Shown piece by piece: positions 1 to 64,000 of a stretch of DNA of 64,000 nucleotides. Below the pieces are notes generated by a model. The model ran no database searches. It had not been told where the DNA came from and saw only the letters and a list, made by a program, of their open reading frames with translations. The position numbers and the translations under genes are program-made. Numbering within the stretch: position 1 is the first letter of the stretch; each line of letters opens with the position of its first letter. Origin of the DNA: an uncultured archaeon (GTDB taxonomy: Archaea > Thermoplasmatota > Thermoplasmata > Thermoplasmatales > Thermoplasmataceae); the NCBI GenBank assembly GCA_000965745.1, contig CP009479.1, positions 1,632,001 to 1,696,000 of the forward strand. Reading direction: 5' to 3'.

Positions 1-300
1 GCTGGTATGATCGGTGGCCTGGGATTTGCCCCAAGTGGAAGCTATGGACTGGGGAAAGTGGCACTTTTTGAGCCTGTACATGGAAGCGCTCCCGATATCG
101 CGGGAAGAGGCATAGCCAACCCCATTGGCGCCATACTGTCAGGGGCCATGATGCTGGACCATCTTGGTATGAAGGAGAAGGGCCAGGCCCTGGAGGAGGC
201 AGTCGGATTAGCTGTGCAGGACGGAGTAATGACCCATGACATAGGTGGAAGTGACGGCACGAAGAGAGTGGTTGCATCGGTCGTGAAACATCTTCCATAA
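1..300 (+). CDS. Isocitrate/isopropylmalate dehydrogenase family protein, 3' part (begins before the window)
   Basis: GGLGFAPS and LFEPVHGSAPDIAGRGIANPIGAILSGAMML are the conserved C-terminal motifs of beta-decarboxylating dehydrogenases. Confidence 0.9.
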   Translation, partial: AGMIGGLGFAPSGSYGLGKVALFEPVHGSAPDIAGRGIANPIGAILSGAMMLDHLGMKEKGQALEEAVGLAVQDGVMTHDIGGSDGTKRVVASVVKHLP

Positions 301-348
301 TTGGTGCTCCATCATAATCTTTTAATATACAAATATTGTAAACAAAAG

Positions 349-1044
349 ATGGAACAAGACCGCATCGGGACTGTGCCTGTTTCGCAGAGAGACATCGGCA
401 TGGGAGTCATGATTCTGGGCATCAGCTATTCGATTGATTTCCTCTCATCACTGGGATGGGTCAGCCTAATTCTGGGCCTGGTCTCAATAATAATACTATT
501 GTACAGAAGGCATTCTATGAGCGTTGCGCAGGGAAGGCTACTCTATGCAAGCATCATAATTTTCATACTCTCCCTGATAGTTTTTGTTGTTGTTTTTGTG
601 GCGGAGGTCTTTGGCATCGCCAGCACGCTTATATCTCAGGGTTTCAACGGTGGGCCTATCCCTGAATGGGCATAAAAGGAGACAGTGAACTTTTCACTGA
701 TATCTGGTTCAATCCTTGCGGTCCTATCCGGTTTCTGTTATTTCTTGATACCTTTTCCAATGGCAAACCGCAACCTCAATACTTACTTGATTGGTGCTTT
801 CCTGGGATCCGTAGCGTTGAAAGTTTTTGAGGTATTTCTTCTGGCAGGAAGCCTTGTCAGCCTGAACTCGATGGATTTGAACAATGCCCTGACGGTTGTC
901 AGGGCAGACCCGTTTCAGATGCCATATATCGCAATATCAGCCGCCTCGTCTCTCTTGCTGGGCATATTGATCATCTTTATTGGGCTGGCATTGAGGAAAG
1001 GAAAGTTAATGACAATTCCACAAAAGGAGGAAGAAAAGTTCTAG
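349..1044 (+). pseudogene. Multi-pass membrane protein, apparently split by an in-frame TAA at 673-675 (could instead be two small genes)
   Basis: ORFs 301..675 and 685..1044 share a frame and are joined by TAA AAG GAG ACA; both halves are hydrophobic; ATG at 349 follows a TTTAATA box. Confidence 0.5.
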
Positions 1045-1046
1045 AT

Positions 1047-2195
1047 TCACTTGGTCTTCCACTTCCTTAATCTTGGCTCATAAGTTTCAAAGATAAAGGA
1101 AAGGCATTTCCCATAATTCCAGTCGTGATGGTCCAGAGACATGGTAAGAGGTTCAGCAATGATCTTTGTTCTCACCGAATACTTCATCACTCCTTCGGTG
1201 TGGTATTTGATCACCTGGATATTCAGTTTTCCATGGCTGATGCCGGTTATCTTGGAGAATCTAACTATGAACTTGCTGGCCATAGCGTAGGTGATCTCGT
1301 ACAGATCCTGGTCATCGGGATCAAGCCCGGTAACCTGTATCAGCAATCCTTCTTTTTCCTCCCCGGTGTCAAGCGAATCTATTATGTCAGAAATTCCGAC
1401 AATGCCCTCTATCTGAAGGTCGTCATTCACAACCGGTACAATGTGAAGTCTTTGTGCCATGATTATCTCGGCGGTTTTAGTGATTGGCTCATGTCCGAAA
1501 ACCCAGCGTGGATTGTCCATCAGTGAGGAGCATTTTATATCTACCTTGCTCTTGTCACCACCTCTGTCACCGGCAACGTCGACCATTGAACCTCCTACAT
1601 TTCCAAACGCCATATGACCTCCCCTTATGCCCTGCTTCTCTCTTCTGAAGGTGTCGGCAGCCACTTCGTCAAGTCTCAATATGCCAACAAGTTTGTTATC
1701 ACTGTCCACAATCGGTATCTCAGTTTCATCAAGTCCGCGCATTTTATCTGCGGCAGACTGTATATTGTCGTCGCCCAGTGCAGTTAGGGGAGCGCTGGAC
1801 ATGATCTGCCTGTTTCTGATGTTTTTAGCCTCTTCAAATTCGTCAAGGTGCTGGATTATGTCCGACCTCGAAATTATGCCGACAATCCTGCTCTTGTCAA
1901 GAACCGGGAAGGCTGAGAGGCCAGTGTGAACGATGAGCCTGATGACTTCCCTGATGTCATCTTCAGGGGAAAGTTTCGGCGTGTTGATCAGGAAGGTGTC
2001 CACGCGGGCTGAAAGCTGCATGCTCCTCTTTCTCAAAATTTCCCTATAGTTCAGCATTCCAACATATTTCTTGCCTGAAACTGCCGGAATCTGGTGGATA
2101 TCGGTTGATCTCATCTTCGACATGGCATCCGATATCGTGGAAAGTTCCACATCTATGACCTCCGGGTTTCCTGTCATAATGTCCTTTACAAGCAT
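1047..2195 (-). CDS. Four-CBS-domain protein with a C-terminal HPF/RaiA-like domain (probable HibA-type ribosome hibernation factor)
   Basis: Two CBS pairs (VKDIMT..., IVGIISRSDII, LVGILRLDEV, IEGIVGISDII) followed by about 100 aa with a beta-alpha-beta-beta-beta-alpha pattern (LIQVTGL...KYSVRTKII...DWNYGKCLSFIFETYEPRLRK). Confidence 0.75.
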   Translation of the reverse strand: MLVKDIMTGNPEVIDVELSTISDAMSKMRSTDIHQIPAVSGKKYVGMLNYREILRKRSMQLSARVDTFLINTPKLSPEDDIREVIRLIVHTGLSAFPVLDKSRIVGIISRSDIIQHLDEFEEAKNIRNRQIMSSAPLTALGDDNIQSAADKMRGLDETEIPIVDSDNKLVGILRLDEVAADTFRREKQGIRGGHMAFGNVGGSMVDVAGDRGGDKSKVDIKCSSLMDNPRWVFGHEPITKTAEIIMAQRLHIVPVVNDDLQIEGIVGISDIIDSLDTGEEKEGLLIQVTGLDPDDQDLYEITYAMASKFIVRFSKITGISHGKLNIQVIKYHTEGVMKYSVRTKIIAEPLTMSLDHHDWNYGKCLSFIFETYEPRLRKWKTK

Positions 2196-2483
2196 TTACG
2201 ATCTCCATTTGAATTATGGGCTCCAGGCATAAAACCGGATACCCTCTCTGTTAACGTGCGTTAATTCCACGCTGCGACTCTTTGAGTGGATGGGGGCTCA
2301 GAAGCTGCCAGGGGCTTTTAAGAATTCAAAATTTTTATTCAATCACTGAATCCCGGTTTGAAACAGTCTTCAAGTATGGCAATGGCTGAATTCACCATGC
2401 AGTCACAAGGAAGCCCCATGGATCATGGCGGCGTAGTTGAATGAACCCAGTCCCGAGACTCCACATCTGCGGAAGTATCTGAA

Positions 2484-3698
2484 ATGCAAACAGGAGAGGC
2501 CGAAAGCACATTAATTGATAGAACAATTGAGAGGAGGTTCAATTTTCTCCTTATTTCAAGGGCTGCAAGAAGCATAGGCATTGTTTACGTCACACTATCC
2601 CTTCCGCTCTACCTGCTGTACCTGGGAATACCAGTATCAATAATCGGGACACTGCTCCTGCTCATGGTACTTTTTTCCGTTGCAATCTCACTGTTATCCG
2701 GCATGCTAGGAGACAGGATTGGATACCGGTATTCACTCTTGATCGGGGAAGTTCCAATGCTTATTGCCACTTTCATCCTTTTTCATTACAATACCATCAT
2801 ACCAATCGAGATTGCAACAGTAATAGGAGGGATTGGGGGGACTCCCGGAGGCCTCAGGGGTGTCTTTGCACCTGGCCTGAATGCACTGATAGCCAGAAAC
2901 TGGCCGGAATCAGGCGAAAGGGTCAAGAAAATGGGAAGGGTGATGGCGGTGGGGGCTTTTTCCGCCTTTGGTGGAGCAGTCCTTCTGTATTCACACGGCT
3001 ACCTTGTTTCCATCATGGGTGCGGCCGAAGCTTTCAGGATGCTCTATCTTTCGTCATTTCTTCTCGGGCTCCTGTCCTTTGCCTCATTGGTATTCATTAA
3101 GGAAAGGAAGGCGGCTAAGAAGAAACATGGCATAATCGACAGGAAGAGCGGGAAGTACACCTTGAAAGTGATTCTCTCAAATATTGTCAACGGTTCTGGA
3201 GTCGGATTCTCGATTGCACTTCTTCCAGCATGGATTGAGTTGAGGTTTGGCGTTCCCCCCTCCACAGTAGGACTGATGTTTACTTTCTCCTACGTTGCCA
3301 CCGCGGTGTCTTCCCTGATGGCTACAAGACGAATCGATATCCTGAGGTCTCCGGTCTGGACAGCATCGCTTTCAAGGATTATGCAGGGCGTTGTAATGAT
3401 GGCTGTTGCCTTCTCACCATCGCTGCTGATCGTTGCATCGCTGTACATCGCGAGGTCAGCCGCAGCAGGTTTCGGAGCTCCCATAAGAACAGCCATAAAT
3501 GTGAAGGGGGTGAGTGACAGCAATTTCGGGATAGCATCCAGTGCGCAGGGAATGGCGGTCAGAAGCTCCACAGGCACTTCAGCAATATCCGGGTACCTGA
3601 TGGAATACTCCCTGCCAATTCCAATGGAGATCGGCGGTGTGCTGCAGCTTCTGGGAGGATTGGTGTACTATCGGCTCATGCGGCGTGACAACCGCTGA
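2484..3698 (+). CDS. MFS transporter
   Basis: About 12 hydrophobic segments; motif A GMLGDRIGYR. Confidence 0.9.
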   Translation: MQTGEAESTLIDRTIERRFNFLLISRAARSIGIVYVTLSLPLYLLYLGIPVSIIGTLLLLMVLFSVAISLLSGMLGDRIGYRYSLLIGEVPMLIATFILFHYNTIIPIEIATVIGGIGGTPGGLRGVFAPGLNALIARNWPESGERVKKMGRVMAVGAFSAFGGAVLLYSHGYLVSIMGAAEAFRMLYLSSFLLGLLSFASLVFIKERKAAKKKHGIIDRKSGKYTLKVILSNIVNGSGVGFSIALLPAWIELRFGVPPSTVGLMFTFSYVATAVSSLMATRRIDILRSPVWTASLSRIMQGVVMMAVAFSPSLLIVASLYIARSAAAGFGAPIRTAINVKGVSDSNFGIASSAQGMAVRSSTGTSAISGYLMEYSLPIPMEIGGVLQLLGGLVYYRLMRRDNR

Positions 3699-3790
3699 GT
3701 CCAACACAGGATGTTGAAGGACTCCCGTCATCTTCCCCATGAGAAATTGTATTTATCATTTGCCGTGATTTGTTAACTGGTGTTGGTAAC

Positions 3791-5014
3791 ATGAATGATT
3801 TTGAATCTGCCAGAGATGAGTTTAAGGCGCTGAAGAACATGGTTTATCTCAACTGGGCTGGCCTCGGGCCGCTCCCTTCAAGCGCAAAAATAGCAGTAGA
3901 AGAGCTTCTAAAAAATATTTATGAATGGGACAACCAGTATGTATCAGAAGCCATATCTAGTCTTCAAGACGGAGCAAAAGGGCAGATTGCAAAACTTCTG
4001 AACACCTCGCCGGATCAGATAGCCATTACAGGCACCAATACAACACAGGGAATACAGACAGCATTTGAGGCAATAAGGCCTAAGAGCGGGGAATCAATTG
4101 TAACAAGCGATATGCAGTACGTGCTGACTGAGGCTGAGCTTCAGAAATGGCGCGACAGGGGAGTGGACATAAAGGTAGTGAAGAACAGGGACGGAGTTTA
4201 CGACCTCAATGATTTTCAGAGGGCAGTTGACAAAACTACAAGAGCAGTTTTCGTTGACTCGGTAACATGGATCAACGGGTACAAATTTGACGTTCCTGAA
4301 CTTTCAAAAATCGCCCATGAAAATAATGCATTCATGATAACGGACTCTATACAGCATCTTGGCCAAGCCAAAATGGACGTTGAGAAATCCGGGGCCGACC
4401 TGGTTGCCGGAAGTGCCCAGAAGTGGCTTTCAGACTGGCTAGGTTTGGGATTCCTGTACGTCAGGAGGAAAGTGATTGAAGAACTGGAACGCCCATATTA
4501 CGGATACAAGAACACCGAAGAGCCCGATGGAGGCTGGCACACTTATTTCACTCTTACAGACAGGGAGCAGTTCCCGGAATTCAAGTTTTACAGCAGCGAC
4601 GCAAGGAAATTTGAATACGGCGGCAGCCTGTACAATATGCCAGGGCTAACGGCTCTGGAAAAGACCCTGAAGCTCATAAACGGCATCGGGATGGATAGAG
4701 TACAGAGGAGAGTGCTTGAGCTAAAACATGAACTGCTGGAAGGCCTTGAGGCCCTGGACTTTGAGGTTCTGGAGCCATACGAGGAAAAACACCAGTCCGG
4801 AATAACTACCTTCAGGATGGGAGTCGGGCGCAAGAAAGAGATGGAAGTTGTTGAAAAGCTCAACAGCACCGGTTATGCCATTTCGTACAGGGCCGGCGGC
4901 GGCCTCTATGGTATCAGGGTATCCACCCACTACGTGAACAACTCGGATGATATACAAAGCTTGCTTGGGGCACTAAAATCCCTCAGGGCAAAGGCGGGTG
5001 TGAAAAGGAATTAG
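3791..5014 (+). CDS. Class V PLP-dependent aminotransferase (cysteine desulfurase/lyase-like)
   Basis: VYLNWAGLGP, DSIQHLG, GSAQKWL (PLP lysine), IRVSTHYVN; ATG at 3791 preferred over TTG at 3770. Confidence 0.85.
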   Translation: MNDFESARDEFKALKNMVYLNWAGLGPLPSSAKIAVEELLKNIYEWDNQYVSEAISSLQDGAKGQIAKLLNTSPDQIAITGTNTTQGIQTAFEAIRPKSGESIVTSDMQYVLTEAELQKWRDRGVDIKVVKNRDGVYDLNDFQRAVDKTTRAVFVDSVTWINGYKFDVPELSKIAHENNAFMITDSIQHLGQAKMDVEKSGADLVAGSAQKWLSDWLGLGFLYVRRKVIEELERPYYGYKNTEEPDGGWHTYFTLTDREQFPEFKFYSSDARKFEYGGSLYNMPGLTALEKTLKLINGIGMDRVQRRVLELKHELLEGLEALDFEVLEPYEEKHQSGITTFRMGVGRKKEMEVVEKLNSTGYAISYRAGGGLYGIRVSTHYVNNSDDIQSLLGALKSLRAKAGVKRN

Positions 5015-5110
5015 TCACCGAAAAGAGAACTTCATGCCCTTTCTTATTTTTCAAAATCCTACTTTTTTGCACCATAATATTATTATTACTGAACACTGTA
5101 ATATGATCCC

Positions 5111-5974
5111 ATGTCCACTGGAAGATGCGAATTCTGCCTAGAAATCAGGAATTGCCCTGTATGCAATGAGCCGGTTGAAAATTTTAGCCATGTGGGAGTC
5201 AGAGGGTCAGGCCTCACAAAATCTACGATATGGCATATAGCACATCCCTGCGGTCACCGCGTCGAAATATCCCCGGAAAAGATATCGGGCACACCCGGGG
5301 GAGCCAAGCTCGCAAAATACAAAGGCGGTCCGGTGTGGAAGGATGGGTACCAGTGGATTAATGTGTTTTGGGGGAGCTACTGGGTGGGAAACTCATGGGT
5401 TGGCAGGCTGAACAAGGCAGTTGAAGACATTGAAAGTAATTCTTCATACTCCGGCGAGCTCAGCCAGTACAATGTCGGTGCTGGAAGCCTTGAGGGGCAT
5501 GCTCTGATTACTACTGATCCGCCATCCTCAGTGTCTGAGAAAGACATAGGCAATGCCATAAATTCATGGATCCAGGATTCCCTTGTCAAGAACATAGGCA
5601 CAAAAGGGGCCTACAACATCTTTCTTCCCGCCGGTGTCACGGCAACTTTAGGGTCGGACAGGTCCTGCGCTAAGTTCTGCGATTACCACGATACTGCAAA
5701 TGGGGACCAGGGGCCGTTCTTCACATGTGAACCCTTTCCTTGCGGGTCGGGATGCAACCAGTGCAACAGCAGTGAATTTGACACTTTGACACAGGGGCTT
5801 TCCGAAGAAATGGTTGAGCTTAAGACAGACATGAATCCAGGAACCGGGTGGGTTATCGGGAATGAGGAGATATGTGATTACTGTGACACTAATTTTGTCT
5901 GCAACAGGATTTCAACTGGAGAATATATCAATGCCTGGTACAGTGATGCAAAAGGTGCCTGCTGGAAACCCTGA
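5111..5974 (+). CDS. Cys-rich protein with an N-terminal zinc ribbon and a PHI-1/EXORDIUM-like domain
   Basis: CEFC, CPVC, HPCGH at the N-terminus; YKGGPV, FCDYH and SEEMVELKTD..PGTGW....EICDYC resemble the PHI-1-like pattern. Confidence 0.55.
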   Translation: MSTGRCEFCLEIRNCPVCNEPVENFSHVGVRGSGLTKSTIWHIAHPCGHRVEISPEKISGTPGGAKLAKYKGGPVWKDGYQWINVFWGSYWVGNSWVGRLNKAVEDIESNSSYSGELSQYNVGAGSLEGHALITTDPPSSVSEKDIGNAINSWIQDSLVKNIGTKGAYNIFLPAGVTATLGSDRSCAKFCDYHDTANGDQGPFFTCEPFPCGSGCNQCNSSEFDTLTQGLSEEMVELKTDMNPGTGWVIGNEEICDYCDTNFVCNRISTGEYINAWYSDAKGACWKP

Positions 5975-5986
5975 CCCTTTTTTTAA

Positions 5987-6257
5987 CAAAATTGAGCGGA
6001 AAATCCCCTTCCGAAAGGGAGGGGATGAAAGCGAAATCTTTTCCTACTTTCCAGAAATAACACGCGGCTCACCAGCAGACAGAATGGAAGAAGGGTCGGA
6101 TAACGTGTAGCTCCATGCGTTCCTGTGTCCGTAAAGTCGAATGGATTAGTGTGGAGGGCAAAGTACCCCCGGGCCGGAGGGAATTCATGCCTGCGGAGGT
6201 TCCGCTGGTAACCGTCGAAGCAGGAAGCCCCTTTCGAAGGATAGGGGAGGAGGTCAC
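5987..6257 (+). mobile_element. Non-autonomous IS200/IS605 derivative (PATE/MITE) retaining the tnpB 3' end and omega-RNA region, copy 1
   Basis: Follows TTAA (5983-5986); left hairpin ATCCCCTTCC-GAAA-GGGAGGGGAT (6003-6026); right end GAAG-CCCC...GGGG...TCAC; about 97% identical to 36531-36800; tail translates KVPPGRREFMPAE, like TnpB C-termini. Confidence 0.85.
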
Positions 6258-6333
6258 TGACAATGAATTTGCCGATCAAGATTTATCGGGATACGATATG
6301 AGGTAAGGGGCCCTCGCATAGGGAGAGGTTATA

Positions 6334-7641
6334 ATGAGCCACGCACGAATTCCAGTCAACATGGAAGAGCAGAGAAAAATTGCACTTATGTTTATTGCCA
6401 CGGGGTCGATATTCACTGGCATAGCGAGCGTTCTCGGGATGCTTTTGATCATAAGCAGCTCCCTTAAAATTAATCTCATAAGCGCTGAACTGTTCTCGGT
6501 GCACCCCCTCCTCCAGATTTTCGGTTTTCTTACTGAGTTTGTGCTTGGTGTCGCATATTCCCTGATTCCTTCGTTCAAGTCCCACGGTCTTCCATCTTAC
6601 CCCTTGGCCTACTTATCCTATGGCATGATAACTGTTGCAAATGGCGGCTACATTTTTTCAATGTGGGTATCCATGCCCTCCGGCCTGTCAGAAGAATTAC
6701 TTTCAATATTTCTCCTGCTGGAATTGGCTGCTGCCGCAATATTTCTCTGGCAAATCGGGTATGTCATAAGGAAAGGTAGGAAAACAAAGCTCGAAGGTGA
6801 CGCGTATCTCTTCATTTCCCCTCTTTCACTTCTTCTCTCACTGTCTGCGGTAATATACAGCATTTTGAGAGGACTCGATCCGTTCAGCATGGGGGTGGTG
6901 TATCTTGCCCTTATAGGTTTTGCAGGCTCAATGATATTCGGTGTTTCATTGAAGACCGTCGCCGTAAGGTTCACCACCAACATGGCAGGAACCTACAGAT
7001 ACGGAGTTTATGCCCAGTCTGCAGCGGTAGTTTCTGCCTTTCTGTCAGTATACTTCCAATCGTTCATCGCTTCGGTGGTGACTTCGGTCCTCTTCATGAC
7101 TTCAGCGTCACTATTTGTTCTGACTGCAAGGACATTTTCACAGTCGCGCCTCCTTGTACCTGACCGGGACAGGCTTCTTGCACACAGGGGTTCAACCAGA
7201 GGGCATGGAAATCTTCTGTTCCTTGAAGCCAGTTTCATGGTCGCCTCAGCCTGGCTGATTTCTGGAGTCTTCTTCGGCCTTCTGTATTCCTTCTCTTTAG
7301 ATTACTGGGTAAGAATAGCGTTCATCCATTCCTTCAGCATAGGCTTCATCGGATCGACAATAATCGGCATTGCCCCAGTACTGCTTCCGGGCATACTCAG
7401 CAGGAATGTTCCTTCGGGGAAAAACAGCCTGATGCCTTTGTACCTTCTTAATGCCGGGCTTGTCATATTCATAGCCGGAGACCTAGTGGCTTTGAACAAT
7501 GCTTTCCTGCCATTCTGGGCGGGAACCGGCGGGCCAATAATCATAATCTCTATGCTTTTTTTCATGTATGAAATTCACAGGAGCCTTATTTCAAGAAAGA
7601 GAGAAAACTCAGAAAGAGTGAGCTTTTCGGATGATTGGTAA
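6334..7641 (+). CDS. NnrS-like multi-pass membrane protein
   Basis: About 12 TM segments; HPLLQIFGF and IHSFSIGFIG resemble the NnrS His motifs. Confidence 0.6.
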   Translation: MSHARIPVNMEEQRKIALMFIATGSIFTGIASVLGMLLIISSSLKINLISAELFSVHPLLQIFGFLTEFVLGVAYSLIPSFKSHGLPSYPLAYLSYGMITVANGGYIFSMWVSMPSGLSEELLSIFLLLELAAAAIFLWQIGYVIRKGRKTKLEGDAYLFISPLSLLLSLSAVIYSILRGLDPFSMGVVYLALIGFAGSMIFGVSLKTVAVRFTTNMAGTYRYGVYAQSAAVVSAFLSVYFQSFIASVVTSVLFMTSASLFVLTARTFSQSRLLVPDRDRLLAHRGSTRGHGNLLFLEASFMVASAWLISGVFFGLLYSFSLDYWVRIAFIHSFSIGFIGSTIIGIAPVLLPGILSRNVPSGKNSLMPLYLLNAGLVIFIAGDLVALNNAFLPFWAGTGGPIIIISMLFFMYEIHRSLISRKRENSERVSFSDDW

Positions 7642-7999
7642 TGAAGTTTATGAAAGTTTAACTCATCGTCTTTGTTATCCATGTAAATTATGAAACCCCC
7701 AATCAAGTAATCTGAAATCCAAGATGAAATGGCAAACATTCATAACAGTGAGAGAAGGAGCATGTCTCTTAGTGAAAAGGAGAGACTTGCAGTATCACTG
7801 GTTCTGAAACACTGGGTGCGCCTTAATGAAATAATCAAGGCAAATGGATAAGTGCACTTCTGAAATATTACAAGTACTATCTGCAGTTATCTCAACTATG
7901 AAAGGCTAATCTCCAAGCCCTAGTGTTATGGAACATTAGAGATTCACAAAGACATGTTTTGGGAGAAAGACTAAATATATTCATTGAAATAACAGGCTG

Positions 8000-8209
8000 T
8001 TGAGATACCACGTAATACTAGTAAGAGAAGAGGACGGAACATATTCAGTTCTCGTACCCTCTCTCCCAGGATGTTACTCTCTGGGGGACACAAGAGAGGA
8101 AGCTCTTCAGAACATCAAGGATGCCATAAATTTACACGTCGAAGGGCTTAGGGAAAAGGGCTGGGCTGTTCCTGAAGATGGAGAAGAACTGGTAGAAGTA
8201 GATGCCTAA
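8000..8209 (+). CDS. hicB: HicB-family antitoxin (short form, no DNA-binding domain)
   Basis: YSVLVPSLPGCYSLGDTREEALQNIKDAI is the HicB signature. Confidence 0.92.
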   Translation: MRYHVILVREEDGTYSVLVPSLPGCYSLGDTREEALQNIKDAINLHVEGLREKGWAVPEDGEELVEVDA

Positions 8210-8429
8210 GGCGCCGGTCGTAACTGCTGAAAAGTTAATCAAAGTCCTGGCAAAGAAAGGTTTTGTTTTTGAAAGACAGAAAGGTAGCCATGTGAGGCTG
8301 AGCAGACAGAGTGATAAGAAGCAGGTAACATTACCTGTGCATCCTGGACGCCCTCTTCCAAGACGCGTGCTTGAAAGCATTCTCGATGTTGCTGGAATCT
8401 CTCATGAGGAATTAGTGGAACTTTTGTGA
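8202..8429 (+). CDS. hicA: HicA-family mRNA interferase toxin
   Basis: LAKKGFVFERQKGSH...VTLPVH; overlaps the hicB stop. Confidence 0.92.
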   Translation: MPKAPVVTAEKLIKVLAKKGFVFERQKGSHVRLSRQSDKKQVTLPVHPGRPLPRRVLESILDVAGISHEELVELL

Positions 8430-8436
8430 ATAGAAT

Positions 8437-8862
8437 TCAGTAATCTAACTTTTCATCATTTTTTGCAAACACTGTAGCTAGAAAAATTCCCCTTTGCAAC
8501 AGGTCAACCTTTCCTTTGTTGTATAGTTCTTTACTTCTATTCCGTTCGATACTTCCTTCAATGCTTTCGAACAAGTGCTGTTCATCAACACCCTCAGGAA
8601 CAGGGTAATTTATTCCATTGTTCTTCCTGTATACGGAAGGTCGACTGCCTTTGCGTATCCATAGCGAAATGGTCATTCCAATAACAAAAAATACCGGAGC
8701 AATAATAGGTAGCAATAACTGCACCTTTGAAGTATACATTGTCTGAGTTTCGCCTGGATATAGGACTTTGGGAATTACTGCGGCCAATATAATTCCAAGT
8801 ATAGCAAATCCACCAACAATAGCGAGGTCTATTCTTCTGTTGCCATAGCGGTTAAATTTCAC
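8437..8862 (-). CDS. Hypothetical protein with two TM segments; the IS3 element is inserted at its 5' end
   Basis: Two hydrophobic helices; its GTG start overlaps the IS3 target duplication. Confidence 0.5.
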   Translation of the reverse strand: MKFNRYGNRRIDLAIVGGFAILGIILAAVIPKVLYPGETQTMYTSKVQLLLPIIAPVFFVIGMTISLWIRKGSRPSVYRKNNGINYPVPEGVDEQHLFESIEGSIERNRSKELYNKGKVDLLQRGIFLATVFAKNDEKLDY

Positions 8863-8911
8863 TTTTGGTTTGGTCCCCTAATTGTGGACAGGATTGGCTT
8901 ATGAGTCATGC

Positions 8912-9808
8912 TCATTCTTCTATTAGATTTTCTTTCCATCTTTCATAAACCTCCCTTGGTGCTTTATAGCCTATGGCTGAGTGTAGTCTCTCGTTGTTGT
9001 AGAATGCAATGAACCTATCAATGGTGTCATCAGCATCCTGGAATGAAGAGAACTCGAACCTTCTGATCACTTCCTTCTCAAGGATGGAATTGAAGGATTC
9101 GATGAAACCGTCCTCCTTGGGCGTTGCAGGATGGATCCTCTCATGTTCGATATGGGATGAAGCGAGAAACAGCTCCACTATCCGTGATACGAATTGAGTC
9201 CCATTATCACTGCGGATCCTGACACTGGATATTGCCTCTATTCCCCTGTCCATGAAGGCAAAATCCATTGCCATCTTCACATCTGAAGAGGTGCAGTGGT
9301 ATCCCAGGTACTTTCCGACAACTTCTCTTGTATAACAGTCAATCATTGCAAACAGGTATGCTGTCCGATTCTCTCCCTGTATGTACACATACTTGATGTC
9401 CATCTCCCAGACTTTATTCGGGTTATGAACCCTGACAATGGATTCAACCACCCTCTTTGCAGGGCTGCGGTAGTTGTATGTGTGGTTGAGAAGATGGTTC
9501 TCTTTCATGATGCGGAAGACCTTCTTCCTGTTGATCCTGTAGCCAGTGCGCTGCAAATGTTTGGTGACCTTCCTGTATCCATAGCATACAAATTCCCTTG
9601 ACAGCAACTCAATGATGTCGGCAAGGACCTGATCATCGGGAATCATTATGATATCCTGGCCAACAATGCGTTCAGTCATCGATGAAGGCTTCCTCCCTCT
9701 CTTGAGATGCAATGCAGGCGATGAATGATAGAATGTGCTCCGTGGTATCCTTAGAAGTTCCAGGATTCTGGTCGTTGAGAGCCCACGTCCAGCATACTCA
9801 TTGATCAA
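8912..9808 (-). CDS. IS3 transposase OrfB (DDE domain), reached by a -1 frameshift
   Basis: YGYRKV, WEMDIKYV, IRSDNGTQF, IESFNSILEKE, YNNERLHSAIGYKAP. Confidence 0.95.
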   Translation of the reverse strand: MINEYAGRGLSTTRILELLRIPRSTFYHSSPALHLKRGRKPSSMTERIVGQDIIMIPDDQVLADIIELLSREFVCYGYRKVTKHLQRTGYRINRKKVFRIMKENHLLNHTYNYRSPAKRVVESIVRVHNPNKVWEMDIKYVYIQGENRTAYLFAMIDCYTREVVGKYLGYHCTSSDVKMAMDFAFMDRGIEAISSVRIRSDNGTQFVSRIVELFLASSHIEHERIHPATPKEDGFIESFNSILEKEVIRRFEFSSFQDADDTIDRFIAFYNNERLHSAIGYKAPREVYERWKENLIEE

Positions 9809-10107
9809 CGCGGTTTCCTCCTCGTTTTTTTATATGCTTCCTGGAGCAGTGATACCTCCAGTTCCTTCTCTGCAAGCATCTTCTTCAATCTCTCGTTCTC
9901 CTTCTTCAGCTTTCTGAGGCCTGGTTCCAAGGACCTTGTACGGGATCTGAGCCCATCCATGCCTAGTGCATCGAAGGCCTGTTTCCAACGGTAGAACATG
10001 GATGGATCCACAGAATATTTTCTGCAGGTTTCAACGACATGTCCGCTTTCTTTGATCTCGTTGATGAGTGCCAGTTTCTCTTCCGCTTTCCAGTATCTGC
10101 GAGTCAT
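9805..10107 (-). CDS. IS3 transposase OrfA (HTH plus leucine zipper)
   Basis: RRYWKAEEKL..., CRKYSVDPSMFYRWK, LKKENERLKKML. Confidence 0.92.
   Translation of the reverse strand: MTRRYWKAEEKLALINEIKESGHVVETCRKYSVDPSMFYRWKQAFDALGMDGLRSRTRSLEPGLRKLKKENERLKKMLAEKELEVSLLQEAYKKTRRKPR
9824..9831 (-). promoter_or_regulatory. Programmed -1 frameshift site (A7C) joining orfA and orfB
   Basis: Minus strand TAT AAAAAAA C GAG GAG GAA ACC GCG TTG; a -1 shift gives ...KNEEETALINE in the OrfB frame. Confidence 0.8.
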
Positions 10108-10278
10108 TTCCCCCTAGAACCCCCCTATATATACTTTTCTATTACTATAAGCCAATGTTGTCCAATTATTTAAGGGGCCAGCACACTTTTACCGTAAGAA
10201 TCCCCCATAAAGAAATTCGGATATCGTGCTTGAGCTATCCCAAAAACCCCTCCACAAACCTTTTTCATGACCTCATGA

Positions 10279-10422
10279 TCAAATAGTTTTAACCTGCTGC
10301 AATCAAGCTTCCCGGAGTGGTACAAGGAAGTTGAGTCACTTGGAGATCCACTTTTGGGTATTACCGGCAGAATTGACTTCGAGAAAATCAAGCCGATCCT
10401 CTCGGACCTGTATGAAGGCTAA
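10279..10422 (+). pseudogene. IS5-family transposase N-terminal remnant
   Basis: Translates EWYKEVESLGDPLLGITGRIDFEKIKPILSDLYEG*, like the N-termini of archaeal IS5 transposases, and stops where the GGRP motif would begin. Confidence 0.6.
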
Positions 10423-10456
10423 AAATCTATAATCTAACTTAAATAAAATAAAGTCA

Positions 10457-10978
10457 TTATTTTACAAAGGGCGTGCTGAGCTTCAGGGCGTTGATCAGAA
10501 AATCGTCTGATACCCCTACATATTTCTCATACCTGGCTACACCGTAACGCCTTACTATATCCCAGACTTCAGAGTTGACTTCATAGCTTTCGGGATACTC
10601 GTACACTTCTTCTCTGTTGAATATCTCAGTCTCCTCCTTCTGGTTGTGTTCAAGAAGAGTTTCAAAGAATAGCTCTATTCTTGTATCTATCAAGTCGTCC
10701 CTCCCCTGGGATTTCCATTTTATGAGATTCAGGGCAAGGGTCTCAAGCAACTTGTGATCTGCAGAAATCCTCTTTATGCTCTCTTGTAGGTCATCAGGCA
10801 TCCTCAGGTATGCAAGCATGCGTGGAAAAAAGATCATGTCCTCAGTCATTGCGTGAACATTGAAAACGAAATCCTTGAGCCCCAGGAAAGTCTCATACCT
10901 GTTTTCCGGTGTTATATTATTGATGTACTTCTTGATAGCGAGATGTTCAATCTTGAGCATTTCAATGATATTCCGCAT
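10457..10978 (-). CDS. Hemerythrin/HHE cation-binding domain protein
   Basis: LKIEH, HAMTEDMIFFP, ADHKLL, EHNQKEETEIF. Confidence 0.85.
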   Translation of the reverse strand: MRNIIEMLKIEHLAIKKYINNITPENRYETFLGLKDFVFNVHAMTEDMIFFPRMLAYLRMPDDLQESIKRISADHKLLETLALNLIKWKSQGRDDLIDTRIELFFETLLEHNQKEETEIFNREEVYEYPESYEVNSEVWDIVRRYGVARYEKYVGVSDDFLINALKLSTPFVK

Positions 10979-11241
10979 GAATTCAAATATAAGGCTGTTT
11001 TATTATACGCTATCCTAACATGTTAAGTATAAATGTGTGGAATAAGTCACATTTCCTATTTAATCGGGCTCCACATGTGTTGTATCGGTATTCCTGCAGC
11101 CCGGAAACAAGCCGATAGCCATGGCATGACGTGATAGAAACCCGCTGTGCAATGAGAAAATCCGAAGCAGTATGGCCTGTGCAGGAGGATAGTAAAGCGT
11201 CAATAATATCTACCAGATTCCAATGGAGGTTGGAAAAAATC

Positions 11242-12069
11242 ATGAAGGCCAGAACAGGCTTCTTAGGGCCCAGGGGGACATGGACCGAGGAAGCTGCAAT
11301 GTCCTTTTCGGACTCCCTGGAACTTATTCCGTACAGCAATATATGCAATATAGTGGATGACGTTGACAGCGGCAGGCTGACCTATGGTGTAATCCCGGTA
11401 GAAAATTCAATTGGAGGGGGTGTAGTTGATACGCTTGACTGCCTTGCCAACAGCAGGGATGCGCTCATAATTTCTGAGAAGATAATGAACATCAACCATG
11501 TTCTCATGTCTTCCGGGGAGTTGGAGCAGATTGAGGTCGTAATATCTCATCAGAACGCAATAGCTCAGTGCAGGAAGACCATAGCAAATCGCCTGCCTGC
11601 TGCCAGAGTGGATTTTTCAAGTTCAACAGCTGAAGCTGGCAGGATCGCCTCGACTGACAGCAGTGTTGGTGTTGTCGGAAGCAGAAGAATTGCGGAATTG
11701 TATGATCTCAGAATTCAGTCTGAGAGGATGTCGGACCTCAAGGACAACTACACCAGATTCGTCATGATTGGAAAGGAATTTTCAGGAAGAACTGGCAAGG
11801 ATCGCACTTCGATATGCGTTACTCTGAAGAAGAACGAATACGCATCCCTTTGGAGGTTTCTGGGCATCTTTGCAGCTCTGAAGATCAACCTTTCCCGTAT
11901 AGAGTCCAGGCCTGATCCCGTTTCTCCGGGAGAGTACAAGTTCTTCTTTGATATGTTCGGGCACAGGGACGATATGGAGGTATCGATTGCACTGAATGCG
12001 ATAAAAACATACTGCTCTACTGTCAGCATACTCGGCTCATACCCGAGGGAAGAGTGGCCAAGAGCATAG
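11242..12069 (+). CDS. pheA: Prephenate dehydratase with ACT domain
   Basis: FLGPRGTWTEEAA, PVENSIGG, NYTRF, INLSRIESRP, LGSYP; GGAGGT precedes the ATG at 11242. Confidence 0.93.
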   Translation: MKARTGFLGPRGTWTEEAAMSFSDSLELIPYSNICNIVDDVDSGRLTYGVIPVENSIGGGVVDTLDCLANSRDALIISEKIMNINHVLMSSGELEQIEVVISHQNAIAQCRKTIANRLPAARVDFSSSTAEAGRIASTDSSVGVVGSRRIAELYDLRIQSERMSDLKDNYTRFVMIGKEFSGRTGKDRTSICVTLKKNEYASLWRFLGIFAALKINLSRIESRPDPVSPGEYKFFFDMFGHRDDMEVSIALNAIKTYCSTVSILGSYPREEWPRA

Positions 12070-12110
12070 AAGCTCTCCGGCAGGACTTGAAATCGATAAA
12101 ATGAGTGTTC

Positions 12111-13019
12111 CTAAAGGAATCTTATCCTCGTCTCAAGTTCTCCAACCTGTTCAATGCCGGCCTGAACAAGATCTCCATCCTTGAGGTATTCCCCAGTCAT
12201 GGACCCGTTTTTCAAAGGTGTTCCGGTCGATATTATGTCCCCCGGCTCAAGGGTAATTCCTTTTGAAATGTATTCAAGGAGGGCCGGGATCTTGTGGGTG
12301 ATTGTATCTGTTCTTGCGCTCTGCTGTGTCTTGCCGTTTATGCGTACCTTGATCTCAAGATTATAGGGGTCCTTTACCTCGTCCTTTGTGACCATCCATG
12401 GACCCATCGGGGCTGCATTGTCCAGATTCTTCAGTCTCAGCCAGTTGACTTTGTGAATCGGTGAAGGGTGAGCCCTAAGGTCCCTGAAACTGAAATCATT
12501 CATCACTGTGTAGCCTGCCACACAGTCCATCGCTTCATCTTTTGAGACATCCTTGCATCTTTTCCCTATCACGAGCGCCAGTTCAATCTCATTGTCAGGC
12601 TGCCTTGAATATTCCGGAACGTTGACGGTCCCTTTATGGCCCAGAAGGCCGTTTGGAAGTTTTATGAAAACATAAGGCTCCTGCGGGGGTTTAGCCCCGG
12701 GCTCCGGTGCATGGGAGCTGTAGTTTATTCCCACCATCAGCATCTTGCTTGGCTTCAGAACAGGCGGAAGATACTCAATATTTCCCTCCTGGACGATGCA
12801 GGACTGTTCATTTCCATTCCTGCCCTCAAGAAGCTTCTTGAGGATTTCAAACGCATGCTCTCCACCTTTGAGAAGACAATCAACTGAATCGAACCAGTCC
12901 GGCGCATTTGATGCATATCTGGTCTCGAACAGTTTCCTGACATCCAGCAATTCTCCATTTTTGAACGTTCCAAGCCGTGGGCTGGAATTCTCTGTATATC
13001 TGTAATTCAGCAGCTTCAT
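12111..13019 (-). CDS. Fumarylacetoacetate hydrolase family protein
   Basis: VGINYSSH, EIELALVIGK, GYTVMNDFSFRD, GPWMVT, TLEPGDIISTGTP. Confidence 0.93.
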   Translation of the reverse strand: MKLLNYRYTENSSPRLGTFKNGELLDVRKLFETRYASNAPDWFDSVDCLLKGGEHAFEILKKLLEGRNGNEQSCIVQEGNIEYLPPVLKPSKMLMVGINYSSHAPEPGAKPPQEPYVFIKLPNGLLGHKGTVNVPEYSRQPDNEIELALVIGKRCKDVSKDEAMDCVAGYTVMNDFSFRDLRAHPSPIHKVNWLRLKNLDNAAPMGPWMVTKDEVKDPYNLEIKVRINGKTQQSARTDTITHKIPALLEYISKGITLEPGDIISTGTPLKNGSMTGEYLKDGDLVQAGIEQVGELETRIRFL

Positions 13020-13240
13020 TTTCCGTCCCTTCTGAGAGTATTATCGTGCACTGTATTAGAAATTTACCATTATGCAATTTTTTCCGGAACAAATGTGGAG
13101 CATGACGTAAAGTGGGCATTTCCTCACGTAATGATACGAGAACGGATTTTTGTGTAATGCCTTATCAGGCATATCACAGATAATTGTGCATTGCCTCCGG
13201 CGTGCAAAATATATTTAGATATAATGTATGAGGGATTTAG

Positions 13241-14341
13241 GTGGGTTATTCGGAAGACAGTGCAAAGCAGGAAAAACGTTCTATTGACAGAAGGCTGATA
13301 CTTTTCTTTGCGGTTAACATATCTGTTACTGCTCTACTATTCCTGGTTCTTTTCGGAATCTCATCCACATTCACTGCAGGAACAAAAAAAATAATTCTTT
13401 CCTCTGGCATAATCACTTCAAATTTCATTTACCTTGGAGTCCTCGCTCTGCTTTTCGGCTTGAGGCATTCAGTGGATGCAGACCACATAGCTGCAATAGA
13501 CACGTCTACTAGAAAGCTCATAAATGAGGGAAAACGTTCCGAATTTGCTGGATTCTTCTTCAGCATGGGCCACTCCACCGTGGTATTCGCGCTGTCGGTT
13601 TTACTCATGACATCCACAAGGTACGTTACCAGCCACCTGCCCAGCTTAGAGACCCTGGGGTCAGTCATAGGGCCTCTTGTCAGTTCAACCTTCCTATTCA
13701 TAATGGCTGCGATAAACCTATCCATTCTATTCGGACTACGTGCCATTTTCCACAGGGCCCTCAAAGATGACGACGCCGGGAGATTGAGCATTGATGATTT
13801 AATAGGCAGAATGGGGATACTCAACAGAGTACTGAAAGGCCTTTTTTCTTCAGTGAAGAGCCAGGCATATCTATACCCCATAGGCCTTCTGTTCGGGCTT
13901 GGTTTCGACACCGCCTCTGAAGTGGTAGTTTTATCCATTTCAGCTACTCTTGCCGGACTTTTCGTCCATGTTCCACTATACGTTCTTCTCATATTCCCTG
14001 CATTCTTCACTCTTGGAATGACCCTTATTGACACGACTGACGGGTATATGATGTTCAGAGCCTACAGATGGGCATTTTCGGATCCGGTGAAGAAACTCTG
14101 GTATAACATGGTGCTCACAGCTGCCTCAGTCGCCTTTGCAGTTCTGGCAGGCGGCTTCGAGATCATATCCACAGTTACGGGATATTTTGGCCTCAATGGT
14201 TTTCCGTGGGCATTTTTTGAATCGGTATCCAACACCTACTGGTACGTTCTTGGAATTCTCATAATCTCGGTATTTGTTGTCATAGGTCTGCTCTCATACA
14301 TGAGGTATAGAAAGTACCTGGTTTCGAGGACAACCAGTTAG
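13241..14341 (+). CDS. HoxN/HupN/NixA-family high-affinity Ni/Co permease (NiCoT)
   Basis: GLRHSVDADHIAAID, FSMGHSTVV, GLLFGLGFDTASE, GMTLIDTTDG. Confidence 0.93.
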   Translation: MGYSEDSAKQEKRSIDRRLILFFAVNISVTALLFLVLFGISSTFTAGTKKIILSSGIITSNFIYLGVLALLFGLRHSVDADHIAAIDTSTRKLINEGKRSEFAGFFFSMGHSTVVFALSVLLMTSTRYVTSHLPSLETLGSVIGPLVSSTFLFIMAAINLSILFGLRAIFHRALKDDDAGRLSIDDLIGRMGILNRVLKGLFSSVKSQAYLYPIGLLFGLGFDTASEVVVLSISATLAGLFVHVPLYVLLIFPAFFTLGMTLIDTTDGYMMFRAYRWAFSDPVKKLWYNMVLTAASVAFAVLAGGFEIISTVTGYFGLNGFPWAFFESVSNTYWYVLGILIISVFVVIGLLSYMRYRKYLVSRTTS

Positions 14342-14479
14342 CGCCTTCTGATACTGGTTTAATCAGCGCGTCTGATCTTCAACTGCAAGTTGTTGCGTAG
14401 ACTGTTCCATTAATAAGGTATTTTTATCGCAAAACTTCCTGAAAACAAAATTTATCTATAACTCCCTTCTATCAAAATT

Positions 14480-15580
14480 ATGAACAGCAAGCTGGAAGAG
14501 TTGGCGAAGAGGTTTGAAAAGGAGCGAAAACCTACATACTACCAGGATTGGGTCAGGAAGGAGGGGCTGCGCATCATTTCTGGCCATTACATTTACGATC
14601 TCAGGGACGTTGAGCTTGACCCCTGGGAAAGAAGGGGAGGTTCAGCAGTTTTCATAAACCATGAAGATTCCCACAATTCAAATGACTGCTATATCTGCGA
14701 AATTCCACCGGAAGGGCAGCTGAAACCACAGAGGCAGCTCTATGAAGAGATGATCTACGTCCTGGATGGGCAGGGCGCAACTAGAGTGTGGAATGATGCG
14801 GGTGACAAGGTATCTTTCGAATGGCACTCTGGATCCCTTTTTGCCATTCCGCTAAATTCATGGCACGAACATTTCAACACATCAGGGAAGAGGCCTGCCA
14901 GATTCATTTCCGTCACCAATATGCCGGTCGTCATGAACCTGTTCGAGGATGACGATTTTGTCTTTAACACCAAGTTTGATTTCAAGAGCAGATTTTCCGG
15001 CCGATCCGACTACTATGATGCAAAAGACCAGCCGGAAGGTTTCTTCCTTGACACTAACTTTGTACCGGATGTAAGGACGTTGAAGCTTGTTAATGCAAAG
15101 GAGAGAGGAGCCGGCGGAGGTCACATAAGATTTAATCTTGCCAGGGGAACGATGAACAGCCATATCTCGGAATACCCTGTGGGGACTTACAAGAAGGCAC
15201 ACAGGCACGGACCGGGTGCACACGTGGTGATTCTCAGCGGCCAGGGGTACACCCTGATGTGGCCGGAGGGTGAGGAAATAAAGAAATACCCTTGGAAAGA
15301 AGGAAGTATGGTAGTTCCTCCAAACCTGTGGTTCCATCAGCATTTCAATACAGGACCACAGCCTGCCAGGTACCTTGCCTTGAAATATGAGGGAACCGCC
15401 ATAAGGAATGAACTGGGAATACCCAAAGCCTGGATAAGCACCAAGCTTGGTGGTGACCAGCTTGACTACTCAGACGAGAGTACCGAGATCAGAAAGATGT
15501 TTGAGGAGGAGCTGAGAAATAACAATGTTGAATCAAAAATGGCACCTTTCTATGCAAAGGAACTGGAGGAGAGCTCCTGA
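14480..15580 (+). CDS. Bicupin of unknown function
   Basis: Domain 1 PQRQLYEE...PLNSWHEHFN (first two His replaced by Gln); domain 2 AHRHGPG...PPNLWFHQHFN. Confidence 0.85.
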   Translation: MNSKLEELAKRFEKERKPTYYQDWVRKEGLRIISGHYIYDLRDVELDPWERRGGSAVFINHEDSHNSNDCYICEIPPEGQLKPQRQLYEEMIYVLDGQGATRVWNDAGDKVSFEWHSGSLFAIPLNSWHEHFNTSGKRPARFISVTNMPVVMNLFEDDDFVFNTKFDFKSRFSGRSDYYDAKDQPEGFFLDTNFVPDVRTLKLVNAKERGAGGGHIRFNLARGTMNSHISEYPVGTYKKAHRHGPGAHVVILSGQGYTLMWPEGEEIKKYPWKEGSMVVPPNLWFHQHFNTGPQPARYLALKYEGTAIRNELGIPKAWISTKLGGDQLDYSDESTEIRKMFEEELRNNNVESKMAPFYAKELEESS

Positions 15581-15605
15581 AATTTCATCAGGCTGTGCAA
15601 CTTAA

Positions 15606-17084
15606 ATGAGCAATGAGGATCCCCCGACATTCGCCATACAGCATGATGAGGGTTGGGACATAGATTCGGTGAAACTCACCACAATTGGCATAGACATAGG
15701 GACTTCCAGCACCATTGTATCTGTGGCCTCCCTTAGCATGAAGAGGATGGCGCGAGACCTTTCCAGCCAGTTCACTGTTGTATCGAGGCGCGAGAATCAT
15801 GGTTCCAGGATAATGTTCACACCCTATACCGGTGACGAACGAATAGACGGAGATGCTCTTAAAAAGATGATTGATGAATTCTATTCGGAGCATGGTGTCA
15901 GGCCTGACGATGTCGACACCGGTGTGGTTATTCTCACGGGCGAAGCTTTGCTGAAGAAGAACTCTGAAGCGGTTGCCAATATTGTATCTCTTGGAAGGGG
16001 CAGGTTCGTGACCATAGCCGCCGGGCACCTGATGGAAGCCACTCTTGCAGCATTCGGCTCAGGGGCTGTTGAACTCTCAAAGAAAGAGGGAAAACGCATT
16101 CTGAATATTGATATTGGCGGTGGAACCACTAAACTCTCAGTTATTGAGAACGGTGAGATCGAGTCCGTCCAGGCAGTTCGTGTGGGTGGGCACACCATAG
16201 TGAGGGGGCCTGATGGAAGAATCACACGCATAGAGGAATCGGGGAAGGCAGTTCTTGAATGGCTCGGTTATGAATCAAATCCAGGAGATCTGCTGGATGA
16301 TGGAGCAATGGAAAAAGTGTCAGAATTCCTCGCACACTCCTTATTTGATGCCATTTTTGACGCAAAGAGTAATGACATAATCCCGGATTTCACACTCACG
16401 CCCTTAAGTGCTCCTCCCGGGAAAGATGTTGATGCTTTTGTAGTTTCAGGCGGCGTGGGTGAACATTTCTACGACCCGGATACCGAAGATTTTGGGGACC
16501 TCGGGAAAGGAATTGCCACGGTTCTCAGAAAAAGGCTTTCGGAGAGTGATATCAGCATCATGAGGCCGGATCACTGCATCCGGGCAACAGTAATGGGGCT
16601 GTCCCAGTACACCGCTCAAATCAGCGGAAGCACAGTCTATGTTTCGGATGAGAATGCACTTCCGCTCTTCAATATCAGAACGGTCAAAATCGAGGCGGAT
16701 CTCATCGGAGATATTGACAGTGAAAAGTTGAGGCAGAGAATCAAGGAAAGAACGGAGATGTTCGAAGTTGATGTTTCAAGCCCGTTTGCTATGTTTTTTC
16801 ATTGGGATGGAGCCCCCTCCTACAGAAGGCTGAGGGCATTCTGCGAGGGCATAATCAGGTTCGTCGGCTCAATTGATGAAGGGGCCCCGCCACTTATTCT
16901 GATCTTCGATGAGGACGTTGCTTGGATAATCGGAGATATGTTAAAAAGTGAGATGGGAGTAAGGCGAAAGGTTGTCTGCGTGGATGGAGTTTCCCTTGGA
17001 GATCTGGAATTCATAGATATTGGCAGCAAGATATATCCTGCGGGTGTACTTCCCCTGACGGTAAAATCACTCCTCTTCCATTAA
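15606..17084 (+). CDS. EutA-like ASKHA-fold ATPase (ethanolamine ammonia-lyase reactivase family)
   Basis: IGIDIGTSST, DTGVVILTGEA, FVTIAAG, LNIDIGGGTT, SGGVGE, IRATVMG, FIDIG...LPLTVKSLLF. Confidence 0.88.
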   Translation: MSNEDPPTFAIQHDEGWDIDSVKLTTIGIDIGTSSTIVSVASLSMKRMARDLSSQFTVVSRRENHGSRIMFTPYTGDERIDGDALKKMIDEFYSEHGVRPDDVDTGVVILTGEALLKKNSEAVANIVSLGRGRFVTIAAGHLMEATLAAFGSGAVELSKKEGKRILNIDIGGGTTKLSVIENGEIESVQAVRVGGHTIVRGPDGRITRIEESGKAVLEWLGYESNPGDLLDDGAMEKVSEFLAHSLFDAIFDAKSNDIIPDFTLTPLSAPPGKDVDAFVVSGGVGEHFYDPDTEDFGDLGKGIATVLRKRLSESDISIMRPDHCIRATVMGLSQYTAQISGSTVYVSDENALPLFNIRTVKIEADLIGDIDSEKLRQRIKERTEMFEVDVSSPFAMFFHWDGAPSYRRLRAFCEGIIRFVGSIDEGAPPLILIFDEDVAWIIGDMLKSEMGVRRKVVCVDGVSLGDLEFIDIGSKIYPAGVLPLTVKSLLFH

Positions 17085-17103
17085 TTTCTTTTGAGAATCG
17101 AAA

Positions 17104-18327
17104 TCACTGGGCCCCGGCCACTTCCGCTTTATCCCGGGAGTTCTTTTCCTGGAGCTTGAGGAATGGAAGCAGAAGGGAAGCGGATAGCGTGAAAATAAGC
17201 ATTATCCAGAAAGAGAAATAGAGGCTTTCCCTGTAGACAAGGAAGCTCGATAACGCAATGCCCGCTGCTCCGCCCAGAAATTGCCCGACGCCCCACACAA
17301 TTCCACCCGAAGAGGTTGAAATTTCCTTTGGGACGACCTGATTAAGATAGCCAAGAAGCGTTGGGAAACCACTGTAGGTGAAAAATGCATAAATGGAGAA
17401 GAAGAGTGCATCCAGTATCGCATTTGACCCCGACAGCAGGAGGAGGAAGAAGGCCAGCCCGGAGAATATAGTCGTCGTGGTAATTGAGAAAAACCCGCCT
17501 TTTCTCGTAGTCACAATTCCGAAGATGGTCTGCCCGGCTACTGGTGTTAAAACACCCATTGTAAAAATGAAAATTCCGAGAAACTGTGAATTTGTAACAT
17601 TGGCGAGATAGGAAGGCCCATAGGTAGCTACTGCCCTTATAACCATGGCCCTCAGGAAGACCACAGTCATCAGGGAAAATATGAACACCTTGAAAACTGA
17701 CATGTGCCCGGAGAGTGATTTCTTCTGCTTCCTGCCCCTTGATCTTGCAACGCCCTTAATCTTGGGCAATCCAAGGCTGACAAGAACAACAGCGGCGAAC
17801 GTGAAGCCGAGTGCCCACATTATGAACATGCCCTCTACCAGGCCGAATATTCCGATAAGGCCTGCAATTATCAATGGGAATATACCTCTCCCAAAACTTC
17901 CAAAAGAACCGTTTATTCCCAATATCATGGGAGTGTTTCTTCCGTATTCGGACCTTAGTATGCTGGAACCTATAGGGTGGTAGAATGACTGGCCGAAACC
18001 AAGAACTGTGACTCCAATTATGATGTAAAGGAATTCCAGGGTTCCATGCTGTACTGAAAATGCAAAGAAAAGTGCCGCCACTCCATTAAGTGCCAGTCCA
18101 AGTGCTATGAGGACACCCTTCCTCTCAAGTTTGTCTGCCAGTATTCCCACAGGGGTACTCATCGCGCCGGAAACTATCGGGTTCATTATGGCAAGGACTC
18201 CCAGAATTGCCAGATTTGTGGCGGGAAATTCCGTGTAAAGGAAGGTTATCAGTACAGGATAGAGAAATGTGCTGCCATCGTTGGCAAAATGAGCGAATGA
18301 TGTGATTCCAAATACTCTTTTTGACAC
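17104..18327 (-). CDS. MFS transporter (Fsr-like)
   Basis: FAHFAND, GILADKLERK, GFGQSFYHPIG; 12 TM segments. Confidence 0.88.
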   Translation of the reverse strand: MSKRVFGITSFAHFANDGSTFLYPVLITFLYTEFPATNLAILGVLAIMNPIVSGAMSTPVGILADKLERKGVLIALGLALNGVAALFFAFSVQHGTLEFLYIIIGVTVLGFGQSFYHPIGSSILRSEYGRNTPMILGINGSFGSFGRGIFPLIIAGLIGIFGLVEGMFIMWALGFTFAAVVLVSLGLPKIKGVARSRGRKQKKSLSGHMSVFKVFIFSLMTVVFLRAMVIRAVATYGPSYLANVTNSQFLGIFIFTMGVLTPVAGQTIFGIVTTRKGGFFSITTTTIFSGLAFFLLLLSGSNAILDALFFSIYAFFTYSGFPTLLGYLNQVVPKEISTSSGGIVWGVGQFLGGAAGIALSSFLVYRESLYFSFWIMLIFTLSASLLLPFLKLQEKNSRDKAEVAGAQ

Positions 18328-18431
18328 CTTTACTGACCCGTATTGTTATTTTTGTTGAATATAATCTGTAAGCGCTGAAACTGTCTATGAATGCTTCCAG
18401 AAAATATATCGGGAGAAAGGCCGATATGCAA

Positions 18432-19049
18432 TCAGCTTTTCTGGGCTATTTTGGAACTTTCAAGAATTCTCTGGACTTCTGCAGAGTCGATCGTTTTGCC
18501 TTCCTGGTATTCGGGAGCATTCTCGATCTGTTCAAGGTCGTTGAGGCCACTGAATCTGTAAATCCTGTTTATGGCGGAAATTATTCTTAGAGGTTTGGTC
18601 TCTGATGAATTGAAGTGCTGATGGATTGTGTTTGGTGGTATGTAGACAACATCTCCCTGCCTCCAGTCGAACCTTTTCATCTCCCCCTGTGGGACAAATT
18701 CATACTTATCGGTTATCTCGACGTCACAGTCAACATGCTCGTCGTATCCCTTTCCTTCGAGTATGTAGAGGCACTCTTCAGCAAGATGCCTGTGTTTTCC
18801 TGACCTGCTGCCAGGAGGTATGATCTGCATGTAGACATCCACGGTCTCCATGAGGGTATCCATCTGGGAATTGATCATGTGCTTCAATATGCCCTGGGGT
18901 GCCAGTTCCCATGGCATTTCGATGGGCTTTACGACTCTCTTTTTTCCTTTGCTGTTCTCTGGCCTGTCCCTCGACTCATCGAGAAGACCTCTGTAGAAGT
19001 TGGCAGTCTGGTTCCCACTGAGCCATGTCTTGCTCTCTCCCCATGCCAT
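18432..19049 (-). CDS. Cupin domain protein
   Basis: SGKHRHLAEECLYILEGKGY...GDVVYIPPNTIHQHFN; start coupled to the upstream stop (TAATG). Confidence 0.88.
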   Translation of the reverse strand: MAWGESKTWLSGNQTANFYRGLLDESRDRPENSKGKKRVVKPIEMPWELAPQGILKHMINSQMDTLMETVDVYMQIIPPGSRSGKHRHLAEECLYILEGKGYDEHVDCDVEITDKYEFVPQGEMKRFDWRQGDVVYIPPNTIHQHFNSSETKPLRIISAINRIYRFSGLNDLEQIENAPEYQEGKTIDSAEVQRILESSKIAQKS

Positions 19050-19606
19050 TACTCACCACCTTCCTGGTCCGGGTCGGCGTCTTCCCTTGGCTCATATCCT
19101 ACTCCGTTTTCGGTAGGCTCAGTTGGCCTTGGAATAACAGTCTTCTGGAACAGCATATTCATGAACATGTACATTGGCTTGGTCTTTATGACAAGTGCAC
19201 GAGCCGGTTTCTCAGTATCCGCGTTATTGTGCTGGTGAACGCAATTGTTGGGAACAATGGCGACATCCCCCGCCTCCCAGTCATATCTTTCCCCGTCATG
19301 TATCTCATAGCCTTTTCCATCCAGTATGTAGAATGATGCCTCATTTACATGGCCATGCTTCTGGGATTTCCCTCCGGGAGAATATTCTTCCAGGTGGATG
19401 TGAAGTGTTTGGCCAAGCCCGTCAACAGGCTCAATATAATGCTTGCTGAATGTCTGGGGCCCGTCAACGAATTTGATTTCCTCTGCCCTCCTCACTCTTG
19501 GCAAAGACCTAAGTCTTTTGAGTTCTTCCTTAAGATTGTATTCGCCAGATATGGCTCTCACGAATACTCGGTCCTTCTTGCTGTGATAATGAGATTCAGT
19601 TCCCAT
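19049..19606 (-). CDS. Cupin domain protein
   Basis: SQKHGHVNEASFYILDGKGY...GDVAIVPNNCVHQHNN; AGGAGGTG RBS. Confidence 0.88.
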   Translation of the reverse strand: MGTESHYHSKKDRVFVRAISGEYNLKEELKRLRSLPRVRRAEEIKFVDGPQTFSKHYIEPVDGLGQTLHIHLEEYSPGGKSQKHGHVNEASFYILDGKGYEIHDGERYDWEAGDVAIVPNNCVHQHNNADTEKPARALVIKTKPMYMFMNMLFQKTVIPRPTEPTENGVGYEPREDADPDQEGGE

Positions 19607-19728
19607 TTATACACCTCCTGAAAAATGAATAGCCAGCTTGCCCATAAATCGGTATTATATTCATAATAAATATAGTTATTCTTATTGAGGCATAGCTCAA
19701 AAAGAATTTTTTGCTAAAAATATTTAAA

Positions 19729-20499
19729 TTACTCTTTTGCAACATTCCATCTGGTGAGGTATTTCTCCAACTGCAGCAATGCAAGGTTAATAGCAATACT
19801 GATGAGCGCGACTGCCGATACCACCACGTATAATTTTATCGGTTGAATGGTGTTTGCAAAGTGAGCTGCTAGGTCCCCTACACCCGATGAGCCGGCCCAT
19901 TCCTCTGCAATCAAGACACCACCCAGCGTGAGGTTGAACGAGAGTCTGGCAGCACTGAGAATGCTCGGAAATACGTTTGGCAGCATGAGCTTCAGCTGGA
20001 GTTGAAGGGAACTGGCACCGAGTGATCTTGAGAGCCTTACGAGATTGGGGTCTACGTTGCTTACAGTATACATCGTAGTTATGAGTACGGGAAACATTCC
20101 GCTGATGAACCCGAAAAAGAACTCATAGCTGAAACCGTATCCAAGCAGGACAGAGAACAGTGTCACGAACATTACCCTCGGGATCGAATTAGCAAGGACA
20201 AGGTAAGGCTCCAGAACCTTTCTCAGATACAGGACCTCTCCTATTATCATACCCAGGGCGGCACCTGCCGCTACCGTACTTACAAACGCTGAAAGCACTA
20301 TCCCCAGGGAATATATGATCTGCGAGTAAATGGAGGGCGTGCCAATAATCGATGCGAAGTGCGTCACAGTATCAATTGGGGAACTGAGCAGTGGGTGAGG
20401 TACTATATTGGCTGAGTAAATGTACTGCCATATAGAAAAGAAGATTGCGAAAGCAAGTATTTGAAGGCCTACGATAATGGCGGTTTTCCTAATGAGCAT
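19729..20499 (-). CDS. NitT/TauT-family ABC transporter permease
   Basis: Six TM segments; EAA-like loop LSRSLGAS; LIAEEWAGSSGVG. Confidence 0.9.
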   Translation of the reverse strand: MLIRKTAIIVGLQILAFAIFFSIWQYIYSANIVPHPLLSSPIDTVTHFASIIGTPSIYSQIIYSLGIVLSAFVSTVAAGAALGMIIGEVLYLRKVLEPYLVLANSIPRVMFVTLFSVLLGYGFSYEFFFGFISGMFPVLITTMYTVSNVDPNLVRLSRSLGASSLQLQLKLMLPNVFPSILSAARLSFNLTLGGVLIAEEWAGSSGVGDLAAHFANTIQPIKLYVVVSAVALISIAINLALLQLEKYLTRWNVAKE

Positions 20500-21271
20500 A
20501 TGGCATCACCAACCTCTCAATTATGGCCAAAGCTACCAGTATCCCAGCGACTATCAATACCAATATGATTATTACCGAAAACATGAGTCCAGGGTCAAAA
20601 CTTCCAGAACTTATGCTTATCACACTTCCCAGACCATTCTCTGAAGCGATCACCTCGGCAAAAATAACGCCGATGATGGAAAAGACGAGAGAGATCCTTA
20701 TGCCAGCAAGTATGGCGCCAGCCGATGATGGTATCATGACTTTCGAAAATATCTGTGCGTTCGAAGCACCATAAGACTGCGCCAGCCTGATGTATGACTG
20801 CTTGGTCCTTCGTATGCCCGAAGAGACAATTATGATCGAAGGAAAAATTGCAAGAAATATTGCAATCGCTATCCTTGATGCTGGGTCAATCCCTAGTGTC
20901 AGGTACATAACAGGGTAGAGTATTGGCCCTGGTATTGAATAGAGCACATACACTATGGGTTCGTAAGCCTGGCCGATGAGCTTGAAGTAACCGATGGCCA
21001 TACCGACAAATATCCCCAGGCTCGAGGCAATTGCAAATGCGACGAGTATCTCGAAGAGGGTAAGCTTGAACGGAACTATGATTCCGTGAGGATAATTCGG
21101 ATAGCTGCTTGGTGCCCCGAAATATGGCAGGAAAAGTCTGTGAAAAGAGAGAACCGTCTGGGTGAATCCTGTGAATACGAAGGGATTATCGTACAGGATG
21201 TGTGCCAGCTGCCATCCTAATGCAAATACAATGGGCACAGCTATTAAGCCGATGAGAACCTTAAGCTTCAT
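20489..21271 (-). CDS. NitT/TauT-family ABC transporter permease
   Basis: LAQSYGAS...KVMIPSS; IFAEVIASENGLG. Confidence 0.9.
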   Translation of the reverse strand: MKLKVLIGLIAVPIVFALGWQLAHILYDNPFVFTGFTQTVLSFHRLFLPYFGAPSSYPNYPHGIIVPFKLTLFEILVAFAIASSLGIFVGMAIGYFKLIGQAYEPIVYVLYSIPGPILYPVMYLTLGIDPASRIAIAIFLAIFPSIIIVSSGIRRTKQSYIRLAQSYGASNAQIFSKVMIPSSAGAILAGIRISLVFSIIGVIFAEVIASENGLGSVISISSGSFDPGLMFSVIIILVLIVAGILVALAIIERLVMPYAH

Positions 21272-22058
21272 TGCTTAGCGTCCCCTCTCCGCCCAAATCT
21301 GTCATTTTTGCGGACATGTATGACCACAGCTGTCGCCTTATTTCAACCAGCCCCGGATCATCGGGATTTCTTGGTTTTTTCACATCAATGTTGATTTCTG
21401 CCTTCACCGCAGCCGGTTTGCCGGAAAGCACTATAATCTTGTCGGCAAGATAAGTAGCCTCTATGAGGCTATGGGTCACAAACAGAATGGTCTTGCCTGT
21501 TTCTTTCTGAATCCTGACCAACTCATCCCCAAGGGCAAATCTGCTCTGTTCGTCAAGTGCCCCGAAAGGCTCATCCATCACCAGGATTTTCGGATCAAGT
21601 GTCAAGGCTCTCGCCACGCTTACCCTCTGCTGCATTCCTCCGGAAAGCTGCGAAGGAAAATAATTCCTGAACTTGGCAATGCCAGTCAGTTCAAGATATT
21701 TCATTGCAACTTCCTCTCTTTTGGATTCCTCGACTCCCTTGAGTTCGAGTCCAAACTCGACGTTTTGAATGGCTGTTCTCCAAGGGAAAAGGCTTGCGTC
21801 CTGGAAGACCATAGTCAGGACATCCGGTTGAGGTCCGGTAACCGATTCACCAACAAGCGTGATCTCACCTTCATCAGGTTTCTTCAGGCCGCCAACAAGG
21901 TCAAGGAACGTAGATTTTCCTATACCGCTTGGTCCAACAATTGTTACGAACTTGCCCTCTTCCACACTGACAGACAGGTTCTGTAGAACGTGATTTGTTG
22001 ATCCGTCTGGAGCTTTGAACGATTTAGAGACGTTTTTAACTTCGAGTATTATAGACAC
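21261..22058 (-). CDS. NitT/TauT-family ABC transporter ATP-binding protein
   Basis: GPSGIGKST, VFQDASLFPW, LSGGMQQR, MDEPFGALD, FVTHS. Confidence 0.95.
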   Translation of the reverse strand: MSIILEVKNVSKSFKAPDGSTNHVLQNLSVSVEEGKFVTIVGPSGIGKSTFLDLVGGLKKPDEGEITLVGESVTGPQPDVLTMVFQDASLFPWRTAIQNVEFGLELKGVEESKREEVAMKYLELTGIAKFRNYFPSQLSGGMQQRVSVARALTLDPKILVMDEPFGALDEQSRFALGDELVRIQKETGKTILFVTHSLIEATYLADKIIVLSGKPAAVKAEINIDVKKPRNPDDPGLVEIRRQLWSYMSAKMTDLGGEGTLSNEA

Positions 22059-22164
22059 TTAACTTCCACATCCTTTGAATATTTTAATAAAAAAAGGTAT
22101 TAATAATTGTTTGGGTCAAAACATCGTTGGACAGCGACCCAGTACTTTCTGATAATAATTATTA

Positions 22165-23465
22165 GGTTCATCCTAGAATTGTGTGGGTATTTTTATCCTT
22201 CTTTTCATTATATTTCCCATGCAGGATGCTGAACAGTTGTACTCCGAGCTCTTAGGGCTCAAGAACCCTTGGAGGGTGAGAGTGTTTCACTTGATTCAAA
22301 TGACAAGGTTGTTGAAGTCTTCATAGCACACGACAGGGGAGCTAAGCTCCCATGTCCCGAGTGCAGGAGGGAGTGCATGGTCTACGATCATCTGAGGGAA
22401 AGGGTCTGGAGGGATCTTGACAGCATAGGGTTCAAGACATTCATTCATGCCAGATCACCAAGGATACAGTGTCCGGAGCATGGCATAAGAGAGGCGGTCA
22501 TGCCCCTCTCCGAGAAGAGATCAAGGTTCACTCTCAGATTCGAATCAAGATCCATAAGGATGCTCCAGAACATGGATGTTGAGAATTTCACCCGGGTAAT
22601 GGACATTTCCTGGAGCCGGGCATGGAACATCATCGATCATGCGGTTAAGAGAGGACTGTCAAGGAAAACATCAAGGCCAAGGATCATAGGCGTTGATGAC
22701 AAATCGTACAGGAAGGGGCACAAGTACATCACGCTGGTGATGGACATGGAGAACAGCGGTGTTGAGTTCATCTCCATGGACAGGAGGAAATCATCACTCG
22801 ATGAGTATTACAAAACGATGAGTGATGATGAATTATCTCGCATAGATGCGGTATCAATGGACATGTGGGATCCGTACATATCATCCACGCTTGAGCATGT
22901 ACCACAGGCTCATTCAAAGATCGTCTTCGACAGGTTTCATGTCATGCGCCATGTGAATGAAGCGGTTGATGCGGTGAGGAAGGAGGAGAATCGTGAACTG
23001 GTGAAGAAGGGTATCATGGACCTCAAAGGATCAAGGTACATATGGCTCTATTCCGGCGATCGCCTTCCCGAAAGGTACAGGGAGCGGTACAATGAGCTAA
23101 GGAATTCAGATCTAAGGACGGGCAAGGCGTACTCCATGAAGGAGAACATAAGGAACCTGTGGAATCTCCCCTCAATGGAGGATGCAATGGATTACTGGAA
23201 GAGATGGCACTCCTGGATCGTGCACTCCTCGATTGATGCAATGAAGAAGGTGGCGAAGATGATGCGAATGCACATCGACAAGATACTGAACTATTTCATC
23301 CACAGGATAACAAACGCAAAGGCAGAGGGAATCAATTCAAAGATCGCGCTGATAGAGAAGATGGCGTATGGATTCAGGAACAGAGGCCATCTCAAGACAG
23401 CAATATATTTCAAATGCGGAAATCTGGAGCTTTATCCATGAGCCCACACAAAACTAGGAAGAACC
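22165..23465 (+). mobile_element. ISL3-family insertion sequence (1301 bp)
   Basis: IRs GGTTCATCCTAGAATTGTGTGGG and CCCACACAAAACTAGGAAGAACC; 8-bp duplication AATTATTA at 22157-22164 and 23466-23473. Confidence 0.95.
22219..23441 (+). pseudogene. ISL3 transposase with a 1-bp frameshift near 22278
   Basis: MQDAEQLYSELLGLKNPWRV from ATG 22219 continues as ESVSLD in the -1 frame; CPEC, CPEHG, IGVDD, VSMDMW, FDRFHV, TNAKAEGINSKI, AYGFRN. Confidence 0.85.
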
Positions 23466-23496
23466 AATTATTATAAGATATAAGTGATCGTATAGC

Positions 23497-24570
23497 ATGG
23501 CCCTTCAGAAAGATTCAGAAGTTTTCTTAAACCAGCTTGTCCACAAAGGATTCAACACGTACTACGTTTCAAACCAGGGGGGCGGAAAAGGCGGGGGAAC
23601 CTTTACGCGAAATCCCGCCCCCCTCTTCAGCCCCTACAGTTGGAAGTACACCGACGCGAGATCTTATCTTTACAAGCTTTCTGAATTCCTTTCCCACGAA
23701 GATTCTGAAAGAATAAACATCCAATATGAGCATCCCGACCTCAAGGACATCATTTCCGCTGCCACAAGCACCACGCAGAGAGCTGGCATCCAACTCGTGA
23801 AGAGTAAGGCCCATGGACCTGTCCACAGACATACGCCTAATTCATTCCGGGTGGTTCTGGAAGCTCCTGAGGAAGGTGCAATAAGCCGAATAGACGGGGT
23901 GAATCTGGAAATGCACCCGGGTGATGTAATCGGGAACACCAACTGGATCTGGCATGAGCACTTCAACCATGGGACTTCAGATCTAATATGGACATCTTTT
24001 CTGGATGCCATACTGGTTAAATGGATCGGAGGGGTTTTCTATGACCCACCGAAGACATTCAATGGGGACGTGAATTTTCCGGACATATCTCAGGAAGAAT
24101 ATGTAAGCGTGCTTGGCCGATCAACCCTTCCAGAGGAGCTTGGGACAAATCCCAATACTCCACTGCAGTTCTACAGATTCTCTGATGCCTGTAAATCGGT
24201 CAGTGCTCTCTCAAAATTGAAAAGGGGGAAGGAAAGGGTAGCGGTGGAATACAAGAACCCAACCACCGGCGGATCGATTTCGGCAAACCAGTCGCTCAAG
24301 CTAAACCTGATTCCAGGTGGATGCTTAACCCCCATGACAAGGAAAACAGAGAACATCATCTTCCTGAATTTTTCAGGTGAAACTACGCTGGAATTGGGTA
24401 ACGGTGAAGGAGAATTTGTTCTTGGCAAGTACGATGTCGCAGTATTGCCTTCATGGACCTCACACAGAGTGGTTAACAATTCATATTCTGATGAAGCTCT
24501 CTATTTTACAGCTTCTGACGCCCCGTTATTCAAAAATTGCGGCCTATATCGTGAAGAAATTGTCGGGTGA
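23497..24570 (+). CDS. Gentisate 1,2-dioxygenase-like cupin (paralogue 1)
   Basis: AGIQLV...VHRHTPNSFRVVLE, WIWHEHFN, VEYKNPTTGG, VLPSW, ASDAPL. Confidence 0.85.
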   Translation: MALQKDSEVFLNQLVHKGFNTYYVSNQGGGKGGGTFTRNPAPLFSPYSWKYTDARSYLYKLSEFLSHEDSERINIQYEHPDLKDIISAATSTTQRAGIQLVKSKAHGPVHRHTPNSFRVVLEAPEEGAISRIDGVNLEMHPGDVIGNTNWIWHEHFNHGTSDLIWTSFLDAILVKWIGGVFYDPPKTFNGDVNFPDISQEEYVSVLGRSTLPEELGTNPNTPLQFYRFSDACKSVSALSKLKRGKERVAVEYKNPTTGGSISANQSLKLNLIPGGCLTPMTRKTENIIFLNFSGETTLELGNGEGEFVLGKYDVAVLPSWTSHRVVNNSYSDEALYFTASDAPLFKNCGLYREEIVG

Positions 24571-24727
24571 GAACCCGGCCCATGTGATAGAATCTCTCTC
24601 GCGGATGTGGTATTTCAGCATATGGAGATAGGGATATGTTGATAAGCTCGAAGAATTAAAAATACAAAAGACATAAGTTTTAAATAATACCTTACTGATT
24701 GATTTTAAAACCCAAAGAGTTGATAAC

Positions 24728-25789
24728 ATGAATAAGACAACGACGATTGCAGTAGCGATTGTTGTTGCTGCTGTTGTCATAGCCGGCGGAATTGTTGGCT
24801 TTGGAACCATTACCAGTGGTAAGAGCAGCGGCAGTAACAACACGAACTACTTGTCTAAGACGAGTTTCAGCGTAGCCGATTTTGGAATTGATCACCCGGA
24901 CGCTGGAGCTTACGGATGGATGGCGGGCACTAGTCACACAAATACGAGCAACACGCTGCAGAAGTACGATCCCAATATAAAGGTCGTAGACCTGAAGGGT
25001 GGAAGTGGCGCAGTAGCATCAGCAATTGCGGCTGGAACAGTACAGATGGGAATGCTCTCCGCTGATGGTGCACTTCACGCAATAAACTCCAGTGTGCCGA
25101 TCAAGATAGTGGGAGTGTACAGAACGTCACCTATAGGTGATTTTGTGTATGTTTCGCCTAGCTCAACCTACAACAAGCTATCGGACCTATCGGGAAAGAA
25201 CGTTACTTTCGCAAACAGCAAGCCAGGAAGCCTGGATGTTCTCCTGAATGGAATAATTGCAGCAGACTACAAAGTGAACATAACACATGATTACGTAGGA
25301 TCACATGAGGCACAGCAGGCAGCAGTGCTTAATGGGAAGGCAACCGCATCCACAGGAGCGTATTTCGATGTATACAAGCTTGTTAAGAGCGGATACCTAA
25401 AGTCCATCGGCAATATAACAGAGAACTGGCCGGCCTTCGTGGTTGTTGCCAACACATCGTTCATACACAATCACCCCAACGCAGTGAAGGCAGCACTTAT
25501 GGGAATGGAATACGGAAACTACCTGTTCGACCAGAACGCAGGCAACTTTGCATACAACTTCCTGAAGTCATACTACAACTTCTCAGCAAGCGAAACTCAG
25601 TTCTTCATGAGCACAATGCACTATTCAACAAACGGAACAATATACCTCAAATCACTTAATGAAGAGCTTACGACCTTGCAGGCGGACAATATCATTTCAC
25701 CGAACCTCAAACTATCACAGCTTTACACAGACCAGTTTTCACAGGTAGTGAATACAACGTATCCGCCAGGAATAATAAGAGCAGCTTGA
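24728..25789 (+). CDS. ABC substrate-binding protein (SsuA/NMT1/THI5-like) with N-terminal membrane anchor
   Basis: N-terminal TM helix; GGSGAVASAIAAGTVQMG, LSDLSGK, SKPGSL; many N-x-S/T sequons. Confidence 0.85.
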   Translation: MNKTTTIAVAIVVAAVVIAGGIVGFGTITSGKSSGSNNTNYLSKTSFSVADFGIDHPDAGAYGWMAGTSHTNTSNTLQKYDPNIKVVDLKGGSGAVASAIAAGTVQMGMLSADGALHAINSSVPIKIVGVYRTSPIGDFVYVSPSSTYNKLSDLSGKNVTFANSKPGSLDVLLNGIIAADYKVNITHDYVGSHEAQQAAVLNGKATASTGAYFDVYKLVKSGYLKSIGNITENWPAFVVVANTSFIHNHPNAVKAALMGMEYGNYLFDQNAGNFAYNFLKSYYNFSASETQFFMSTMHYSTNGTIYLKSLNEELTTLQADNIISPNLKLSQLYTDQFSQVVNTTYPPGIIRAA

Positions 25790-25815
25790 GGATTTCATAA
25801 TCCTCAATTTTTTTT
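25786..25815 (+). terminator. Hairpin plus T-tract terminator
   Basis: TTGAGGATT-TCAT-AATCCTCAA followed by T8, between convergent genes. Confidence 0.65.
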
Positions 25816-25878
25816 AAAATGCATAGATTTGTTTACAATTTTAAAAATTGAAATAAAGAGATAAAAATTGAATTACTC

Positions 25879-28299
25879 TTATGCCCTGTTTATCAGGTTG
25901 CGTATCTTTTCAGGAGTGAGTGGCAGAGTAGACACCTTTGCGCCATATTCAGAAAGTGCGTCTTCAACTGCATTGCACATTGTGACCAGGGGTCCGAACG
26001 TTTCTCCTTCACCAATGCCCTTTATCCCTAGTGAAGAGCGAGGTGAAGGGGTAACCACATGATCATCCACGATGTTTGGTATCTCCATGGTGGTGGGTTT
26101 CAGATAGTTCGCGAATGATGATGCTATAAGCTGCCCGTCTTCGTCGTAAACGAAATCCTCCATCAAGGCCACGCCAATTCCGTGGGCGACCCCGCCGTGT
26201 AATTGCCCCTGCACTATCTGTGGGTTTATTACATTCCCGATGTCGTGAACAACGAAGTACTTCAGAATGCTGATGATCCCTGTTTCTCTGTCAACTTCTA
26301 TCAATGCAACGTGTGCGGAGTTGGGGTACGTCATATATCCTGTTGGCGAGCCTGATCCGGTCACAAGCTGGTGAGTGGCACCTGTTTCTATCTCTTTAGT
26401 CGCATCAAAGGCCTTGACAGCAGACTCGTTGTTCCCAATCCATGTTACCTCAAGGCCGGGGTCTATTTTGCCGGGTACAAGATAGGGATTCTGGTACGTT
26501 GCCTTTGCAATGTCCTGTATTGTTACCTTGTTTTCCGGGTTGGTCTTCGAGAATGCCACACTCTCGGATACCTCAATATCCTCGGGACCGGTTTTCAACA
26601 TCGCAGCGGCATTCGTAACAACTTTTTGCCTCAGCAGCTTTGCTGCCATCACTGCTGCCTCCACGTCAGGCCCGGAGAATTTGTTTGCATGTGTCCCTGA
26701 GAATGGCGTCCAAGGGCTGTAGTACGAGTCAAACGGATGCACCCTAATGTCATCCGGCTTCATTCCAACAATATCAGAAACTATCTGCACAAATGCGGTA
26801 GAGTGTGAGGTTCCCATATCCGGAGAGCCAGATCTCACGGATGCTGTCCCCCTGGGGTCTATGTTTATGGTAATGCCCTCGATCTCCCTTGCCGTTGCAG
26901 ATGCACCATGTATATATGTCGTGATGCCAATTCCAACCAGCCTTCCCTGCTCCTTAAGCCTGTCCCGTTCCTTTTTCATCTCTTCGTAACCAGAGACTTC
27001 CAGAGCTTTTTTGAGGACGGCCGGGTAATTCCCTGAATCATATATCCTCCCACTTGGTGTTACATATGGAAACTCATCGGGTTGGATGAAATTCCTGAAC
27101 CGTATTTCTGCAGGATCCATCTTCAATTCCTGTGCGACAGTCTCGATCATTCTTTCCACAATGTATACAATTCCAGGTTTGCCGACACCCCTGTTGGGCA
27201 TAGACGGGCATTCATTGGTAAGAACTGTATATGAATCCCACTCAATGTTATTTATTTTGTAGCATCCGCTTATGAGTGTGGCGTGCATTGAAGCATAAGT
27301 TCCAGCATAAGTGAGGGATGCACCGTCATTGTTTATGTCCCTGAACCTGAACGCAAGGATTTTTCCGTCCTTCTTTGCTGCAACTTCTATATCTGCCATA
27401 AGTCCGGCTGTCTGGCCTCCGGATGAAAGATGCTCCGTTCTGTCTTCGAGGTACTTTACATTCATACCGGGCAGCTTCATTGCCAGAATAGTTGCTATTG
27501 AGAGTTGCCTCCAAGGCCTGGTCTTCAGTCCAAAGCCACCTCCTATATCATTGATTATCAGGTGCACGCTGTTAGATGGAATCCCGAAAATCTTCGAAAT
27601 AGTCATCATCACGTGGCCCGGCATCTGGGCATTAGATTTCAGTGTAAGCTCTCCGGAAATGTCATCGTATGTGGCGATAACAGAGACTGATTCAAGCGGT
27701 GTTGAACTGTATCTCTGAAGGCCCACCCTCTTTTTTAACACGACATCCGCCTGCTTGAAGGCACCTTCCACGTCGCCCCACTTACCATGGTTATGGCCCA
27801 CAACGTTCGTTCCAAATGAGTCATAGACTAGCGGAGAATCCTTTGACATAGCACTTTCAGGGTCCACTACAGGTTTTAGAGGCTCATATTCGACGTCTAT
27901 CAATTCAAGAGCATCTTCCGCCAGTTCAGGAGAGATGGCTGCAACTGCCGCTACTGGCTCTCCCATGTACCTGACCTTCTTGGTTGCAAGACAGTATTCT
28001 TCGGACGGGAACTTTGATATGGCATAGGGAGGCAGTGGCTGGGAATATTTCAGAGCATCATCGCCTGTTGCAACTTCTATTACCCCTTCCATCTTCCGGA
28101 CCCGCGAAACATCCACCTTCAGTAATCTGGCATGTGCGTACGGGCTCCTCAGGATTGCCACGAATACGGTGTCCGCCACCCTCAAGTCTTCCACAAAGTT
28201 GGTGTTTCCCGTCAACAGTCTCTTGTCCTCTACCCTTCTAAGTGACGTGCCTATGTAATTTCTTCTTTCTTCCTGGGTTACCTGGATCTGTTCTACCAT
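25879..28299 (-). CDS. Xanthine oxidase-family molybdenum hydroxylase, large subunit
   Basis: RVEDKRLLTG, LRSPYAHA, DIGGGFGLK, PNRGVG, YDSGNY, INPQIVQGQLHGG, GIKGIGE. Confidence 0.93.
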   Translation of the reverse strand: MVEQIQVTQEERRNYIGTSLRRVEDKRLLTGNTNFVEDLRVADTVFVAILRSPYAHARLLKVDVSRVRKMEGVIEVATGDDALKYSQPLPPYAISKFPSEEYCLATKKVRYMGEPVAAVAAISPELAEDALELIDVEYEPLKPVVDPESAMSKDSPLVYDSFGTNVVGHNHGKWGDVEGAFKQADVVLKKRVGLQRYSSTPLESVSVIATYDDISGELTLKSNAQMPGHVMMTISKIFGIPSNSVHLIINDIGGGFGLKTRPWRQLSIATILAMKLPGMNVKYLEDRTEHLSSGGQTAGLMADIEVAAKKDGKILAFRFRDINNDGASLTYAGTYASMHATLISGCYKINNIEWDSYTVLTNECPSMPNRGVGKPGIVYIVERMIETVAQELKMDPAEIRFRNFIQPDEFPYVTPSGRIYDSGNYPAVLKKALEVSGYEEMKKERDRLKEQGRLVGIGITTYIHGASATAREIEGITINIDPRGTASVRSGSPDMGTSHSTAFVQIVSDIVGMKPDDIRVHPFDSYYSPWTPFSGTHANKFSGPDVEAAVMAAKLLRQKVVTNAAAMLKTGPEDIEVSESVAFSKTNPENKVTIQDIAKATYQNPYLVPGKIDPGLEVTWIGNNESAVKAFDATKEIETGATHQLVTGSGSPTGYMTYPNSAHVALIEVDRETGIISILKYFVVHDIGNVINPQIVQGQLHGGVAHGIGVALMEDFVYDEDGQLIASSFANYLKPTTMEIPNIVDDHVVTPSPRSSLGIKGIGEGETFGPLVTMCNAVEDALSEYGAKVSTLPLTPEKIRNLINRA

Positions 28300-28301
28300 A
28301 A

Positions 28302-28856
28302 TTATGAACCTCCTGAATTTTTATTGTTCCTGTTTCCTGCTTCACTTCCGAAATTCGATGAGCTTGCCTCTTTAACTGCCTTGATTATGTTGAGGTACCC
28401 TGTGCACATGCAGAGATTTCCTGCCAGCCCTTTCCTTATCTCTTCTTCGGACGGGTGTGGGTTCTTTCCCAACAGATAAAGGGAAGACATCAGGAATCCA
28501 GGGGTGCAATAGCCGCATTGCAATGCATGGTTTCTGGCAAAGGATTCCTGCAGAGCGCTAAGATTGCCGTTGGAACTTATCCCTTCAACGGTGGTGACCT
28601 TTGTTCCATTCGCCCTCGCAGCGAGAACAGTGCAGGACTTGACGGATTTTCCGTCCATGAGGACCGTGCATGCTCCGCAGTTTGTCGTGTCACACCCTAC
28701 ATGTATGCCCTTGACGCCCAGATGGTCCCTCAAAAAGAAAGCGAGGAGAGACCTCGGCTCAACGTCAGCCTCTACCGGTACACCATTAAGCTCAAATTCC
28801 AGGTCGATTTTCTGTACACTCACTTCTTTCCTCTTTTTCCTTTGGGAAGAGATCAT
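28302..28856 (-). CDS. Molybdenum hydroxylase 2x[2Fe-2S] subunit
   Basis: GCDTTNCGACTV...KSC; QCGYCTPG...GNLCMCTGY. Confidence 0.95.
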   Translation of the reverse strand: MISSQRKKRKEVSVQKIDLEFELNGVPVEADVEPRSLLAFFLRDHLGVKGIHVGCDTTNCGACTVLMDGKSVKSCTVLAARANGTKVTTVEGISSNGNLSALQESFARNHALQCGYCTPGFLMSSLYLLGKNPHPSEEEIRKGLAGNLCMCTGYLNIIKAVKEASSSNFGSEAGNRNNKNSGGS

Positions 28857-29734
28857 TTCGTACCACCCCTTAACCTGTTCATTGCCTCAAGAAGAGCTCT
28901 CTTAACGTATTCGCTGCCCACCTCTTTCTTATATTCAGCACTCCCTCTGATTGCATCATCGAGTGGGTCCATATCGTCTCTTGAAGATTCAGCGGCGTCT
29001 GCTATGCTTTCTGGCGTGAGTTCCTTTCCGATAAGTGCCTTCTCGGCACTCTCTGACCTAATATTCGTCATTCCGAGTGAAGTCAACCCGATGCCCACAT
29101 ATTTGCATACATCCTGTTCATCAACTTTTAGCTGAACGGCTGCACCAAGAACAGCAAAATCCCCTGCCCGCCTTTCAAGTTTTGCATAAGTGCCGGAACT
29201 CCTTTCCCCGTAAACTGGAATAGTAACAGAAGATAGAATTTCGTCTTCTCCCAGGGCGGGCGTAAAACTGTCAACGAAGAAATCATCAGCCCTGATTTCC
29301 CTGCTTCCGTCCGAGCTCGACACTTGAACGGTACCTCTCATCGCTATCAACGCTGATCCCCAGTCACCTGAAGGGTCTGCGTGGCAAAGTCCACCTCCTA
29401 TGGTTCCCATGTTCCTGACCTGTTCGTCGCCTATATGGGAAGCAGTCTCTGACATCAGAAATGCTTTCTTCCGTATCAGGCCAGAAGCTTCAACTTCCCC
29501 GTGAGTAGCCAGTGCTCCAATTCTGATATGGCCCTTCTCTTCGGATATGTCGGCCAGCCCTTTTATGCCTGAAATGTCCACAATATGCTCAAACCTTGTC
29601 AGCCTTAGCTTGAGCACCGGTATGAGGCTCATACCGCCAGCCAGTACTTTCGACTCACCTGAATGCTTGCGAAGCAATTCAGATGCTTCCCCAATATTCT
29701 TGGGCGTGTAATATTGAAATTGTGCCGGATACAT
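28853..29734 (-). CDS. Molybdenum hydroxylase FAD-binding subunit
   Basis: MYPAQFQYYTP, LAGGMSLIP, VRNMGTIGG, ADPSGD, RRAGDFA. Confidence 0.95.
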   Translation of the reverse strand: MYPAQFQYYTPKNIGEASELLRKHSGESKVLAGGMSLIPVLKLRLTRFEHIVDISGIKGLADISEEKGHIRIGALATHGEVEASGLIRKKAFLMSETASHIGDEQVRNMGTIGGGLCHADPSGDWGSALIAMRGTVQVSSSDGSREIRADDFFVDSFTPALGEDEILSSVTIPVYGERSSGTYAKLERRAGDFAVLGAAVQLKVDEQDVCKYVGIGLTSLGMTNIRSESAEKALIGKELTPESIADAAESSRDDMDPLDDAIRGSAEYKKEVGSEYVKRALLEAMNRLRGGTK

Positions 29735-30031
29735 ATATTACATCACTCAAAGGGTATGTAGCAAGTGATTAATATTATTATCGACCCATACCGCATTAGA
29801 AAGAGTTTTATAAACAAAACTGTGGAAATAACCCCGAAAATTGGCCATAAGTGTAGCACACCCCGGACTCTGTCGCCTAATTCTCGTTTTTTCCAAAACA
29901 TGATGTGCTTTTGCCATTGAGCCGGCAAATACTGGCGTGCTAACTAATCCCGTATGGAGATAGCTATTAATTGATATAAAGAGTGCGCAATTTTAGAGAG
30001 AATAAATTTAATAACAAGTGCATATAGGTTT

Positions 30032-31036
30032 ATGGCAAACGTCCCAATAAGTCTAGCGATGGCAGACTATGATAGAACGAAAGCACTTATCGAAGGATTC
30101 CACAAGCCAGTCGGAATAGACCTTACATATGTCGTATCCCCACCATCGGAAACTTTCTGGAGAATGCTCAGATTTGCAGAGTTCGAGGCATCCGAAATGT
30201 CACTTTCAACCTTTCTGATTTCTAAATCCCAGGGCAGAAAATGGAAGGCAATACCCGTATTTCCTTTCAGGGGTTTTTTCCACACCAACATATTTGTATC
30301 AAGGAAGTCAAGTGTAAAAGAGCCCGAGGACCTGAAGGGAAAGAAGTTCGGTGTCCCTGAGTACCAGGTAACAGCAGCTGTCTGGCTGAGGGGAGCCCTC
30401 GAAGAAGATTTCGGGGTTGCACCTCAGGATATGACGTGGTACGTGGAACGCAAGAAAGGCCTCAGCCACGGCGGTGAAACTTCTTTCAAGCCTCCTGAAG
30501 GGGTTAAAATTGAGCAGGTTCCAGAGGGAGAAACGCTTGACTCAATGATAAGATCCGGGAAACTAGATGCCATAATGCCCAGCCCATATCCGGGCATGAA
30601 ATCGCTGTTGAATAAGACCGATTATCTGGAGCTGAGTAAATCGGATGAAGTCAGGCTGCTTTTTGATGACCCAGTGGAGGAAGGTAGGAGATTCTTCAAA
30701 AAGCATGGATATAGCCACATAAACCACACTGTGATAGTGAGGGATGATGTGGTAGAGAAGTATCCATGGGTCCCACTTAACCTCTATAAGGCCTTTGAAG
30801 AGTCCAAAATAATCTCAAACCAGAAACTTGACAAGATGATCAAATCTAGTCTAGTCTTCGGATTTCCATACCTGATGAAAGAGAGGGAGATATTCGGAGG
30901 AGATGCGTTTCCTTATGGTATGGACAGGAACAGGAAAGCTCTGGAAGAATTGGTTCAGATGTCGGTTAATCAAGGACTTACCTCTAAGCCCCTAGATCTG
31001 GATTCCCTCTTCTATGAAGATACGTTGAATGCTTAA
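30032..31036 (+). CDS. 4,5-Dihydroxyphthalate decarboxylase-like protein (periplasmic binding protein fold)
   Basis: DYDRT, ETFWRML..EFEASEMSLS, IPVFPFRGFFH, GVPEYQVTA, INHTVIVR, FPYG. Confidence 0.82.
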   Translation: MANVPISLAMADYDRTKALIEGFHKPVGIDLTYVVSPPSETFWRMLRFAEFEASEMSLSTFLISKSQGRKWKAIPVFPFRGFFHTNIFVSRKSSVKEPEDLKGKKFGVPEYQVTAAVWLRGALEEDFGVAPQDMTWYVERKKGLSHGGETSFKPPEGVKIEQVPEGETLDSMIRSGKLDAIMPSPYPGMKSLLNKTDYLELSKSDEVRLLFDDPVEEGRRFFKKHGYSHINHTVIVRDDVVEKYPWVPLNLYKAFEESKIISNQKLDKMIKSSLVFGFPYLMKEREIFGGDAFPYGMDRNRKALEELVQMSVNQGLTSKPLDLDSLFYEDTLNA

Positions 31037-31151
31037 TTCCTGACCATTTTTAACCAATTTTTTTTGTTATGCCCTATAATTGCTGATAAACTGAGTATAT
31101 TACAATATAGTGGTGAGGTAAATTTATAATATTTCTTGATATCAATCCTTT

Positions 31152-32210
31152 ATGGAACAAAAACTAACTGATCTACTGGAAGAACTGCCGAAGAATAACT
31201 ACAACACATATTATCAGTCTTCAGCAGGCAGGGGAAAACACAAGACAATAATGTCAACAATACCTTCACCCATAGCAGAACCCTTCAGTTGGGACTACGA
31301 AAGGACAAAAGAATTCCTCTACCGCCTTAGTGAAATCCTGACCCCGGAAGAAGCGGAAAGACTCAATATACAGTTTGAAAACCCATCGCTGAAAGACATA
31401 GTGCCTGCAGCCCTTGCACCTACCGTCAGGGGCGGAATACAGCTGCTGAAGCCAGGTCAGAAGGCACCAACTCATAAGCATTCCCCCAATGCCTTCAGGC
31501 TGATCCTGGAAGCTCCTGCCGATGATGCATACACTGTTGTTAACGGAGTGGAACTTCCAATGCACACCGGAGACCTCGTCCTGACCCCCAACTGGACGTG
31601 GCATGACCATCATAATGACAGCAGTGGCGACGTCATATGGTTTGACGGGCTTGACATAATATTTGTTTACTGGATAGGCGGTGTGTTTTACTCTCTGCCC
31701 AAAGGTGAGAAATCACCCAATACAGTTGCGGAGGACGGCAATGATAATTTCAACGAGTATGGAAGCGGGCTGGTACCTGACACAGTGCACGGAGAGCTCG
31801 ATTACGATCCGATGTTTTACTACCCGTATGAAAAGGCCAGGCAGGCCCTCGTGTCCCTTGCAAAGACAAGAACCGGGGAGAGCAGTGTGACCCTTGAATA
31901 TACAAACCCGATAACCGGGGGGCCTGTATTTCCCTCGATGGGCCTCAAGCTTACCATGGTGAGGGGAGGCAAGACGACTCCATTAATTCAAAGAACTGAA
32001 AACAAGGTCGTCATTTGCATGGAGGGCGAAGGAGAAATAACACTTTCATCAGGCAAAAAGATTGAGCTCAAATCTCACAACGTTGCAGTCATTCCTTCAT
32101 GGGAACAGCACCGGATAAGTTCAGGAAGTTCGGACCTTGTTCTGTTTACATATTCGGATGAGCCGATTTTCAGGGCCATGAAACTGTTTAGAGAGAACCT
32201 CTCTAAATAA
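31152..32210 (+). CDS. Gentisate 1,2-dioxygenase-like cupin (paralogue 2)
   Basis: GGIQLLKPGQKAPTHKHSPNAFRLILE, GDLVLTPNWTWHDH, WFDGLD, YTNPITGG, YSDEP. Confidence 0.9.
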   Translation: MEQKLTDLLEELPKNNYNTYYQSSAGRGKHKTIMSTIPSPIAEPFSWDYERTKEFLYRLSEILTPEEAERLNIQFENPSLKDIVPAALAPTVRGGIQLLKPGQKAPTHKHSPNAFRLILEAPADDAYTVVNGVELPMHTGDLVLTPNWTWHDHHNDSSGDVIWFDGLDIIFVYWIGGVFYSLPKGEKSPNTVAEDGNDNFNEYGSGLVPDTVHGELDYDPMFYYPYEKARQALVSLAKTRTGESSVTLEYTNPITGGPVFPSMGLKLTMVRGGKTTPLIQRTENKVVICMEGEGEITLSSGKKIELKSHNVAVIPSWEQHRISSGSSDLVLFTYSDEPIFRAMKLFRENLSK

Positions 32211-32239
32211 ACATATTTTCTTGAGCCATACTCCGTAGT

Positions 32240-33037
32240 TCACAAGGAATTCTTCTTCAGGAACCCGGAGATGGTTTCAGAGTAAAGCTCAGGAATGTCA
32301 TAGGAACAGAAATGGGCCGCGTTTTCAAAAATTTTCAGCTCCGATCCCTTTATCTCAGCATTCATTTTTTCCGACAGGGGCAGAGGTGTAAACGCATCCT
32401 CCCTTCCCACCATTATCAGCGTTGGCACATTGATTGTGGTCAGCAATTCGATATCGTCGGGTTTGTCGATCATTGCCTGAAGAGTTTCTTTTACCGCATC
32501 TTCCGTTATGTCAAGGCTAAGAAGCTTCATGCAGTCCATTACCCAGGGGCGGTCCTCACGTGTTTTTTCAGCCAGTCTTCTTGAAGTGTTCTCAACGAAC
32601 TTTCCCAGCCCGTTTTCCTCTATGAACCTTATCTGGCTTCTTCTCCTTTCCTTTATATCTTCGGAGTCCGGATCAGCTTTAGTTCCACTCAATACCAAAC
32701 CCGAGACTAATGAGCTATCCTGTTTCCATATTCTCAGGGCGACGTATCCGCCAAGAGAAGCGCCTATGATGCATACTTTATCGACACCAAGGTGTTTCAA
32801 CAAGGATATTGCGTCCCGGGCAAATTGGTCAATGTTGTGATTTTCTCTCTTGAAGCCAGATTGGCCATGACCCCTCAAGTCCATGGCTATGACCCTGTAA
32901 CCCTTGGAGCGGAAGTAGCTTAGCTGCTCAGACCACATTAGTTTAGACTGGTCGAAGCTATGCAAAAAAAGGAGGGCGTTTCCATTGCCTGAGTCGTAAT
33001 AAGATATGTCTACATCTCCAGTACTGAATGACGGCAT
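32240..33037 (-). CDS. Alpha/beta hydrolase (enol-lactonase/deformylase-like)
   Basis: LLFLH, DLRGHGQS, GASLGG nucleophile elbow, VGREDAFTP, NAAH. Confidence 0.9.
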   Translation of the reverse strand: MPSFSTGDVDISYYDSGNGNALLFLHSFDQSKLMWSEQLSYFRSKGYRVIAMDLRGHGQSGFKRENHNIDQFARDAISLLKHLGVDKVCIIGASLGGYVALRIWKQDSSLVSGLVLSGTKADPDSEDIKERRRSQIRFIEENGLGKFVENTSRRLAEKTREDRPWVMDCMKLLSLDITEDAVKETLQAMIDKPDDIELLTTINVPTLIMVGREDAFTPLPLSEKMNAEIKGSELKIFENAAHFCSYDIPELYSETISGFLKKNSL

Positions 33038-33128
33038 ACTTTGCAATATGATAGATTTATTAGAAATTATTGATTGATAGCTACTAAAATTTTCCTCATG
33101 TGCTGCTTCGCTGGAATGTCACCTGTCG

Positions 33129-34145
33129 CTAAAGCTCAATCTTCAAAAGACGCATAGCAGTCTTTGAAAAAAGGTTCTCAAGTGCTTCACCATCAAGCCC
33201 AAGGTGCTCAATAAGGCCGGGGTAATTGGCCATTCTGACTTTACCTCCATCCGGACCCCATGGATAATCCGTGGAGAAGATCATTTTTTCCTGGCCTACA
33301 ACGTCCAGGCCCAGCTTGAGTGCGGAAAGGTTTCCGCCTATAGCTGTGTCATAATAGAAACTGTCCAGGTAGTCTTTGGGGTTATACCCCTCTACTCCAT
33401 AGGACTCTCCCCTGACATTCAATACCTTGGACGCTTTGGAATCGTACGATTCCTGTATTCTGCCGATCATATACGGAATTACGCCCCCGAGATGGTGCGT
33501 TATGATCTTCAAGCTGGGAAATTTCGAAAGTATGCCGGACAGCATGAGCCGCATCCAGATAAGGCCCGTTTCATAGGGCCAACCGAGAACATGCATAAGA
33601 TCATATTCCTGCTCATAGCTGCGGCTGTTTTTCCCATATGTATCCACCGGATGTATATAGACTGGGACATCCAGCTTCGCAGCCCTTTCCCACGCTAGCC
33701 CAAAGTTGTCAACTGGCACCCCGCAGGCATTTGTTGGAACCATGAATCCCTTAAGGCCCAGTTCCCTGATTGCACGATCCATTTCTTCAAGACCGCCCTC
33801 TTCCAGAGAGTTAAGCGGAATGCTTCCTACGCCCATAATTCTTCCATGGGTATCCGATTCCAGTGCACTGATCTCGTCATTAATTACCCGGACAAGCCTT
33901 AGATTTTCCTCATTAGTAAGCTCGAAAGTGTTTGGCTCGATGATGCTGTGCACCATGGTCACCTGGGCCGCAAACCCAAACTGATCCATCTCCTTGATCC
34001 TGAATTCGGGGTCAATGAAACTCTTATTTTGTGAAGAGAGGTCCATAACGTGTCTTGCTTCGGCAACAGCAGACCCGTTCTTGACAGTACTGAGCTCTTT
34101 CACATAATTTGGAGGTGTCCAGTGAGTGTAAGCATCTAAAATCAT
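33129..34145 (-). CDS. Amidohydrolase_2-family protein (ACMSD-like decarboxylase/hydratase)
   Basis: ILDAYTH, PVYIHP, GWPYET, ITHHLGG, FYYDTA, FSTDYPW; ATG at 34145. Confidence 0.88.
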   Translation of the reverse strand: MILDAYTHWTPPNYVKELSTVKNGSAVAEARHVMDLSSQNKSFIDPEFRIKEMDQFGFAAQVTMVHSIIEPNTFELTNEENLRLVRVINDEISALESDTHGRIMGVGSIPLNSLEEGGLEEMDRAIRELGLKGFMVPTNACGVPVDNFGLAWERAAKLDVPVYIHPVDTYGKNSRSYEQEYDLMHVLGWPYETGLIWMRLMLSGILSKFPSLKIITHHLGGVIPYMIGRIQESYDSKASKVLNVRGESYGVEGYNPKDYLDSFYYDTAIGGNLSALKLGLDVVGQEKMIFSTDYPWGPDGGKVRMANYPGLIEHLGLDGEALENLFSKTAMRLLKIEL

Positions 34146-34312
34146 CAGACCACGAATATCCTGAAAAATATTAAAATGTGGCATGTGGAAAATGATGTCC
34201 TTTCACCCAAGCATTTTATCTTGATATGCGGCGTATTTCAAAAAATGATCAAGGATTCATAGCAATAAAAAAGGGGACCTCAAATGGGTCCACCTTAAAA
34301 GTTTCCAGAGGA

Positions 34313-35656
34313 TTAATTTGCCACTATTTCCTCCTTATAAGTCTCCTTGATGAAGAACAGAGCCATCAAAGCCACAATGTTCAGTCCGGCCATAAGCAAG
34401 CCAATGTATGGCCAGGCATGCGAAGGACCATGCAGAAGGGACAGAATAGCGGGAGCTGCCACAGCTGTCACAAGACCGGCGAGCAGCTGCCCAAAGTTGT
34501 AGCTCAAAGTCACCCCGGAATACCTGACCCTTGAGGCAAACTGTTCAGCGAACAGGGAAGCCACTATGGCTATCTGTACACTGGCAGTTCCGTACATTAT
34601 GATTTCGTCAATTATCAGCAGGGGCAGCGTCGGTTTCACCGATAGGATGTACAGATACGGAACGGACCATATGATTACGAGAATCATGCCCAGCCTCATA
34701 GCTAAAAGCCTGCCTTTCCTGTCCGCAAGCTGTCCCGCGAAGACCTTGATTATTATGCCGACAATGGCAGCAATACCGAGGGCAAAAAGCGCATAGATAG
34801 GCGACAATCCCTGGCTTGCAATAAAACCTGGCGTGAATGCAGCCAGTTCAAATATTGCACCTGCTGAGGCCGCCTGAACAACCATCAGAACAATGATTTC
34901 CTTCCAGTGCGATTTAAAGACCTTCAGTGCAGGGAGGCTCTCTGTTCTTTTAGTTTCCTGAAGTTCCGAGAATATCTTAGTATCGGTGATCTTGAGGCGT
35001 ATGATCAGGGCAGCAATTATTCCAAGTGCCCCTATGTAAAAGAGTATTCTCCATCCCTGAGTGAATACATAACTGTGAGGAAGAGAGGTGATCATGAAGA
35101 ACAATATCAATGCAGGGGCTGTAACGCTTGCGGATTGTCCTATGCCAAGTGCGCTTCCCCACAAACCTCTTCTCTTTGATTTGGCAGCACTCTCCACGAT
35201 CCATGCTCCATCCCCGACCATTGTTCCAATACCCATTCCTGCAATGAACCTGAAGACTATCAGCAATATGATACTGGTCACTCCCAGAACGGAGAAGCCA
35301 GGGAGCAAAGAAATGCCTATTGCACCTGCTGCAGTGGTACCTAATGCAACTGCACCGACATTTCTCCTGCCACTTGTATCTCCATACTGGCCGAATATGA
35401 AAGCTCCGATAATTCCAGCCACATACCCTACTACATACGTGCTGAGACCCAGAAACAGGCCCAGATCAGGCGCTACGCTAGGAAAAAACAGACTCGGCCA
35501 TATTATACCGGAAACAAGTGCAGATGCTATGTTGTTGTAGTTGTGGAAAAATATGCTGACGAAAGACCCTCCAGTCGTTCTCCACGTACTGCTGTACTTA
35601 TACTTTTCAGTTCGCCCACTATCAAAGGCGTCCCCGGAAACATCCTGATTTTTCAG
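34313..35656 (-). CDS. MFS transporter (metabolite:H+ symporter type); start codon uncertain
   Basis: FGQYGDTSGRR, GWRILFYIG, LFAEQFASRVRYSG; the frame stays open 78 codons upstream of the called GTG and encodes TM1-2 (...WPSLFFP...). Confidence 0.8.
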   Translation of the reverse strand: MKNQDVSGDAFDSGRTEKYKYSSTWRTTGGSFVSIFFHNYNNIASALVSGIIWPSLFFPSVAPDLGLFLGLSTYVVGYVAGIIGAFIFGQYGDTSGRRNVGAVALGTTAAGAIGISLLPGFSVLGVTSIILLIVFRFIAGMGIGTMVGDGAWIVESAAKSKRRGLWGSALGIGQSASVTAPALILFFMITSLPHSYVFTQGWRILFYIGALGIIAALIIRLKITDTKIFSELQETKRTESLPALKVFKSHWKEIIVLMVVQAASAGAIFELAAFTPGFIASQGLSPIYALFALGIAAIVGIIIKVFAGQLADRKGRLLAMRLGMILVIIWSVPYLYILSVKPTLPLLIIDEIIMYGTASVQIAIVASLFAEQFASRVRYSGVTLSYNFGQLLAGLVTAVAAPAILSLLHGPSHAWPYIGLLMAGLNIVALMALFFIKETYKEEIVAN

Positions 35657-35932
35657 ATAAGTTCACCGGAAACCGTATCGACCAGTATTATTAAATATTA
35701 TTCTTCTAAAATTTTATTAGCCTTATGTTGTTCAAATGAAGCATGAAGGACATGCATATCCAAAGTTCTGTGGCTATTCTTCCCACTATCATGCTGCTTT
35801 TGGTGCAGGTACCTCCAACAAGCAAGTATTAAATATTTGAAAACACATTAATTGTTTAACTACGGGACTGAACTGTATAGCACTCACCCTCGCAAGTTGA
35901 AGGGACAGTAACCGTACTTGAAAGGGAATAGT

Positions 35933-36451
35933 ATGAGGGTCAGAGATCTTATTATCGAAGACATACCGAAAGCGGATGTTTCTACAAGCATCCTTGATGC
36001 CTGCACGATCATGATAGAGAGACGTGTGACAGGAGTAGCTGTTTACCAGGACGGGCAGCCGATAGGCATGGTTACGGAGAGATCACTTCTAAGAAGGTTT
36101 GTTCCATTAAATAAGCCCCCAGACAAAGTTTCCTGCAGAGAAGTAATGGTTCCAATGCTGAAGGTAAGCTCAAAAGCCACAGTCAGAGACGCGGTTGATC
36201 TGCTGATAAAAAATGGGAGAACGAGGCTCGCAGTGTACAATGATGGGGAGTTCAAGGGCTGGGTTCTGCTTTCCGATTTGGTTCCCTATGCGATGAAAAG
36301 AGACATGATTCACATGTTCGGATTCCATGGCATGGAAAAGGGACATGATATAATGTGCCCTTCCTGCCAGTCTGAATACCTTGCCATGTCTGTTATGGAG
36401 GACGGCGTAACGGTTAGGTGGGAATGCCCCAAATGCGGGCATACCGAGTAA
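35933..36451 (+). CDS. CBS-pair protein with a C-terminal zinc ribbon
   Basis: MRVRDLI..., IGMVTERSLL, GWVLLSDL; CPSC...WECPKCGHTE. Confidence 0.85.
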   Translation: MRVRDLIIEDIPKADVSTSILDACTIMIERRVTGVAVYQDGQPIGMVTERSLLRRFVPLNKPPDKVSCREVMVPMLKVSSKATVRDAVDLLIKNGRTRLAVYNDGEFKGWVLLSDLVPYAMKRDMIHMFGFHGMEKGHDIMCPSCQSEYLAMSVMEDGVTVRWECPKCGHTE

Positions 36452-36530
36452 TTTCATAATCCGATCAGGATCATATCTGCATTGGAAGATCCTGTTAGCC
36501 TTCAAAACATTCTTTATAAATTCAATTTAA

Positions 36531-36800
36531 CAAAATTGAGCGGGAAATCCCCTTCCGAAAGGGAGGGATGAAAGTGAAATCTTTTCCTATTTTCCAGAAA
36601 CAACACGTGGCTCACCAGCAGACAGAATGGAAGAAGGGTCGGATAACGTGTAGCTCCATGCGTTCCTGTGTCCGTAAAGTCGAATGGATAAGTGTGGAAG
36701 GCAAAGTACCCCCGGGCCGGAGGGAATTCATGCCTGCGGAGGTTCCGCTGGTAACCGTGGAAGCAGGAAGCCCCTTTCGAAGGATAGGGGAGGAGGTCAC
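36531..36800 (+). mobile_element. Non-autonomous IS200/IS605 derivative, copy 2
   Basis: Follows TTAA (36527-36530) and ends in TCAC; 8 substitutions and 1 indel versus 5987-6257 by manual alignment. Confidence 0.85.
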
Positions 36801-36861
36801 CTGGTTGCCCTTATATTTTAGGCTCACCCTATTTGTGAAAAACACTCATTATGGCTCTGCC

Positions 36862-38226
36862 ATGATTCCAATGGATCTTTTTGACAGGTTTCTGTTCGCC
36901 TTCACAATAGGTTCCCATATAATCCTGGTGACTATGAGCATAACTCTGATAGTTCTTATTTCTGCATCGGAGTTCATCGGTACCCGGAATAACAATTCCT
37001 ACTACATGGCTCTCTCAAGGAGGCTTACCAAGGTCTTTGTTGTTTCGTTCGGAGTCGGGACTGCCAGCGGAATTGTCATGGCCGTGGAGCTTGTAAACCT
37101 GTTCCCCGGTTTTATGACATTGGTTTCCAAAACAGGTGTAATAGCCCTGTTTTATGCTGAGGTTTTCGCCTTTTTCCTTGAGACAATGGCCCTGGTTATC
37201 TATGTATATTACAGAAATGCGTTCAAGGGGAAATACACCCACTGGGTCATATCATTGTTTGTAGGTGCGGGGACAATAGGCTCTGCTGTTTTCATAACGA
37301 TGGTGAATGCCTGGATGAACAGCCCCAACGGATTCAACATACCCTTGTATGTATCTTCCGGCACTCTTTCTTCAATAAATCCATGGGCCCCCTTCATCAC
37401 GCCCACAACACTTGCACAGGTGGCACACGTCATAACAACAACGATATTCACCGGTTCGATGTTTATAGGCGCATATTTTGCCCTTAGGTATATCAGGACT
37501 AAAGACCCTGATGAAAAGACATTCTTCAGGGGCGGCCTTAAGCTGTCCGGAGCAATGTCAATAGTTTTCATAATTCTTTCAGGCCTTACCGGGAGCCATG
37601 AAATGGGCACTCTTCTTGTGAACCAACCGTTAAAGTATGCTGCACTGGACCTGAACCTGCATCCCGGGTCAGGGATGCCTGAAAGGCTCTTCGGCTACCT
37701 GGTCAACGGCCAGTTTGTCGGAGGGCTGGAAATTCCCAATATCCAGGCTCTCCTCGCACAGTTTGAGACTGGGATTAGCTACCTCCCCGGCCTTCTCCAG
37801 TATCCCCAGACGGATTGGCCTCCTCTATGGGTTCACACAACATTCGACATCATGGTTACAGGAGGGCTACTTCTTGGCCTGTTCCTGTTCATTTACTTTG
37901 TTATGTGGGCAATGAAGAAGAAACCATACGAGAAAAGATTCATTCTTTACGGGCAGGGAGTGCTTGGTGCTGCATCTTTGATCGTGTACGAACTGGGGTG
38001 GATCACTGACGAGGTTGGAAGGCAGCCCTGGATTGTCTACAACGTCATGAGGGTAAGTTCTGCAGCTAACTACACTACCACTCTGCTTGTTCCGGGGCTG
38101 TTCATAGTTGCATTCTATATCTTCCTGATTCCCGTAACCTTCTACTTCTTCTCGAGGGTATTCAACGGAACTCCGCTTTCGGTTGAATTGAAGAAAGGTT
38201 TTGAAGAAGGGGGTGTGAACTATTAA
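36862..38226 (+). CDS. cydA: Cytochrome bd ubiquinol oxidase subunit I
   Basis: FTIGSHII (His ligand), FGVGTASG, EVFAFFLE, NAWMNSP, QPLKYAA, GWITDEVGRQPW. Confidence 0.95.
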   Translation: MIPMDLFDRFLFAFTIGSHIILVTMSITLIVLISASEFIGTRNNNSYYMALSRRLTKVFVVSFGVGTASGIVMAVELVNLFPGFMTLVSKTGVIALFYAEVFAFFLETMALVIYVYYRNAFKGKYTHWVISLFVGAGTIGSAVFITMVNAWMNSPNGFNIPLYVSSGTLSSINPWAPFITPTTLAQVAHVITTTIFTGSMFIGAYFALRYIRTKDPDEKTFFRGGLKLSGAMSIVFIILSGLTGSHEMGTLLVNQPLKYAALDLNLHPGSGMPERLFGYLVNGQFVGGLEIPNIQALLAQFETGISYLPGLLQYPQTDWPPLWVHTTFDIMVTGGLLLGLFLFIYFVMWAMKKKPYEKRFILYGQGVLGAASLIVYELGWITDEVGRQPWIVYNVMRVSSAANYTTTLLVPGLFIVAFYIFLIPVTFYFFSRVFNGTPLSVELKKGFEEGGVNY

Positions 38227-39166
38227 CGGCATATTTTTCATAAATTTCTTCGTTTTCTCAATATTCGCTGCCCTGCTCATAACCGAGCTGATGGGATCAG
38301 TACTCCTTCTCCTCTTCTGGAAAGCTTCAAGCAAGAGGGTCCTGGATTACATAGTGCCAATCTGGGAAGTGACGGGCACCTTCGGTGCTTTCTGGGTAGT
38401 TATCACCGATTTCGCATTTCCCAACATACTCATTCCTGCCTCAAAGCTGTATGCGGTCGCACTAATGCTGTTCCTGATCCTGTTCGTAGCCAGAAATTCC
38501 ACGATAGTGTTCGGGGAATACATCATAAAGAAACGCTGGCTCGACCATAAGAAATTATACCAGATGTACTCGCTTTCAACAATTGCACTGGGGATAATAG
38601 CACTGACAATATTCTCCTCAATAATCAGCGGCAGCGGAATAAACATCGAGGCCGGATATTTCTCAGTCCCACAGTGGATAGGTTCCGCGGGAAGCATACC
38701 TTTCATTCTTGGCGCCCTTCTGATAGGTGTTGGGCTCGCACCCGTATTCTATGGGCTGCACCCGTTCAGGAAGATTACCCTGCCGGTAACGGCTGCTGGC
38801 GTTGCACTCTCTTCCATTTCATTCTACTTTTCCTCTCCTGGCCTGGTAACTCCTCTGATTGCTGTTCCCATAGTCCTGACCATTCTTGTCCCGGTACTGT
38901 TCATGTATCAAAAGACTGCTGCACTTGTTTCCAACAAGCTTGTATTCTCCATTGTCGCGACTGCAATACTCTTTTCAATGAGCTTTCTCGTGTACCCGAC
39001 AGCTTTCGGGAGAACCCTCAATGTGGATGACTTCACTACATCCGGGCCGATGTCTGGAGCTTTCCTGATAATCACAGCAGTAGGCGGAATCATGCTGGCA
39101 GTGATGGTCTATTTCTATCTAGTTGCGGTCAAGAGATCTCAGCTCGCCAGGGAACCTGCAGCTTGA
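38222..39166 (+). CDS. cydB: Cytochrome bd oxidase subunit II (archaeal type); probable non-canonical start
   Basis: Directly after cydA; PIWEVTGTF resembles the CydB PxW motif; 8-9 TM segments; frame open from 38219. Confidence 0.75.
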   Translation: MNGIFFINFFVFSIFAALLITELMGSVLLLLFWKASSKRVLDYIVPIWEVTGTFGAFWVVITDFAFPNILIPASKLYAVALMLFLILFVARNSTIVFGEYIIKKRWLDHKKLYQMYSLSTIALGIIALTIFSSIISGSGINIEAGYFSVPQWIGSAGSIPFILGALLIGVGLAPVFYGLHPFRKITLPVTAAGVALSSISFYFSSPGLVTPLIAVPIVLTILVPVLFMYQKTAALVSNKLVFSIVATAILFSMSFLVYPTAFGRTLNVDDFTTSGPMSGAFLIITAVGGIMLAVMVYFYLVAVKRSQLAREPAA

Positions 39167-39478
39167 GCCATCAATCATAAGTTCATAGCATGCAGGGCTG
39201 CCAGGTTCATCTGTAATTCAGCAAACTATCCAACCCGGCTGATGCGTTAAACTGCCAAGGGAATGGTAGAGGGCTGTTATCGGCCAGAATTGCTGGGACC
39301 TGTTCCAGCGCATCAGAATCATACAAGACTGTGCACCCGGCATTTGCGGGAATCATCGATACATCCACCCCTATTTACGGACCTTTTGAAAGGACTGAAC
39401 AATAGCAGGCCATATATTATCTGCATAATCTTAATTATTAAGTGTAGAGCTTTAACTTGAAGCTGCGATTCATTGTCT

Positions 39479-39838
39479 ATGAGATTTGCTATAGCAGTTT
39501 CAGGAATCAAGGTATCAGGGCCGGGAGAAGCGGGTGAGATCCTTGTCTATGACATGGATGAGTCTTCAAAGCTATTGGAGAGCTATGAAAATCCTGCCCT
39601 CACTGTCCTGACGGCAAGAGGCATTGCAATGATAAAATCAGTCATTGACAAAGGGGTTGAGAAACTCGTGATCAGTGGCATAGGAGATCACGCATTCGAG
39701 TATGCCGCGGGAAGAATAGAGCTCCTAAACGGGCATGGCATGTCCAGGGACGAGGTGCTTGCGAAAATCCTGAAGGGAGAGCTCGAGCAAGTAAAAGTTG
39801 CCTCTCACAGAGTTGGGCATCACCATACGCATTCCTGA
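39479..39838 (+). CDS. NifB/NifX-family (FeMo-cofactor-binding fold) protein with a His-rich tail
   Basis: MRFAIAV, YENPA, RGIAM, GVEKLVISGIG; ends HRVGHHHTHS. Confidence 0.75.
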   Translation: MRFAIAVSGIKVSGPGEAGEILVYDMDESSKLLESYENPALTVLTARGIAMIKSVIDKGVEKLVISGIGDHAFEYAAGRIELLNGHGMSRDEVLAKILKGELEQVKVASHRVGHHHTHS

Positions 39839-39882
39839 TCAACAACGTTTATATTATTCTGTCAGGAAACCTTCATTTTTAC

Positions 39883-39982
39883 TTAAACAGTATAAAAGGT
39901 AAGGTATAGTGCTAAAGAGTCGGTACAATATATTTTTATTACAAGGTGACAAAAAATGGACACCTCTAATAAAAATAGAGTG
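39883..39982 (+). repeat. 100-bp exact direct repeat, copy 1 (promoter, 5' UTR and first 9 codons)
   Basis: Identical to 41377-41476 (offset 1494). Confidence 0.95.
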
Positions 39983-41209
39983 CTGGTTGCCATGATTGCA
40001 GTTGTTATGACGCTCTCTGCTCTCGCAGTAATTTTCGAGAGCCCTCAGAGCAATAGCGGCTTTGCATCTGGCGGCCATAACTTCAGCAATATAAATGAAG
40101 TGACGAATTCAGCAAATGCTGTAAACGATAAATCAGTTGCAGCTATGGTCTCTGCCGCAGTCACAACTGCACAGACCTATGCCGTAACATTCACGAACAT
40201 TGGCCTGCCTTCAGGTATGACCTGGACAGTAACTATAGATGGTTCTACGACTTTGAGCAGCACCGGCACGTCAATAACGTTCCAGCTTCCCAATGGGTCC
40301 CATGCCTTTTCTGTCGGGAAACCACTCAACTACGTTGCGGACCCTGAAAGTGGAGTAGTATTTGTTTACGGGTCCGCTTCAACGCAGTACATCACATTTT
40401 CACTTCTTGAGTATGATGTAACATTCGTTCAGACCGGGCTTCAACCGGGGGCAACATGGTCTGTTGACCTCAATGGAGTTGTCAAGACCTCTACGACAAA
40501 CCAGATCTTCTACAGCATGGATAACGGCAGCTACAGCTACTCGATAACTGGGCCGGCAAACTATGCGGCAAATCCGGGCAGTGGTAAGGCAATAGTTTAC
40601 GGTGGCAATGTTACCATAGATGTTTCATTCATCAGCACCCTGCACAAGATCACCTTCAACTTTGGAGGTGACATCGCAGGAACAAGCTGGACACTTACCT
40701 TTGCCGGGGACAGCTATACAGTTACCGGGAGCAGCCTTGCCCTTATGAAGAACAACGGCATGTATGGCTATTCTGTATCTACCGCGAATGAATATGCCGC
40801 CACCCCGTCAAGCGGTTCAGTGCTGGTTCTTGACAAGGACGCATCTGTAAACATAACAATACAGGTGAAGACATACACGGTGACCTTTGAGCACGTTGGC
40901 ATGGAAGTAGGAGTTCCCTGGCAGGTGACATTCAACGGCGTGGTGCATAATTCCACATCCTCAATCATAACCTTTGAAACGCAAGCGGGAAATTACAGCT
41001 ACACGGTTTCTGATGTAAATGGGTACACAGTATCCTCAGGCACTGGGGATGTGAATGTGGCAAGCCAGAGCCAGTATGTCAACGTTGAGTTCAACAAGAA
41101 TCCTGACATCTGGACCATGCCTCTGTTGATCATCGCGGGAGCTGCTATAGGGATTGGTGCAGGAGTTGGAATCGGTCTTCTGTATGTAAGGAGGATAAGA
41201 CCTCCTTAA
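39956..41209 (+). CDS. Membrane-anchored surface protein with four thermopsin-associated beta-sandwich repeats and no protease domain
   Basis: Signal peptide; four repeats of YxVTF...GL..G..WxV..NG...NG.Y.Y; C-terminal TM helix plus RRIRPP. Confidence 0.85.
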   Translation: MDTSNKNRVLVAMIAVVMTLSALAVIFESPQSNSGFASGGHNFSNINEVTNSANAVNDKSVAAMVSAAVTTAQTYAVTFTNIGLPSGMTWTVTIDGSTTLSSTGTSITFQLPNGSHAFSVGKPLNYVADPESGVVFVYGSASTQYITFSLLEYDVTFVQTGLQPGATWSVDLNGVVKTSTTNQIFYSMDNGSYSYSITGPANYAANPGSGKAIVYGGNVTIDVSFISTLHKITFNFGGDIAGTSWTLTFAGDSYTVTGSSLALMKNNGMYGYSVSTANEYAATPSSGSVLVLDKDASVNITIQVKTYTVTFEHVGMEVGVPWQVTFNGVVHNSTSSIITFETQAGNYSYTVSDVNGYTVSSGTGDVNVASQSQYVNVEFNKNPDIWTMPLLIIAGAAIGIGAGVGIGLLYVRRIRPP

Positions 41210-41376
41210 TCTTTTTTTACCACACCGGCGTTATAATACTCAACCTTTTTTCCCCAACTGATTCCTGCCAGAAAACAGATGTTGTGCCAGTGCTGGACTT
41301 TTCTGACTAGGGGCATTGACCGGAATTCCATGGTGAAAATGTTTATAACCTGATATCCACTCTTTCAGTTTCTCCT

Positions 41377-41476
41377 TTAAACAGTATAAAAGGTAAGGTA
41401 TAGTGCTAAAGAGTCGGTACAATATATTTTTATTACAAGGTGACAAAAAATGGACACCTCTAATAAAAATAGAGTG
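41377..41476 (+). repeat. 100-bp exact direct repeat, copy 2
   Basis: Identical to 39883-39982. Confidence 0.95.
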
Positions 41477-44400
41477 TTGGTTACGATAGTGGCGACTGTA
41501 ATGGTACTGTCGGCCCTGGTGGTTTTCTTTGAATCCCCGGGTCCCGGCAACGTTCAGGCGGCCACTGCCGGCAATCAAGTGCTCAATATAGTAAATGGAG
41601 ACAATCAGAACTCGCCCTCTGTGACATCTCAGCCACTGGACGATGCTACTGTTCTAAAACTACTCAGTGAGAACGGAGTTCCCACGAAGTATGCTTACCT
41701 TCCAAACTTCAACTTCAACAGCACATCTTCTGCAGCAGTGAATCCACTTTATGAGAGATCACCCGCACCAATAGGGGTATCTGACTATGGGTATTCTACG
41801 AATTCCGGTGTGAAGACGACCTACTCATACGACACAAATGGATTCCTGGGGTCATTCATGTATGAAGGAATGGACCCTTTCTACCTGCAGAACAACAATC
41901 CGGGAACAGTTGCAATTCAGCTCAACTCTGTCCTTAACCACGTAACTGTCCAGGGCAACTCTAGCTACGTTTTCTGGATACAGAACGTGATGCTGTTCAC
42001 GCCGAGTGAACACACCATGCAGATCGTGGCAAACATATGGAGTTTCTCAACCCCAGGAATGCAGTTCCCAGGCAATGCGATCCTCTCAGGTAACGGAGCG
42101 GTTATACCCGGACTTTTCTACTATTCTGTGGGCCCGCTTCTCACCAATCTGCCTGAAGCGTTTACAACAATTGTTTATGCTGACTCCGTGATGAATGGCC
42201 TGAACAATGCTGTGGATTTCAAGTATGAAGTAACGGGAACGGAATCCAGCTCTACTGTCCCCATCACGACCTATGACACAGTGACTTTCAACTCGGTGGT
42301 TCCTGGAGCTGTTCTTCCTGCACCGGCCGCAAAGTTCCACGTAAGTGGTACAGCTACGACACCGGCGGGCTACCTCTATGACTCAGAACTAGTTGTAACA
42401 GGGCCTGGAAGCGGCAGCACTTCCACAATGTACGCAGCCAACGGCCAGCTAAAGCTTCAGTTCAAGAACAGTGCTGGAACATACAATAACGTTCCAGCCG
42501 CTTACAACTTCGGCTCGAATACCGGCGAAACAATACAGGGCCTCTCTTCCTGGTGGACCTCGACCCAGAGTCCAATAGCTCATCTAAGCCTTGGTCCGTC
42601 GATTCTGGTCCCACTGTGGGGTTCAGATGTGACCCGATCCGGCGCAACTAATGTGCAGGGAACACTCGATCCGCCGAACTCATTCATGTTCATAAGCGCG
42701 GGAACTTCCTTTGACAGCACGACAGCAGCCTGGGCTCCAGTGAGTCAGAACGGCTCTTTTACCTTTGCACTGCCCGGCGGCCTGACATACTCTGCCAAAG
42801 TCATGATGAGTGAGTTTGTAGCGCAGACCTTCAACCCGATGTTTGCAGAAGAAGAGACTAATGAGACTGACGGAGGAGGGCCACCGAGTGACGTTGGGGG
42901 CGGCGGAGATGAAAACGAAACAGCGGCTTACTTCAATGTAACACTCAGTTTAGACAAAAGTACGGGAATATACACACCACTTTATGCATATGGCAATGAC
43001 CAGGTCAAGTACCTTACGCTCGGAAACTCCAACGTTACCGGACCCGTGAGTGCTAAGAACCTGACGCCTGGCATGATAGCCGGAGCAGGAACACCTGGAG
43101 ATCCATACCTGATAGAGAACAACCAGTACAGGCAGCTTGACCAGCTGTTTGCACGGACCAATGGCTTCATGTTCCCGGTATTCTCAGGAATAATGCTTGT
43201 TGGCACCAACGCATCGGTTGAAATCAATAATCCTGCACCTTTCGCAGTCCAGTATCCCGCAACCATGGCGTCAACGCTCCAGAACTTTGGCCTGCCCTAT
43301 TCCAACAACCTGAACCTGATGTTCTACAACACATCAAGTGTCGCAGTGTTTGGAGGGACGTCAATAACGGGATGGTTCAGTTCGTCACTGGCAGGATTCC
43401 CTGCAGCCAGCCTCATGTTCTGGAATTCGACTGATTTCCTGGTAGGGGGCAACCACTTCAATACCATGAGCAATGGCCTGTTGGTGTACAACGGTAATGG
43501 GGCTGATTCCAACGGTGTCGTCTGGGGCAACTATTTCGTCAAGAACCATATATCAGGCAGCACCTACGCACCACATCTGCTCAATGGGACTGATCCGGTT
43601 GGTGTCATGATTCTTGGCTCCGGGAATCTGGTTTACAATAACTACTTTGGTCTTGAATCGTCTGCCTACAGCCCGGACACCGACATATACACAGGTGGCC
43701 AGGCGAGCTATTCCAACAACTGGGACCTCGGATCCAAGCTGCCTACTAACTACACCAATACTGTCTTAGGGCACGTTCTCACAGGAGTTATTGTGCAGGT
43801 ATCATACCAGGGAGGAAATTACTGGTCCAGCTTCGACGGAAATATTCCCTTCACCGACAGCGGCAGGATTGCAAGCGGTGGAGACTACTACCCCCTGATA
43901 GTCCCAAAATATGACGTGACATTTGCAAGCACTGGACTTCCATCAGGGCTATCCTGGACCGTTACCCTGGATGACACCACAGTCATTTCGACCTCCTCCA
44001 CGATAGTGATTCAGGCTGAAAACGGAACGCATTCCTTCAAGATAGGAAAACCACAGAACTATATGGCTACCCCATCAACAGGCACTGCAATTGTGAATGG
44101 AGAGAACATAATCAAGGATATCACGTTCTCCCTGATTGAATTCCAGGTTACCTTTACGCAGTCCGGACACCCTGCAGGGGCACTTTGGACTGTTAACCTG
44201 AATGGTGATGTCAAAACCTCCACTGGTAGCACTATCACATACATGAAGGACAATGGCACATACAGCTACTATATTACCGGGCACTCCCATTACACAGCAA
44301 CGCCTGATTCAGGGAAGATACTGGTCTACGGTGCTGATGCTTTAGAAAGCATTACATTTGTGAATACGACTTATTCTATTGTGTTCATGGCGAGTGGCAT

Positions 44401-44935
44401 GCCTTCCGGAAGCCATTGGGGAGTGACTGTAAACGGTATAGTGCACACCACTGACGCAGCGAGCATGTCTGTAATGGTGTCAAATGGAACCTATTCCTAC
44501 ACAATTGCACCACCTGCAGGATATGACGCTTCACCTGCAAGCGGAATGCTCCTGATCCTTGGGAGCGATGTGACGGTTGAAGTCCAGTTCACCGAAAAGA
44601 CTTACCCTGTCGTGTTCGATGTCAGAGGAATACCCAGTGGAACAGAATGGGGAGTGACCTTCAATGGCCAGGATTTCAACACGACTACGTCCTCCATAAC
44701 CTTTGACGTGGTGAATGGAAACTACAACTATACGGTTACTTCGGTGAACGGGTATACAGCACAGGTAAGCCAGGACAGTGTAACTGTAAATGACCAGGGC
44801 ATAACGGTAGAGGTTCAGTACCAGCAGAATCCCAACCACCTCATGACTGCAGGCCTGATGGGTGGAGGGGCAGCAGCCGGCATTGGTGCAGGCATAGCAG
44901 TTGCCTACATGTTATGGAGAAAGCCCCCAGCCTGA
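41450..44935 (+). CDS. Thermopsin-like (peptidase A5) surface protease with a beta-helix-like region, four stalk repeats and a TM anchor
   Basis: PAPIGVSDYG, IQLNSVL, FWIQNV, YDSELVVTGPGSG, AYNFGSNTGET; GGNYWS and GDYYPL; C-terminal repeats collinear with those of 39956..41209. Confidence 0.88.
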   Translation: MDTSNKNRVLVTIVATVMVLSALVVFFESPGPGNVQAATAGNQVLNIVNGDNQNSPSVTSQPLDDATVLKLLSENGVPTKYAYLPNFNFNSTSSAAVNPLYERSPAPIGVSDYGYSTNSGVKTTYSYDTNGFLGSFMYEGMDPFYLQNNNPGTVAIQLNSVLNHVTVQGNSSYVFWIQNVMLFTPSEHTMQIVANIWSFSTPGMQFPGNAILSGNGAVIPGLFYYSVGPLLTNLPEAFTTIVYADSVMNGLNNAVDFKYEVTGTESSSTVPITTYDTVTFNSVVPGAVLPAPAAKFHVSGTATTPAGYLYDSELVVTGPGSGSTSTMYAANGQLKLQFKNSAGTYNNVPAAYNFGSNTGETIQGLSSWWTSTQSPIAHLSLGPSILVPLWGSDVTRSGATNVQGTLDPPNSFMFISAGTSFDSTTAAWAPVSQNGSFTFALPGGLTYSAKVMMSEFVAQTFNPMFAEEETNETDGGGPPSDVGGGGDENETAAYFNVTLSLDKSTGIYTPLYAYGNDQVKYLTLGNSNVTGPVSAKNLTPGMIAGAGTPGDPYLIENNQYRQLDQLFARTNGFMFPVFSGIMLVGTNASVEINNPAPFAVQYPATMASTLQNFGLPYSNNLNLMFYNTSSVAVFGGTSITGWFSSSLAGFPAASLMFWNSTDFLVGGNHFNTMSNGLLVYNGNGADSNGVVWGNYFVKNHISGSTYAPHLLNGTDPVGVMILGSGNLVYNNYFGLESSAYSPDTDIYTGGQASYSNNWDLGSKLPTNYTNTVLGHVLTGVIVQVSYQGGNYWSSFDGNIPFTDSGRIASGGDYYPLIVPKYDVTFASTGLPSGLSWTVTLDDTTVISTSSTIVIQAENGTHSFKIGKPQNYMATPSTGTAIVNGENIIKDITFSLIEFQVTFTQSGHPAGALWTVNLNGDVKTSTGSTITYMKDNGTYSYYITGHSHYTATPDSGKILVYGADALESITFVNTTYSIVFMASGMPSGSHWGVTVNGIVHTTDAASMSVMVSNGTYSYTIAPPAGYDASPASGMLLILGSDVTVEVQFTEKTYPVVFDVRGIPSGTEWGVTFNGQDFNTTTSSITFDVVNGNYNYTVTSVNGYTAQVSQDSVTVNDQGITVEVQYQQNPNHLMTAGLMGGGAAAGIGAGIAVAYMLWRKPPA

Positions 44936-45080
44936 TATTTAAATAATCCAACAAATTTTTTTACTCATTTTCAGGCATTAAAGAACAGTTTCCCCGTGTC
45001 AGGACGATTCGCGTTCCACGTTGTTAAGGCTACCGTTTGAATAGATACATGAGAATAGAACCGAAGGCAGGTATTCGATT

Positions 45081-45461
45081 GTGAAGGCTAACAGGTTATC
45101 TGATTACGTCTGGGTCATGATCGGAGTAGCGTCATTTGTGATTGCAGGGGTGTTGGTCCTGGCAACCCTGTTCGGGCCATTCAGGCCTTACTACTATGGG
45201 TACTATGGAATGATGGGGAGTTACGGCATGGGATTATTCCCCATTGTCTGGTTCGGCGCAATAGCACTCGTGATCCTGCTTGTTTACCTTCTCTTTTCCC
45301 TGACCCAAAAGGGGTATGGCCCAGATAGCACCGCCAAACCGAAAGACATACTGAAAAAGCGCCTGGCAACTGGAGAAATCAGCAGGGATGAATTCGAGGA
45401 GAGAATTGCCGCACTGGATAATTCGGAAGATCATCATACCACAGGCAAGAAGGTCGATTAG
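45081..45461 (+). CDS. Small membrane protein with a SHOCT domain
   Basis: Two TM segments flanking YYGMMG; ILKKRLATGEISRDEFEER. Confidence 0.85.
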   Translation: MKANRLSDYVWVMIGVASFVIAGVLVLATLFGPFRPYYYGYYGMMGSYGMGLFPIVWFGAIALVILLVYLLFSLTQKGYGPDSTAKPKDILKKRLATGEISRDEFEERIAALDNSEDHHTTGKKVD

Positions 45462-45462
45462 C

Positions 45463-46041
45463 ATGAGAATTCACAAACTTTTCGGAATAGCAGGCATCAT
45501 TACGCTAGTTGTTGTCGGAATTCTGCTTTCAGCCTTTCCGCAATTATATTCTGCCGTCCCGCAGCAGGACACTTCAACGATCACGGAGAATCAGCTAAAT
45601 GAATCTCTTGCTGCACCAGCCGGTGTCGTTGTTTCAAATAATTCGATAAACATCACAATCGATGCTGCTGTACTGATAGAGACCGGCCCCATGGGAGCGA
45701 ATGCAAGCATGTTTTCTTTCCTTGTCTATGGACAGGATAATCCTGTCCTGAACGTCAAGCAAGGGGTTTCAGTAAAATTCATGGTTGTAAACATCGATAC
45801 AGACGCAATACATAACTTTGCGATTACAACAATGGCGCCACCATACCCTGACATGGGACCGGGCATGATGTTCAACAGTGGTGAAATGTTTAACACACCC
45901 TACCTGGATCCCCATGCTGGACCGGGATACTCAATCTACAATGGTACATTCCACGCTGGGCACACTGGTAGTTACTGGTATGTGTGTGATGAATTCGGGC
46001 ATGCGTCAGACGGCATGTACGGCTGGTTGAATGTTTACTGA
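45463..46041 (+). CDS. Membrane-anchored rusticyanin/sulfocyanin-like blue copper protein
   Basis: N-terminal TM helix; NPVLNV, IHNFAIT..PPY, YWYVCDEFGHASDGMYG (His...Cys-x4-His-x4-Met type-1 Cu site). Confidence 0.85.
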   Translation: MRIHKLFGIAGIITLVVVGILLSAFPQLYSAVPQQDTSTITENQLNESLAAPAGVVVSNNSINITIDAAVLIETGPMGANASMFSFLVYGQDNPVLNVKQGVSVKFMVVNIDTDAIHNFAITTMAPPYPDMGPGMMFNSGEMFNTPYLDPHAGPGYSIYNGTFHAGHTGSYWYVCDEFGHASDGMYGWLNVY

Positions 46042-46094
46042 AGCCTGCAAACGTCACAGTTGATGCCCCGGAAGTTCGGGACACCTGTGATGAA

Positions 46095-46817
46095 TCAGCG
46101 CTGCCTCCATCTTGTAAGATATCTTGCCAGTGCGTAATAAAAAACTGTCTGCGCGACCATGAAATACGCCATTCCCATGTGGAAGGGTGCTAGATGGAAA
46201 ACTCCCTGTGCCAGTATAGCAGCAGGAGTGGCAGGCGATATTGCGAGAGCATAGATGGCCACCTGCGGCAGGTACGTATAAGGATAGAAGGTGGGAGGAA
46301 GCACTGTCATCACCACCGAGAGAATGCCCGCTATACCCCAGACGTTTCTTATATGGCCTATGCTGCTCGCTATTATGAAGGATATAGCTGAAGTTGACAT
46401 CACAAGAGTTATCAGGATCAGTGCCAGAGCAAGGGCGCTGATGAGAGTGAAAAGGTGATAGTATGTCCCAAGCGCAACGTAGAGGATTATGCCCGGAAAT
46501 GAAAACACAAGGTAGCTCATGGTGAGTCCAAGTATGTAATCCACAGGCGTGATAGAACTTGCCACAAAGAGGTCCTGAATTCTCAGTTGAAGCCTGAAAA
46601 AGGCTGCATCACCGGAGCTGGACAATGCAACTGATGCCACAAGCCCGATAAAACCACCTATTATGGCATACTTAACGAGGGTTCCTGCCGATATTATGTA
46701 TATTATGAAAAGAAGTGTCAGTGGTGCACTCAGGGATGCAATAATGTAGGACGGCCCGCGAATTATTGTCCTGAAACCATAGTACCATGCCAGAAGGCCG
46801 ACAAACCTAAGATTCAA
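46095..46817 (-). CDS. ABC-2 type exporter permease
   Basis: Six TM segments; FYPYTYLP...ISPAT; coupled to the ATPase gene. Confidence 0.88.
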   Translation of the reverse strand: MNLRFVGLLAWYYGFRTIIRGPSYIIASLSAPLTLLFIIYIISAGTLVKYAIIGGFIGLVASVALSSSGDAAFFRLQLRIQDLFVASSITPVDYILGLTMSYLVFSFPGIILYVALGTYYHLFTLISALALALILITLVMSTSAISFIIASSIGHIRNVWGIAGILSVVMTVLPPTFYPYTYLPQVAIYALAISPATPAAILAQGVFHLAPFHMGMAYFMVAQTVFYYALARYLTRWRQR

Positions 46818-47646
46818 GTGCCATCCCTCTGCTTATAAAAAGGTCATCCAGCGTGATTCGTTTGATGTTGTAACCTTCACCGAGGTACTTTTCCGCGTCC
46901 TCTTCCTTTACGTATTTAATGTATAACCTTCCTATCTGGAGGCCCTTTTCCTGCGGGACTGTGGTTTCGACTCTTACAAGCCCCTTGAATCTTGAGAGAA
47001 GAGACTTTACGTTTCCTTTTTCGAGCACTTTCCCACCATGGATCATTACCACCTCATCGGAAAGTTCGTGCGCCTCGTCCATATAATGTGTTGTCAGGAT
47101 CACGTTCCCTTCGAGCTGCCTGATTGCAGACCAGACTTCCATTCTTGAAAGCGGGTCCAGGCCGGTTGTCGGCTCATCGAGAAATATCGTATCAACATTA
47201 GCTGAAAGGGCCATTGCAACGAACACCTTCCTCTTCATGCCTCCGGACAGGGTGTCCGAGGGCTTATGCTTGAATTCGCGCAGCTCAAGCTGGTCGAGGG
47301 AGATGTTCGCGTTTCGTTCCGCCTCTGACATGGACATGCCCCTCCCCACCAGGTACAGCTTGACATGCTCAAATGGAGTAAGAATACCTATCGGAGATGC
47401 TTCCTGTGGAATACTTACAATGTTCTTTCTGATTTGAGAAGCATTCTTCATTATATCCAGGCCATTTATCTCAGCTTTTCCGGAAGTTGGTTCAAGCTGA
47501 GTCGAAAGGATTCTGATAAGGGTTGTCTTGCCTGCACCATTCATCCCGATTACCGCGGTCACTCTTTCATCAAGGTCTAAAGTAATTCCATGAAGGGCAA
47601 CTGTCCCATTGCGGTACCTTTTAACAATCTCATCAGTCCTTATCAT
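46807..47646 (-). CDS. ABC transporter ATP-binding protein
   Basis: GMNGAGKTT, LSGGMKRK, FLDEPTTGLD, TTHYMDEA. Confidence 0.95.
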   Translation of the reverse strand: MIRTDEIVKRYRNGTVALHGITLDLDERVTAVIGMNGAGKTTLIRILSTQLEPTSGKAEINGLDIMKNASQIRKNIVSIPQEASPIGILTPFEHVKLYLVGRGMSMSEAERNANISLDQLELREFKHKPSDTLSGGMKRKVFVAMALSANVDTIFLDEPTTGLDPLSRMEVWSAIRQLEGNVILTTHYMDEAHELSDEVVMIHGGKVLEKGNVKSLLSRFKGLVRVETTVPQEKGLQIGRLYIKYVKEEDAEKYLGEGYNIKRITLDDLFISRGMALES

Positions 47647-47767
47647 GAATATTCTCTTCCAGTAATACTGCCAGCCAGATTCAGAAATATCATAACCGGT
47701 TTAAAACTATTTGATGCGCCCATAGATCATAGCCTCAACAGGTGGTGCAGAATGTACCAACAGACTT

Positions 47768-48046
47768 ATGAACTCCTCTTTTTACAATATTCATGTGGAA
47801 GAAACCGGAAATCACAGCGCAGTGCACATAAGATACCTGGTTCGACTTGCAGTTGGGACCATTGTTCTCTTTACAGGCACAGATCTTCTTATAGCAGGGG
47901 ACAGCATGAGATCAGGTTACGGACGCTCTGTCTTCTCATTCCCTTTCATACTTTCTGGCCTGGGTGCGGCGTTCATAATCTATTCACTGTTTATCTTCTT
48001 CAACGTTGTCAGGTCTCCAGGAATTCTCGGAAACCCAGAATCTTAA
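47768..48046 (+). CDS. Hypothetical small membrane protein
   Basis: Two hydrophobic stretches; followed by a convergent gene. Confidence 0.4.
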   Translation: MNSSFYNIHVEETGNHSAVHIRYLVRLAVGTIVLFTGTDLLIAGDSMRSGYGRSVFSFPFILSGLGAAFIIYSLFIFFNVVRSPGILGNPES

Positions 48047-48085
48047 GCTGAATATCAAAAAAAATGGAATAAAAAGGTGAGAAAA

Positions 48086-48256
48086 TCAGCCATATTCGGG
48101 TTGTTCTTCATCTTCATTAACGTATGACACCTCACGCTCTTCCTGCCTTTGCCTCTCACTCACAAGAGTCCATCGATCGTCTATTCGCCTAAAAACGAGC
48201 GGCTTTGTTTGGTGTATCGTAATTTCTTCCCTCTTTTTCAGCCTCCAGAGAGCCAT
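48086..48256 (-). CDS. Small hypothetical protein (56 aa), below the ORF-track cutoff
   Basis: MALWRLKKREEITIHQTKPLVFRRIDDRWTLVSERQRQEEREVSYVNEDEEQPEYG*; AT-rich upstream region and T-tracts downstream on the minus strand. Confidence 0.5.
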   Translation of the reverse strand: MALWRLKKREEITIHQTKPLVFRRIDDRWTLVSERQRQEEREVSYVNEDEEQPEYG

Positions 48257-48595
48257 TTACAGAACGCCTAATCTACTCATTCTAATCTGCTATTTCAACT
48301 TTGCTAATAATATATATTTTCTGAATATATTAACATGATTAAATACACTACCATATACACTAGTTTCTCTAGATCATTACATTTAGGATTAAGATAAATT
48401 TGTTAATATAATGCCCTGATAATCTGTAGGCATGGCGAAGATAGCGCACAAGAAAACAGAGAAAAAGGCTGGCGTGTGAGAGTCGTGTTGTGTTGAAGGT
48501 TTTTTTATGGGGTTGGGCAATCACTGCAACTACCATGGGATACAAGGCGTAGAATGAGATGGTTGATGAAAGATGAATATGGCCATGACCAGGCC

Positions 48596-48838
48596 GTGAT
48601 ATCCTCCCCGCCCTATCGAAGGGGCTTCCCGCTTCCCAGACCTGAGTTACCCATGCAGGTGGCCCTGATCGCCGCAGGCGTAACTTCAGGAGCGCCCCTT
48701 CCTGCCTTTTCCAGTGATCGCATCTGAAATCTCTCACCGAGGGATTCATTTCTTCCTTCTTATATCCGCTGCCTGCGGGCAGGTCAGAGATCTGTACCTT
48801 CCATTCCCTTTCAGAAGGGGATTTCCCGCTCAATTTTG
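48596..48838 (-). mobile_element. Non-autonomous IS200/IS605 derivative, second subfamily (243 bp)
   Basis: Minus strand TTAA|CAAAATTGAGCGGGAAATCCCCTT... matches the left end of copies 1 and 2; right end GGAAGCCCCTTCGATAGGGCGGGGAGGATATCAC; tail translates AGRGAPEVTPA, like TnpB C-termini. Confidence 0.8.
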
Positions 48839-49308
48839 TTAAAAAGAACCAACCGGTACTCCTATTTCATGCTTTTTTCACTTGGACAGAAGCGCAAGTT
48901 TGGTTGAAATTTCCAGGAACTTTGAAGACAGTGTCTTCAACTTCATACCTTCTTTGCCTGGAGCTCCCGCTGTACCGGCAAGTTTCAGAAAGGAGTTCCG
49001 ACATCCGCCATTATCTCAGTTGAGTTCATGGTACGCTTTCCTTTCAGGCCATCCTTCAATGGTGGATCTACTGTCAAAAAACACTGAACCTGGAGATTAT
49101 GGGAGCAATTAAGCACATACTGTCACATTATAAGTTTCTCCTCGGGGCAAATATATTCAAAGAGTGCTTTATCATTATACTTTCAGACACTTCGACACTT
49201 CTATTCCTCATGATGTATCCTGAAAATCGGTCAACCAATAAGTACTAAAAGTCGATCCTGAAAGGTTATTAGTGCCTCACCTGACGAGGTGCGGGGTGGA
49301 TGCAATCA

Positions 49309-50748
49309 ATGGTAGAGCGCAAGAGCATGGTGCTGGTCAGTGTTCTGCTCGGGACACTGATGTCGGCCATAGATGCAACAATAGTGATACTCGCAATTCC
49401 AACTATTACAGACGACCTGAGCACCTCGCTCTTTCTGTCAATATGGACTATTATCCTGTATCTCCTGGTTCTAGCAGTGCTTACAACACAACTTGGGAGC
49501 ATGAGTGATACATACGGAAGAAGAAAGCTATTCATTGTGGGCTTTGTGATTTTCACCATAGGTTCCGGGCTATCAGGCGCATCCCCGGACATACTGCTCC
49601 TGATAATCTTCAGAGGTCTTCAGGGGATTGGTGCAGCAATGATCCAGGCAAATGGTGGCGCAATTATCGCAGACACCTATGAAGCAAAGGAACGTGGAAG
49701 GGCTTTTGGCTTCATCTCTCTCGGCTGGAACATCGGCGGGGTCCTTGGAATCGTGCTAGGCGGCATAATCACCACATTCGTGGGCTGGCGCTTCATATTC
49801 TATATAAACATTCCCATTGGAATTCTCGGTGTTTATCTCGGCTGGAGATACATCAAACCAAGCGAGAGGCTCCCTTCGAAAATAGACCTAAGGGGGATGC
49901 TGTACCTGGCGGCCTCACTCTCGGCCATTTCCTACGGGGCAACAGACATCGCAGGGCAAGGAACCAGCCTGTTCAACATCTCACTCATTGTTGCAGGATT
50001 CCTGATTCTCGCCCCATTCATTCTTGCAGAAAGAAAAGTACCCAACCCTATTATAAACCTCAAGGCATTCAGCAACAGGATTCTCACATTCTCTCTCATT
50101 GCGGCCATGTCGCAGGCAATTGGATACATCTCCGTTGTCTTCATTCTGATTATGTATCTGCAGGGAATCCGTGGGTTGACGCCTTTTCAGGCAGGACTTC
50201 TTCTTGTCCCGGGCTATGTGATCGCAAGCTTCCTGTCACCCAGGATGGGGCACTACTCAGACATAGTGGGTCCGAGAATAATGGCCACATTGGGGATATT
50301 TCTAATGGCAGTGGGCGTGCTGTTTTATTTCTTCCTTGGCGTCAACACTACCTACTGGGTCGTAATTGCGGGGTCCTTAGTGTCTGGCATAGGGGCATCA
50401 ATGTTCTGGCCGGCAAACAATTCCTCTGTAATGTCCAGTGCGCCCATGGAGATATACGGCTCAATATCTGGGCTTCTTAGAACACTCTCAAACATAGGCA
50501 CTCTATTCAGTTTTGTAATGGCAATATCGGTGGCCTCTGCATCGGTTCCCAGGCAGGTTGCCTTTGAGGTTTTTGCGGGAACAAGCAATCTCGTTGGCGG
50601 CGTGACTACGAAGTTCCTCGGAGGGATACACTCAGCACTGCTCATATCAATACTGATTCTCGTGGTTGCAGGCATGCTCTCAATTCTCAGGGGAAGCAAG
50701 CAGATAAAAGAGGAAACAAAAAAAGGACCGAAAGTAACGAATAAATAA
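49309..50748 (+). CDS. DHA2 (EmrB/QacA) MFS efflux transporter
   Basis: MSAIDATIVILAIP, GSMSDTYGRR, RGLQGIGAA, GWRFIFYINIPIG; 14 TM segments. Confidence 0.93.
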   Translation: MVERKSMVLVSVLLGTLMSAIDATIVILAIPTITDDLSTSLFLSIWTIILYLLVLAVLTTQLGSMSDTYGRRKLFIVGFVIFTIGSGLSGASPDILLLIIFRGLQGIGAAMIQANGGAIIADTYEAKERGRAFGFISLGWNIGGVLGIVLGGIITTFVGWRFIFYINIPIGILGVYLGWRYIKPSERLPSKIDLRGMLYLAASLSAISYGATDIAGQGTSLFNISLIVAGFLILAPFILAERKVPNPIINLKAFSNRILTFSLIAAMSQAIGYISVVFILIMYLQGIRGLTPFQAGLLLVPGYVIASFLSPRMGHYSDIVGPRIMATLGIFLMAVGVLFYFFLGVNTTYWVVIAGSLVSGIGASMFWPANNSSVMSSAPMEIYGSISGLLRTLSNIGTLFSFVMAISVASASVPRQVAFEVFAGTSNLVGGVTTKFLGGIHSALLISILILVVAGMLSILRGSKQIKEETKKGPKVTNK

Positions 50749-50756
50749 GGTTTGAG

Positions 50757-52625
50757 TTACCAGTTCCTGAGCCTTTCCTCAAGTTTCTGATACTCTACCC
50801 ATAGAGTCTTTGGAAGCCTGTCTCCAAAAGATTCCAGGAAAGGCTTGACTTCTTCAAGTTCCTTCAGGAATCCTTTGCTGTCCACATGAACAAGCTTTTC
50901 CATGTCTGCTCTTGAGGTTTCCCCGTACTCGAAAGTGTCAAGATCCGGAACATACCCAATTGGAGTTTCAACTGCATCAGCTTTGCCTGAGACTCTGTCA
51001 ATTATCCATTTAATCACGTACATGTTTCTGGAAAAGCCCGGCCAGATGAAATCTCCGTTCTTATCTTTCCTGAACCAGTTAACGTTGAATATTGCCGGCG
51101 GGTTGCCTATTTCCTCTCCCATCTTTATGTGGTGGGCGAAGTAATCTGCCATGTTGTATCCAAGGAATGGCCTGATTGCCATCGGATCATTTCTCAAAAC
51201 TCCCACCTTGCCAATCGCAGCGGCTGTCGTCTCAACCCTTTGCATTGCACCTATGAGAACTCCGTGCTCCCACGAATATGCCTGATATACCAGGGGAATC
51301 AGGTCCTTTCTTCGTCCGCCGTACAGGATCGCTGAAACGGGAACCCCGGAGGTGTTGTTATACTCCTTTGAAAGTTTCGGGTATTGCTCTATTGGCGTGG
51401 TGAACCTTGAATTTGGATGTGCTGCTTTCCCTTCCCCATTGAACCTGTTTCCTTTCCAGTCATAGAGAACTTCCGGGGACCCATTCATCCCTTCCCAGTA
51501 TGGAAGCCCTTTGTCGTCCATTGCAACATTCGTGAAGATTGTGTTGGAATGAATTGCGGTCATCGCATTAGGGTTGGTTTTTTCGTTTGTTCCCGGGACA
51601 ACTCCAAAAAATCCATTCTCAGGGTTTATCGCATTGAACTTGTTTCCCTTCGGATTCATCCAGATGATATCATCGCTCACCAACTCGGTGCTCCAGCCCT
51701 CTTTCCTGAATGATTCCGGAGGCTCCAGCATAGACAGGTTGGTCTTGCCACTGGCGCTTGGAAACGCTCCTGATATGTAAGTTACCTTGCCGGCGGGATC
51801 CTTGACGCCGATGAGCATCATATGCTCGGAAAGCCACTTTTCCTTCCTTCCACGCACTGTTGATATTCTCAGGGCGTGGCATTTCTTGCTCAGAAGCGCG
51901 TTTCCGCCGTAGTTGGAATTAATGCTGATTATCAGCCCCTGGCCCTGGTTTTCGTCAGGGAAATGGCATATGTACCTGTTCCTGGAGTCAAGGTTCTTCA
52001 TGGAATGTATTCCAAGAACAAAGTCTCCCGATCTGGACATTTCCCTTATCGCGCTCTCTCCTCCACGTGTAATGATCATAAGGTTTGCTACTACATATGG
52101 GCTGTCCGTTATTTCTATGCCCCCCTGCGCATAGCTTGAGCCAATGGGTCCAAGCCAGTATGGTATGACATACATTGTCCTTGATCTCATTGAATCCTTG
52201 AGGAGGGAGTACAGTTTCTGCTTGGCCTCATCACTGTGCATCCAGTTGTTTGTGGGCCCGACATCCTCCTTGCTCCCGGAAGTGCAGATGTATGTGTCGC
52301 CTTCCGATCTTGCAACATCCTGTGGATTGCTCCTGTGAAGGTATGAATTTGGATACTCCTGTTGGTTGAGCTCAAGAAGAGTCCCATCATCTTTGAGCAT
52401 ATTGATGAGGTCTCTTTGTTCCACTTCGCTTCCATTCATTATGCGGATGGATGAAGGATTAGTAATTTCCGCTGCTTCAATAATAGCTGATTTCAATCTA
52501 TCGGCAAACTCTCCATTCAGGGATTCAGCAAGTTTCATCATGTCGTTGCTGTCTATCCGCTCGAGATTTTCCTTGGTCATCTGGTTGCTTAGGTCAGGCG
52601 CGTATTTTCGCTCGAAATCTAGCAT
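50757..52625 (-). CDS. pckG: Phosphoenolpyruvate carboxykinase (GTP)
   Basis: RSNPQDVARSE, YGGNALLSKKCHALR, EHM, AFPSASGKTNLSM, DDIIW, AHPNSRFT, YGGRR, VNWFRKD. Confidence 0.96.
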   Translation of the reverse strand: MLDFERKYAPDLSNQMTKENLERIDSNDMMKLAESLNGEFADRLKSAIIEAAEITNPSSIRIMNGSEVEQRDLINMLKDDGTLLELNQQEYPNSYLHRSNPQDVARSEGDTYICTSGSKEDVGPTNNWMHSDEAKQKLYSLLKDSMRSRTMYVIPYWLGPIGSSYAQGGIEITDSPYVVANLMIITRGGESAIREMSRSGDFVLGIHSMKNLDSRNRYICHFPDENQGQGLIISINSNYGGNALLSKKCHALRISTVRGRKEKWLSEHMMLIGVKDPAGKVTYISGAFPSASGKTNLSMLEPPESFRKEGWSTELVSDDIIWMNPKGNKFNAINPENGFFGVVPGTNEKTNPNAMTAIHSNTIFTNVAMDDKGLPYWEGMNGSPEVLYDWKGNRFNGEGKAAHPNSRFTTPIEQYPKLSKEYNNTSGVPVSAILYGGRRKDLIPLVYQAYSWEHGVLIGAMQRVETTAAAIGKVGVLRNDPMAIRPFLGYNMADYFAHHIKMGEEIGNPPAIFNVNWFRKDKNGDFIWPGFSRNMYVIKWIIDRVSGKADAVETPIGYVPDLDTFEYGETSRADMEKLVHVDSKGFLKELEEVKPFLESFGDRLPKTLWVEYQKLEERLRNW

Positions 52626-52743
52626 ATGCCTCTAAAATCCGCATTTTATTCTTAATAATTTGCACCGATCAGTTATGTAATGGCACGATTTTTCTCGTCT
52701 ATTGTCGATTTTTCTTAGATTAACCGGACAACTGCTGGCTATT

Positions 52744-53268
52744 CTATCTGACAAGGTACAGAAAATCGCCAGCCCAAGCCACAACAATCCCGATAATAAA
52801 CATCATTATTATCCAGAAGAAATAGTTCCCTTTAACAGATTTTCCTATGCCGAAGCCGAGCACTGCAAGTGATGCTTCCGCAGAAGCTATTGCAACGATC
52901 GGATCGGATGGAAGCATCACACTGGTAACGAGCGGTATCAGAGCACCCACAAAACCAAAGAACCCTGCAGAAGCTGCTCCTGCAACTGATTCAAATATGA
53001 TATCCCTTCCCAGCTTGCTCTTGATGAGGTATGTGGGCGACCTCAGGTTAAGCTGCCTTGAGGTCCTCGATAGCTCTCCTCTCAGCTCAGAATACTGGGC
53101 TATAAAATAACTGAATGTCCCCACAAAGGATGACCCGTATGCTACCCTGAAAGCAAGCCCCAGGTAGATGTGGTCCCCCCTCAGTATGTCCCCGGCAACC
53201 AGCATTAAAGCCGTGATGATGCCGTCGGACAATCCTATTGTTATTGGAAATATTAGCTTATACCTCAT
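52744..53268 (-). CDS. VIT1/CCC1-like membrane protein
   Basis: IGLSDGIITAL, GALIPL; five TM segments. Confidence 0.7.
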   Translation of the reverse strand: MRYKLIFPITIGLSDGIITALMLVAGDILRGDHIYLGLAFRVAYGSSFVGTFSYFIAQYSELRGELSRTSRQLNLRSPTYLIKSKLGRDIIFESVAGAASAGFFGFVGALIPLVTSVMLPSDPIVAIASAEASLAVLGFGIGKSVKGNYFFWIIMMFIIGIVVAWAGDFLYLVR

Positions 53269-53549
53269 TCTATGTGTCTAACACTCTCTGTTAGTCTTCT
53301 CCCTACTGCAATCTCATCAACAGAATGAATCGCAGCTCCAGTTCTTTCAATGGTCTCAATAAGTTTGTCAAATTCTATGTTCGTCCCCTCTACCGTGATG
53401 TTTGTCCCCATGGTCTCCATGTCCATCTCGGTAACACTGATATTCAGGGCTTCAACGCCAGGGACAGCCTCTATGGCTTCTGCTAATTCGATCAGGGTAG
53501 GTCTGTTAAGACTCTTATCAACATCAAGAACAACACGTCTAACATTCAT
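53265..53549 (-). CDS. DUF211-family protein
   Basis: VRRVVLDVDK...GVEALNI...GAAIHSVDEIAVG. Confidence 0.85.
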   Translation of the reverse strand: MNVRRVVLDVDKSLNRPTLIELAEAIEAVPGVEALNISVTEMDMETMGTNITVEGTNIEFDKLIETIERTGAAIHSVDEIAVGRRLTESVRHIE

Positions 53550-53822
53550 TTTACATCAGTTCAACAAATTCATTTCTTGCGGAGAATATGCTATCCGCTA
53601 CACTAATTCGCAAAAATCGTTTACCATCCGATACAGCGCTCATGTGCTGCATCCCTTCCGGCCACTTCTGGTCATGGAAAAAAGGAAACTCCTATTCTGT
53701 AATAGATTGTTATTCCCCAATTTTATCCTTTGTGAAAGATTATTTTTTTATGCTTAATAAACCTTGCTTCGAATTCAAGCGAAAGGTACTGGCAGTGGCA
53801 TCTGAAAGGTTCATGATGGCAG

Positions 53823-54839
53823 TTATATCCAGCCATATCTCCTGAACAGGAGAATCAGGGTTAAACCCAATCCTCCAAGTATTGCAACGAAAATATAGAA
53901 GCCAAAGCTCAGGTGGGTTAACGGAATATTTATGCCAGAAGTGAAATTTGTCCCGAAAACACTTGCCAGCAAGGAAAGGGGCAGGAATATGGTTGCAACG
54001 AGTGTCAAGAGCCTCAGGACCTCATTTGTTACTGCTGACATAAGGTTGAGATACAGGCTACGTATGTCGCTCGACCTGCTGATGTAGGAGTCCACCATCT
54101 CGATCAGCTGAAAAGTGTGGTCATAGATATCCCTGAAATTCTTCAGGTTACCTGTCTGCACAAAAGGTACTCCCCCTTTCATTATGTTACTCAGGATATC
54201 TCTTGTCGGCGTGATCGTATTTCTCAATTCAGATAGTTCAGCCCTTATGTCCGAAAATTTTGAACTGATCTCCCTGACGGTAACTATCCTGTTCTTTCTT
54301 CTGGCAATCGTGGAAACTGCACCTTCATCAAGGCGATCGAGCTCATCATCCCATGAATAGAGTATCGGGTAGAACGAATCAACGGAGTTGTCAAGCAGGA
54401 GATAATAGATCAGATCGGTAGATGGAGTCTTGGAAAACGGGCTCAAGCCACGGACCCTCACTCTCTTGTCCACTATATCTACAATATTTATCTTCTTTTT
54501 ATGTATTGAGATGAGCCACTTCTTGGAGTGGAACACGAACAGCTCCTCCATTTTCAGTGAAGCCCCATTTTCATCGATTTTCTCAGGTGTTTTGATGACA
54601 GAGAATGTATATTCTTCATAGTCCTCTATCTTTGGCCTCTGGTTTCCAGTAGTTACGTCCTCTATAGCATACGGGTCAAGCTTGAAAAACTTCTCGAAAT
54701 ATTCAAGCTCGTTCCCGGTTTCCATTGTAATGTCTATCCACAGAATCCTGTCCTTGCCAAGGGCAGACTCCATGTCGTCGAGAACGGACGGGTCCGCAGC
54801 AGTTGCAGTTGTGCCTTTGAGAATGATATAACTGATCAA
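53823..54839 (-). CDS. corA: CorA-family divalent cation transporter
   Basis: WIDI, AIEDV...QRPKIE, FRDIYDH, NEVLRLLTLVATIFLP, GTN in place of GMN. Confidence 0.9.
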   Translation of the reverse strand: MISYIILKGTTATAADPSVLDDMESALGKDRILWIDITMETGNELEYFEKFFKLDPYAIEDVTTGNQRPKIEDYEEYTFSVIKTPEKIDENGASLKMEELFVFHSKKWLISIHKKKINIVDIVDKRVRVRGLSPFSKTPSTDLIYYLLLDNSVDSFYPILYSWDDELDRLDEGAVSTIARRKNRIVTVREISSKFSDIRAELSELRNTITPTRDILSNIMKGGVPFVQTGNLKNFRDIYDHTFQLIEMVDSYISRSSDIRSLYLNLMSAVTNEVLRLLTLVATIFLPLSLLASVFGTNFTSGINIPLTHLSFGFYIFVAILGGLGLTLILLFRRYGWI

Positions 54840-54907
54840 TATCGAATCACCAGCTTATGAAATATAATATGATCACACAATAAAAATCTTTGAACTGTGA
54901 AATAAAA

Positions 54908-55654
54908 TTAAAGCTCAAACAAGGTTCCCCGTTTTATCTCTTCCCTGGCATCAAATTCCGGGAATTCGTCAAAATTGAGCAGGCTTGATGACACCACGCC
55001 CTTCCAGCTCTTGCATTCAATTCTGTACAGCTTGTCAAACTCCTCGTAGTTGCCTCCTCTTGAGCCTTTGTCAGTAAAATAGTATGATCTTGCCCCTTCC
55101 CTCTCCCCGGATCTCTTCATGATAATCAGGAAGATGTTGGACAGTGCATACTCAACTCCGTCCGTGTCAAGATTGGCAAACACATGTTCAAGCTCACTAC
55201 CAACATCTGATGTCTTCCCCGCAAGGTATTGCAGGAAAACCTCGCTGTCTGTCGTCGCCTCAAGATCTTCTCTGGATTCGCCTGTGTTCATCGAGTACTT
55301 GTCAAACCATCCGTTATGGGAAAGGAAAAGCTGGTACCCTCTGACAGAAACTGAAAAAGGATGATTACTTAACATTCCGCCTGGCTGGTCGTCTGAAGTT
55401 TTCCTCGAATGGAGCATCATGGTTCCCTGCTGGACTGCGGGAACTTCAGACACGTATATCGGCGAAGTGTTTCTTACATGGGAAATGCCAGCTTTACCTA
55501 TGTTAACATACCCCCACCCATCCCCATGGGTCAGGAATCTGTAATCACTTTCAGGATCCGGCAGAGGGTCTTTCAGGGAGGCTTTCTGCAAACTCTTGAA
55601 TATTCCTGCAAAATCTTCGGAGAATTCTCCCTTCAGTAGGGCCATCCTGCACAT
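54908..55654 (-). CDS. Class II glutamine amidotransferase (Ntn hydrolase, YafJ/EgtC-like)
   Basis: MCRM, HGDGWG, HSRKTS, NHPF, SHNG, TDSE. Confidence 0.85.
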   Translation of the reverse strand: MCRMALLKGEFSEDFAGIFKSLQKASLKDPLPDPESDYRFLTHGDGWGYVNIGKAGISHVRNTSPIYVSEVPAVQQGTMMLHSRKTSDDQPGGMLSNHPFSVSVRGYQLFLSHNGWFDKYSMNTGESREDLEATTDSEVFLQYLAGKTSDVGSELEHVFANLDTDGVEYALSNIFLIIMKRSGEREGARSYYFTDKGSRGGNYEEFDKLYRIECKSWKGVVSSSLLNFDEFPEFDAREEIKRGTLFEL

Positions 55655-55729
55655 GGGAAGTCTAATGGAAACTGAGGTTATAATCTGTTCTGAAGGAATA
55701 TTTATGCAAAGCTACAGATAACACATCTA

Positions 55730-56818
55730 ATGACAGGCAGTTTGAATTATTACAAGGTGAAAATGCCCCTGGTCGACCCATTTACCACAAGCTTCGGCAC
55801 TGAAACAGAAAAAGAGGCGTACATATTCGAGTTAAAGAAAGACGGCATTTCAGCGTTCTCAGAATCGGTTACCTCAATTGGCCCCTTCTACAGCTACGAG
55901 GACAACACAACAGCTTTCCACATCATAAAGTCATACCTGGCAGAATTGGTCCTCGATGCCCCACAACCCGCCGAGTTTATCGCGCGCTCCAGCAAGGTTA
56001 AGGGCCACAACATGGCAAAGGCAGCGCTCGAAATGCTGCTCTGGGATTACCATTCCAGGAAAAGTGGCAAACCACTTCACGAATACATTGGGAAATCAAA
56101 GGGTTATGCTGACGTTGGCATCTCCTTGGGAATCGACAGGAAGGAAGCGACACTGAAAAAAATACAGGCGGCATTGGACAGAGGCTACAAAAGAATAAAA
56201 GTCAAGATCTCAAAAGGGAAGGAAATGGACATTCTGACACCCATACGGGAAGTTTACCCTGATATAGCACTTAGTGTCGATGCAAACACAGATTACCGCC
56301 TCAGGGACCTTGAGATTCTGAAAAAACTGGACAGATTCAACCTCGTTTACATTGAGCAGCCGCTTGAACATGATGACATTCTTGATCATGCCAGGTTGAG
56401 AAAAGAAATCTCCACGCCCATATGCCTGGATGAGTCCATAACATCTGCAGAACGTGCGGAACAGGCTTTGGAGGTGGAGGCTTGCGAAGTGATAAACATC
56501 AAGCCTGGAAGGGTGGGCGGTTTCACTGAATCTTTGAAAATAGCAGAACTGGCAAGAGAACGGAAGGCTCATGTCTGGGTCGGAGGAATGCTTGAAACTG
56601 GTATCGGTAGGTCATATAACGTTGCCCTGGCAAGCCTTGAAGCTGTAGATTACCCGGGGGACACGTCTCCCAACGACAAGTATTTCGAAAGGGATTTAGT
56701 CAGGAACCCGTTCTCAATGGAAAATGGAACCATAAGGCCGAACAGCGGAACCGGGATCGGTGTTGATATTGACTTCGAGATGATCAACAAGGTCAAGATT
56801 GAGGCTGGAACTTTCTGA
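55730..56818 (+). CDS. menC: o-Succinylbenzoate synthase / N-acylamino acid racemase
   Basis: PFTTSFG, KRIKVKI, VDANT, IEQPL, CLDESI, NIKPGRVGG, WVGGMLETGIGR, PGDTS. Confidence 0.9.
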   Translation: MTGSLNYYKVKMPLVDPFTTSFGTETEKEAYIFELKKDGISAFSESVTSIGPFYSYEDNTTAFHIIKSYLAELVLDAPQPAEFIARSSKVKGHNMAKAALEMLLWDYHSRKSGKPLHEYIGKSKGYADVGISLGIDRKEATLKKIQAALDRGYKRIKVKISKGKEMDILTPIREVYPDIALSVDANTDYRLRDLEILKKLDRFNLVYIEQPLEHDDILDHARLRKEISTPICLDESITSAERAEQALEVEACEVINIKPGRVGGFTESLKIAELARERKAHVWVGGMLETGIGRSYNVALASLEAVDYPGDTSPNDKYFERDLVRNPFSMENGTIRPNSGTGIGVDIDFEMINKVKIEAGTF

Positions 56819-56933
56819 AACCCCCTATCAAATCAATTTTGGGGGTGCGCTTATTTCAAGTTATTTCTAACAAATACAATAACTTAATAATAGTAGATTA
56901 GGATCGCCATTCACGCCAAGAATACAGGCATTC

Positions 56934-58547
56934 ATGCAAAGGATTTACGGCACAGGGGGCGGCTTCATTTTGGTGGCAATTTTAATCGCCCTCGCGGTCA
57001 GGACTATTGTCATATCTAGTAGCCCTACATTTCTTCTTGGTGGTGATACACCAGGTTATGTTGCCTACACGAGGGAAATAATCCAGAATGGCTTCCTCGT
57101 TCCCGGCCTGAACACCCTTCATTTTCCCGGGAGTTTCTGGGTTTACCCGCCAATCCTCCCGTATTTCTGGAGCATTGTCTCGAACGCATTGGGCAACAAC
57201 CCCCTCACGCCGTTCTATGTAATAGAGATAAGCGGGATAGTCGCCGACTCTTTTGTCATAATTCCACTTTACAAGACCGCCAGAACAATATTTGGCAATG
57301 GGGTGGCAAAGGCTGCAGCCTTAATGTTCACAGTTTACCTTCCTGATCTATACGCCCTGACATGGGGCGGAGTTCCTCAGCTCTTTGCAACCCTGATTTT
57401 TGCTTGGGTCATTTACTTCACTGTCATGATTTCCAGGCAGGAGACCAGGTCAAGAAAGAACGCTGTTGCCCTGGGCATCACTCTTGTTATACTGACATTC
57501 ACGCACGATCTGACCATATTTGTGACAGTTTTTGTCCTAACTTTTGTCCTTGTTGCTTCTATACTCCTGAAAAAAGTTAAGGTTCCAGGGCTAAGACCGA
57601 ATGTTGCTCACCTAAACTCGATAGTAAAAAATATCCCATTGTCATTGCTGATAGGGCTTCCAGCCATACTTCTCTGGTATATCCCGAGATACTGGTGGAT
57701 CATCGATGCCGGAGCCCCTTACATTGATGCAAATCTCCCTGCAATATTTCCCCAAAACGTGGGGACACTCCAATTGATTTTCCAGGGCGTGAATGGCTAT
57801 CTTTCCCCTCTTGGCTTTGCCATATTCCTTATCCCGCTGGTTGCCTGGAGTTTATACGTTGCTGTCAGGAGGGATTTCGAGAAATCCGGGGTAATCCTGT
57901 TATTCGCATTGTCTCCTATTCTGATAAGCATAGTTGATTTTCATGACCCCACTATTGTGGCCAGGATGGGATATTACACCTTCCTTCCCTCACTTATTCT
58001 CGCAAGCTACGGAATTATAAGGCTCAAGGAAATGTACACCAGGGAGTCAAAGGCCGAACGCGGCTCATATTCCATAAAGCCTTCCGGAAATCAGAAAAGG
58101 GTCATCGCAGTAATGTTGCCCCTGATTCTGGTATCGGCGCTGGGCGTATCAGCCAATATGAATTCGCACACATTCTACAATTCATACGTCGACAGCAGCC
58201 CAAGCCAGGTGATTGATTACTCCACACTGAACTGGATACATTCTAATGTGCCAAAGAATTCAACATTCGCCTCCTTTGGCGAGTTTGGATACTACATAAT
58301 GGGTTATGACGGCAATCCGACGCTTGTGTACCAGAATCTGAAGTATCTTACACAACCCACGGAATGGAATGAAAGCGTGGCAGCCTACGCGCTGGTGTAC
58401 CAGCCAAGCCAGAATCTGACTCTGACCGAACATTTGATTACCAAGTATAATGTGTCCTATGTAACAAGTATTGTCAATGTTTCAGTTCCAGGGTTTTACA
58501 AGGAGATCTATACCGACAACAGCACAACAATCTATTACGTCAAGTAA
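56934..58547 (+). CDS. Multi-pass membrane protein, GT-C glycosyltransferase-like
   Basis: GGDTPGY in the first loop, YPP, LTWGG.PQL, THDLT; C-terminal extracellular domain with LNWI...KYNVSYV. Confidence 0.65.
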   Translation: MQRIYGTGGGFILVAILIALAVRTIVISSSPTFLLGGDTPGYVAYTREIIQNGFLVPGLNTLHFPGSFWVYPPILPYFWSIVSNALGNNPLTPFYVIEISGIVADSFVIIPLYKTARTIFGNGVAKAAALMFTVYLPDLYALTWGGVPQLFATLIFAWVIYFTVMISRQETRSRKNAVALGITLVILTFTHDLTIFVTVFVLTFVLVASILLKKVKVPGLRPNVAHLNSIVKNIPLSLLIGLPAILLWYIPRYWWIIDAGAPYIDANLPAIFPQNVGTLQLIFQGVNGYLSPLGFAIFLIPLVAWSLYVAVRRDFEKSGVILLFALSPILISIVDFHDPTIVARMGYYTFLPSLILASYGIIRLKEMYTRESKAERGSYSIKPSGNQKRVIAVMLPLILVSALGVSANMNSHTFYNSYVDSSPSQVIDYSTLNWIHSNVPKNSTFASFGEFGYYIMGYDGNPTLVYQNLKYLTQPTEWNESVAAYALVYQPSQNLTLTEHLITKYNVSYVTSIVNVSVPGFYKEIYTDNSTTIYYVK

Positions 58548-58661
58548 TCATTTCTCAAGCGGGCTAAATCTGTTCCGCTATGGTAGATGTATCTATGGCA
58601 ACGCTTTTAATGGGAAGGACGATCTGGTTTCATATTAAGAGAAGCGGTGGTGGAATAGGAT

Positions 58662-61091
58662 ATGTCAGCAGAAAGAAGCAAATCTGTCATCGGGTCCAGC
58701 ATTTTCCAATTCCTGAACGACCGGAGCACCCTTTTCATATTCTATGCAGCTTTCTTTCTCCTTGCAGCAATCGTTGCCTGGGGTTTCCTCGGTTATACGG
58801 ACCTCCCTGCAATAGTGTCAATATGGATTCTGATATTACTCAGCGCTGTATACCTGATATATGCAGTGGCGCTTACAAAGCCGATACCTCTTGTTGAGAA
58901 ACTTCCCTTTGTATCATTTGCACTCTCATTATGGCTGTTTATACTGATATCCAAAATGTTCTACCCGGCTGCGATACACGATGAAATCACGATAGACTCG
59001 TACGCAGCCTATCTGTTTCTCCACCATATCGATCCATACGTGTCGGCTAACATGATCAACGTGTTCAATTTCTTTCATTTCCCATTATATTACGCGACAC
59101 CCCTTCGTGCAGGAGGTTATGTTTACTACCTTATCTACCCGGCGTTGTCTGTGTATGCATTCATCCCATCAGTCGCCCTGGGAATTCCGGACTACTGGAT
59201 ACCGCTTCTGTTCAACGTGGGCACATTTCTGATACTCGTGTATTATTACAGGAAAAGGAAATTCACTGCCACCATACCATTCATAGCGGTCCTGGTCTTC
59301 GTTGAGGCTGAGCTTGTCATAGGGGCAGTCACCGGTGAGACTGATGTGATCTGGGTTTTCTTCCTGGCACTCTCCTACATTTTCAGGAAAAAGCCCTGGA
59401 TGGCCGGGGTATTTTTTGGGCTCTCGATCGCCCAGAAGCAGATACCGGTCGTCATCGCCCCCTTTCTTCTCTACATGATTTACATTGAGAGCGGAAGGGA
59501 CAAAAGGTCGTTTGTAACGCCCGTAGTGGCTGCGGCCACAGTATTCCTGGCTCTTAATGCCCCGTTTATACTGATGAATCCGGGTGCCTGGTTTTCAAGC
59601 ATGCTTCTGTCCGTGGGGCAGCCGATCATCGGAGTGGGCTTCGGTTTCGGCATTCTCTCCTTTGCAGGTTATGCCCCTGTTTCATCCGTCATCTTCTCAG
59701 ACCTTCTCGTAACTTCCCTGGCCTTCCTTTTCGTATTTTACATCAGATATTACAGATCCGTAAAATATGCATTTTTTGCATTTCCGATTGTCATATTCCT
59801 CTTCAACTTCAGAAGCTTGGAGAATTACCTCATTTACTGGCCACTACTCACTATGCTGGTGCTTCCCGACTTCATAAAAGACCGGGAGAGTGGGGACTCA
59901 GAAAATGCAAAACCTGAAACATCGAAGAGGCGCAGGCCATTCCTCTCAGGAACCTCAGGTTTACTCAAGAAAACTAATTTCACAGTGTTCATCATGCTGG
60001 TCATCATACTCGCCGGAGGTGTTTCAACAGGTTACGTAAACCACGAAAACTCCGCATACAGGAGCCAGCTGAAAATCAATGGAATCACACAGTTTCAGGA
60101 CCAGATAATGGTGAATTCCAAGATCACCGCAATGACAGTGAATCTTACTTACAGCCCGATGGATAACTCCAAATCAAATATTCCGGTATTCTTCCGGATA
60201 ATGCCGAATGGGCCCCTAAATTCGAACATAAACGCCCTGCTGTGGAGTGCAAAGAACCCATATGTCAGGCAGGGAAACAACTCACTTACAATTTACCCGG
60301 ATTTCTACTCTGATATGCTCCCTGCCAACACGAGCTTCATCCTCGAAGCTTACTATGGAAACATAACCGCCTATTACAAGGCCGTCTCTCCAGTATCGCC
60401 TGCCAACCCACTGCAGGACCCGTTTCTGTTGTACCCCACCACCGATGAAAAAGCGCCATTTCCGGGCTGGAACCTGACCAAGTCAGGAAATGATGGAAAC
60501 ATTGTTTATTCATCATCACACCTAAGTCTCGGGCTCCGCGATTCCAATGGGACAGGACAGGGGTGGAATTCAATTTCGATTTCGACTCCGGTGAATTTCA
60601 CCTACCTTGCGGATAATAACTACACACTCTCGTATTCGGCTTCGGGGACAAATGGAAGCTATATCGGCAGAACGGGCACAATCCTCAGGTTTTCAGGAAT
60701 TCTTCTCACCTTCAACGCCGGGCAGGAGAAATTCTGGTACGGGTACAATGCCTCGGCCATCAATAAAAAATATTCTTCGTTCAACCGCATAAACGCAAGC
60801 GTAGTGACTTCCAATACTGTCCTCAATTTCAGCACCATAAGGGAGTATCTTTCGACTCTCGGATGGGGTTTCAGCCATGCAGTCCTAAGCTACGCCGTGG
60901 TATCCACCACGGAATCGGGCCTGAATTTCTCCCTCTCAAACATCTCTCTTTCGGATAACGGAAAAGCCATCAGGCCATTTCAATCGGAAGGCGGGTTCGT
61001 GTTACAGCCATACACAGCAAATATTTATTCTTCCAGCCCCGATCTGCAGGCTGTGCAACTGGTAAGGCCACAAGAGGTGGTCAGCTGGTAG
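58662..61091 (+). CDS. Multi-pass membrane protein, GT-C (GT87/PMT-like) with a large glycosylated C-terminal domain
   Basis: HDEITID, IDPY, YPAL, GETD, GLSIAQKQ, NAPF; sequon-rich C-terminus. Confidence 0.7.
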   Translation: MSAERSKSVIGSSIFQFLNDRSTLFIFYAAFFLLAAIVAWGFLGYTDLPAIVSIWILILLSAVYLIYAVALTKPIPLVEKLPFVSFALSLWLFILISKMFYPAAIHDEITIDSYAAYLFLHHIDPYVSANMINVFNFFHFPLYYATPLRAGGYVYYLIYPALSVYAFIPSVALGIPDYWIPLLFNVGTFLILVYYYRKRKFTATIPFIAVLVFVEAELVIGAVTGETDVIWVFFLALSYIFRKKPWMAGVFFGLSIAQKQIPVVIAPFLLYMIYIESGRDKRSFVTPVVAAATVFLALNAPFILMNPGAWFSSMLLSVGQPIIGVGFGFGILSFAGYAPVSSVIFSDLLVTSLAFLFVFYIRYYRSVKYAFFAFPIVIFLFNFRSLENYLIYWPLLTMLVLPDFIKDRESGDSENAKPETSKRRRPFLSGTSGLLKKTNFTVFIMLVIILAGGVSTGYVNHENSAYRSQLKINGITQFQDQIMVNSKITAMTVNLTYSPMDNSKSNIPVFFRIMPNGPLNSNINALLWSAKNPYVRQGNNSLTIYPDFYSDMLPANTSFILEAYYGNITAYYKAVSPVSPANPLQDPFLLYPTTDEKAPFPGWNLTKSGNDGNIVYSSSHLSLGLRDSNGTGQGWNSISISTPVNFTYLADNNYTLSYSASGTNGSYIGRTGTILRFSGILLTFNAGQEKFWYGYNASAINKKYSSFNRINASVVTSNTVLNFSTIREYLSTLGWGFSHAVLSYAVVSTTESGLNFSLSNISLSDNGKAIRPFQSEGGFVLQPYTANIYSSSPDLQAVQLVRPQEVVSW

Positions 61092-62155
61092 ATCTTTCGG
61101 TAGAAATTCCAACATACAATGAAGCAGAAAACATAGGCAAGCTCATTGATGAGCTCGAGAGGCTGCCGATCGATCTGGAAATCATTGTAATAGATGACAG
61201 CAGCCCGGATGGCACTTCACAGGTCGTAGAAGACCTGAAAGATAAGTACAGCAATCTCAAGCTGGTCGTCAGGCCGAGCAAGAAGGGCCTTGCATCAGCT
61301 ATTCTCGAGGGAATGCAGGTAGCAGAATCTGACAATATAGCCGTGATGGACGGTGACATGCAGCATCCTCCTGACCTTCTGGAAGAGATGCTTACCAGGA
61401 TCAGAAATGGAAACGACCTGGTGATAGCATCAAGGTATACAAGCGGTGGAAACCCGGGCAAACTGAGCCTGACAAGAAAGCTTATCTCCAAGAGCGCGAC
61501 TCTTATGGCACATGTGATGCTGCGCGAGACAAAGATTGTGAAGGACCCGCTATCGGGGTATTTCGTTTTCAGAAAAGATGTGGTAAACGGGGCAAATATC
61601 AGCCCGACAGGTTATAAAATTCTGCTGGAAGTCCTCATGAAGGGTCACGCAAACAAAATGGAGGAAATCCCATACACCTTCAGGCCCAGATTCATGGGAA
61701 GCAGCAAACTCTCGATCTGGGAGGATCTGAACTACATCCACCTGATCCTCAAACTTGCAGAATACAGGCCACTGAAATTCGTAATAGTCGGCGTCACTGG
61801 AGTAATCATAAACGTGGGAATACTCGGGCTGCTTCACACCCTTGGGATAAGCATCCCAATAGCGGGTGCGGTTTCCATTGAGTCTTCCATACTCTCAAAT
61901 TTCGCGGTAAATAACGCCTGGACTTTCAGGAACAAGAAGGATGGCGGCCTTATATCCAGGCTTCTTAAGTACAACCTTGTAACACTTCTTGGAGCGGTTA
62001 TCAACTATGCGGCATTGAACGCCCTGGTTCTCCTGTCAGTGCATTATATATTCGCGGACCTCATAGGAATCGCCCTTGGTTTTCTTGCCAACTATCTGGG
62101 GAGCGAACTCTTTGTGTGGTCGCCTATGGGATCTAAAAAGAAGCATGAGAACTGA
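61085..62155 (+). CDS. Polyprenol/dolichol-phosphate mannosyltransferase (GT2) with a C-terminal GtrA-like domain; probable CTG start
   Basis: LSVEIPTYNEAENI and IDDSSPDGT lie in frame upstream of the called ATG; VMDGDMQHPP, ASRY, DPLSGY; GtrA-like tail. Confidence 0.9.
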   Translation: MVDLSVEIPTYNEAENIGKLIDELERLPIDLEIIVIDDSSPDGTSQVVEDLKDKYSNLKLVVRPSKKGLASAILEGMQVAESDNIAVMDGDMQHPPDLLEEMLTRIRNGNDLVIASRYTSGGNPGKLSLTRKLISKSATLMAHVMLRETKIVKDPLSGYFVFRKDVVNGANISPTGYKILLEVLMKGHANKMEEIPYTFRPRFMGSSKLSIWEDLNYIHLILKLAEYRPLKFVIVGVTGVIINVGILGLLHTLGISIPIAGAVSIESSILSNFAVNNAWTFRNKKDGGLISRLLKYNLVTLLGAVINYAALNALVLLSVHYIFADLIGIALGFLANYLGSELFVWSPMGSKKKHEN

Positions 62156-63058
62156 TTATTCTCCCCCTTTGCCGACTATCCCTATGTATTTGTCCTCAAG
62201 ATCGTCGTAACTCGTCACTTCATCGACGTTCCAGCCGCTTTCAACAAGGTACTTGACAACGGAGTGATTCTCTGTGCCGGTTGATTTTCTTATTATCAGC
62301 CTGCCCCCTTCAGTCCTGTATTCCTGAACAAAAGGACTGTTAATTACCATATTCTCCGGCACTTTGGATACCCGGACAGTGATGATGTCGCTTCTTCTTA
62401 CTGCCCTGGAATCGTAAGCCAGTTTACCGCCGTTTATGATGGTGACTCTATCACACACATCCCTTGCCTCATTCAGGAGGTGGGTGCTGAGGATAACTAT
62501 GTGCCTCTCTTCCCGCGATATTTTGCTGATTATGTCCCTGATCTCCTTCATCCCCTTTGGATCGAGGCTAGTTGTTGGCTCGTCCAGAACCAGTATTTCC
62601 GGGTCGCATGCCATTGCGGCAGCTATACCGAGCCTCTGTTTCATGCCCCTCGAGTAGTTGCCCGTCCTTCTGTGAAGATATCCTTTTATTGAAGTCATTT
62701 CCGCGACCCTCCTTATCTCGTCCTCACAGTCGCTGGAGTCCATCCCCCTGATTCTGCATACGAACCTGAGCGACTCATACCCGGTAAGATACGGATAGAA
62801 TTCCGGCTGTTCAATGAGTGACCCCACATCTTTCAGCACATTTTTAGGATCGTTGGCCACACTCCTTCCATTTATGAGGATCTTCCCGGAACTCGGCCTC
62901 ATAATGCCGGTGATTAGTTTCAGCAGGGTCGTCTTTCCCGCCCCGTTGGGGCCAAGTATCCCCATGACCATTGGCTCATCAATATCCAAAGAAACATCGT
63001 CCAGTGCCTTAAGGGACCCGAAACGCTTTGACACCGAGGAGATGCTGATTGACACCAT
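62156..63058 (-). CDS. ABC transporter ATP-binding protein
   Basis: GPNGAGKTT, YSRGMKQR, LDEPT, STHLL. Confidence 0.95.
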   Translation of the reverse strand: MVSISISSVSKRFGSLKALDDVSLDIDEPMVMGILGPNGAGKTTLLKLITGIMRPSSGKILINGRSVANDPKNVLKDVGSLIEQPEFYPYLTGYESLRFVCRIRGMDSSDCEDEIRRVAEMTSIKGYLHRRTGNYSRGMKQRLGIAAAMACDPEILVLDEPTTSLDPKGMKEIRDIISKISREERHIVILSTHLLNEARDVCDRVTIINGGKLAYDSRAVRRSDIITVRVSKVPENMVINSPFVQEYRTEGGRLIIRKSTGTENHSVVKYLVESGWNVDEVTSYDDLEDKYIGIVGKGGE

Positions 63059-63894
63059 CAGTGGACCTCCCTTCTTTCAAATACAAAGAGTGCAGCAACA
63101 AACCCAATCACCGTGTAAAGCAGCATCACAAATGATGATGTGAGCACCTCATGGATTCCCGCGGGAGTTATGGATCCGGCTGAGGAGAAATTGCTGGTGG
63201 ATACGTTTATGAAGACACGCTGAACAATGCTGGACGCATTGCTGAGGAGGAAGAACGCGTTGTAGCTGTAAAGAAGCTGCAAGAGAATTTCCACAACGTT
63301 GAAGACGAGGAAATAGATGATAAATACGGTGATGTAAGCGTACAGGTTCTTGCTGAAGATACTGCTGATAAGGAAGGTCAGGGAAGTAAGCGAAAGAATG
63401 AAGAGTATAAGCAGCCCGTAGGAGATGTAAAAACGCGGGAACGGGAAAGCATGGAACTCTATTCCGAGGACAGCTGCCTCAAAAGCTATGTAGATTGAGG
63501 TAACTACAAGAGTCACAGCGAAGGCAGCGAGGTACTTTCCACCAAGGAGTGTAAATCTGCCTATCGGCAGGGAAAAAATGTGGTATGAGGTCTTGTTCTC
63601 GATCTCGCTTGATACCGCAGGGGACCCAAAGAATACAGAGGCAAAAACAGGGACGTCCAGAAGGATAAATGCCCAGAGAAACGCGAAAACATTCTCCTTC
63701 TCACTCACAGGAAGGTTCTGAAACTGCGTACCACCCAGGAATGACGGGAGATTGTTGGAATACCTGAAGGACAGGTAGGTCATAAGTGACGAAATAAGCA
63801 GAATAAGTATCAGCATGACATAAAAACTTCTAGATCTGTAATAGTTTGTGAAATAGTGTGTAAAGACTGTAAGAAAACGACCCCTGCCTGCCAT
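63058..63894 (-). CDS. ABC-2 type permease
   Basis: SSEIENKT..IFSLPI.R...GKY; six TM segments; ends FERREV. Confidence 0.9.
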   Translation of the reverse strand: MAGRGRFLTVFTHYFTNYYRSRSFYVMLILILLISSLMTYLSFRYSNNLPSFLGGTQFQNLPVSEKENVFAFLWAFILLDVPVFASVFFGSPAVSSEIENKTSYHIFSLPIGRFTLLGGKYLAAFAVTLVVTSIYIAFEAAVLGIEFHAFPFPRFYISYGLLILFILSLTSLTFLISSIFSKNLYAYITVFIIYFLVFNVVEILLQLLYSYNAFFLLSNASSIVQRVFINVSTSNFSSAGSITPAGIHEVLTSSFVMLLYTVIGFVAALFVFERREVH

Positions 63895-64000
63895 CAGGCA
63901 CCAACCTTGCCAAGGTATTGTGTCACGTAGCCCACAAGTTCGCTCAAGGTATAGTTCCCCGTAACGGTGACCATCAGGCTTCCCGGCTTTGAGCTCACAG
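63894..64000 (-). CDS. 3' end of an upstream gene (partial, unknown product)
   Basis: Open frame ...VSSKPGSLMVTVTGNYTLSELVGYVTQYLGKVGA* whose stop overlaps the permease start (TGATG). Confidence 0.6.
   Translation of the reverse strand, partial: VSSKPGSLMVTVTGNYTLSELVGYVTQYLGKVGA

Follow-up and report, generated by a model that had tools for sequence, protein, structure and literature searches.

A recurrent archaeal gene island that probably imports and opens an N-containing aromatic acid

Introduction

Enzymes of the xanthine oxidase family hydroxylate the carbon adjoining a ring nitrogen or oxidise aldehydes. In picolinate degradation PicC is an amidohydrolase-type decarboxylase, and phthalate is transported by NitT/TauT importers. 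Salicylate-type cupins are able to cleave an ortho-hydroxy acid directly, and HbzF reportedly hydrolyses maleylpyruvate in a direct manner (a title cited in PMC5658364). The picolinate route, encoded by the pic cluster of Alcaligenes faecalis JQ135, depends on the monooxygenase PicB, on maleamate amidohydrolase and on maleate isomerase (bioRxiv 10.1101/530550). A large lumichrome cluster of Nocardioides simplex brings together heterocycle decarboxylation, xanthine-oxidase-type hydroxylation and hydrolases, and in its route a P450 acts alongside Rieske and catechol dioxygenases (PMC12746152).

Here, we describe a gene island of a Thermoplasmatales archaeon, located in a window of 64,000 nucleotides (the whole stretch of DNA analysed). 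An earlier note had proposed that it encodes a new ring-degradation route, and indeed no described pathway maps onto it one to one. Thermoplasmatales are usually regarded as scavengers of peptides and sugars, and a limited literature search found no aromatic or heteroaromatic ring-cleavage pathway described for them. The island offers a compact, defined gene set for testing ring cleavage in this order.

Results

Gene content and extent of the island

The span 12111-35666 holds 21 genes: the 19 named in the earlier note, from the FAH gene through the second MFS transporter, all of which were confirmed, plus an ISL3 element and a NiCoT permease (Table 1). The description "all for uptake or catabolism" is inexact for the span, because the insertion element and the permease had been omitted. 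The island reaches past 35666 to a CBS/Zn-ribbon gene at 35933-36451, which is also found in the islands of genomes G001 and G010 and of SRR31309758, and which is a candidate regulator. Families of transcription factors, Rieske enzymes, flavin monooxygenases, isomerases and XdhC had been reported missing, and none was matched within the span; XdhC is, however, encoded elsewhere in the host genome, as are HpaB/HpaC. A Rieske ring-hydroxylating large subunit was not found in the whole host genome. The GC content of the island, 0.466, does not stand out from the genome's 0.464 (SD 0.017).

Table 1. Features of the island, with positions in the window.
Feature	Position	Strand	Evidence
FAH-family hydrolase/decarboxylase	12111..13019	-	PF01557 E 5e-63
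NiCoT Ni/Co permease, same orientation as bicupin	13241..14341	+	PF03824 (NicO) E 2e-72, TIGR00802
Bicupin	14480..15580	+	C-terminal barrel with invariant H241, H243, H286
EutA-like ASKHA ATPase	15606..17084	+	PF06277 E 1e-97, whole length
MFS transporter 1	17104..18327	-	PF07690
Monocupin S1	18432..19049	-	HRHLAEE...HQH; one-base overlap with S2
Monocupin S2	19049..19606	-	HGHVNE...HQH; 68-88% identity to most bacterial homologues
NitT/TauT-type ABC importer, two permeases and ATPase	19729..22058	-	
ISL3 insertion	22165..23465	+	ISL3 transposase, terminal repeats, 8-bp AT-rich duplication
GDO-like cupin dioxygenase 2	23497..24570	+	HRH 110, WHEH; TIGR02272 137 bits
ABC substrate-binding protein, NMT1/SsuA-like	24728..25789	+	
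Xanthine-oxidase-family Mo-hydroxylase, M-S-L subunits	25879..29734	-	
4,5-Dihydroxyphthalate-decarboxylase-like protein (PhtD-like), binding-protein fold	30032..31036	+	9jp7 E 2e-55
GDO-like cupin dioxygenase 1	31152..32210	+	HKH 108, WHDH; TIGR02272 234 bits; PDB 2d40 E 2e-51
Alpha/beta hydrolase	32240..33046	-	GASLGG nucleophile elbow, Asp and His motifs
Amidohydrolase_2, ACMSD/LigW-like decarboxylase or hydratase	33129..34184	-	
MHS-type MFS transporter 2	34313..35666	-	72% over 431 aa to G010 orthologue
CBS pair and C-terminal Cys4 Zn-ribbon motif	35933..36451	+	PF00571

Recurrence in other genomes

The block of about 20 genes is genuine and rare, and several archaeal lineages have preserved it. 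Between 16 and 19 of the 20 non-IS genes recur in each of G001 (nearly the same order, 56-90% identity), G010 (shuffled order, 34-74% identity) and GCA_975958275. The SRR31309758 locus carries nearly all island genes as far as its edge, a Nitrososphaerales genome most of them and Sulfolobus sp. E11-6 a part. Since nearly the whole set recurs in four archaeal islands and most of it in the Nitrososphaerales genome, we consider it a coherent unit; its recurrence in independent genomes despite shuffling indicates that the grouping is more than chance. The comparison supports a single conserved unit for catabolism with a patchy distribution in Thermoplasmata: of 401 genomes of this class only 3 have the bicupin, and of 60 relatives 2 have the EutA-like gene. 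The FAH gene is present in five of six other archaeal islands examined, and one island adds a set of MaoC hydratase, CitE-type lyase, CoA transferase and acyl-CoA dehydrogenase. Four other islands carry a second PhtD-type gene that is missing from the host genome, and the pathway may therefore be incomplete in the host.

Sub-modules are found separately as well, GDO/hydrolase/FAH in Gammaproteobacteria and the Mo enzyme without cupins nearby. This would suit the view that the island is a hot-spot where selection in one niche has gathered modules for different acids (cupin/EutA; GDO/hydrolase/FAH; Mo/PhtD; ABC). The redundancy that several decarboxylase and cupin paralogues would have on a single monocyclic substrate agrees with this view, as does the fact that no common operator motif was found. 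We rate such a hot-spot as improbable, because two Thermoplasmatales genera, two further assemblies and Nitrososphaerales retain the combination despite reshuffling, with genes from different modules interleaved.

Catalytic genes compared with described pathways

The Mo-hydroxylase has the active-site loop PNRGVG and its catalytic Glu in GIGEG. It was rejected as an aerobic CO dehydrogenase (CoxL), as the loop is not AYRCSFR and the score is 479 bits against 991. It sits in a small orthogroup with no characterised member, other loci of which contain UbiD/UbiX, a TPP enzyme, a class II aldolase and OCD/mu-crystallin. Its closest named relatives are mostly archaeal, one homologue is auto-labelled 2-furoyl-CoA dehydrogenase, and the best plasmid homologues are about 35% identical. 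Both GDO-like cupins have an HxH...H three-His site in the N-terminal barrel, and both were rejected as gentisate 1,2-dioxygenases, the curated TIGR02272 cut-off being 442 bits. S1 and S2 probably represent a split bicupin, and the metal ligands of S1 are degenerate in some homologues. The PhtD-like protein forms an island-specific subfamily (64-80% identity among islands, 33-37% to the bacterial type) and matches 9jp7 less closely than the bacterial-type paralogue does (E 2e-89). The FAH-family enzyme is a probable catalyst of the last C-C hydrolysis, that of a 2,4-diketo acid. The NCBIfam scores of all catalytic subunits fall under their cut-offs, and none of the island genes resembles a characterised enzyme closely enough for a substrate to be named.

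The likeness to picolinate and nicotinate degradation put forward earlier stands for the pathway logic: the pic/nic systems and the island share a three-subunit dehydrogenase (in the island, at the level of the Mo family), a decarboxylase, a ring-cleavage dioxygenase and a deformylase-type hydrolase. It does not extend to a PicB-type monooxygenase, maleamate amidohydrolase or maleate isomerase, none of which was found in the island; isochorismatase-family genes occur only in the partner cluster described below. Moreover, ring cleavage would fall to the GDO-like cupins, and a PhtD-like protein, an FAH enzyme and a cupin/EutA/NiCoT module are extra. The island shares a PhtD-fold decarboxylase and a NitT/TauT importer with the phthalate 4,5-dioxygenase pathway (OphA/B/C-type, PhtD; PDB 7fhr, 9jp7), but it has a Mo enzyme, its PhtD-like subfamily is distant, and it has no Rieske oxygenase, cis-diol dehydrogenase or protocatechuate dioxygenase. 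It resembles the gentisate/salicylate 1,2-dioxygenase pathway with HbzF in having two 3-His GDO-family cupins and an FAH enzyme without an isomerase, and differs in that both cupins score far under the cut-off, a gentisate-forming enzyme is missing and there are additional cupins. The lumichrome cluster resembles the island in uniting a decarboxylation, a xanthine-oxidase-type hydroxylation and hydrolases, but the island has neither a P450 nor a Rieske or catechol dioxygenase.

A partner cluster elsewhere in the genome

A second cluster lies at 642-671 kb of the host genome (G000), 1 Mb from the island. It encodes an HpaB/HpaC flavin monooxygenase, four UbiD proteins, two isochorismatase-family amidases, a cyclase and a Mo enzyme. 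The "missing" monooxygenase therefore does exist in the genome. The G010 island adjoins the partner cluster, with the HpaB orthologue next to it, and the G001 island occupies the partner cluster's locus. The island is probably half of a heteroaromatic cluster of about 50 kb, in which the partner could provide the flavin monooxygenase along with UbiD decarboxylases and amidases. The earlier note had missed both this probable larger cluster, with a flavin monooxygenase and amidases in its other half, and the status of the bicupin-EutA pair as the unusual core.

The HpaB/HpaC enzyme could also hydroxylate the ring of a carbocyclic substrate (phthalate-, hydroxybenzoate- or naphthoate-like) or of an O/S-heterocycle, if the Mo enzyme were limited to oxidising aromatic aldehydes or furoyl-type CoA esters and the rest formed a gentisate-type route with direct hydrolysis. 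The 2-furoyl-CoA dehydrogenase label, the GDO-like and FAH enzymes and the position of HpaB in G010 agree with this, and bacterial relatives of the cupin/EutA module look like phthalate-type systems: a Rieske oxygenase, a Zn dehydrogenase and a PhtD-type decarboxylase replace the archaeal Mo enzyme, the oxygenase belonging to the phthalate-dioxygenase family in 18 loci (9ina E 1e-89, 7fhr E 2e-81). We nevertheless consider a substrate of this kind unlikely. Matches to phthalate enzymes reach family level only, the island has no CoA ligase, and amidases, a cyclase and imine-reductase-like neighbours suggest nitrogen. In G001, a carrier of the island, no HpaB orthologue was found (top match 26%). 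G002 has an HpaB orthologue, and searches there found none of the EutA-like, bicupin and GDO genes of the island.

The bicupin and its EutA-like ATPase

The bicupin and the EutA-like protein are the most novel and unusual core of the island. Like EutA, the reactivase of B12-dependent ethanolamine ammonia-lyase, the ATPase matches PF06277 over its full length and carries ASKHA motifs (GIDIG 28, DIGGG 169, SGGVGE 281). As a true EutA equivalog it was rejected, with 262 bits against 598 for the best cut-off and a score under all cut-offs. In contrast to EutA, it has a bicupin partner with co-diversifying clades and belongs to a family in which His-rich ends are common; EutB (PF06751) was not found in the 99%-complete host genome, with a positive E. 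coli control, nor in four of five bacterial carriers checked. The N-terminal bicupin barrel is without the first two His. The best folds for the bicupin were GDO 3bu7 (Z 20.1, rmsd 4.9 over 285 aligned positions) and SDO 2phd (Z 19.4), with which vicilin ties (Z 19.1); the fold match does not tell dioxygenases from non-oxygenase cupins.

The two genes are closely paired: of 59 bacterial loci, 53 have the bicupin no more than 10 kb from the EutA-like gene and 38 have it within 600 bp, and in trees the EutA clades mirror paralogous bicupin clades. A complex prediction scored 0.67, compared with 0.00 for the best of three controls; among 80 solved complexes 58 reach the mark for this score, as do 2 out of 110 mismatched pairs, and the mark is rough here, as own alignments were used. 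Prediction runs share at least 76% of contacts, with a partner pLDDT of at least 78. The ATPase is predicted to place its C-terminal domain on the degenerate bicupin barrel, not at the nucleotide cleft or metal barrel, so this N-terminal barrel is the predicted docking site. Interface conservation is about average (0.70 versus 0.67 and 0.67 versus 0.63), and a sequence search of the PDB found no comparable complex.

As regards a likeness to Ni metallochaperone ATPases, which have a His-rich tail and a linked Ni/Co permease, 98 of 120 EutA-like homologues have at least four His in a 20-residue window, whereas the island's own copy has no such end. The NiCoT permease, the sole copy in the host genome, is linked in 14 out of 59 bacterial loci and, apart from the island described here, in one archaeal island, that of GCA_975958275, where it lies at the edge (61%). 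It is missing from the G001 and G010 islands and was not found in the G010 genome.

Alternatively, the EutA-like protein might be a catalytic subunit that forms an ATP-dependent lactam/amide hydrolase with the bicupin by hydantoinase/oxoprolinase logic; its ASKHA domain would phosphorylate the carbonyl of the Mo enzyme's pyridone-type product, and the cupin metal would activate water. Close pairing and the predicted complex suit this equally, and the ATPase has a weak Hydantoinase_A match (E 2e-4). There is also a precedent, as anaerobic indole and indoleacetate catabolism proceeds from a Mo-hydroxylase to an ATP-dependent lactam hydrolase. We hold a lactam hydrolase to be rather improbable, since the predicted contact avoids both sites, neither protein matches a hydantoinase subunit above cut-off, His-rich tails and NiCoT indicate metal handling, and many bacterial loci have a Rieske enzyme, not a lactam-forming Mo enzyme. 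A further-reaching reading of the pair is tentative and less likely than not: to have its metal inserted or exchanged, a Ni/Co-dependent bicupin would require its own EutA-type ATPase, docked on the non-catalytic barrel, and this bicupin would carry out the key step of a widespread, undescribed ring-degradation route of which the island would be the archaeal form. If true, the pair would represent a new class of maturase/reactivase-cupin enzyme, and in archaea it would be coupled to a Mo-dependent activation of an N-heteroaromatic acid that needs no oxygenase. An ASKHA reactivase family that had exchanged a B12 enzyme for a cupin as its partner would be new enzymology, and many annotations would need correction.

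By sequence, the cupin/EutA module is a member of a mainly bacterial family. The main bacterial bicupin clade is 59-66% identical to the island bicupin, and archaeal copies cluster together amid bacterial ones (unrooted trees, modest support). The partly bacterial origin suggested earlier may apply to this module; the closest named relatives of the Mo enzyme are mostly archaeal. Among 8,000 scored candidates 6,713 matched the EutA family, a count that may include true EutA. Uncultured bacteria of soil and groundwater very commonly carry the core pair, and databases annotate it there as belonging to ethanolamine utilisation. The pair can be tested in the cultured carriers Alicyclobacillus dauci, A. 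herbarius, Paenibacillus thalictri, Pusillimonas caeni and Marinobacter algicola.

Proposed pathway

Judging from the encoded families, the island probably imports and ring-opens an N-containing aromatic acid. With about even confidence we propose a fuller scheme: an aromatic (di)carboxylic acid, most probably N-heterocyclic, would be taken up and degraded aerobically, with a first hydroxylation that needs no oxygenase and with metal loading of the bicupin by the ATPase, the island probably being half of a larger cluster. All steps are drawn from family chemistry. The substrate would be imported by the ABC and MFS transporters, and the Mo enzyme would put water-derived oxygen on the carbon adjoining the ring nitrogen. 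The PhtD-like and ACMSD-like proteins could then remove carboxyl groups non-oxidatively from the hydroxylated rings. Ring opening would fall to His-ligated cupins, namely the two GDO/salicylate-dioxygenase-like enzymes, S1/S2 and the bicupin, and the products may be split by the alpha/beta hydrolase and the FAH enzyme without an isomerase. On the degenerate N-terminal bicupin barrel, the EutA-like protein would use ATP most likely for loading or exchange of the catalytic metal, for which the NiCoT permease suggests Ni or Co. The presence of four cupin systems implies that either the substrate is bicyclic or several related acids are funnelled into the route.

Insertion element and second MFS transporter

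The ISL3 element is located in a divergent promoter, flanked by the duplication AATTATTA at 22157-22164 and 23466-23473, and is missing from the other archaeal islands compared. It has three further copies in the genome (99.5-99.7% identity) and a 1-nt deletion near the 5' end of the transposase. In MFS transporter 2, the first approximately 60 conserved codons contain no in-frame ATG, GTG or TTG; the frame is open from about 35662, and the GTG at 35666 sits one base out of it. This 5' break reflects a 1-nt frameshift, a sequencing error or a CTG start.

Gene content and borders of the island

The earlier note had described the island as a run of about 19 genes for uptake and catabolism, and we found all 19 that it names at their positions in the window. 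The inventory was sound for these genes but had missed two more in the span, a NiCoT permease gene located 5′ of the bicupin gene in the same orientation, and an ISL3 element. The latter carries a 1-nt deletion close to its 5′ end and has three near-identical copies at other sites of the source genome (G000), a 2.23-Mb single contig. The gene for the last MFS transporter (MFS2) is conserved from approximately position 35608, with 72% identity to its orthologue in G010, a genome of another genus, and no standard start codon was found in the conserved frame. A CBS/Zn-ribbon gene lies just beyond the right border and is present in three other islands. The GC content of the island equals the genome mean and thus gives no sign of recent transfer. 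Its host is presumably acidophilic, as judged from its group, the Thermoplasmatales.

Coordinates of features in the window and in related loci
Feature	Location	Description
Cys-rich ORF, 287 aa	window 5111-5974	Zn-finger-like motif at N-terminus
Copy of the ~276-bp repeat	window ~5982-6257	
IS3-family element	window 8912-10107	~2 kb left of island; two overlapping ORFs, HTH and integrase core
Hemerythrin-domain gene and prephenate dehydratase gene	window 10457-12069	left flank of island
ISL3 element	window 22165-23465	8-bp duplication
~276-bp non-autonomous repeat	window 36526-36800	immediately right of island
Cytochrome bd oxidase subunits I and II	window 36568-39166	right flank
Two ORFs, 417 and 1161 aa	window 39956-44935	no NCBIfam match at thresholds used
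Second heteroaromatic catabolic cluster (L119, L120)	G000:C1:641714-670880	HpaB/HpaC, DUF2848, class II aldolase, two isochorismatase-family enzymes, cyclase, four UbiD, UbiX, amidohydrolase, second Mo enzyme (S/M/L), three MFS
Insert in the GCA_975958275 island	L135:14731-18745	MaoC hydratase, CitE-type lyase, CoA transferase, acyl-CoA dehydrogenase

Recurrence of the gene set in archaea

The island genes are rare. Among 60 relatives, 2 have a full-length match to the EutA-like gene, and the bicupin gene occurs in 3 of 401 genomes of the class, the source genome counted. Carriers have almost the entire set. The island of G001, a relative from the same genus, retains nearly the same gene order without the IS, NiCoT and MFS2; that of G010 holds every gene except NiCoT in shuffled order. 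Nearly all island genes are present in the assemblies GCA_975958275 and SRR31309758, most of the set in a Nitrososphaerales genome and part of it in Sulfolobus sp. E11-6. This recurrence of a near-complete set argues against unrelated, non-syntenic origins of the genes, and agrees with the single unit proposed by the earlier note.

Differences between the islands were also detected. The chromosomal location differs between G000 and G001, a second PhtD-type gene (4,5-dihydroxyphthalate decarboxylase-like) found in four related islands is missing from that of G000, and the G001 island adds an SDR and a TPP-type enzyme that the G000 island lacks. Intergenic DNA of three islands yielded no shared operator above the AT-rich background. 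A patchwork of modules seems improbable to us beside the recurrent set; the island is a real and coherent catabolic unit, apparently uncharacterised.

The genes inserted in the GCA_975958275 island are missing from that of G000, and its CitE-type lyase and CoA transferase were not found anywhere in G000. The insert resembles itaconate/mesaconate (C5-dicarboxylate) catabolism, perhaps a hint of a methyl-branched ring product.

The bicupin and its EutA-like partner

The EutA-like protein possesses ASKHA ATPase motifs, scores below every EutA cut-off and fails the membership tests for EutA; no EutB was found in the genome. In the bacterial comparison, comprising 59 loci of at least 14 kb each, the bicupin gene lies inside the locus in 53 cases and is adjacent in 38, while the monocupin S2 is present in 18, a PhtD-like gene in 17 and NiCoT in 14. 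Identity to the main bacterial clade is 59–66% for the bicupin and 68–88% for S2. Three divergent bicupin clades, some of which share one genome, are each matched by their own clade in a quick version of the EutA tree. Two or three paralogous pairs stand side by side in six bacterial loci (L039, L025, L030, L063, L081 and L017), for example in Aromatoleum toluclasticum and Caulobacter sp. S45.

The C-terminal barrel of the bicupin carries the invariant His241/243/286, and in the N-terminal barrel Gln replaces the first two ligands. Complex prediction for the bicupin and the ATPase scored 0.67 against 0.00 for the best control; at the mark applied, 58 of 80 solved complexes passed, as did 2 of 110 mismatched pairs, a calibration that is rough here because the analysis used its own alignments. 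Contact agreement between runs was at least 76% and partner pLDDT at least 78. The predicted contact joins the degenerate barrel (77–80, 98–100, 112–114 and 130–137) to the C-terminal domain of the ATPase (403–409 and 436–449), with conservation no higher than average, and a sequence search of the PDB found no comparable complex. The model supports binding of the ATPase to the bicupin, which it would most likely activate or repair. The same predicted pairing could also serve an ATP-dependent lactam hydrolase, an assignment that we consider doubtful.

His-rich ends occur in 98 of 120 EutA-like homologues, and together with the NiCoT linkage these sequence features suggest metal handling; the copy in the window has no His-rich tail, and two sister islands are without NiCoT. 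Fold searches matched the bicupin about equally to oxalate decarboxylase, GDO/SDO (GDO, gentisate dioxygenase) and vicilins, and the ATPase to Ppx/MreB/PilM, too unspecific to assign a function. The genome also encodes two B12-binding-domain proteins, conceivable clients of the ATPase. In the mostly open-access literature searched, no paper on a catabolic system connects EutA with cupins or with PhtD. One component of the island could be a new enzyme class.

Substrate and proposed route

In bacterial versions the opening steps often fall to a trio composed of a phthalate-dioxygenase-family Rieske oxygenase, a Zn dehydrogenase and a decarboxylase of the PhtD type, which points to an aromatic dicarboxylate. 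The archaeal Mo enzyme, a xanthine-oxidase-family hydroxylase, belongs to a small orthogroup (37 matches at E ≤ 1e-200, mostly 55–87% identical). Its score and active-site loop rule out CO dehydrogenase. Mo enzymes of this type act on N-heterocycles, aldehydes or furoyl-CoA, and the island contains no CoA ligase. At its other loci the orthogroup occurs with genes for UbiD, TPP, class II aldolase and OCD/mu-crystallin; these neighbours and the amidases of the partner cluster favour an N-heteroaromatic carboxylate. We regard this as the probable substrate type; a carbocyclic or O/S-heterocyclic compound is rather unlikely. A plasmid search for characterised relatives was uninformative, with four distant bicupin matches (37%) and Mo matches of about 35%.

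In three loci (L096, L097 and L139) the Mo orthogroup is accompanied by PhtD-type, UbiD, TPP, amidohydrolase, OCD/mu-crystallin and luciferase-like genes, and in two of them by class II aldolase. As many as five decarboxylase-type families occur per cluster, with no cupins within 10 kb.

After import, the N-heteroaromatic acid would undergo Mo-dependent hydroxylation and then non-oxidative decarboxylation. The His-ligated cupins might open the ring, possibly straight on the ortho-hydroxy acid as in salicylate 1,2-dioxygenase, and the alpha/beta hydrolase and FAH hydrolase would hydrolyse the products. The FAH family presumably also includes the hydrolase HbzF. HbzF is reported to hydrolyse maleylpyruvate directly, according to a title cited in PMC5658364; the missing isomerase therefore leaves no gap. 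No mycothiol-type maleylpyruvate isomerase domain was found in the genome.

The front end of the island resembles picolinate and nicotinate routes (picolinate: bioRxiv 10.1101/530550), and the back end the gentisate route. Yet the island fails the membership tests for these and for the phthalate route. Two other candidates do not map onto it either: the riboflavin/lumichrome route (PMC12746152) requires P450, Rieske and catechol dioxygenase, and in the dipicolinate route DipD is a monooxygenase, not a cupin. The view that no described pathway corresponds one-to-one to the island thus holds for all routes compared.

Origin

Most members of the core family are bacterial, and the archaeal copies cluster together in the trees of the bicupin (96/72, four archaeal rows), the EutA-like protein (97 SH-aLRT, five rows) and the monocupin S1 (95/96, four rows). 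Alicyclobacillus and Paenibacillus are the closest bacteria in the S1 tree (82/95); the branching of S2 is not resolved. This grouping fits an initial gain from bacteria, after which archaea would have kept the genes patchily or spread them among themselves; the trees are unrooted, and we therefore claim no donor.

A probable larger cluster and the flanks

The G001 island is placed between genes that flank the second cluster (642–671 kb) in G000 and adjoins HpaC and UbiX genes. In G010, the second cluster directly follows the island. From this arrangement we infer that the window contains one half of a cluster of about 50 kb. The link between the halves is facultative, because G001 has the island and no HpaB orthologue, and G002, a further relative, has HpaB without the island genes tested. 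The absences listed by the earlier note hold within the island, but XdhC and a flavin monooxygenase are both encoded elsewhere in the genome, and the absences are therefore local; no ring-hydroxylating Rieske large subunit was found in the genome. Seven or more large subunits of the xanthine-oxidase family are encoded in G000, as are several paralogues of UbiD; such numbers suggest a specialist in (hetero)aromatic acids.

The hemerythrin-domain and prephenate dehydratase genes were not detected at the other island loci, and the 417-aa ORF has no Pfam match either. The repeat at the right border makes the CydA ORF seem longer at its N-terminus and has eight more long copies in the genome (75–97%), two of them within the second cluster.

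Follow-up and report, generated by a model that had tools for sequence, protein, structure and literature searches.

What does an ATPase labeled EutA act upon when the genes around it encode cupins? We analyzed a 64,000-nt stretch of DNA (hereafter the window) from an uncultured Thermoplasmataceae archaeon (GCA_000965745.1, contig CP009479.1, positions 1,632,001–1,696,000 of the forward strand). An earlier note on this DNA had described five genes, for a NiCoT permease, a bicupin, the ATPase and two monocupins, and all five are open frames at the positions given in Table 1. The ATG of the ATPase gene follows the bicupin stop by 25 nt, as had been stated, and the monocupin frames, which had been described as translationally coupled, share base 19049 in a stop/start overlap. 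The gap between the NiCoT and bicupin genes is 138 nt. The gene list was incomplete in one respect, since it left out the MFS transporter gene that lies between the ATPase and the monocupins. The answer we propose, to which we give about an even chance, is that the three cupins are a metal-dependent enzyme of an aromatic-acid catabolic island and that the ATPase is its dedicated maturase or reactivase.

Table 1. Features of the locus in window coordinates; the catabolic island beyond the module spans 23497–34184.
Feature	Position	Strand	Domain matches
FAA-hydrolase family enzyme, wider catabolic island	12111–13019	−	PF01557, 213 bits
NicO/NiCoT nickel/cobalt permease	13241–14341	+	PF03824, 244 bits
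Bicupin	14480–15580	+	Two Cupin_2 matches
EutA-family ASKHA ATPase, cupin-linked clade	15606–17084	+	PF06277, 328 bits
MFS transporter, last gene of minus-strand unit	17104–18327	−	PF07690, 85 bits
205-aa monocupin, HRHxxEE plus H	18432–19049	−	Cupin_2 and Auxin_BP matches
185-aa monocupin, HGHxxE plus H	19049–19606	−	Cupin_2 match
NitT/TauT-type ABC transporter: two permeases and ATPase	19729–22058	−	
Gentisate-dioxygenase-like bicupins, catabolic island	23497–24570 and 31152–32210		
Likely binding protein of NitT/TauT-type ABC transporter	24728–25789	+	
Three-subunit molybdenum hydroxylase, catabolic island	25879–29734		
Cytoplasmic binding-protein-fold protein, catabolic island	30032–31036		
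Alpha/beta hydrolase, catabolic island	32240–33046		
Amidohydro_2 protein, catabolic island	33129–34184		

The ATPase was compared with EutA by profile and sequence. Its match to PF06277 is full length (profile positions 2–475 of 475), and it aligns collinearly over its whole length with E. coli EutA (b2451; 27% identity, E 4e-54). The nucleotide-binding motifs DIGT, DTG..LTGE, DIGGGTTK and SGGVGE are kept; DIGT, DIGGGTTK and SGGVGE are invariant or almost so among the homologues, and the protein meets the criteria of the ASKHA superfamily. Its AF2 model (pLDDT 87.7) resembles Ppx/GppA, PilM, MreB and HgdC, generic ASKHA neighbors that gave no functional lead in the fold search. A sequence search of the PDB found no EutA structure and only weak matches, to gentisate dioxygenases and MreB.

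The full-length EutA match, the collinearity with the E. coli protein and the presence of B12-binding domain proteins at other loci of the genome would all be expected if the ATPase were a true EutA, with a distant gene encoding the ethanolamine ammonia-lyase or other B12 enzyme that it reactivates. We consider this reading barely tenable. When the genome (2.2 Mb, 99.4% complete) was searched for eutB and eutC, no match to PF06751 or PF05985 was found. The ATPase also scores below the cut-offs of all four NCBIfam EutA equivalogs, the best being 261.9 bits against a required 598. In a FastTree phylogeny, in which long branches were flagged, 95 cupin-linked ATPases are set apart from 28 canonical EutAs (27 from Bacillota and that of E. 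coli) by one branch with a support of 100. The gene neighborhoods divide in the same way: eutB or eutC, one or both, adjoins all 27 Bacillota EutAs, whereas neither occurs within 10 kb of the cupin-linked ATPase at any of 84 loci. Paenibacillus thalictri has both kinds of ATPase, each adjoining its own client. The absence of eutBC, the separate clade and the conserved cupin linkage described below support the inference of the earlier note that the client is something other than EutBC. We conclude that the EutA label of the ATPase in the databases is wrong and that the protein is probably the dedicated partner of a cupin enzyme, not a reactivase of ethanolamine ammonia-lyase.

All three cupin proteins match Cupin_2 (PF07883), and their four domains are true paralogues (pairwise BLASTP E 4e-9 to 5e-21). 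The motif that had been read across the four domains is roughly correct, except that its G-to-P spacing is 4 or 5 and not constantly 4. Three of the four barrels have a full set of metal ligands. In the remaining one, the N-terminal barrel of the bicupin, QxQ..EE replaces the His motif; the QRQ that had been noted in place of HxH is present at residues 84–86, and Q84 and Q86 do not vary among 39 orthologues. The C-terminal barrel carries HxHxxxxH plus H, with H241, H243, H286 and H288 invariant in 63 sequences from all bicupin classes. The AF2 model of the bicupin (pLDDT 90.8) has the bicupin fold, and a fold search with it returned generic bicupins, no close structural neighbor (TM ~0.48) and no functional lead; the type of reaction therefore rests on gene context alone. 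The bicupin is 59–66% identical to the window copy in bacteria and 85–88% in the nearest archaeal copies (locus L004 and the congener, G310). The 185-aa monocupin is the most conserved protein of the set, at 72–90% identity over ~175 residues in Bacillota, Actinomycetota, Pseudomonadota and archaea, with 45% of columns invariant in 23 sequences. The 205-aa monocupin is 57–84% identical across archaea and bacteria and always follows immediately after the 185-aa cupin.

The linkage of cupins and ATPase, proposed earlier from this one locus, is conserved over two domains of life. The bicupin is present at 68 of the 84 cupin-linked ATPase loci. The four-gene set, with its genes variously ordered, is found in Bacillota, Actinomycetota and Pseudomonadota as well as in archaea; the archaea that have it include Nitrososphaerales and three genomes of the order to which the window belongs. 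At 14 loci all four genes fall within 12 kb, arranged in at least four orders, and five of these loci are compact operons. Where a genome has several bicupins, there is one ATPase per bicupin (L041, L022 and L071). Four loci with full 10-kb flanks (L062, L067, L079 and L086) have no bicupin near the ATPase, and these count against the proposed reading.

Physical contact between the partners was examined by complex prediction. The ATPase–bicupin pair scored 0.71 and the best of three controls 0.00; 58 of 80 solved complexes attain the 0.71 mark, as do 2 of 110 mismatched pairs. The runs share at least 85% of contacts, with a partner pLDDT of at least 78. In the predicted complex, the C-terminal domain of the ATPase contacts the degenerate N-terminal barrel of the bicupin. 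On the bicupin side, the interface residues fall in columns of the N domain that are invariant throughout the bicupin classes, and the ATPase side includes a loop (W400, R408) conserved in the cupin-linked clade only. The controlled run thus lends support to a contact between the two proteins, although this support comes from a model alone. The predicted interface also agrees with the earlier guess that the QRQ domain is structural. Since this barrel has lost its His ligands, it appears to be an adaptor.

The cupins and the ATPase are not conserved to the same degree. Identity to the window proteins is 57–90% for the cupins and just 34–57% for the ATPase, a pattern more in keeping with an accessory factor than with a catalytic subunit. 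The difference is seen with the congener (84–90% versus 56%) and across phyla (60–80% versus about 40%). The pairing of one ATPase with each bicupin would fit a stoichiometric subunit too. In hydantoinase/oxoprolinase and acetone carboxylase, ASKHA-fold subunits activate the substrates, and by that model the ATPase could be a catalytic or energizing subunit whose ATP hydrolysis or substrate phosphorylation is stoichiometric with the cupin reaction. The invariant nucleotide-binding motifs, the strict one-to-one occurrence of paralogous ATPases and bicupins within genomes, the compact four-gene operons, the stable interface seen in the model and weak Pfam matches to Hydantoinase_A and BcrAD_BadFG are all compatible with such a subunit. 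We nonetheless regard it as unlikely: the ATPase diverges at a much higher rate than the cupins do, its nearest characterized homologue, EutA, is a reactivase, and a catalytic subunit leaves the His-rich leaders (105 of 115 homologues) and the recurrent NicO neighbors without a role.

That the three cupins form a single heteromer is inferred. At about 20 loci an orthologous bicupin, 59–64% identical, adjoins the ATPase, and a search of 10 kb to either side shows no monocupin pair; the pair is on a separate contig in Caulobacter sp. S45, and none was found in Phyllobacterium. Other bicupin classes, ~40% and ~30% identical, likewise accompany the ATPase without monocupins. These loci could mean that only the ATPase and the bicupin are partners and that the monocupin pair is a separate enzyme of the same pathway, a possibility that we cannot dismiss but hold to be doubtful. 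The monocupin pair was seen solely alongside the orthologous bicupin class, at five loci it lies within the compact four-gene operons, and its extreme conservation (72–90%) suggests extensive protein interfaces. Loci with two bicupins and an ATPase were considered as fusion evidence for a monocupin heterodimer and rejected, as they hold two orthologues of the window bicupin, neither of which is fused monocupins.

The metal is also inferred. The NiCoT product scores above the PF03824 cut-off and falls short of that of TIGR00802 (281 bits versus 333); RHSVDADH is readable in it, the family signature being +HAxDADH in transmembrane segment 2. NicO-family genes of at least two subfamilies lie within 10 kb of the ATPase at 17 of 84 other loci, and 105 of 115 ATPase homologues have a His-rich leader of at least three His. 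The window ATPase and its three closest archaeal relatives are without such a leader, which counts against a metal maturase. In the syntenic island of the congener no NiCoT gene separates the FAA hydrolase from the bicupin, and the island of L004 has none either; the gene is probably a recent addition. Because of these absences, the link to nickel and cobalt is facultative, and Fe or Mn could serve as the metal. Most ring-cleaving cupins use one of these two metals.

The NicO neighbors and His-rich leaders could alternatively mean that the cupins have no enzymatic role and instead bind, store or sense metal, and that the ATPase remodels them in Ni/Co homeostasis. Vicilin-type storage proteins and the metal-trapping MncA are indeed among the fold neighbors of the bicupin. 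This is very improbable in our judgment, since the consistent neighbors of the module are catabolic and the cupins have full metal-ligand sets with conserved pocket residues, typical of enzymes.

The catabolic context recurs at other loci. The NitT/TauT-type ABC transporter is syntenic in L004, G310 and G319, and an FAA-hydrolase gene stands beside the module in G310 and in the Nitrososphaerales locus L006. Families of the island (23497–34184) flank the module in L006, G310 and G319 too. An MFS orthologue (63% identical) occupies the same position in L004, though not in the congener. The recurrent neighbors across loci are hydroxylases, Rieske oxygenases, decarboxylase-like proteins, hydrolases and IclR regulators, and they point to aromatic catabolism. 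Two published systems were considered and set aside: PicB, the four-component enzyme considered for its picolinate 6-hydroxylation, is a Rieske oxygenase and not the same module, and a paper on riboflavin catabolism with the cupin LumY and a Co hydrolase contains no ATPase and has no connection to it.

We propose that the bicupin and the 185-aa and 205-aa cupins together would make up a conserved metal-dependent enzyme, with full metal sites in the C-terminal barrel of the bicupin (the four invariant His) and in both monocupins. The ATPase would dock through its C-terminal domain on the N-terminal barrel of the bicupin, and ATP hydrolysis may then install, exchange or renew the buried cupin metal. 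This metal is probably Ni or Co, which the adjacent NiCoT permease would import here. The reaction, as inferred from the island, would most likely be an oxygen-dependent one, probably ring cleavage, on a hydroxylated aromatic or N-heteroaromatic acid. Such an acid could be delivered by the island transporters; it would be the product of the molybdenum hydroxylase or, in bacteria, of a Rieske oxygenase. The envisaged role parallels that of EutA, which frees its B12 enzyme from a dead cofactor.

By this analogy, EutA and the window ATPase are both probably ATP-driven helpers that act on the tightly bound cofactor of a partner. They share full-length homology, the ASKHA motifs and a C-terminal TVKSLxF ending. 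They differ in that the cupin-linked clade has a leader of its own at the N terminus (His-rich in most members) and its own conserved loop at the predicted interface, and in that the proposed client is a cupin, whereas that of EutA is a B12 enzyme. DdrAB and GdrAB, the diol and glycerol dehydratase reactivases, are two-subunit proteins with an ASKHA/Hsp70-like large subunit and B12-enzyme clients. They are likewise dedicated ATP-driven reactivases encoded beside, and specific to, their own enzyme, but no sequence match between them and the window ATPase was found. UreG, HypB and CooC are P-loop GTPases/ATPases that serve urease, hydrogenase and CODH. Together with the His-rich Ni chaperones, they resemble the proposed system in nucleotide-driven assembly of metal centers, His-rich metal-binding tails and linkage to Ni/Co permeases; they are not ASKHA proteins, however, and their clients are not cupins. 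We know of no ASKHA-fold metal chaperone, which counts against the maturase reading.

On the cupin side, gentisate 1,2-dioxygenase and related bicupins (PDB 3bu7, 2d40 and 2phd) are the top PDB sequence matches for all three cupins, and they resemble the window bicupin in fold and in aromatic-catabolic gene context. The matches are weak, however (E 1e-11 at best, in one motif region). The TIGR02272 scores of 16–24 bits against a cut-off of 442 fall far short of family membership, and the domain arrangement is unlike that of the window bicupin (TM ~0.48). Gentisate dioxygenases assemble as homo-oligomers and are not known to depend on an ATPase, and the gentisate-dioxygenase-like genes proper sit separately in the same island. 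MncA (PDB 2vqa) is a Mn-cupin that traps the metal present at folding and solves the choice of metal by its folding compartment, without a helper ATPase (PMC11742986). It is a bicupin and a structural neighbor of the window bicupin, with no sequence relationship to it beyond the fold. The kinetic trapping of metal in cupin sites that MncA exemplifies provides a rationale for an ATP-driven exchange factor.

More broadly, we suggest, tentatively and at somewhat less than even odds, that an unstudied and widespread class of cupins needs a new ASKHA ATPase maturase or reactivase, which shares its ancestry with EutA, docks on a degenerate adaptor barrel and uses ATP to insert or exchange a trapped metal, probably Ni or Co. 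Full-text literature searches on EutA-like/cupin pairings, heteromeric cupins, ASKHA metallochaperones and aromatic catabolism found no account of the system. If the suggestion is true, the ATPase would be the first metallochaperone of the ASKHA type, and its client the first known cupin enzyme with an ATP-driven helper. An ATPase acting as maturase or reactivase of a metal center would add a new fold to the few types of metallochaperone, and would show a cellular answer to kinetic metal trapping in cupin barrels. The cupin enzyme, with up to 90% identity between archaea and bacteria, likely catalyzes a common, unrecognized reaction by which aromatic acids are degraded aerobically in soils and in acidic hot habitats.

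Thousands of database proteins are labeled EutA although their genomes or loci are without ethanolamine ammonia-lyase, and these form their own clade tied to cupins; the matches listed in a single search include over 6,700 clusters formed at 90% identity. In the ESM Atlas, the name "cupin domain protein" is given to all look-alike clusters. A bicupin cluster there is auto-named "Ethanolamine ammonia lyase-activating protein", evidently an annotation transferred from the adjacent gene.

The five genes that the earlier note had named are all present, for a NicO/NiCoT permease, a bicupin, an EutA-like ASKHA protein (hereafter the ATPase) and two monocupins of 185 and 205 aa. Its gene list was incomplete, as there are six genes including one for an MFS transporter that it had missed. 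The permease gene lies 138 nt upstream of the bicupin gene, the bicupin and ATPase genes are 25 nt apart, and base 19049 is common to both monocupin frames. All four cupin barrels are paralogous to one another (BLASTP E values from 4e-9 to 5e-21).

Features in the window, with identity of the module proteins to their relatives across phyla and in the congener genome G310
Feature	Position	Strand	Identity across phyla	Identity in G310
IS3-type element (HTH_Tnp_1 ORF, then rve integrase ORF)	8912-10107	-		
Hemerythrin-domain protein	10457-10978	-		
Prephenate dehydratase with ACT domain	11131-12069	+		
NicO/NiCoT permease	13241-14341	+		
Bicupin, 366 aa	14480-15580	+	59-66%, full length	88%
EutA-family protein (ATPase), 492 aa	15606-17084	+	34-41% (57% in L004, a close archaeal copy)	56%
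MFS transporter	17104-18327	-		
205-aa cupin	18432-19049	-	57-75%	84%
185-aa cupin	19049-19606	-	72-90%	90%
ISL3-family transposase, complete (DDE_Tnp_ISL3, zinc ribbon, HTH)	22269-23441	+		
334-aa protein, weak NMT1/Phosphonate-bd (periplasmic binding protein) match	30032-31036	+		

The earlier note had inferred that the ATPase has a client other than ethanolamine ammonia-lyase (EutB and EutC), and had proposed a genome search and an EutA tree as checks. Neither the EutB nor the EutC family had a match in the genome, which is a single 2.23-Mb contig that is 99.4% complete and contains one PF06277 gene only. The ATPase matches Pfam EutA with 328 bits and is collinear end to end with E. coli EutA at 27% identity; it falls far under the cut-off of all four NCBIfam EutA equivalog models. 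As a canonical comparison set, the 27 best EutA loci out of 301 sampled Bacillota genomes were used. In this set, eutB or eutC directly adjoins EutA in every locus and none contains a bicupin. A bicupin is present in 68 of the 84 loci with relatives of the window's ATPase, and eutB or eutC is found within 10 kb in none of the 84. The tree (FastTree, 123 sequences) agrees with the inference, as a single branch with a support of 100 splits 28 canonical from 95 cupin-linked proteins, although long branches were flagged in it and its root is not known. Both kinds occur in Paenibacillus thalictri, where one adjoins eutB and the other is inside a cupin operon, and eutB is absent from four of the five bacterial carriers tested. 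We conclude that the ATPase is not canonical EutA, and consider it very likely that its clients are the cupins rather than a B12 enzyme.

A database search with the ATPase gave more than 6,700 matching clusters among the matches listed, and at least 576 relatives were found in a scan using one genome per species. Eighty of these loci were fetched, from Binatia, Pseudomonadota, Chloroflexota, Actinomycetota, Bacillota, Acidobacteriota, Verrucomicrobiota and Nitrososphaerales. The cupin-EutA linkage that the earlier note had seen in the window is conserved elsewhere, both in the frequency of the bicupin and in the occurrence of all four cupin and ATPase genes, always within 12 kb, in 14 of the 23 loci with a 185-aa cupin orthologue. 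In the other nine, just two or three of the four genes are visible, and several of these loci are truncated where the contig ends. Five of the 14 complete loci are compact operons of less than 6 kb. The genes are arranged in at least four different orders, with the 205-aa cupin always after the 185-aa cupin. The monocupin pair lies slightly beyond the fetched flank in Cohnella and on a separate contig in Caulobacter sp. S45, and Phyllobacterium has no such pair. Judged by sequence identity, constraint is much stronger on the cupins than on the ATPase.

Other bicupin classes, with about 40% and about 30% identity, are accompanied by the ATPase only. Some loci have two bicupins, both of them orthologues of the window bicupin and neither a fusion of the monocupins. 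The core unit is therefore the bicupin with the ATPase, and the window's three-cupin form is one well-conserved subtype. Two to three ATPase-bicupin pairs of different classes lie within 20 kb in L041 (Aromatoleum toluclasticum), L022 and L071, with one ATPase per bicupin. This ratio in multi-pair genomes suggests that recognition between ATPase and bicupin is pair-specific. No paper describing a bicupin-ATPase system was found in the literature.

To examine the two partners as a complex, bicupin and ATPase were folded jointly with a separate alignment for each. The pair scored 0.71, compared to 0.00 for the best of three controls; this score is attained by 58 of 80 solved complexes and by 2 of 110 mismatched pairs. 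At least 85% of contacts agreed between the runs, and the partner pLDDT was at least 78. Since no EutA complex has been solved, it is unlikely that the prediction recalls a known structure. The modelling supports binding between bicupin and ATPase but does not show it. On the ATPase, the predicted interface is in the C-terminal domain (residues 340-343, 402-409 and 436-449), where W400 and R408 of loop 400-409 are conserved only within the cupin-linked clade. On the bicupin, it covers the degenerate N-terminal barrel (residues 77-80, 98-102, 112-114 and 130-137) and part of the linker, and it overlaps alignment positions of the N-domain that do not vary in any bicupin class (G97, G99, F113, E114, W115 and N133). 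This barrel has QRQ where the other barrels have HxH, and both glutamines are unchanged across 39 orthologues. The earlier suggestion that the QRQ barrel may be structural fits the predicted location of the interface, and we read the barrel, on the strength of the model, as a putative adaptor for the ATPase. The C-terminal barrel has HxHxxxxH and a fourth histidine, which are invariant in 63 sequences covering all bicupin classes. The monocupin motifs are HGHxxE plus H and HRHxxEE plus H.

Several observations bear on the metal. In 17 of the 84 loci, a NicO-family gene is found no more than 10 kb from the ATPase gene. These genes belong to at least two subfamilies, with proteins of about 350 aa (Alicyclobacillus and Caulobacter) and of about 270 aa (Burkholderiales); one short form was confirmed as PF03824. 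At least three histidines are present in a short leader ahead of the ASKHA core in 105 of the 115 top homologues with a conserved ASKHA start motif, and 17 of those homologues have His-rich C-terminal tails in addition. E. coli EutA, unlike most cupin-linked homologues, has no His-rich leader. Speaking against a fixed link to metal in this case, the leader is acidic and not His-rich in the window's ATPase and its three closest relatives. NiCoT is absent from the syntenic islands of G310 and L004; it looks like a recent recruit in the window's genome. For these reasons, nickel or cobalt is plausible but unproven.

The main rival to an accessory role is that the ATPase is an ATP-coupled catalytic subunit, which we consider possible but rather unlikely. 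We favor a maturase or reactivase of the metal centre because the ATPase evolves fast relative to its clients, because His-rich leaders and metal-permease neighbours are found across the family, and because of what its one characterised homologue is known to do. Even so, we give the maturase or reactivase role about an even chance. The monocupins may be subunits of this same enzyme or may form one of their own.

The module lies in an island at 12.1-35.4 kb that also encodes an FAA-family hydrolase, an ABC transporter with an NMT1-type binding protein, two gentisate-dioxygenase-like bicupins, a three-subunit molybdenum hydroxylase, an alpha/beta hydrolase, an Amidohydro_2 protein and a further MFS transporter. 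Genes of the same families are also found on the flanks of the module in one Nitrososphaerales genome and in two further genomes from the window's own order. Bacterial three-cupin loci instead contain a LigXa-type Rieske oxygenase with its reductase, an IclR regulator, TctABC or ABC uptake systems, a Zn-dependent alcohol dehydrogenase and a class II aldolase-family protein. Taken together, these island and bacterial partner genes speak for the aerobic breakdown of a hydroxylated aromatic or heteroaromatic acid, with the precise step unknown. None of the structural neighbours of the bicupin model is close (TM of about 0.48 for oxalate decarboxylase, MncA and gentisate dioxygenase).

The class II aldolase/adducin gene is directly 3' of the EutA-like gene in at least nine bacterial loci (L046:11474-12157, with equivalents in L021, L022, L044, L047, L048, L053, L056 and L066) and has no counterpart in the archaeal island. 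Its product is 53-58% identical between Paenibacillus and Burkholderiales; 3,4-dihydroxyphthalate decarboxylase is its third-best NCBIfam match, with all such matches below cut-off. The 334-aa protein of the window is probably cytoplasmic, since it has no signal peptide or membrane anchor, and in many Burkholderiales loci the gene for a relative that is 33-37% identical immediately precedes the EutA-like gene. A periplasmic binding protein-type fold is found in some aromatic decarboxylases, and the 334-aa protein may be a pathway enzyme rather than a transport protein. In the ESM Atlas, a cluster of bicupin orthologues (73 members, 92% with Cupin_2) is auto-named 'Ethanolamine ammonia lyase-activating protein', which looks like a mislabel spread from the adjacent gene.

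Of 60 related genomes from the same order, just 2 carry the ATPase, and IS elements border or break up the island, which is accessory and was probably acquired horizontally. Between window 12111-29734 and the syntenic island of the congener (L131, G310:C13:25000-44900), island proteins are 64-90% identical, with 84-90% for the cupins and 87% for the large subunit of the molybdenum hydroxylase; the ATPase, at 56%, is the lowest among those compared. Just outside the island are the hemerythrin-domain protein and the prephenate dehydratase, with no link to the module seen for either, and the IS3-type element lies about 2 kb ahead of the island start. The ISL3 transposase gene separates the ABC ATPase gene from the first of the gentisate-dioxygenase-like genes; as these two genes adjoin in the congener, the transposase gene is a recent insertion into the island.
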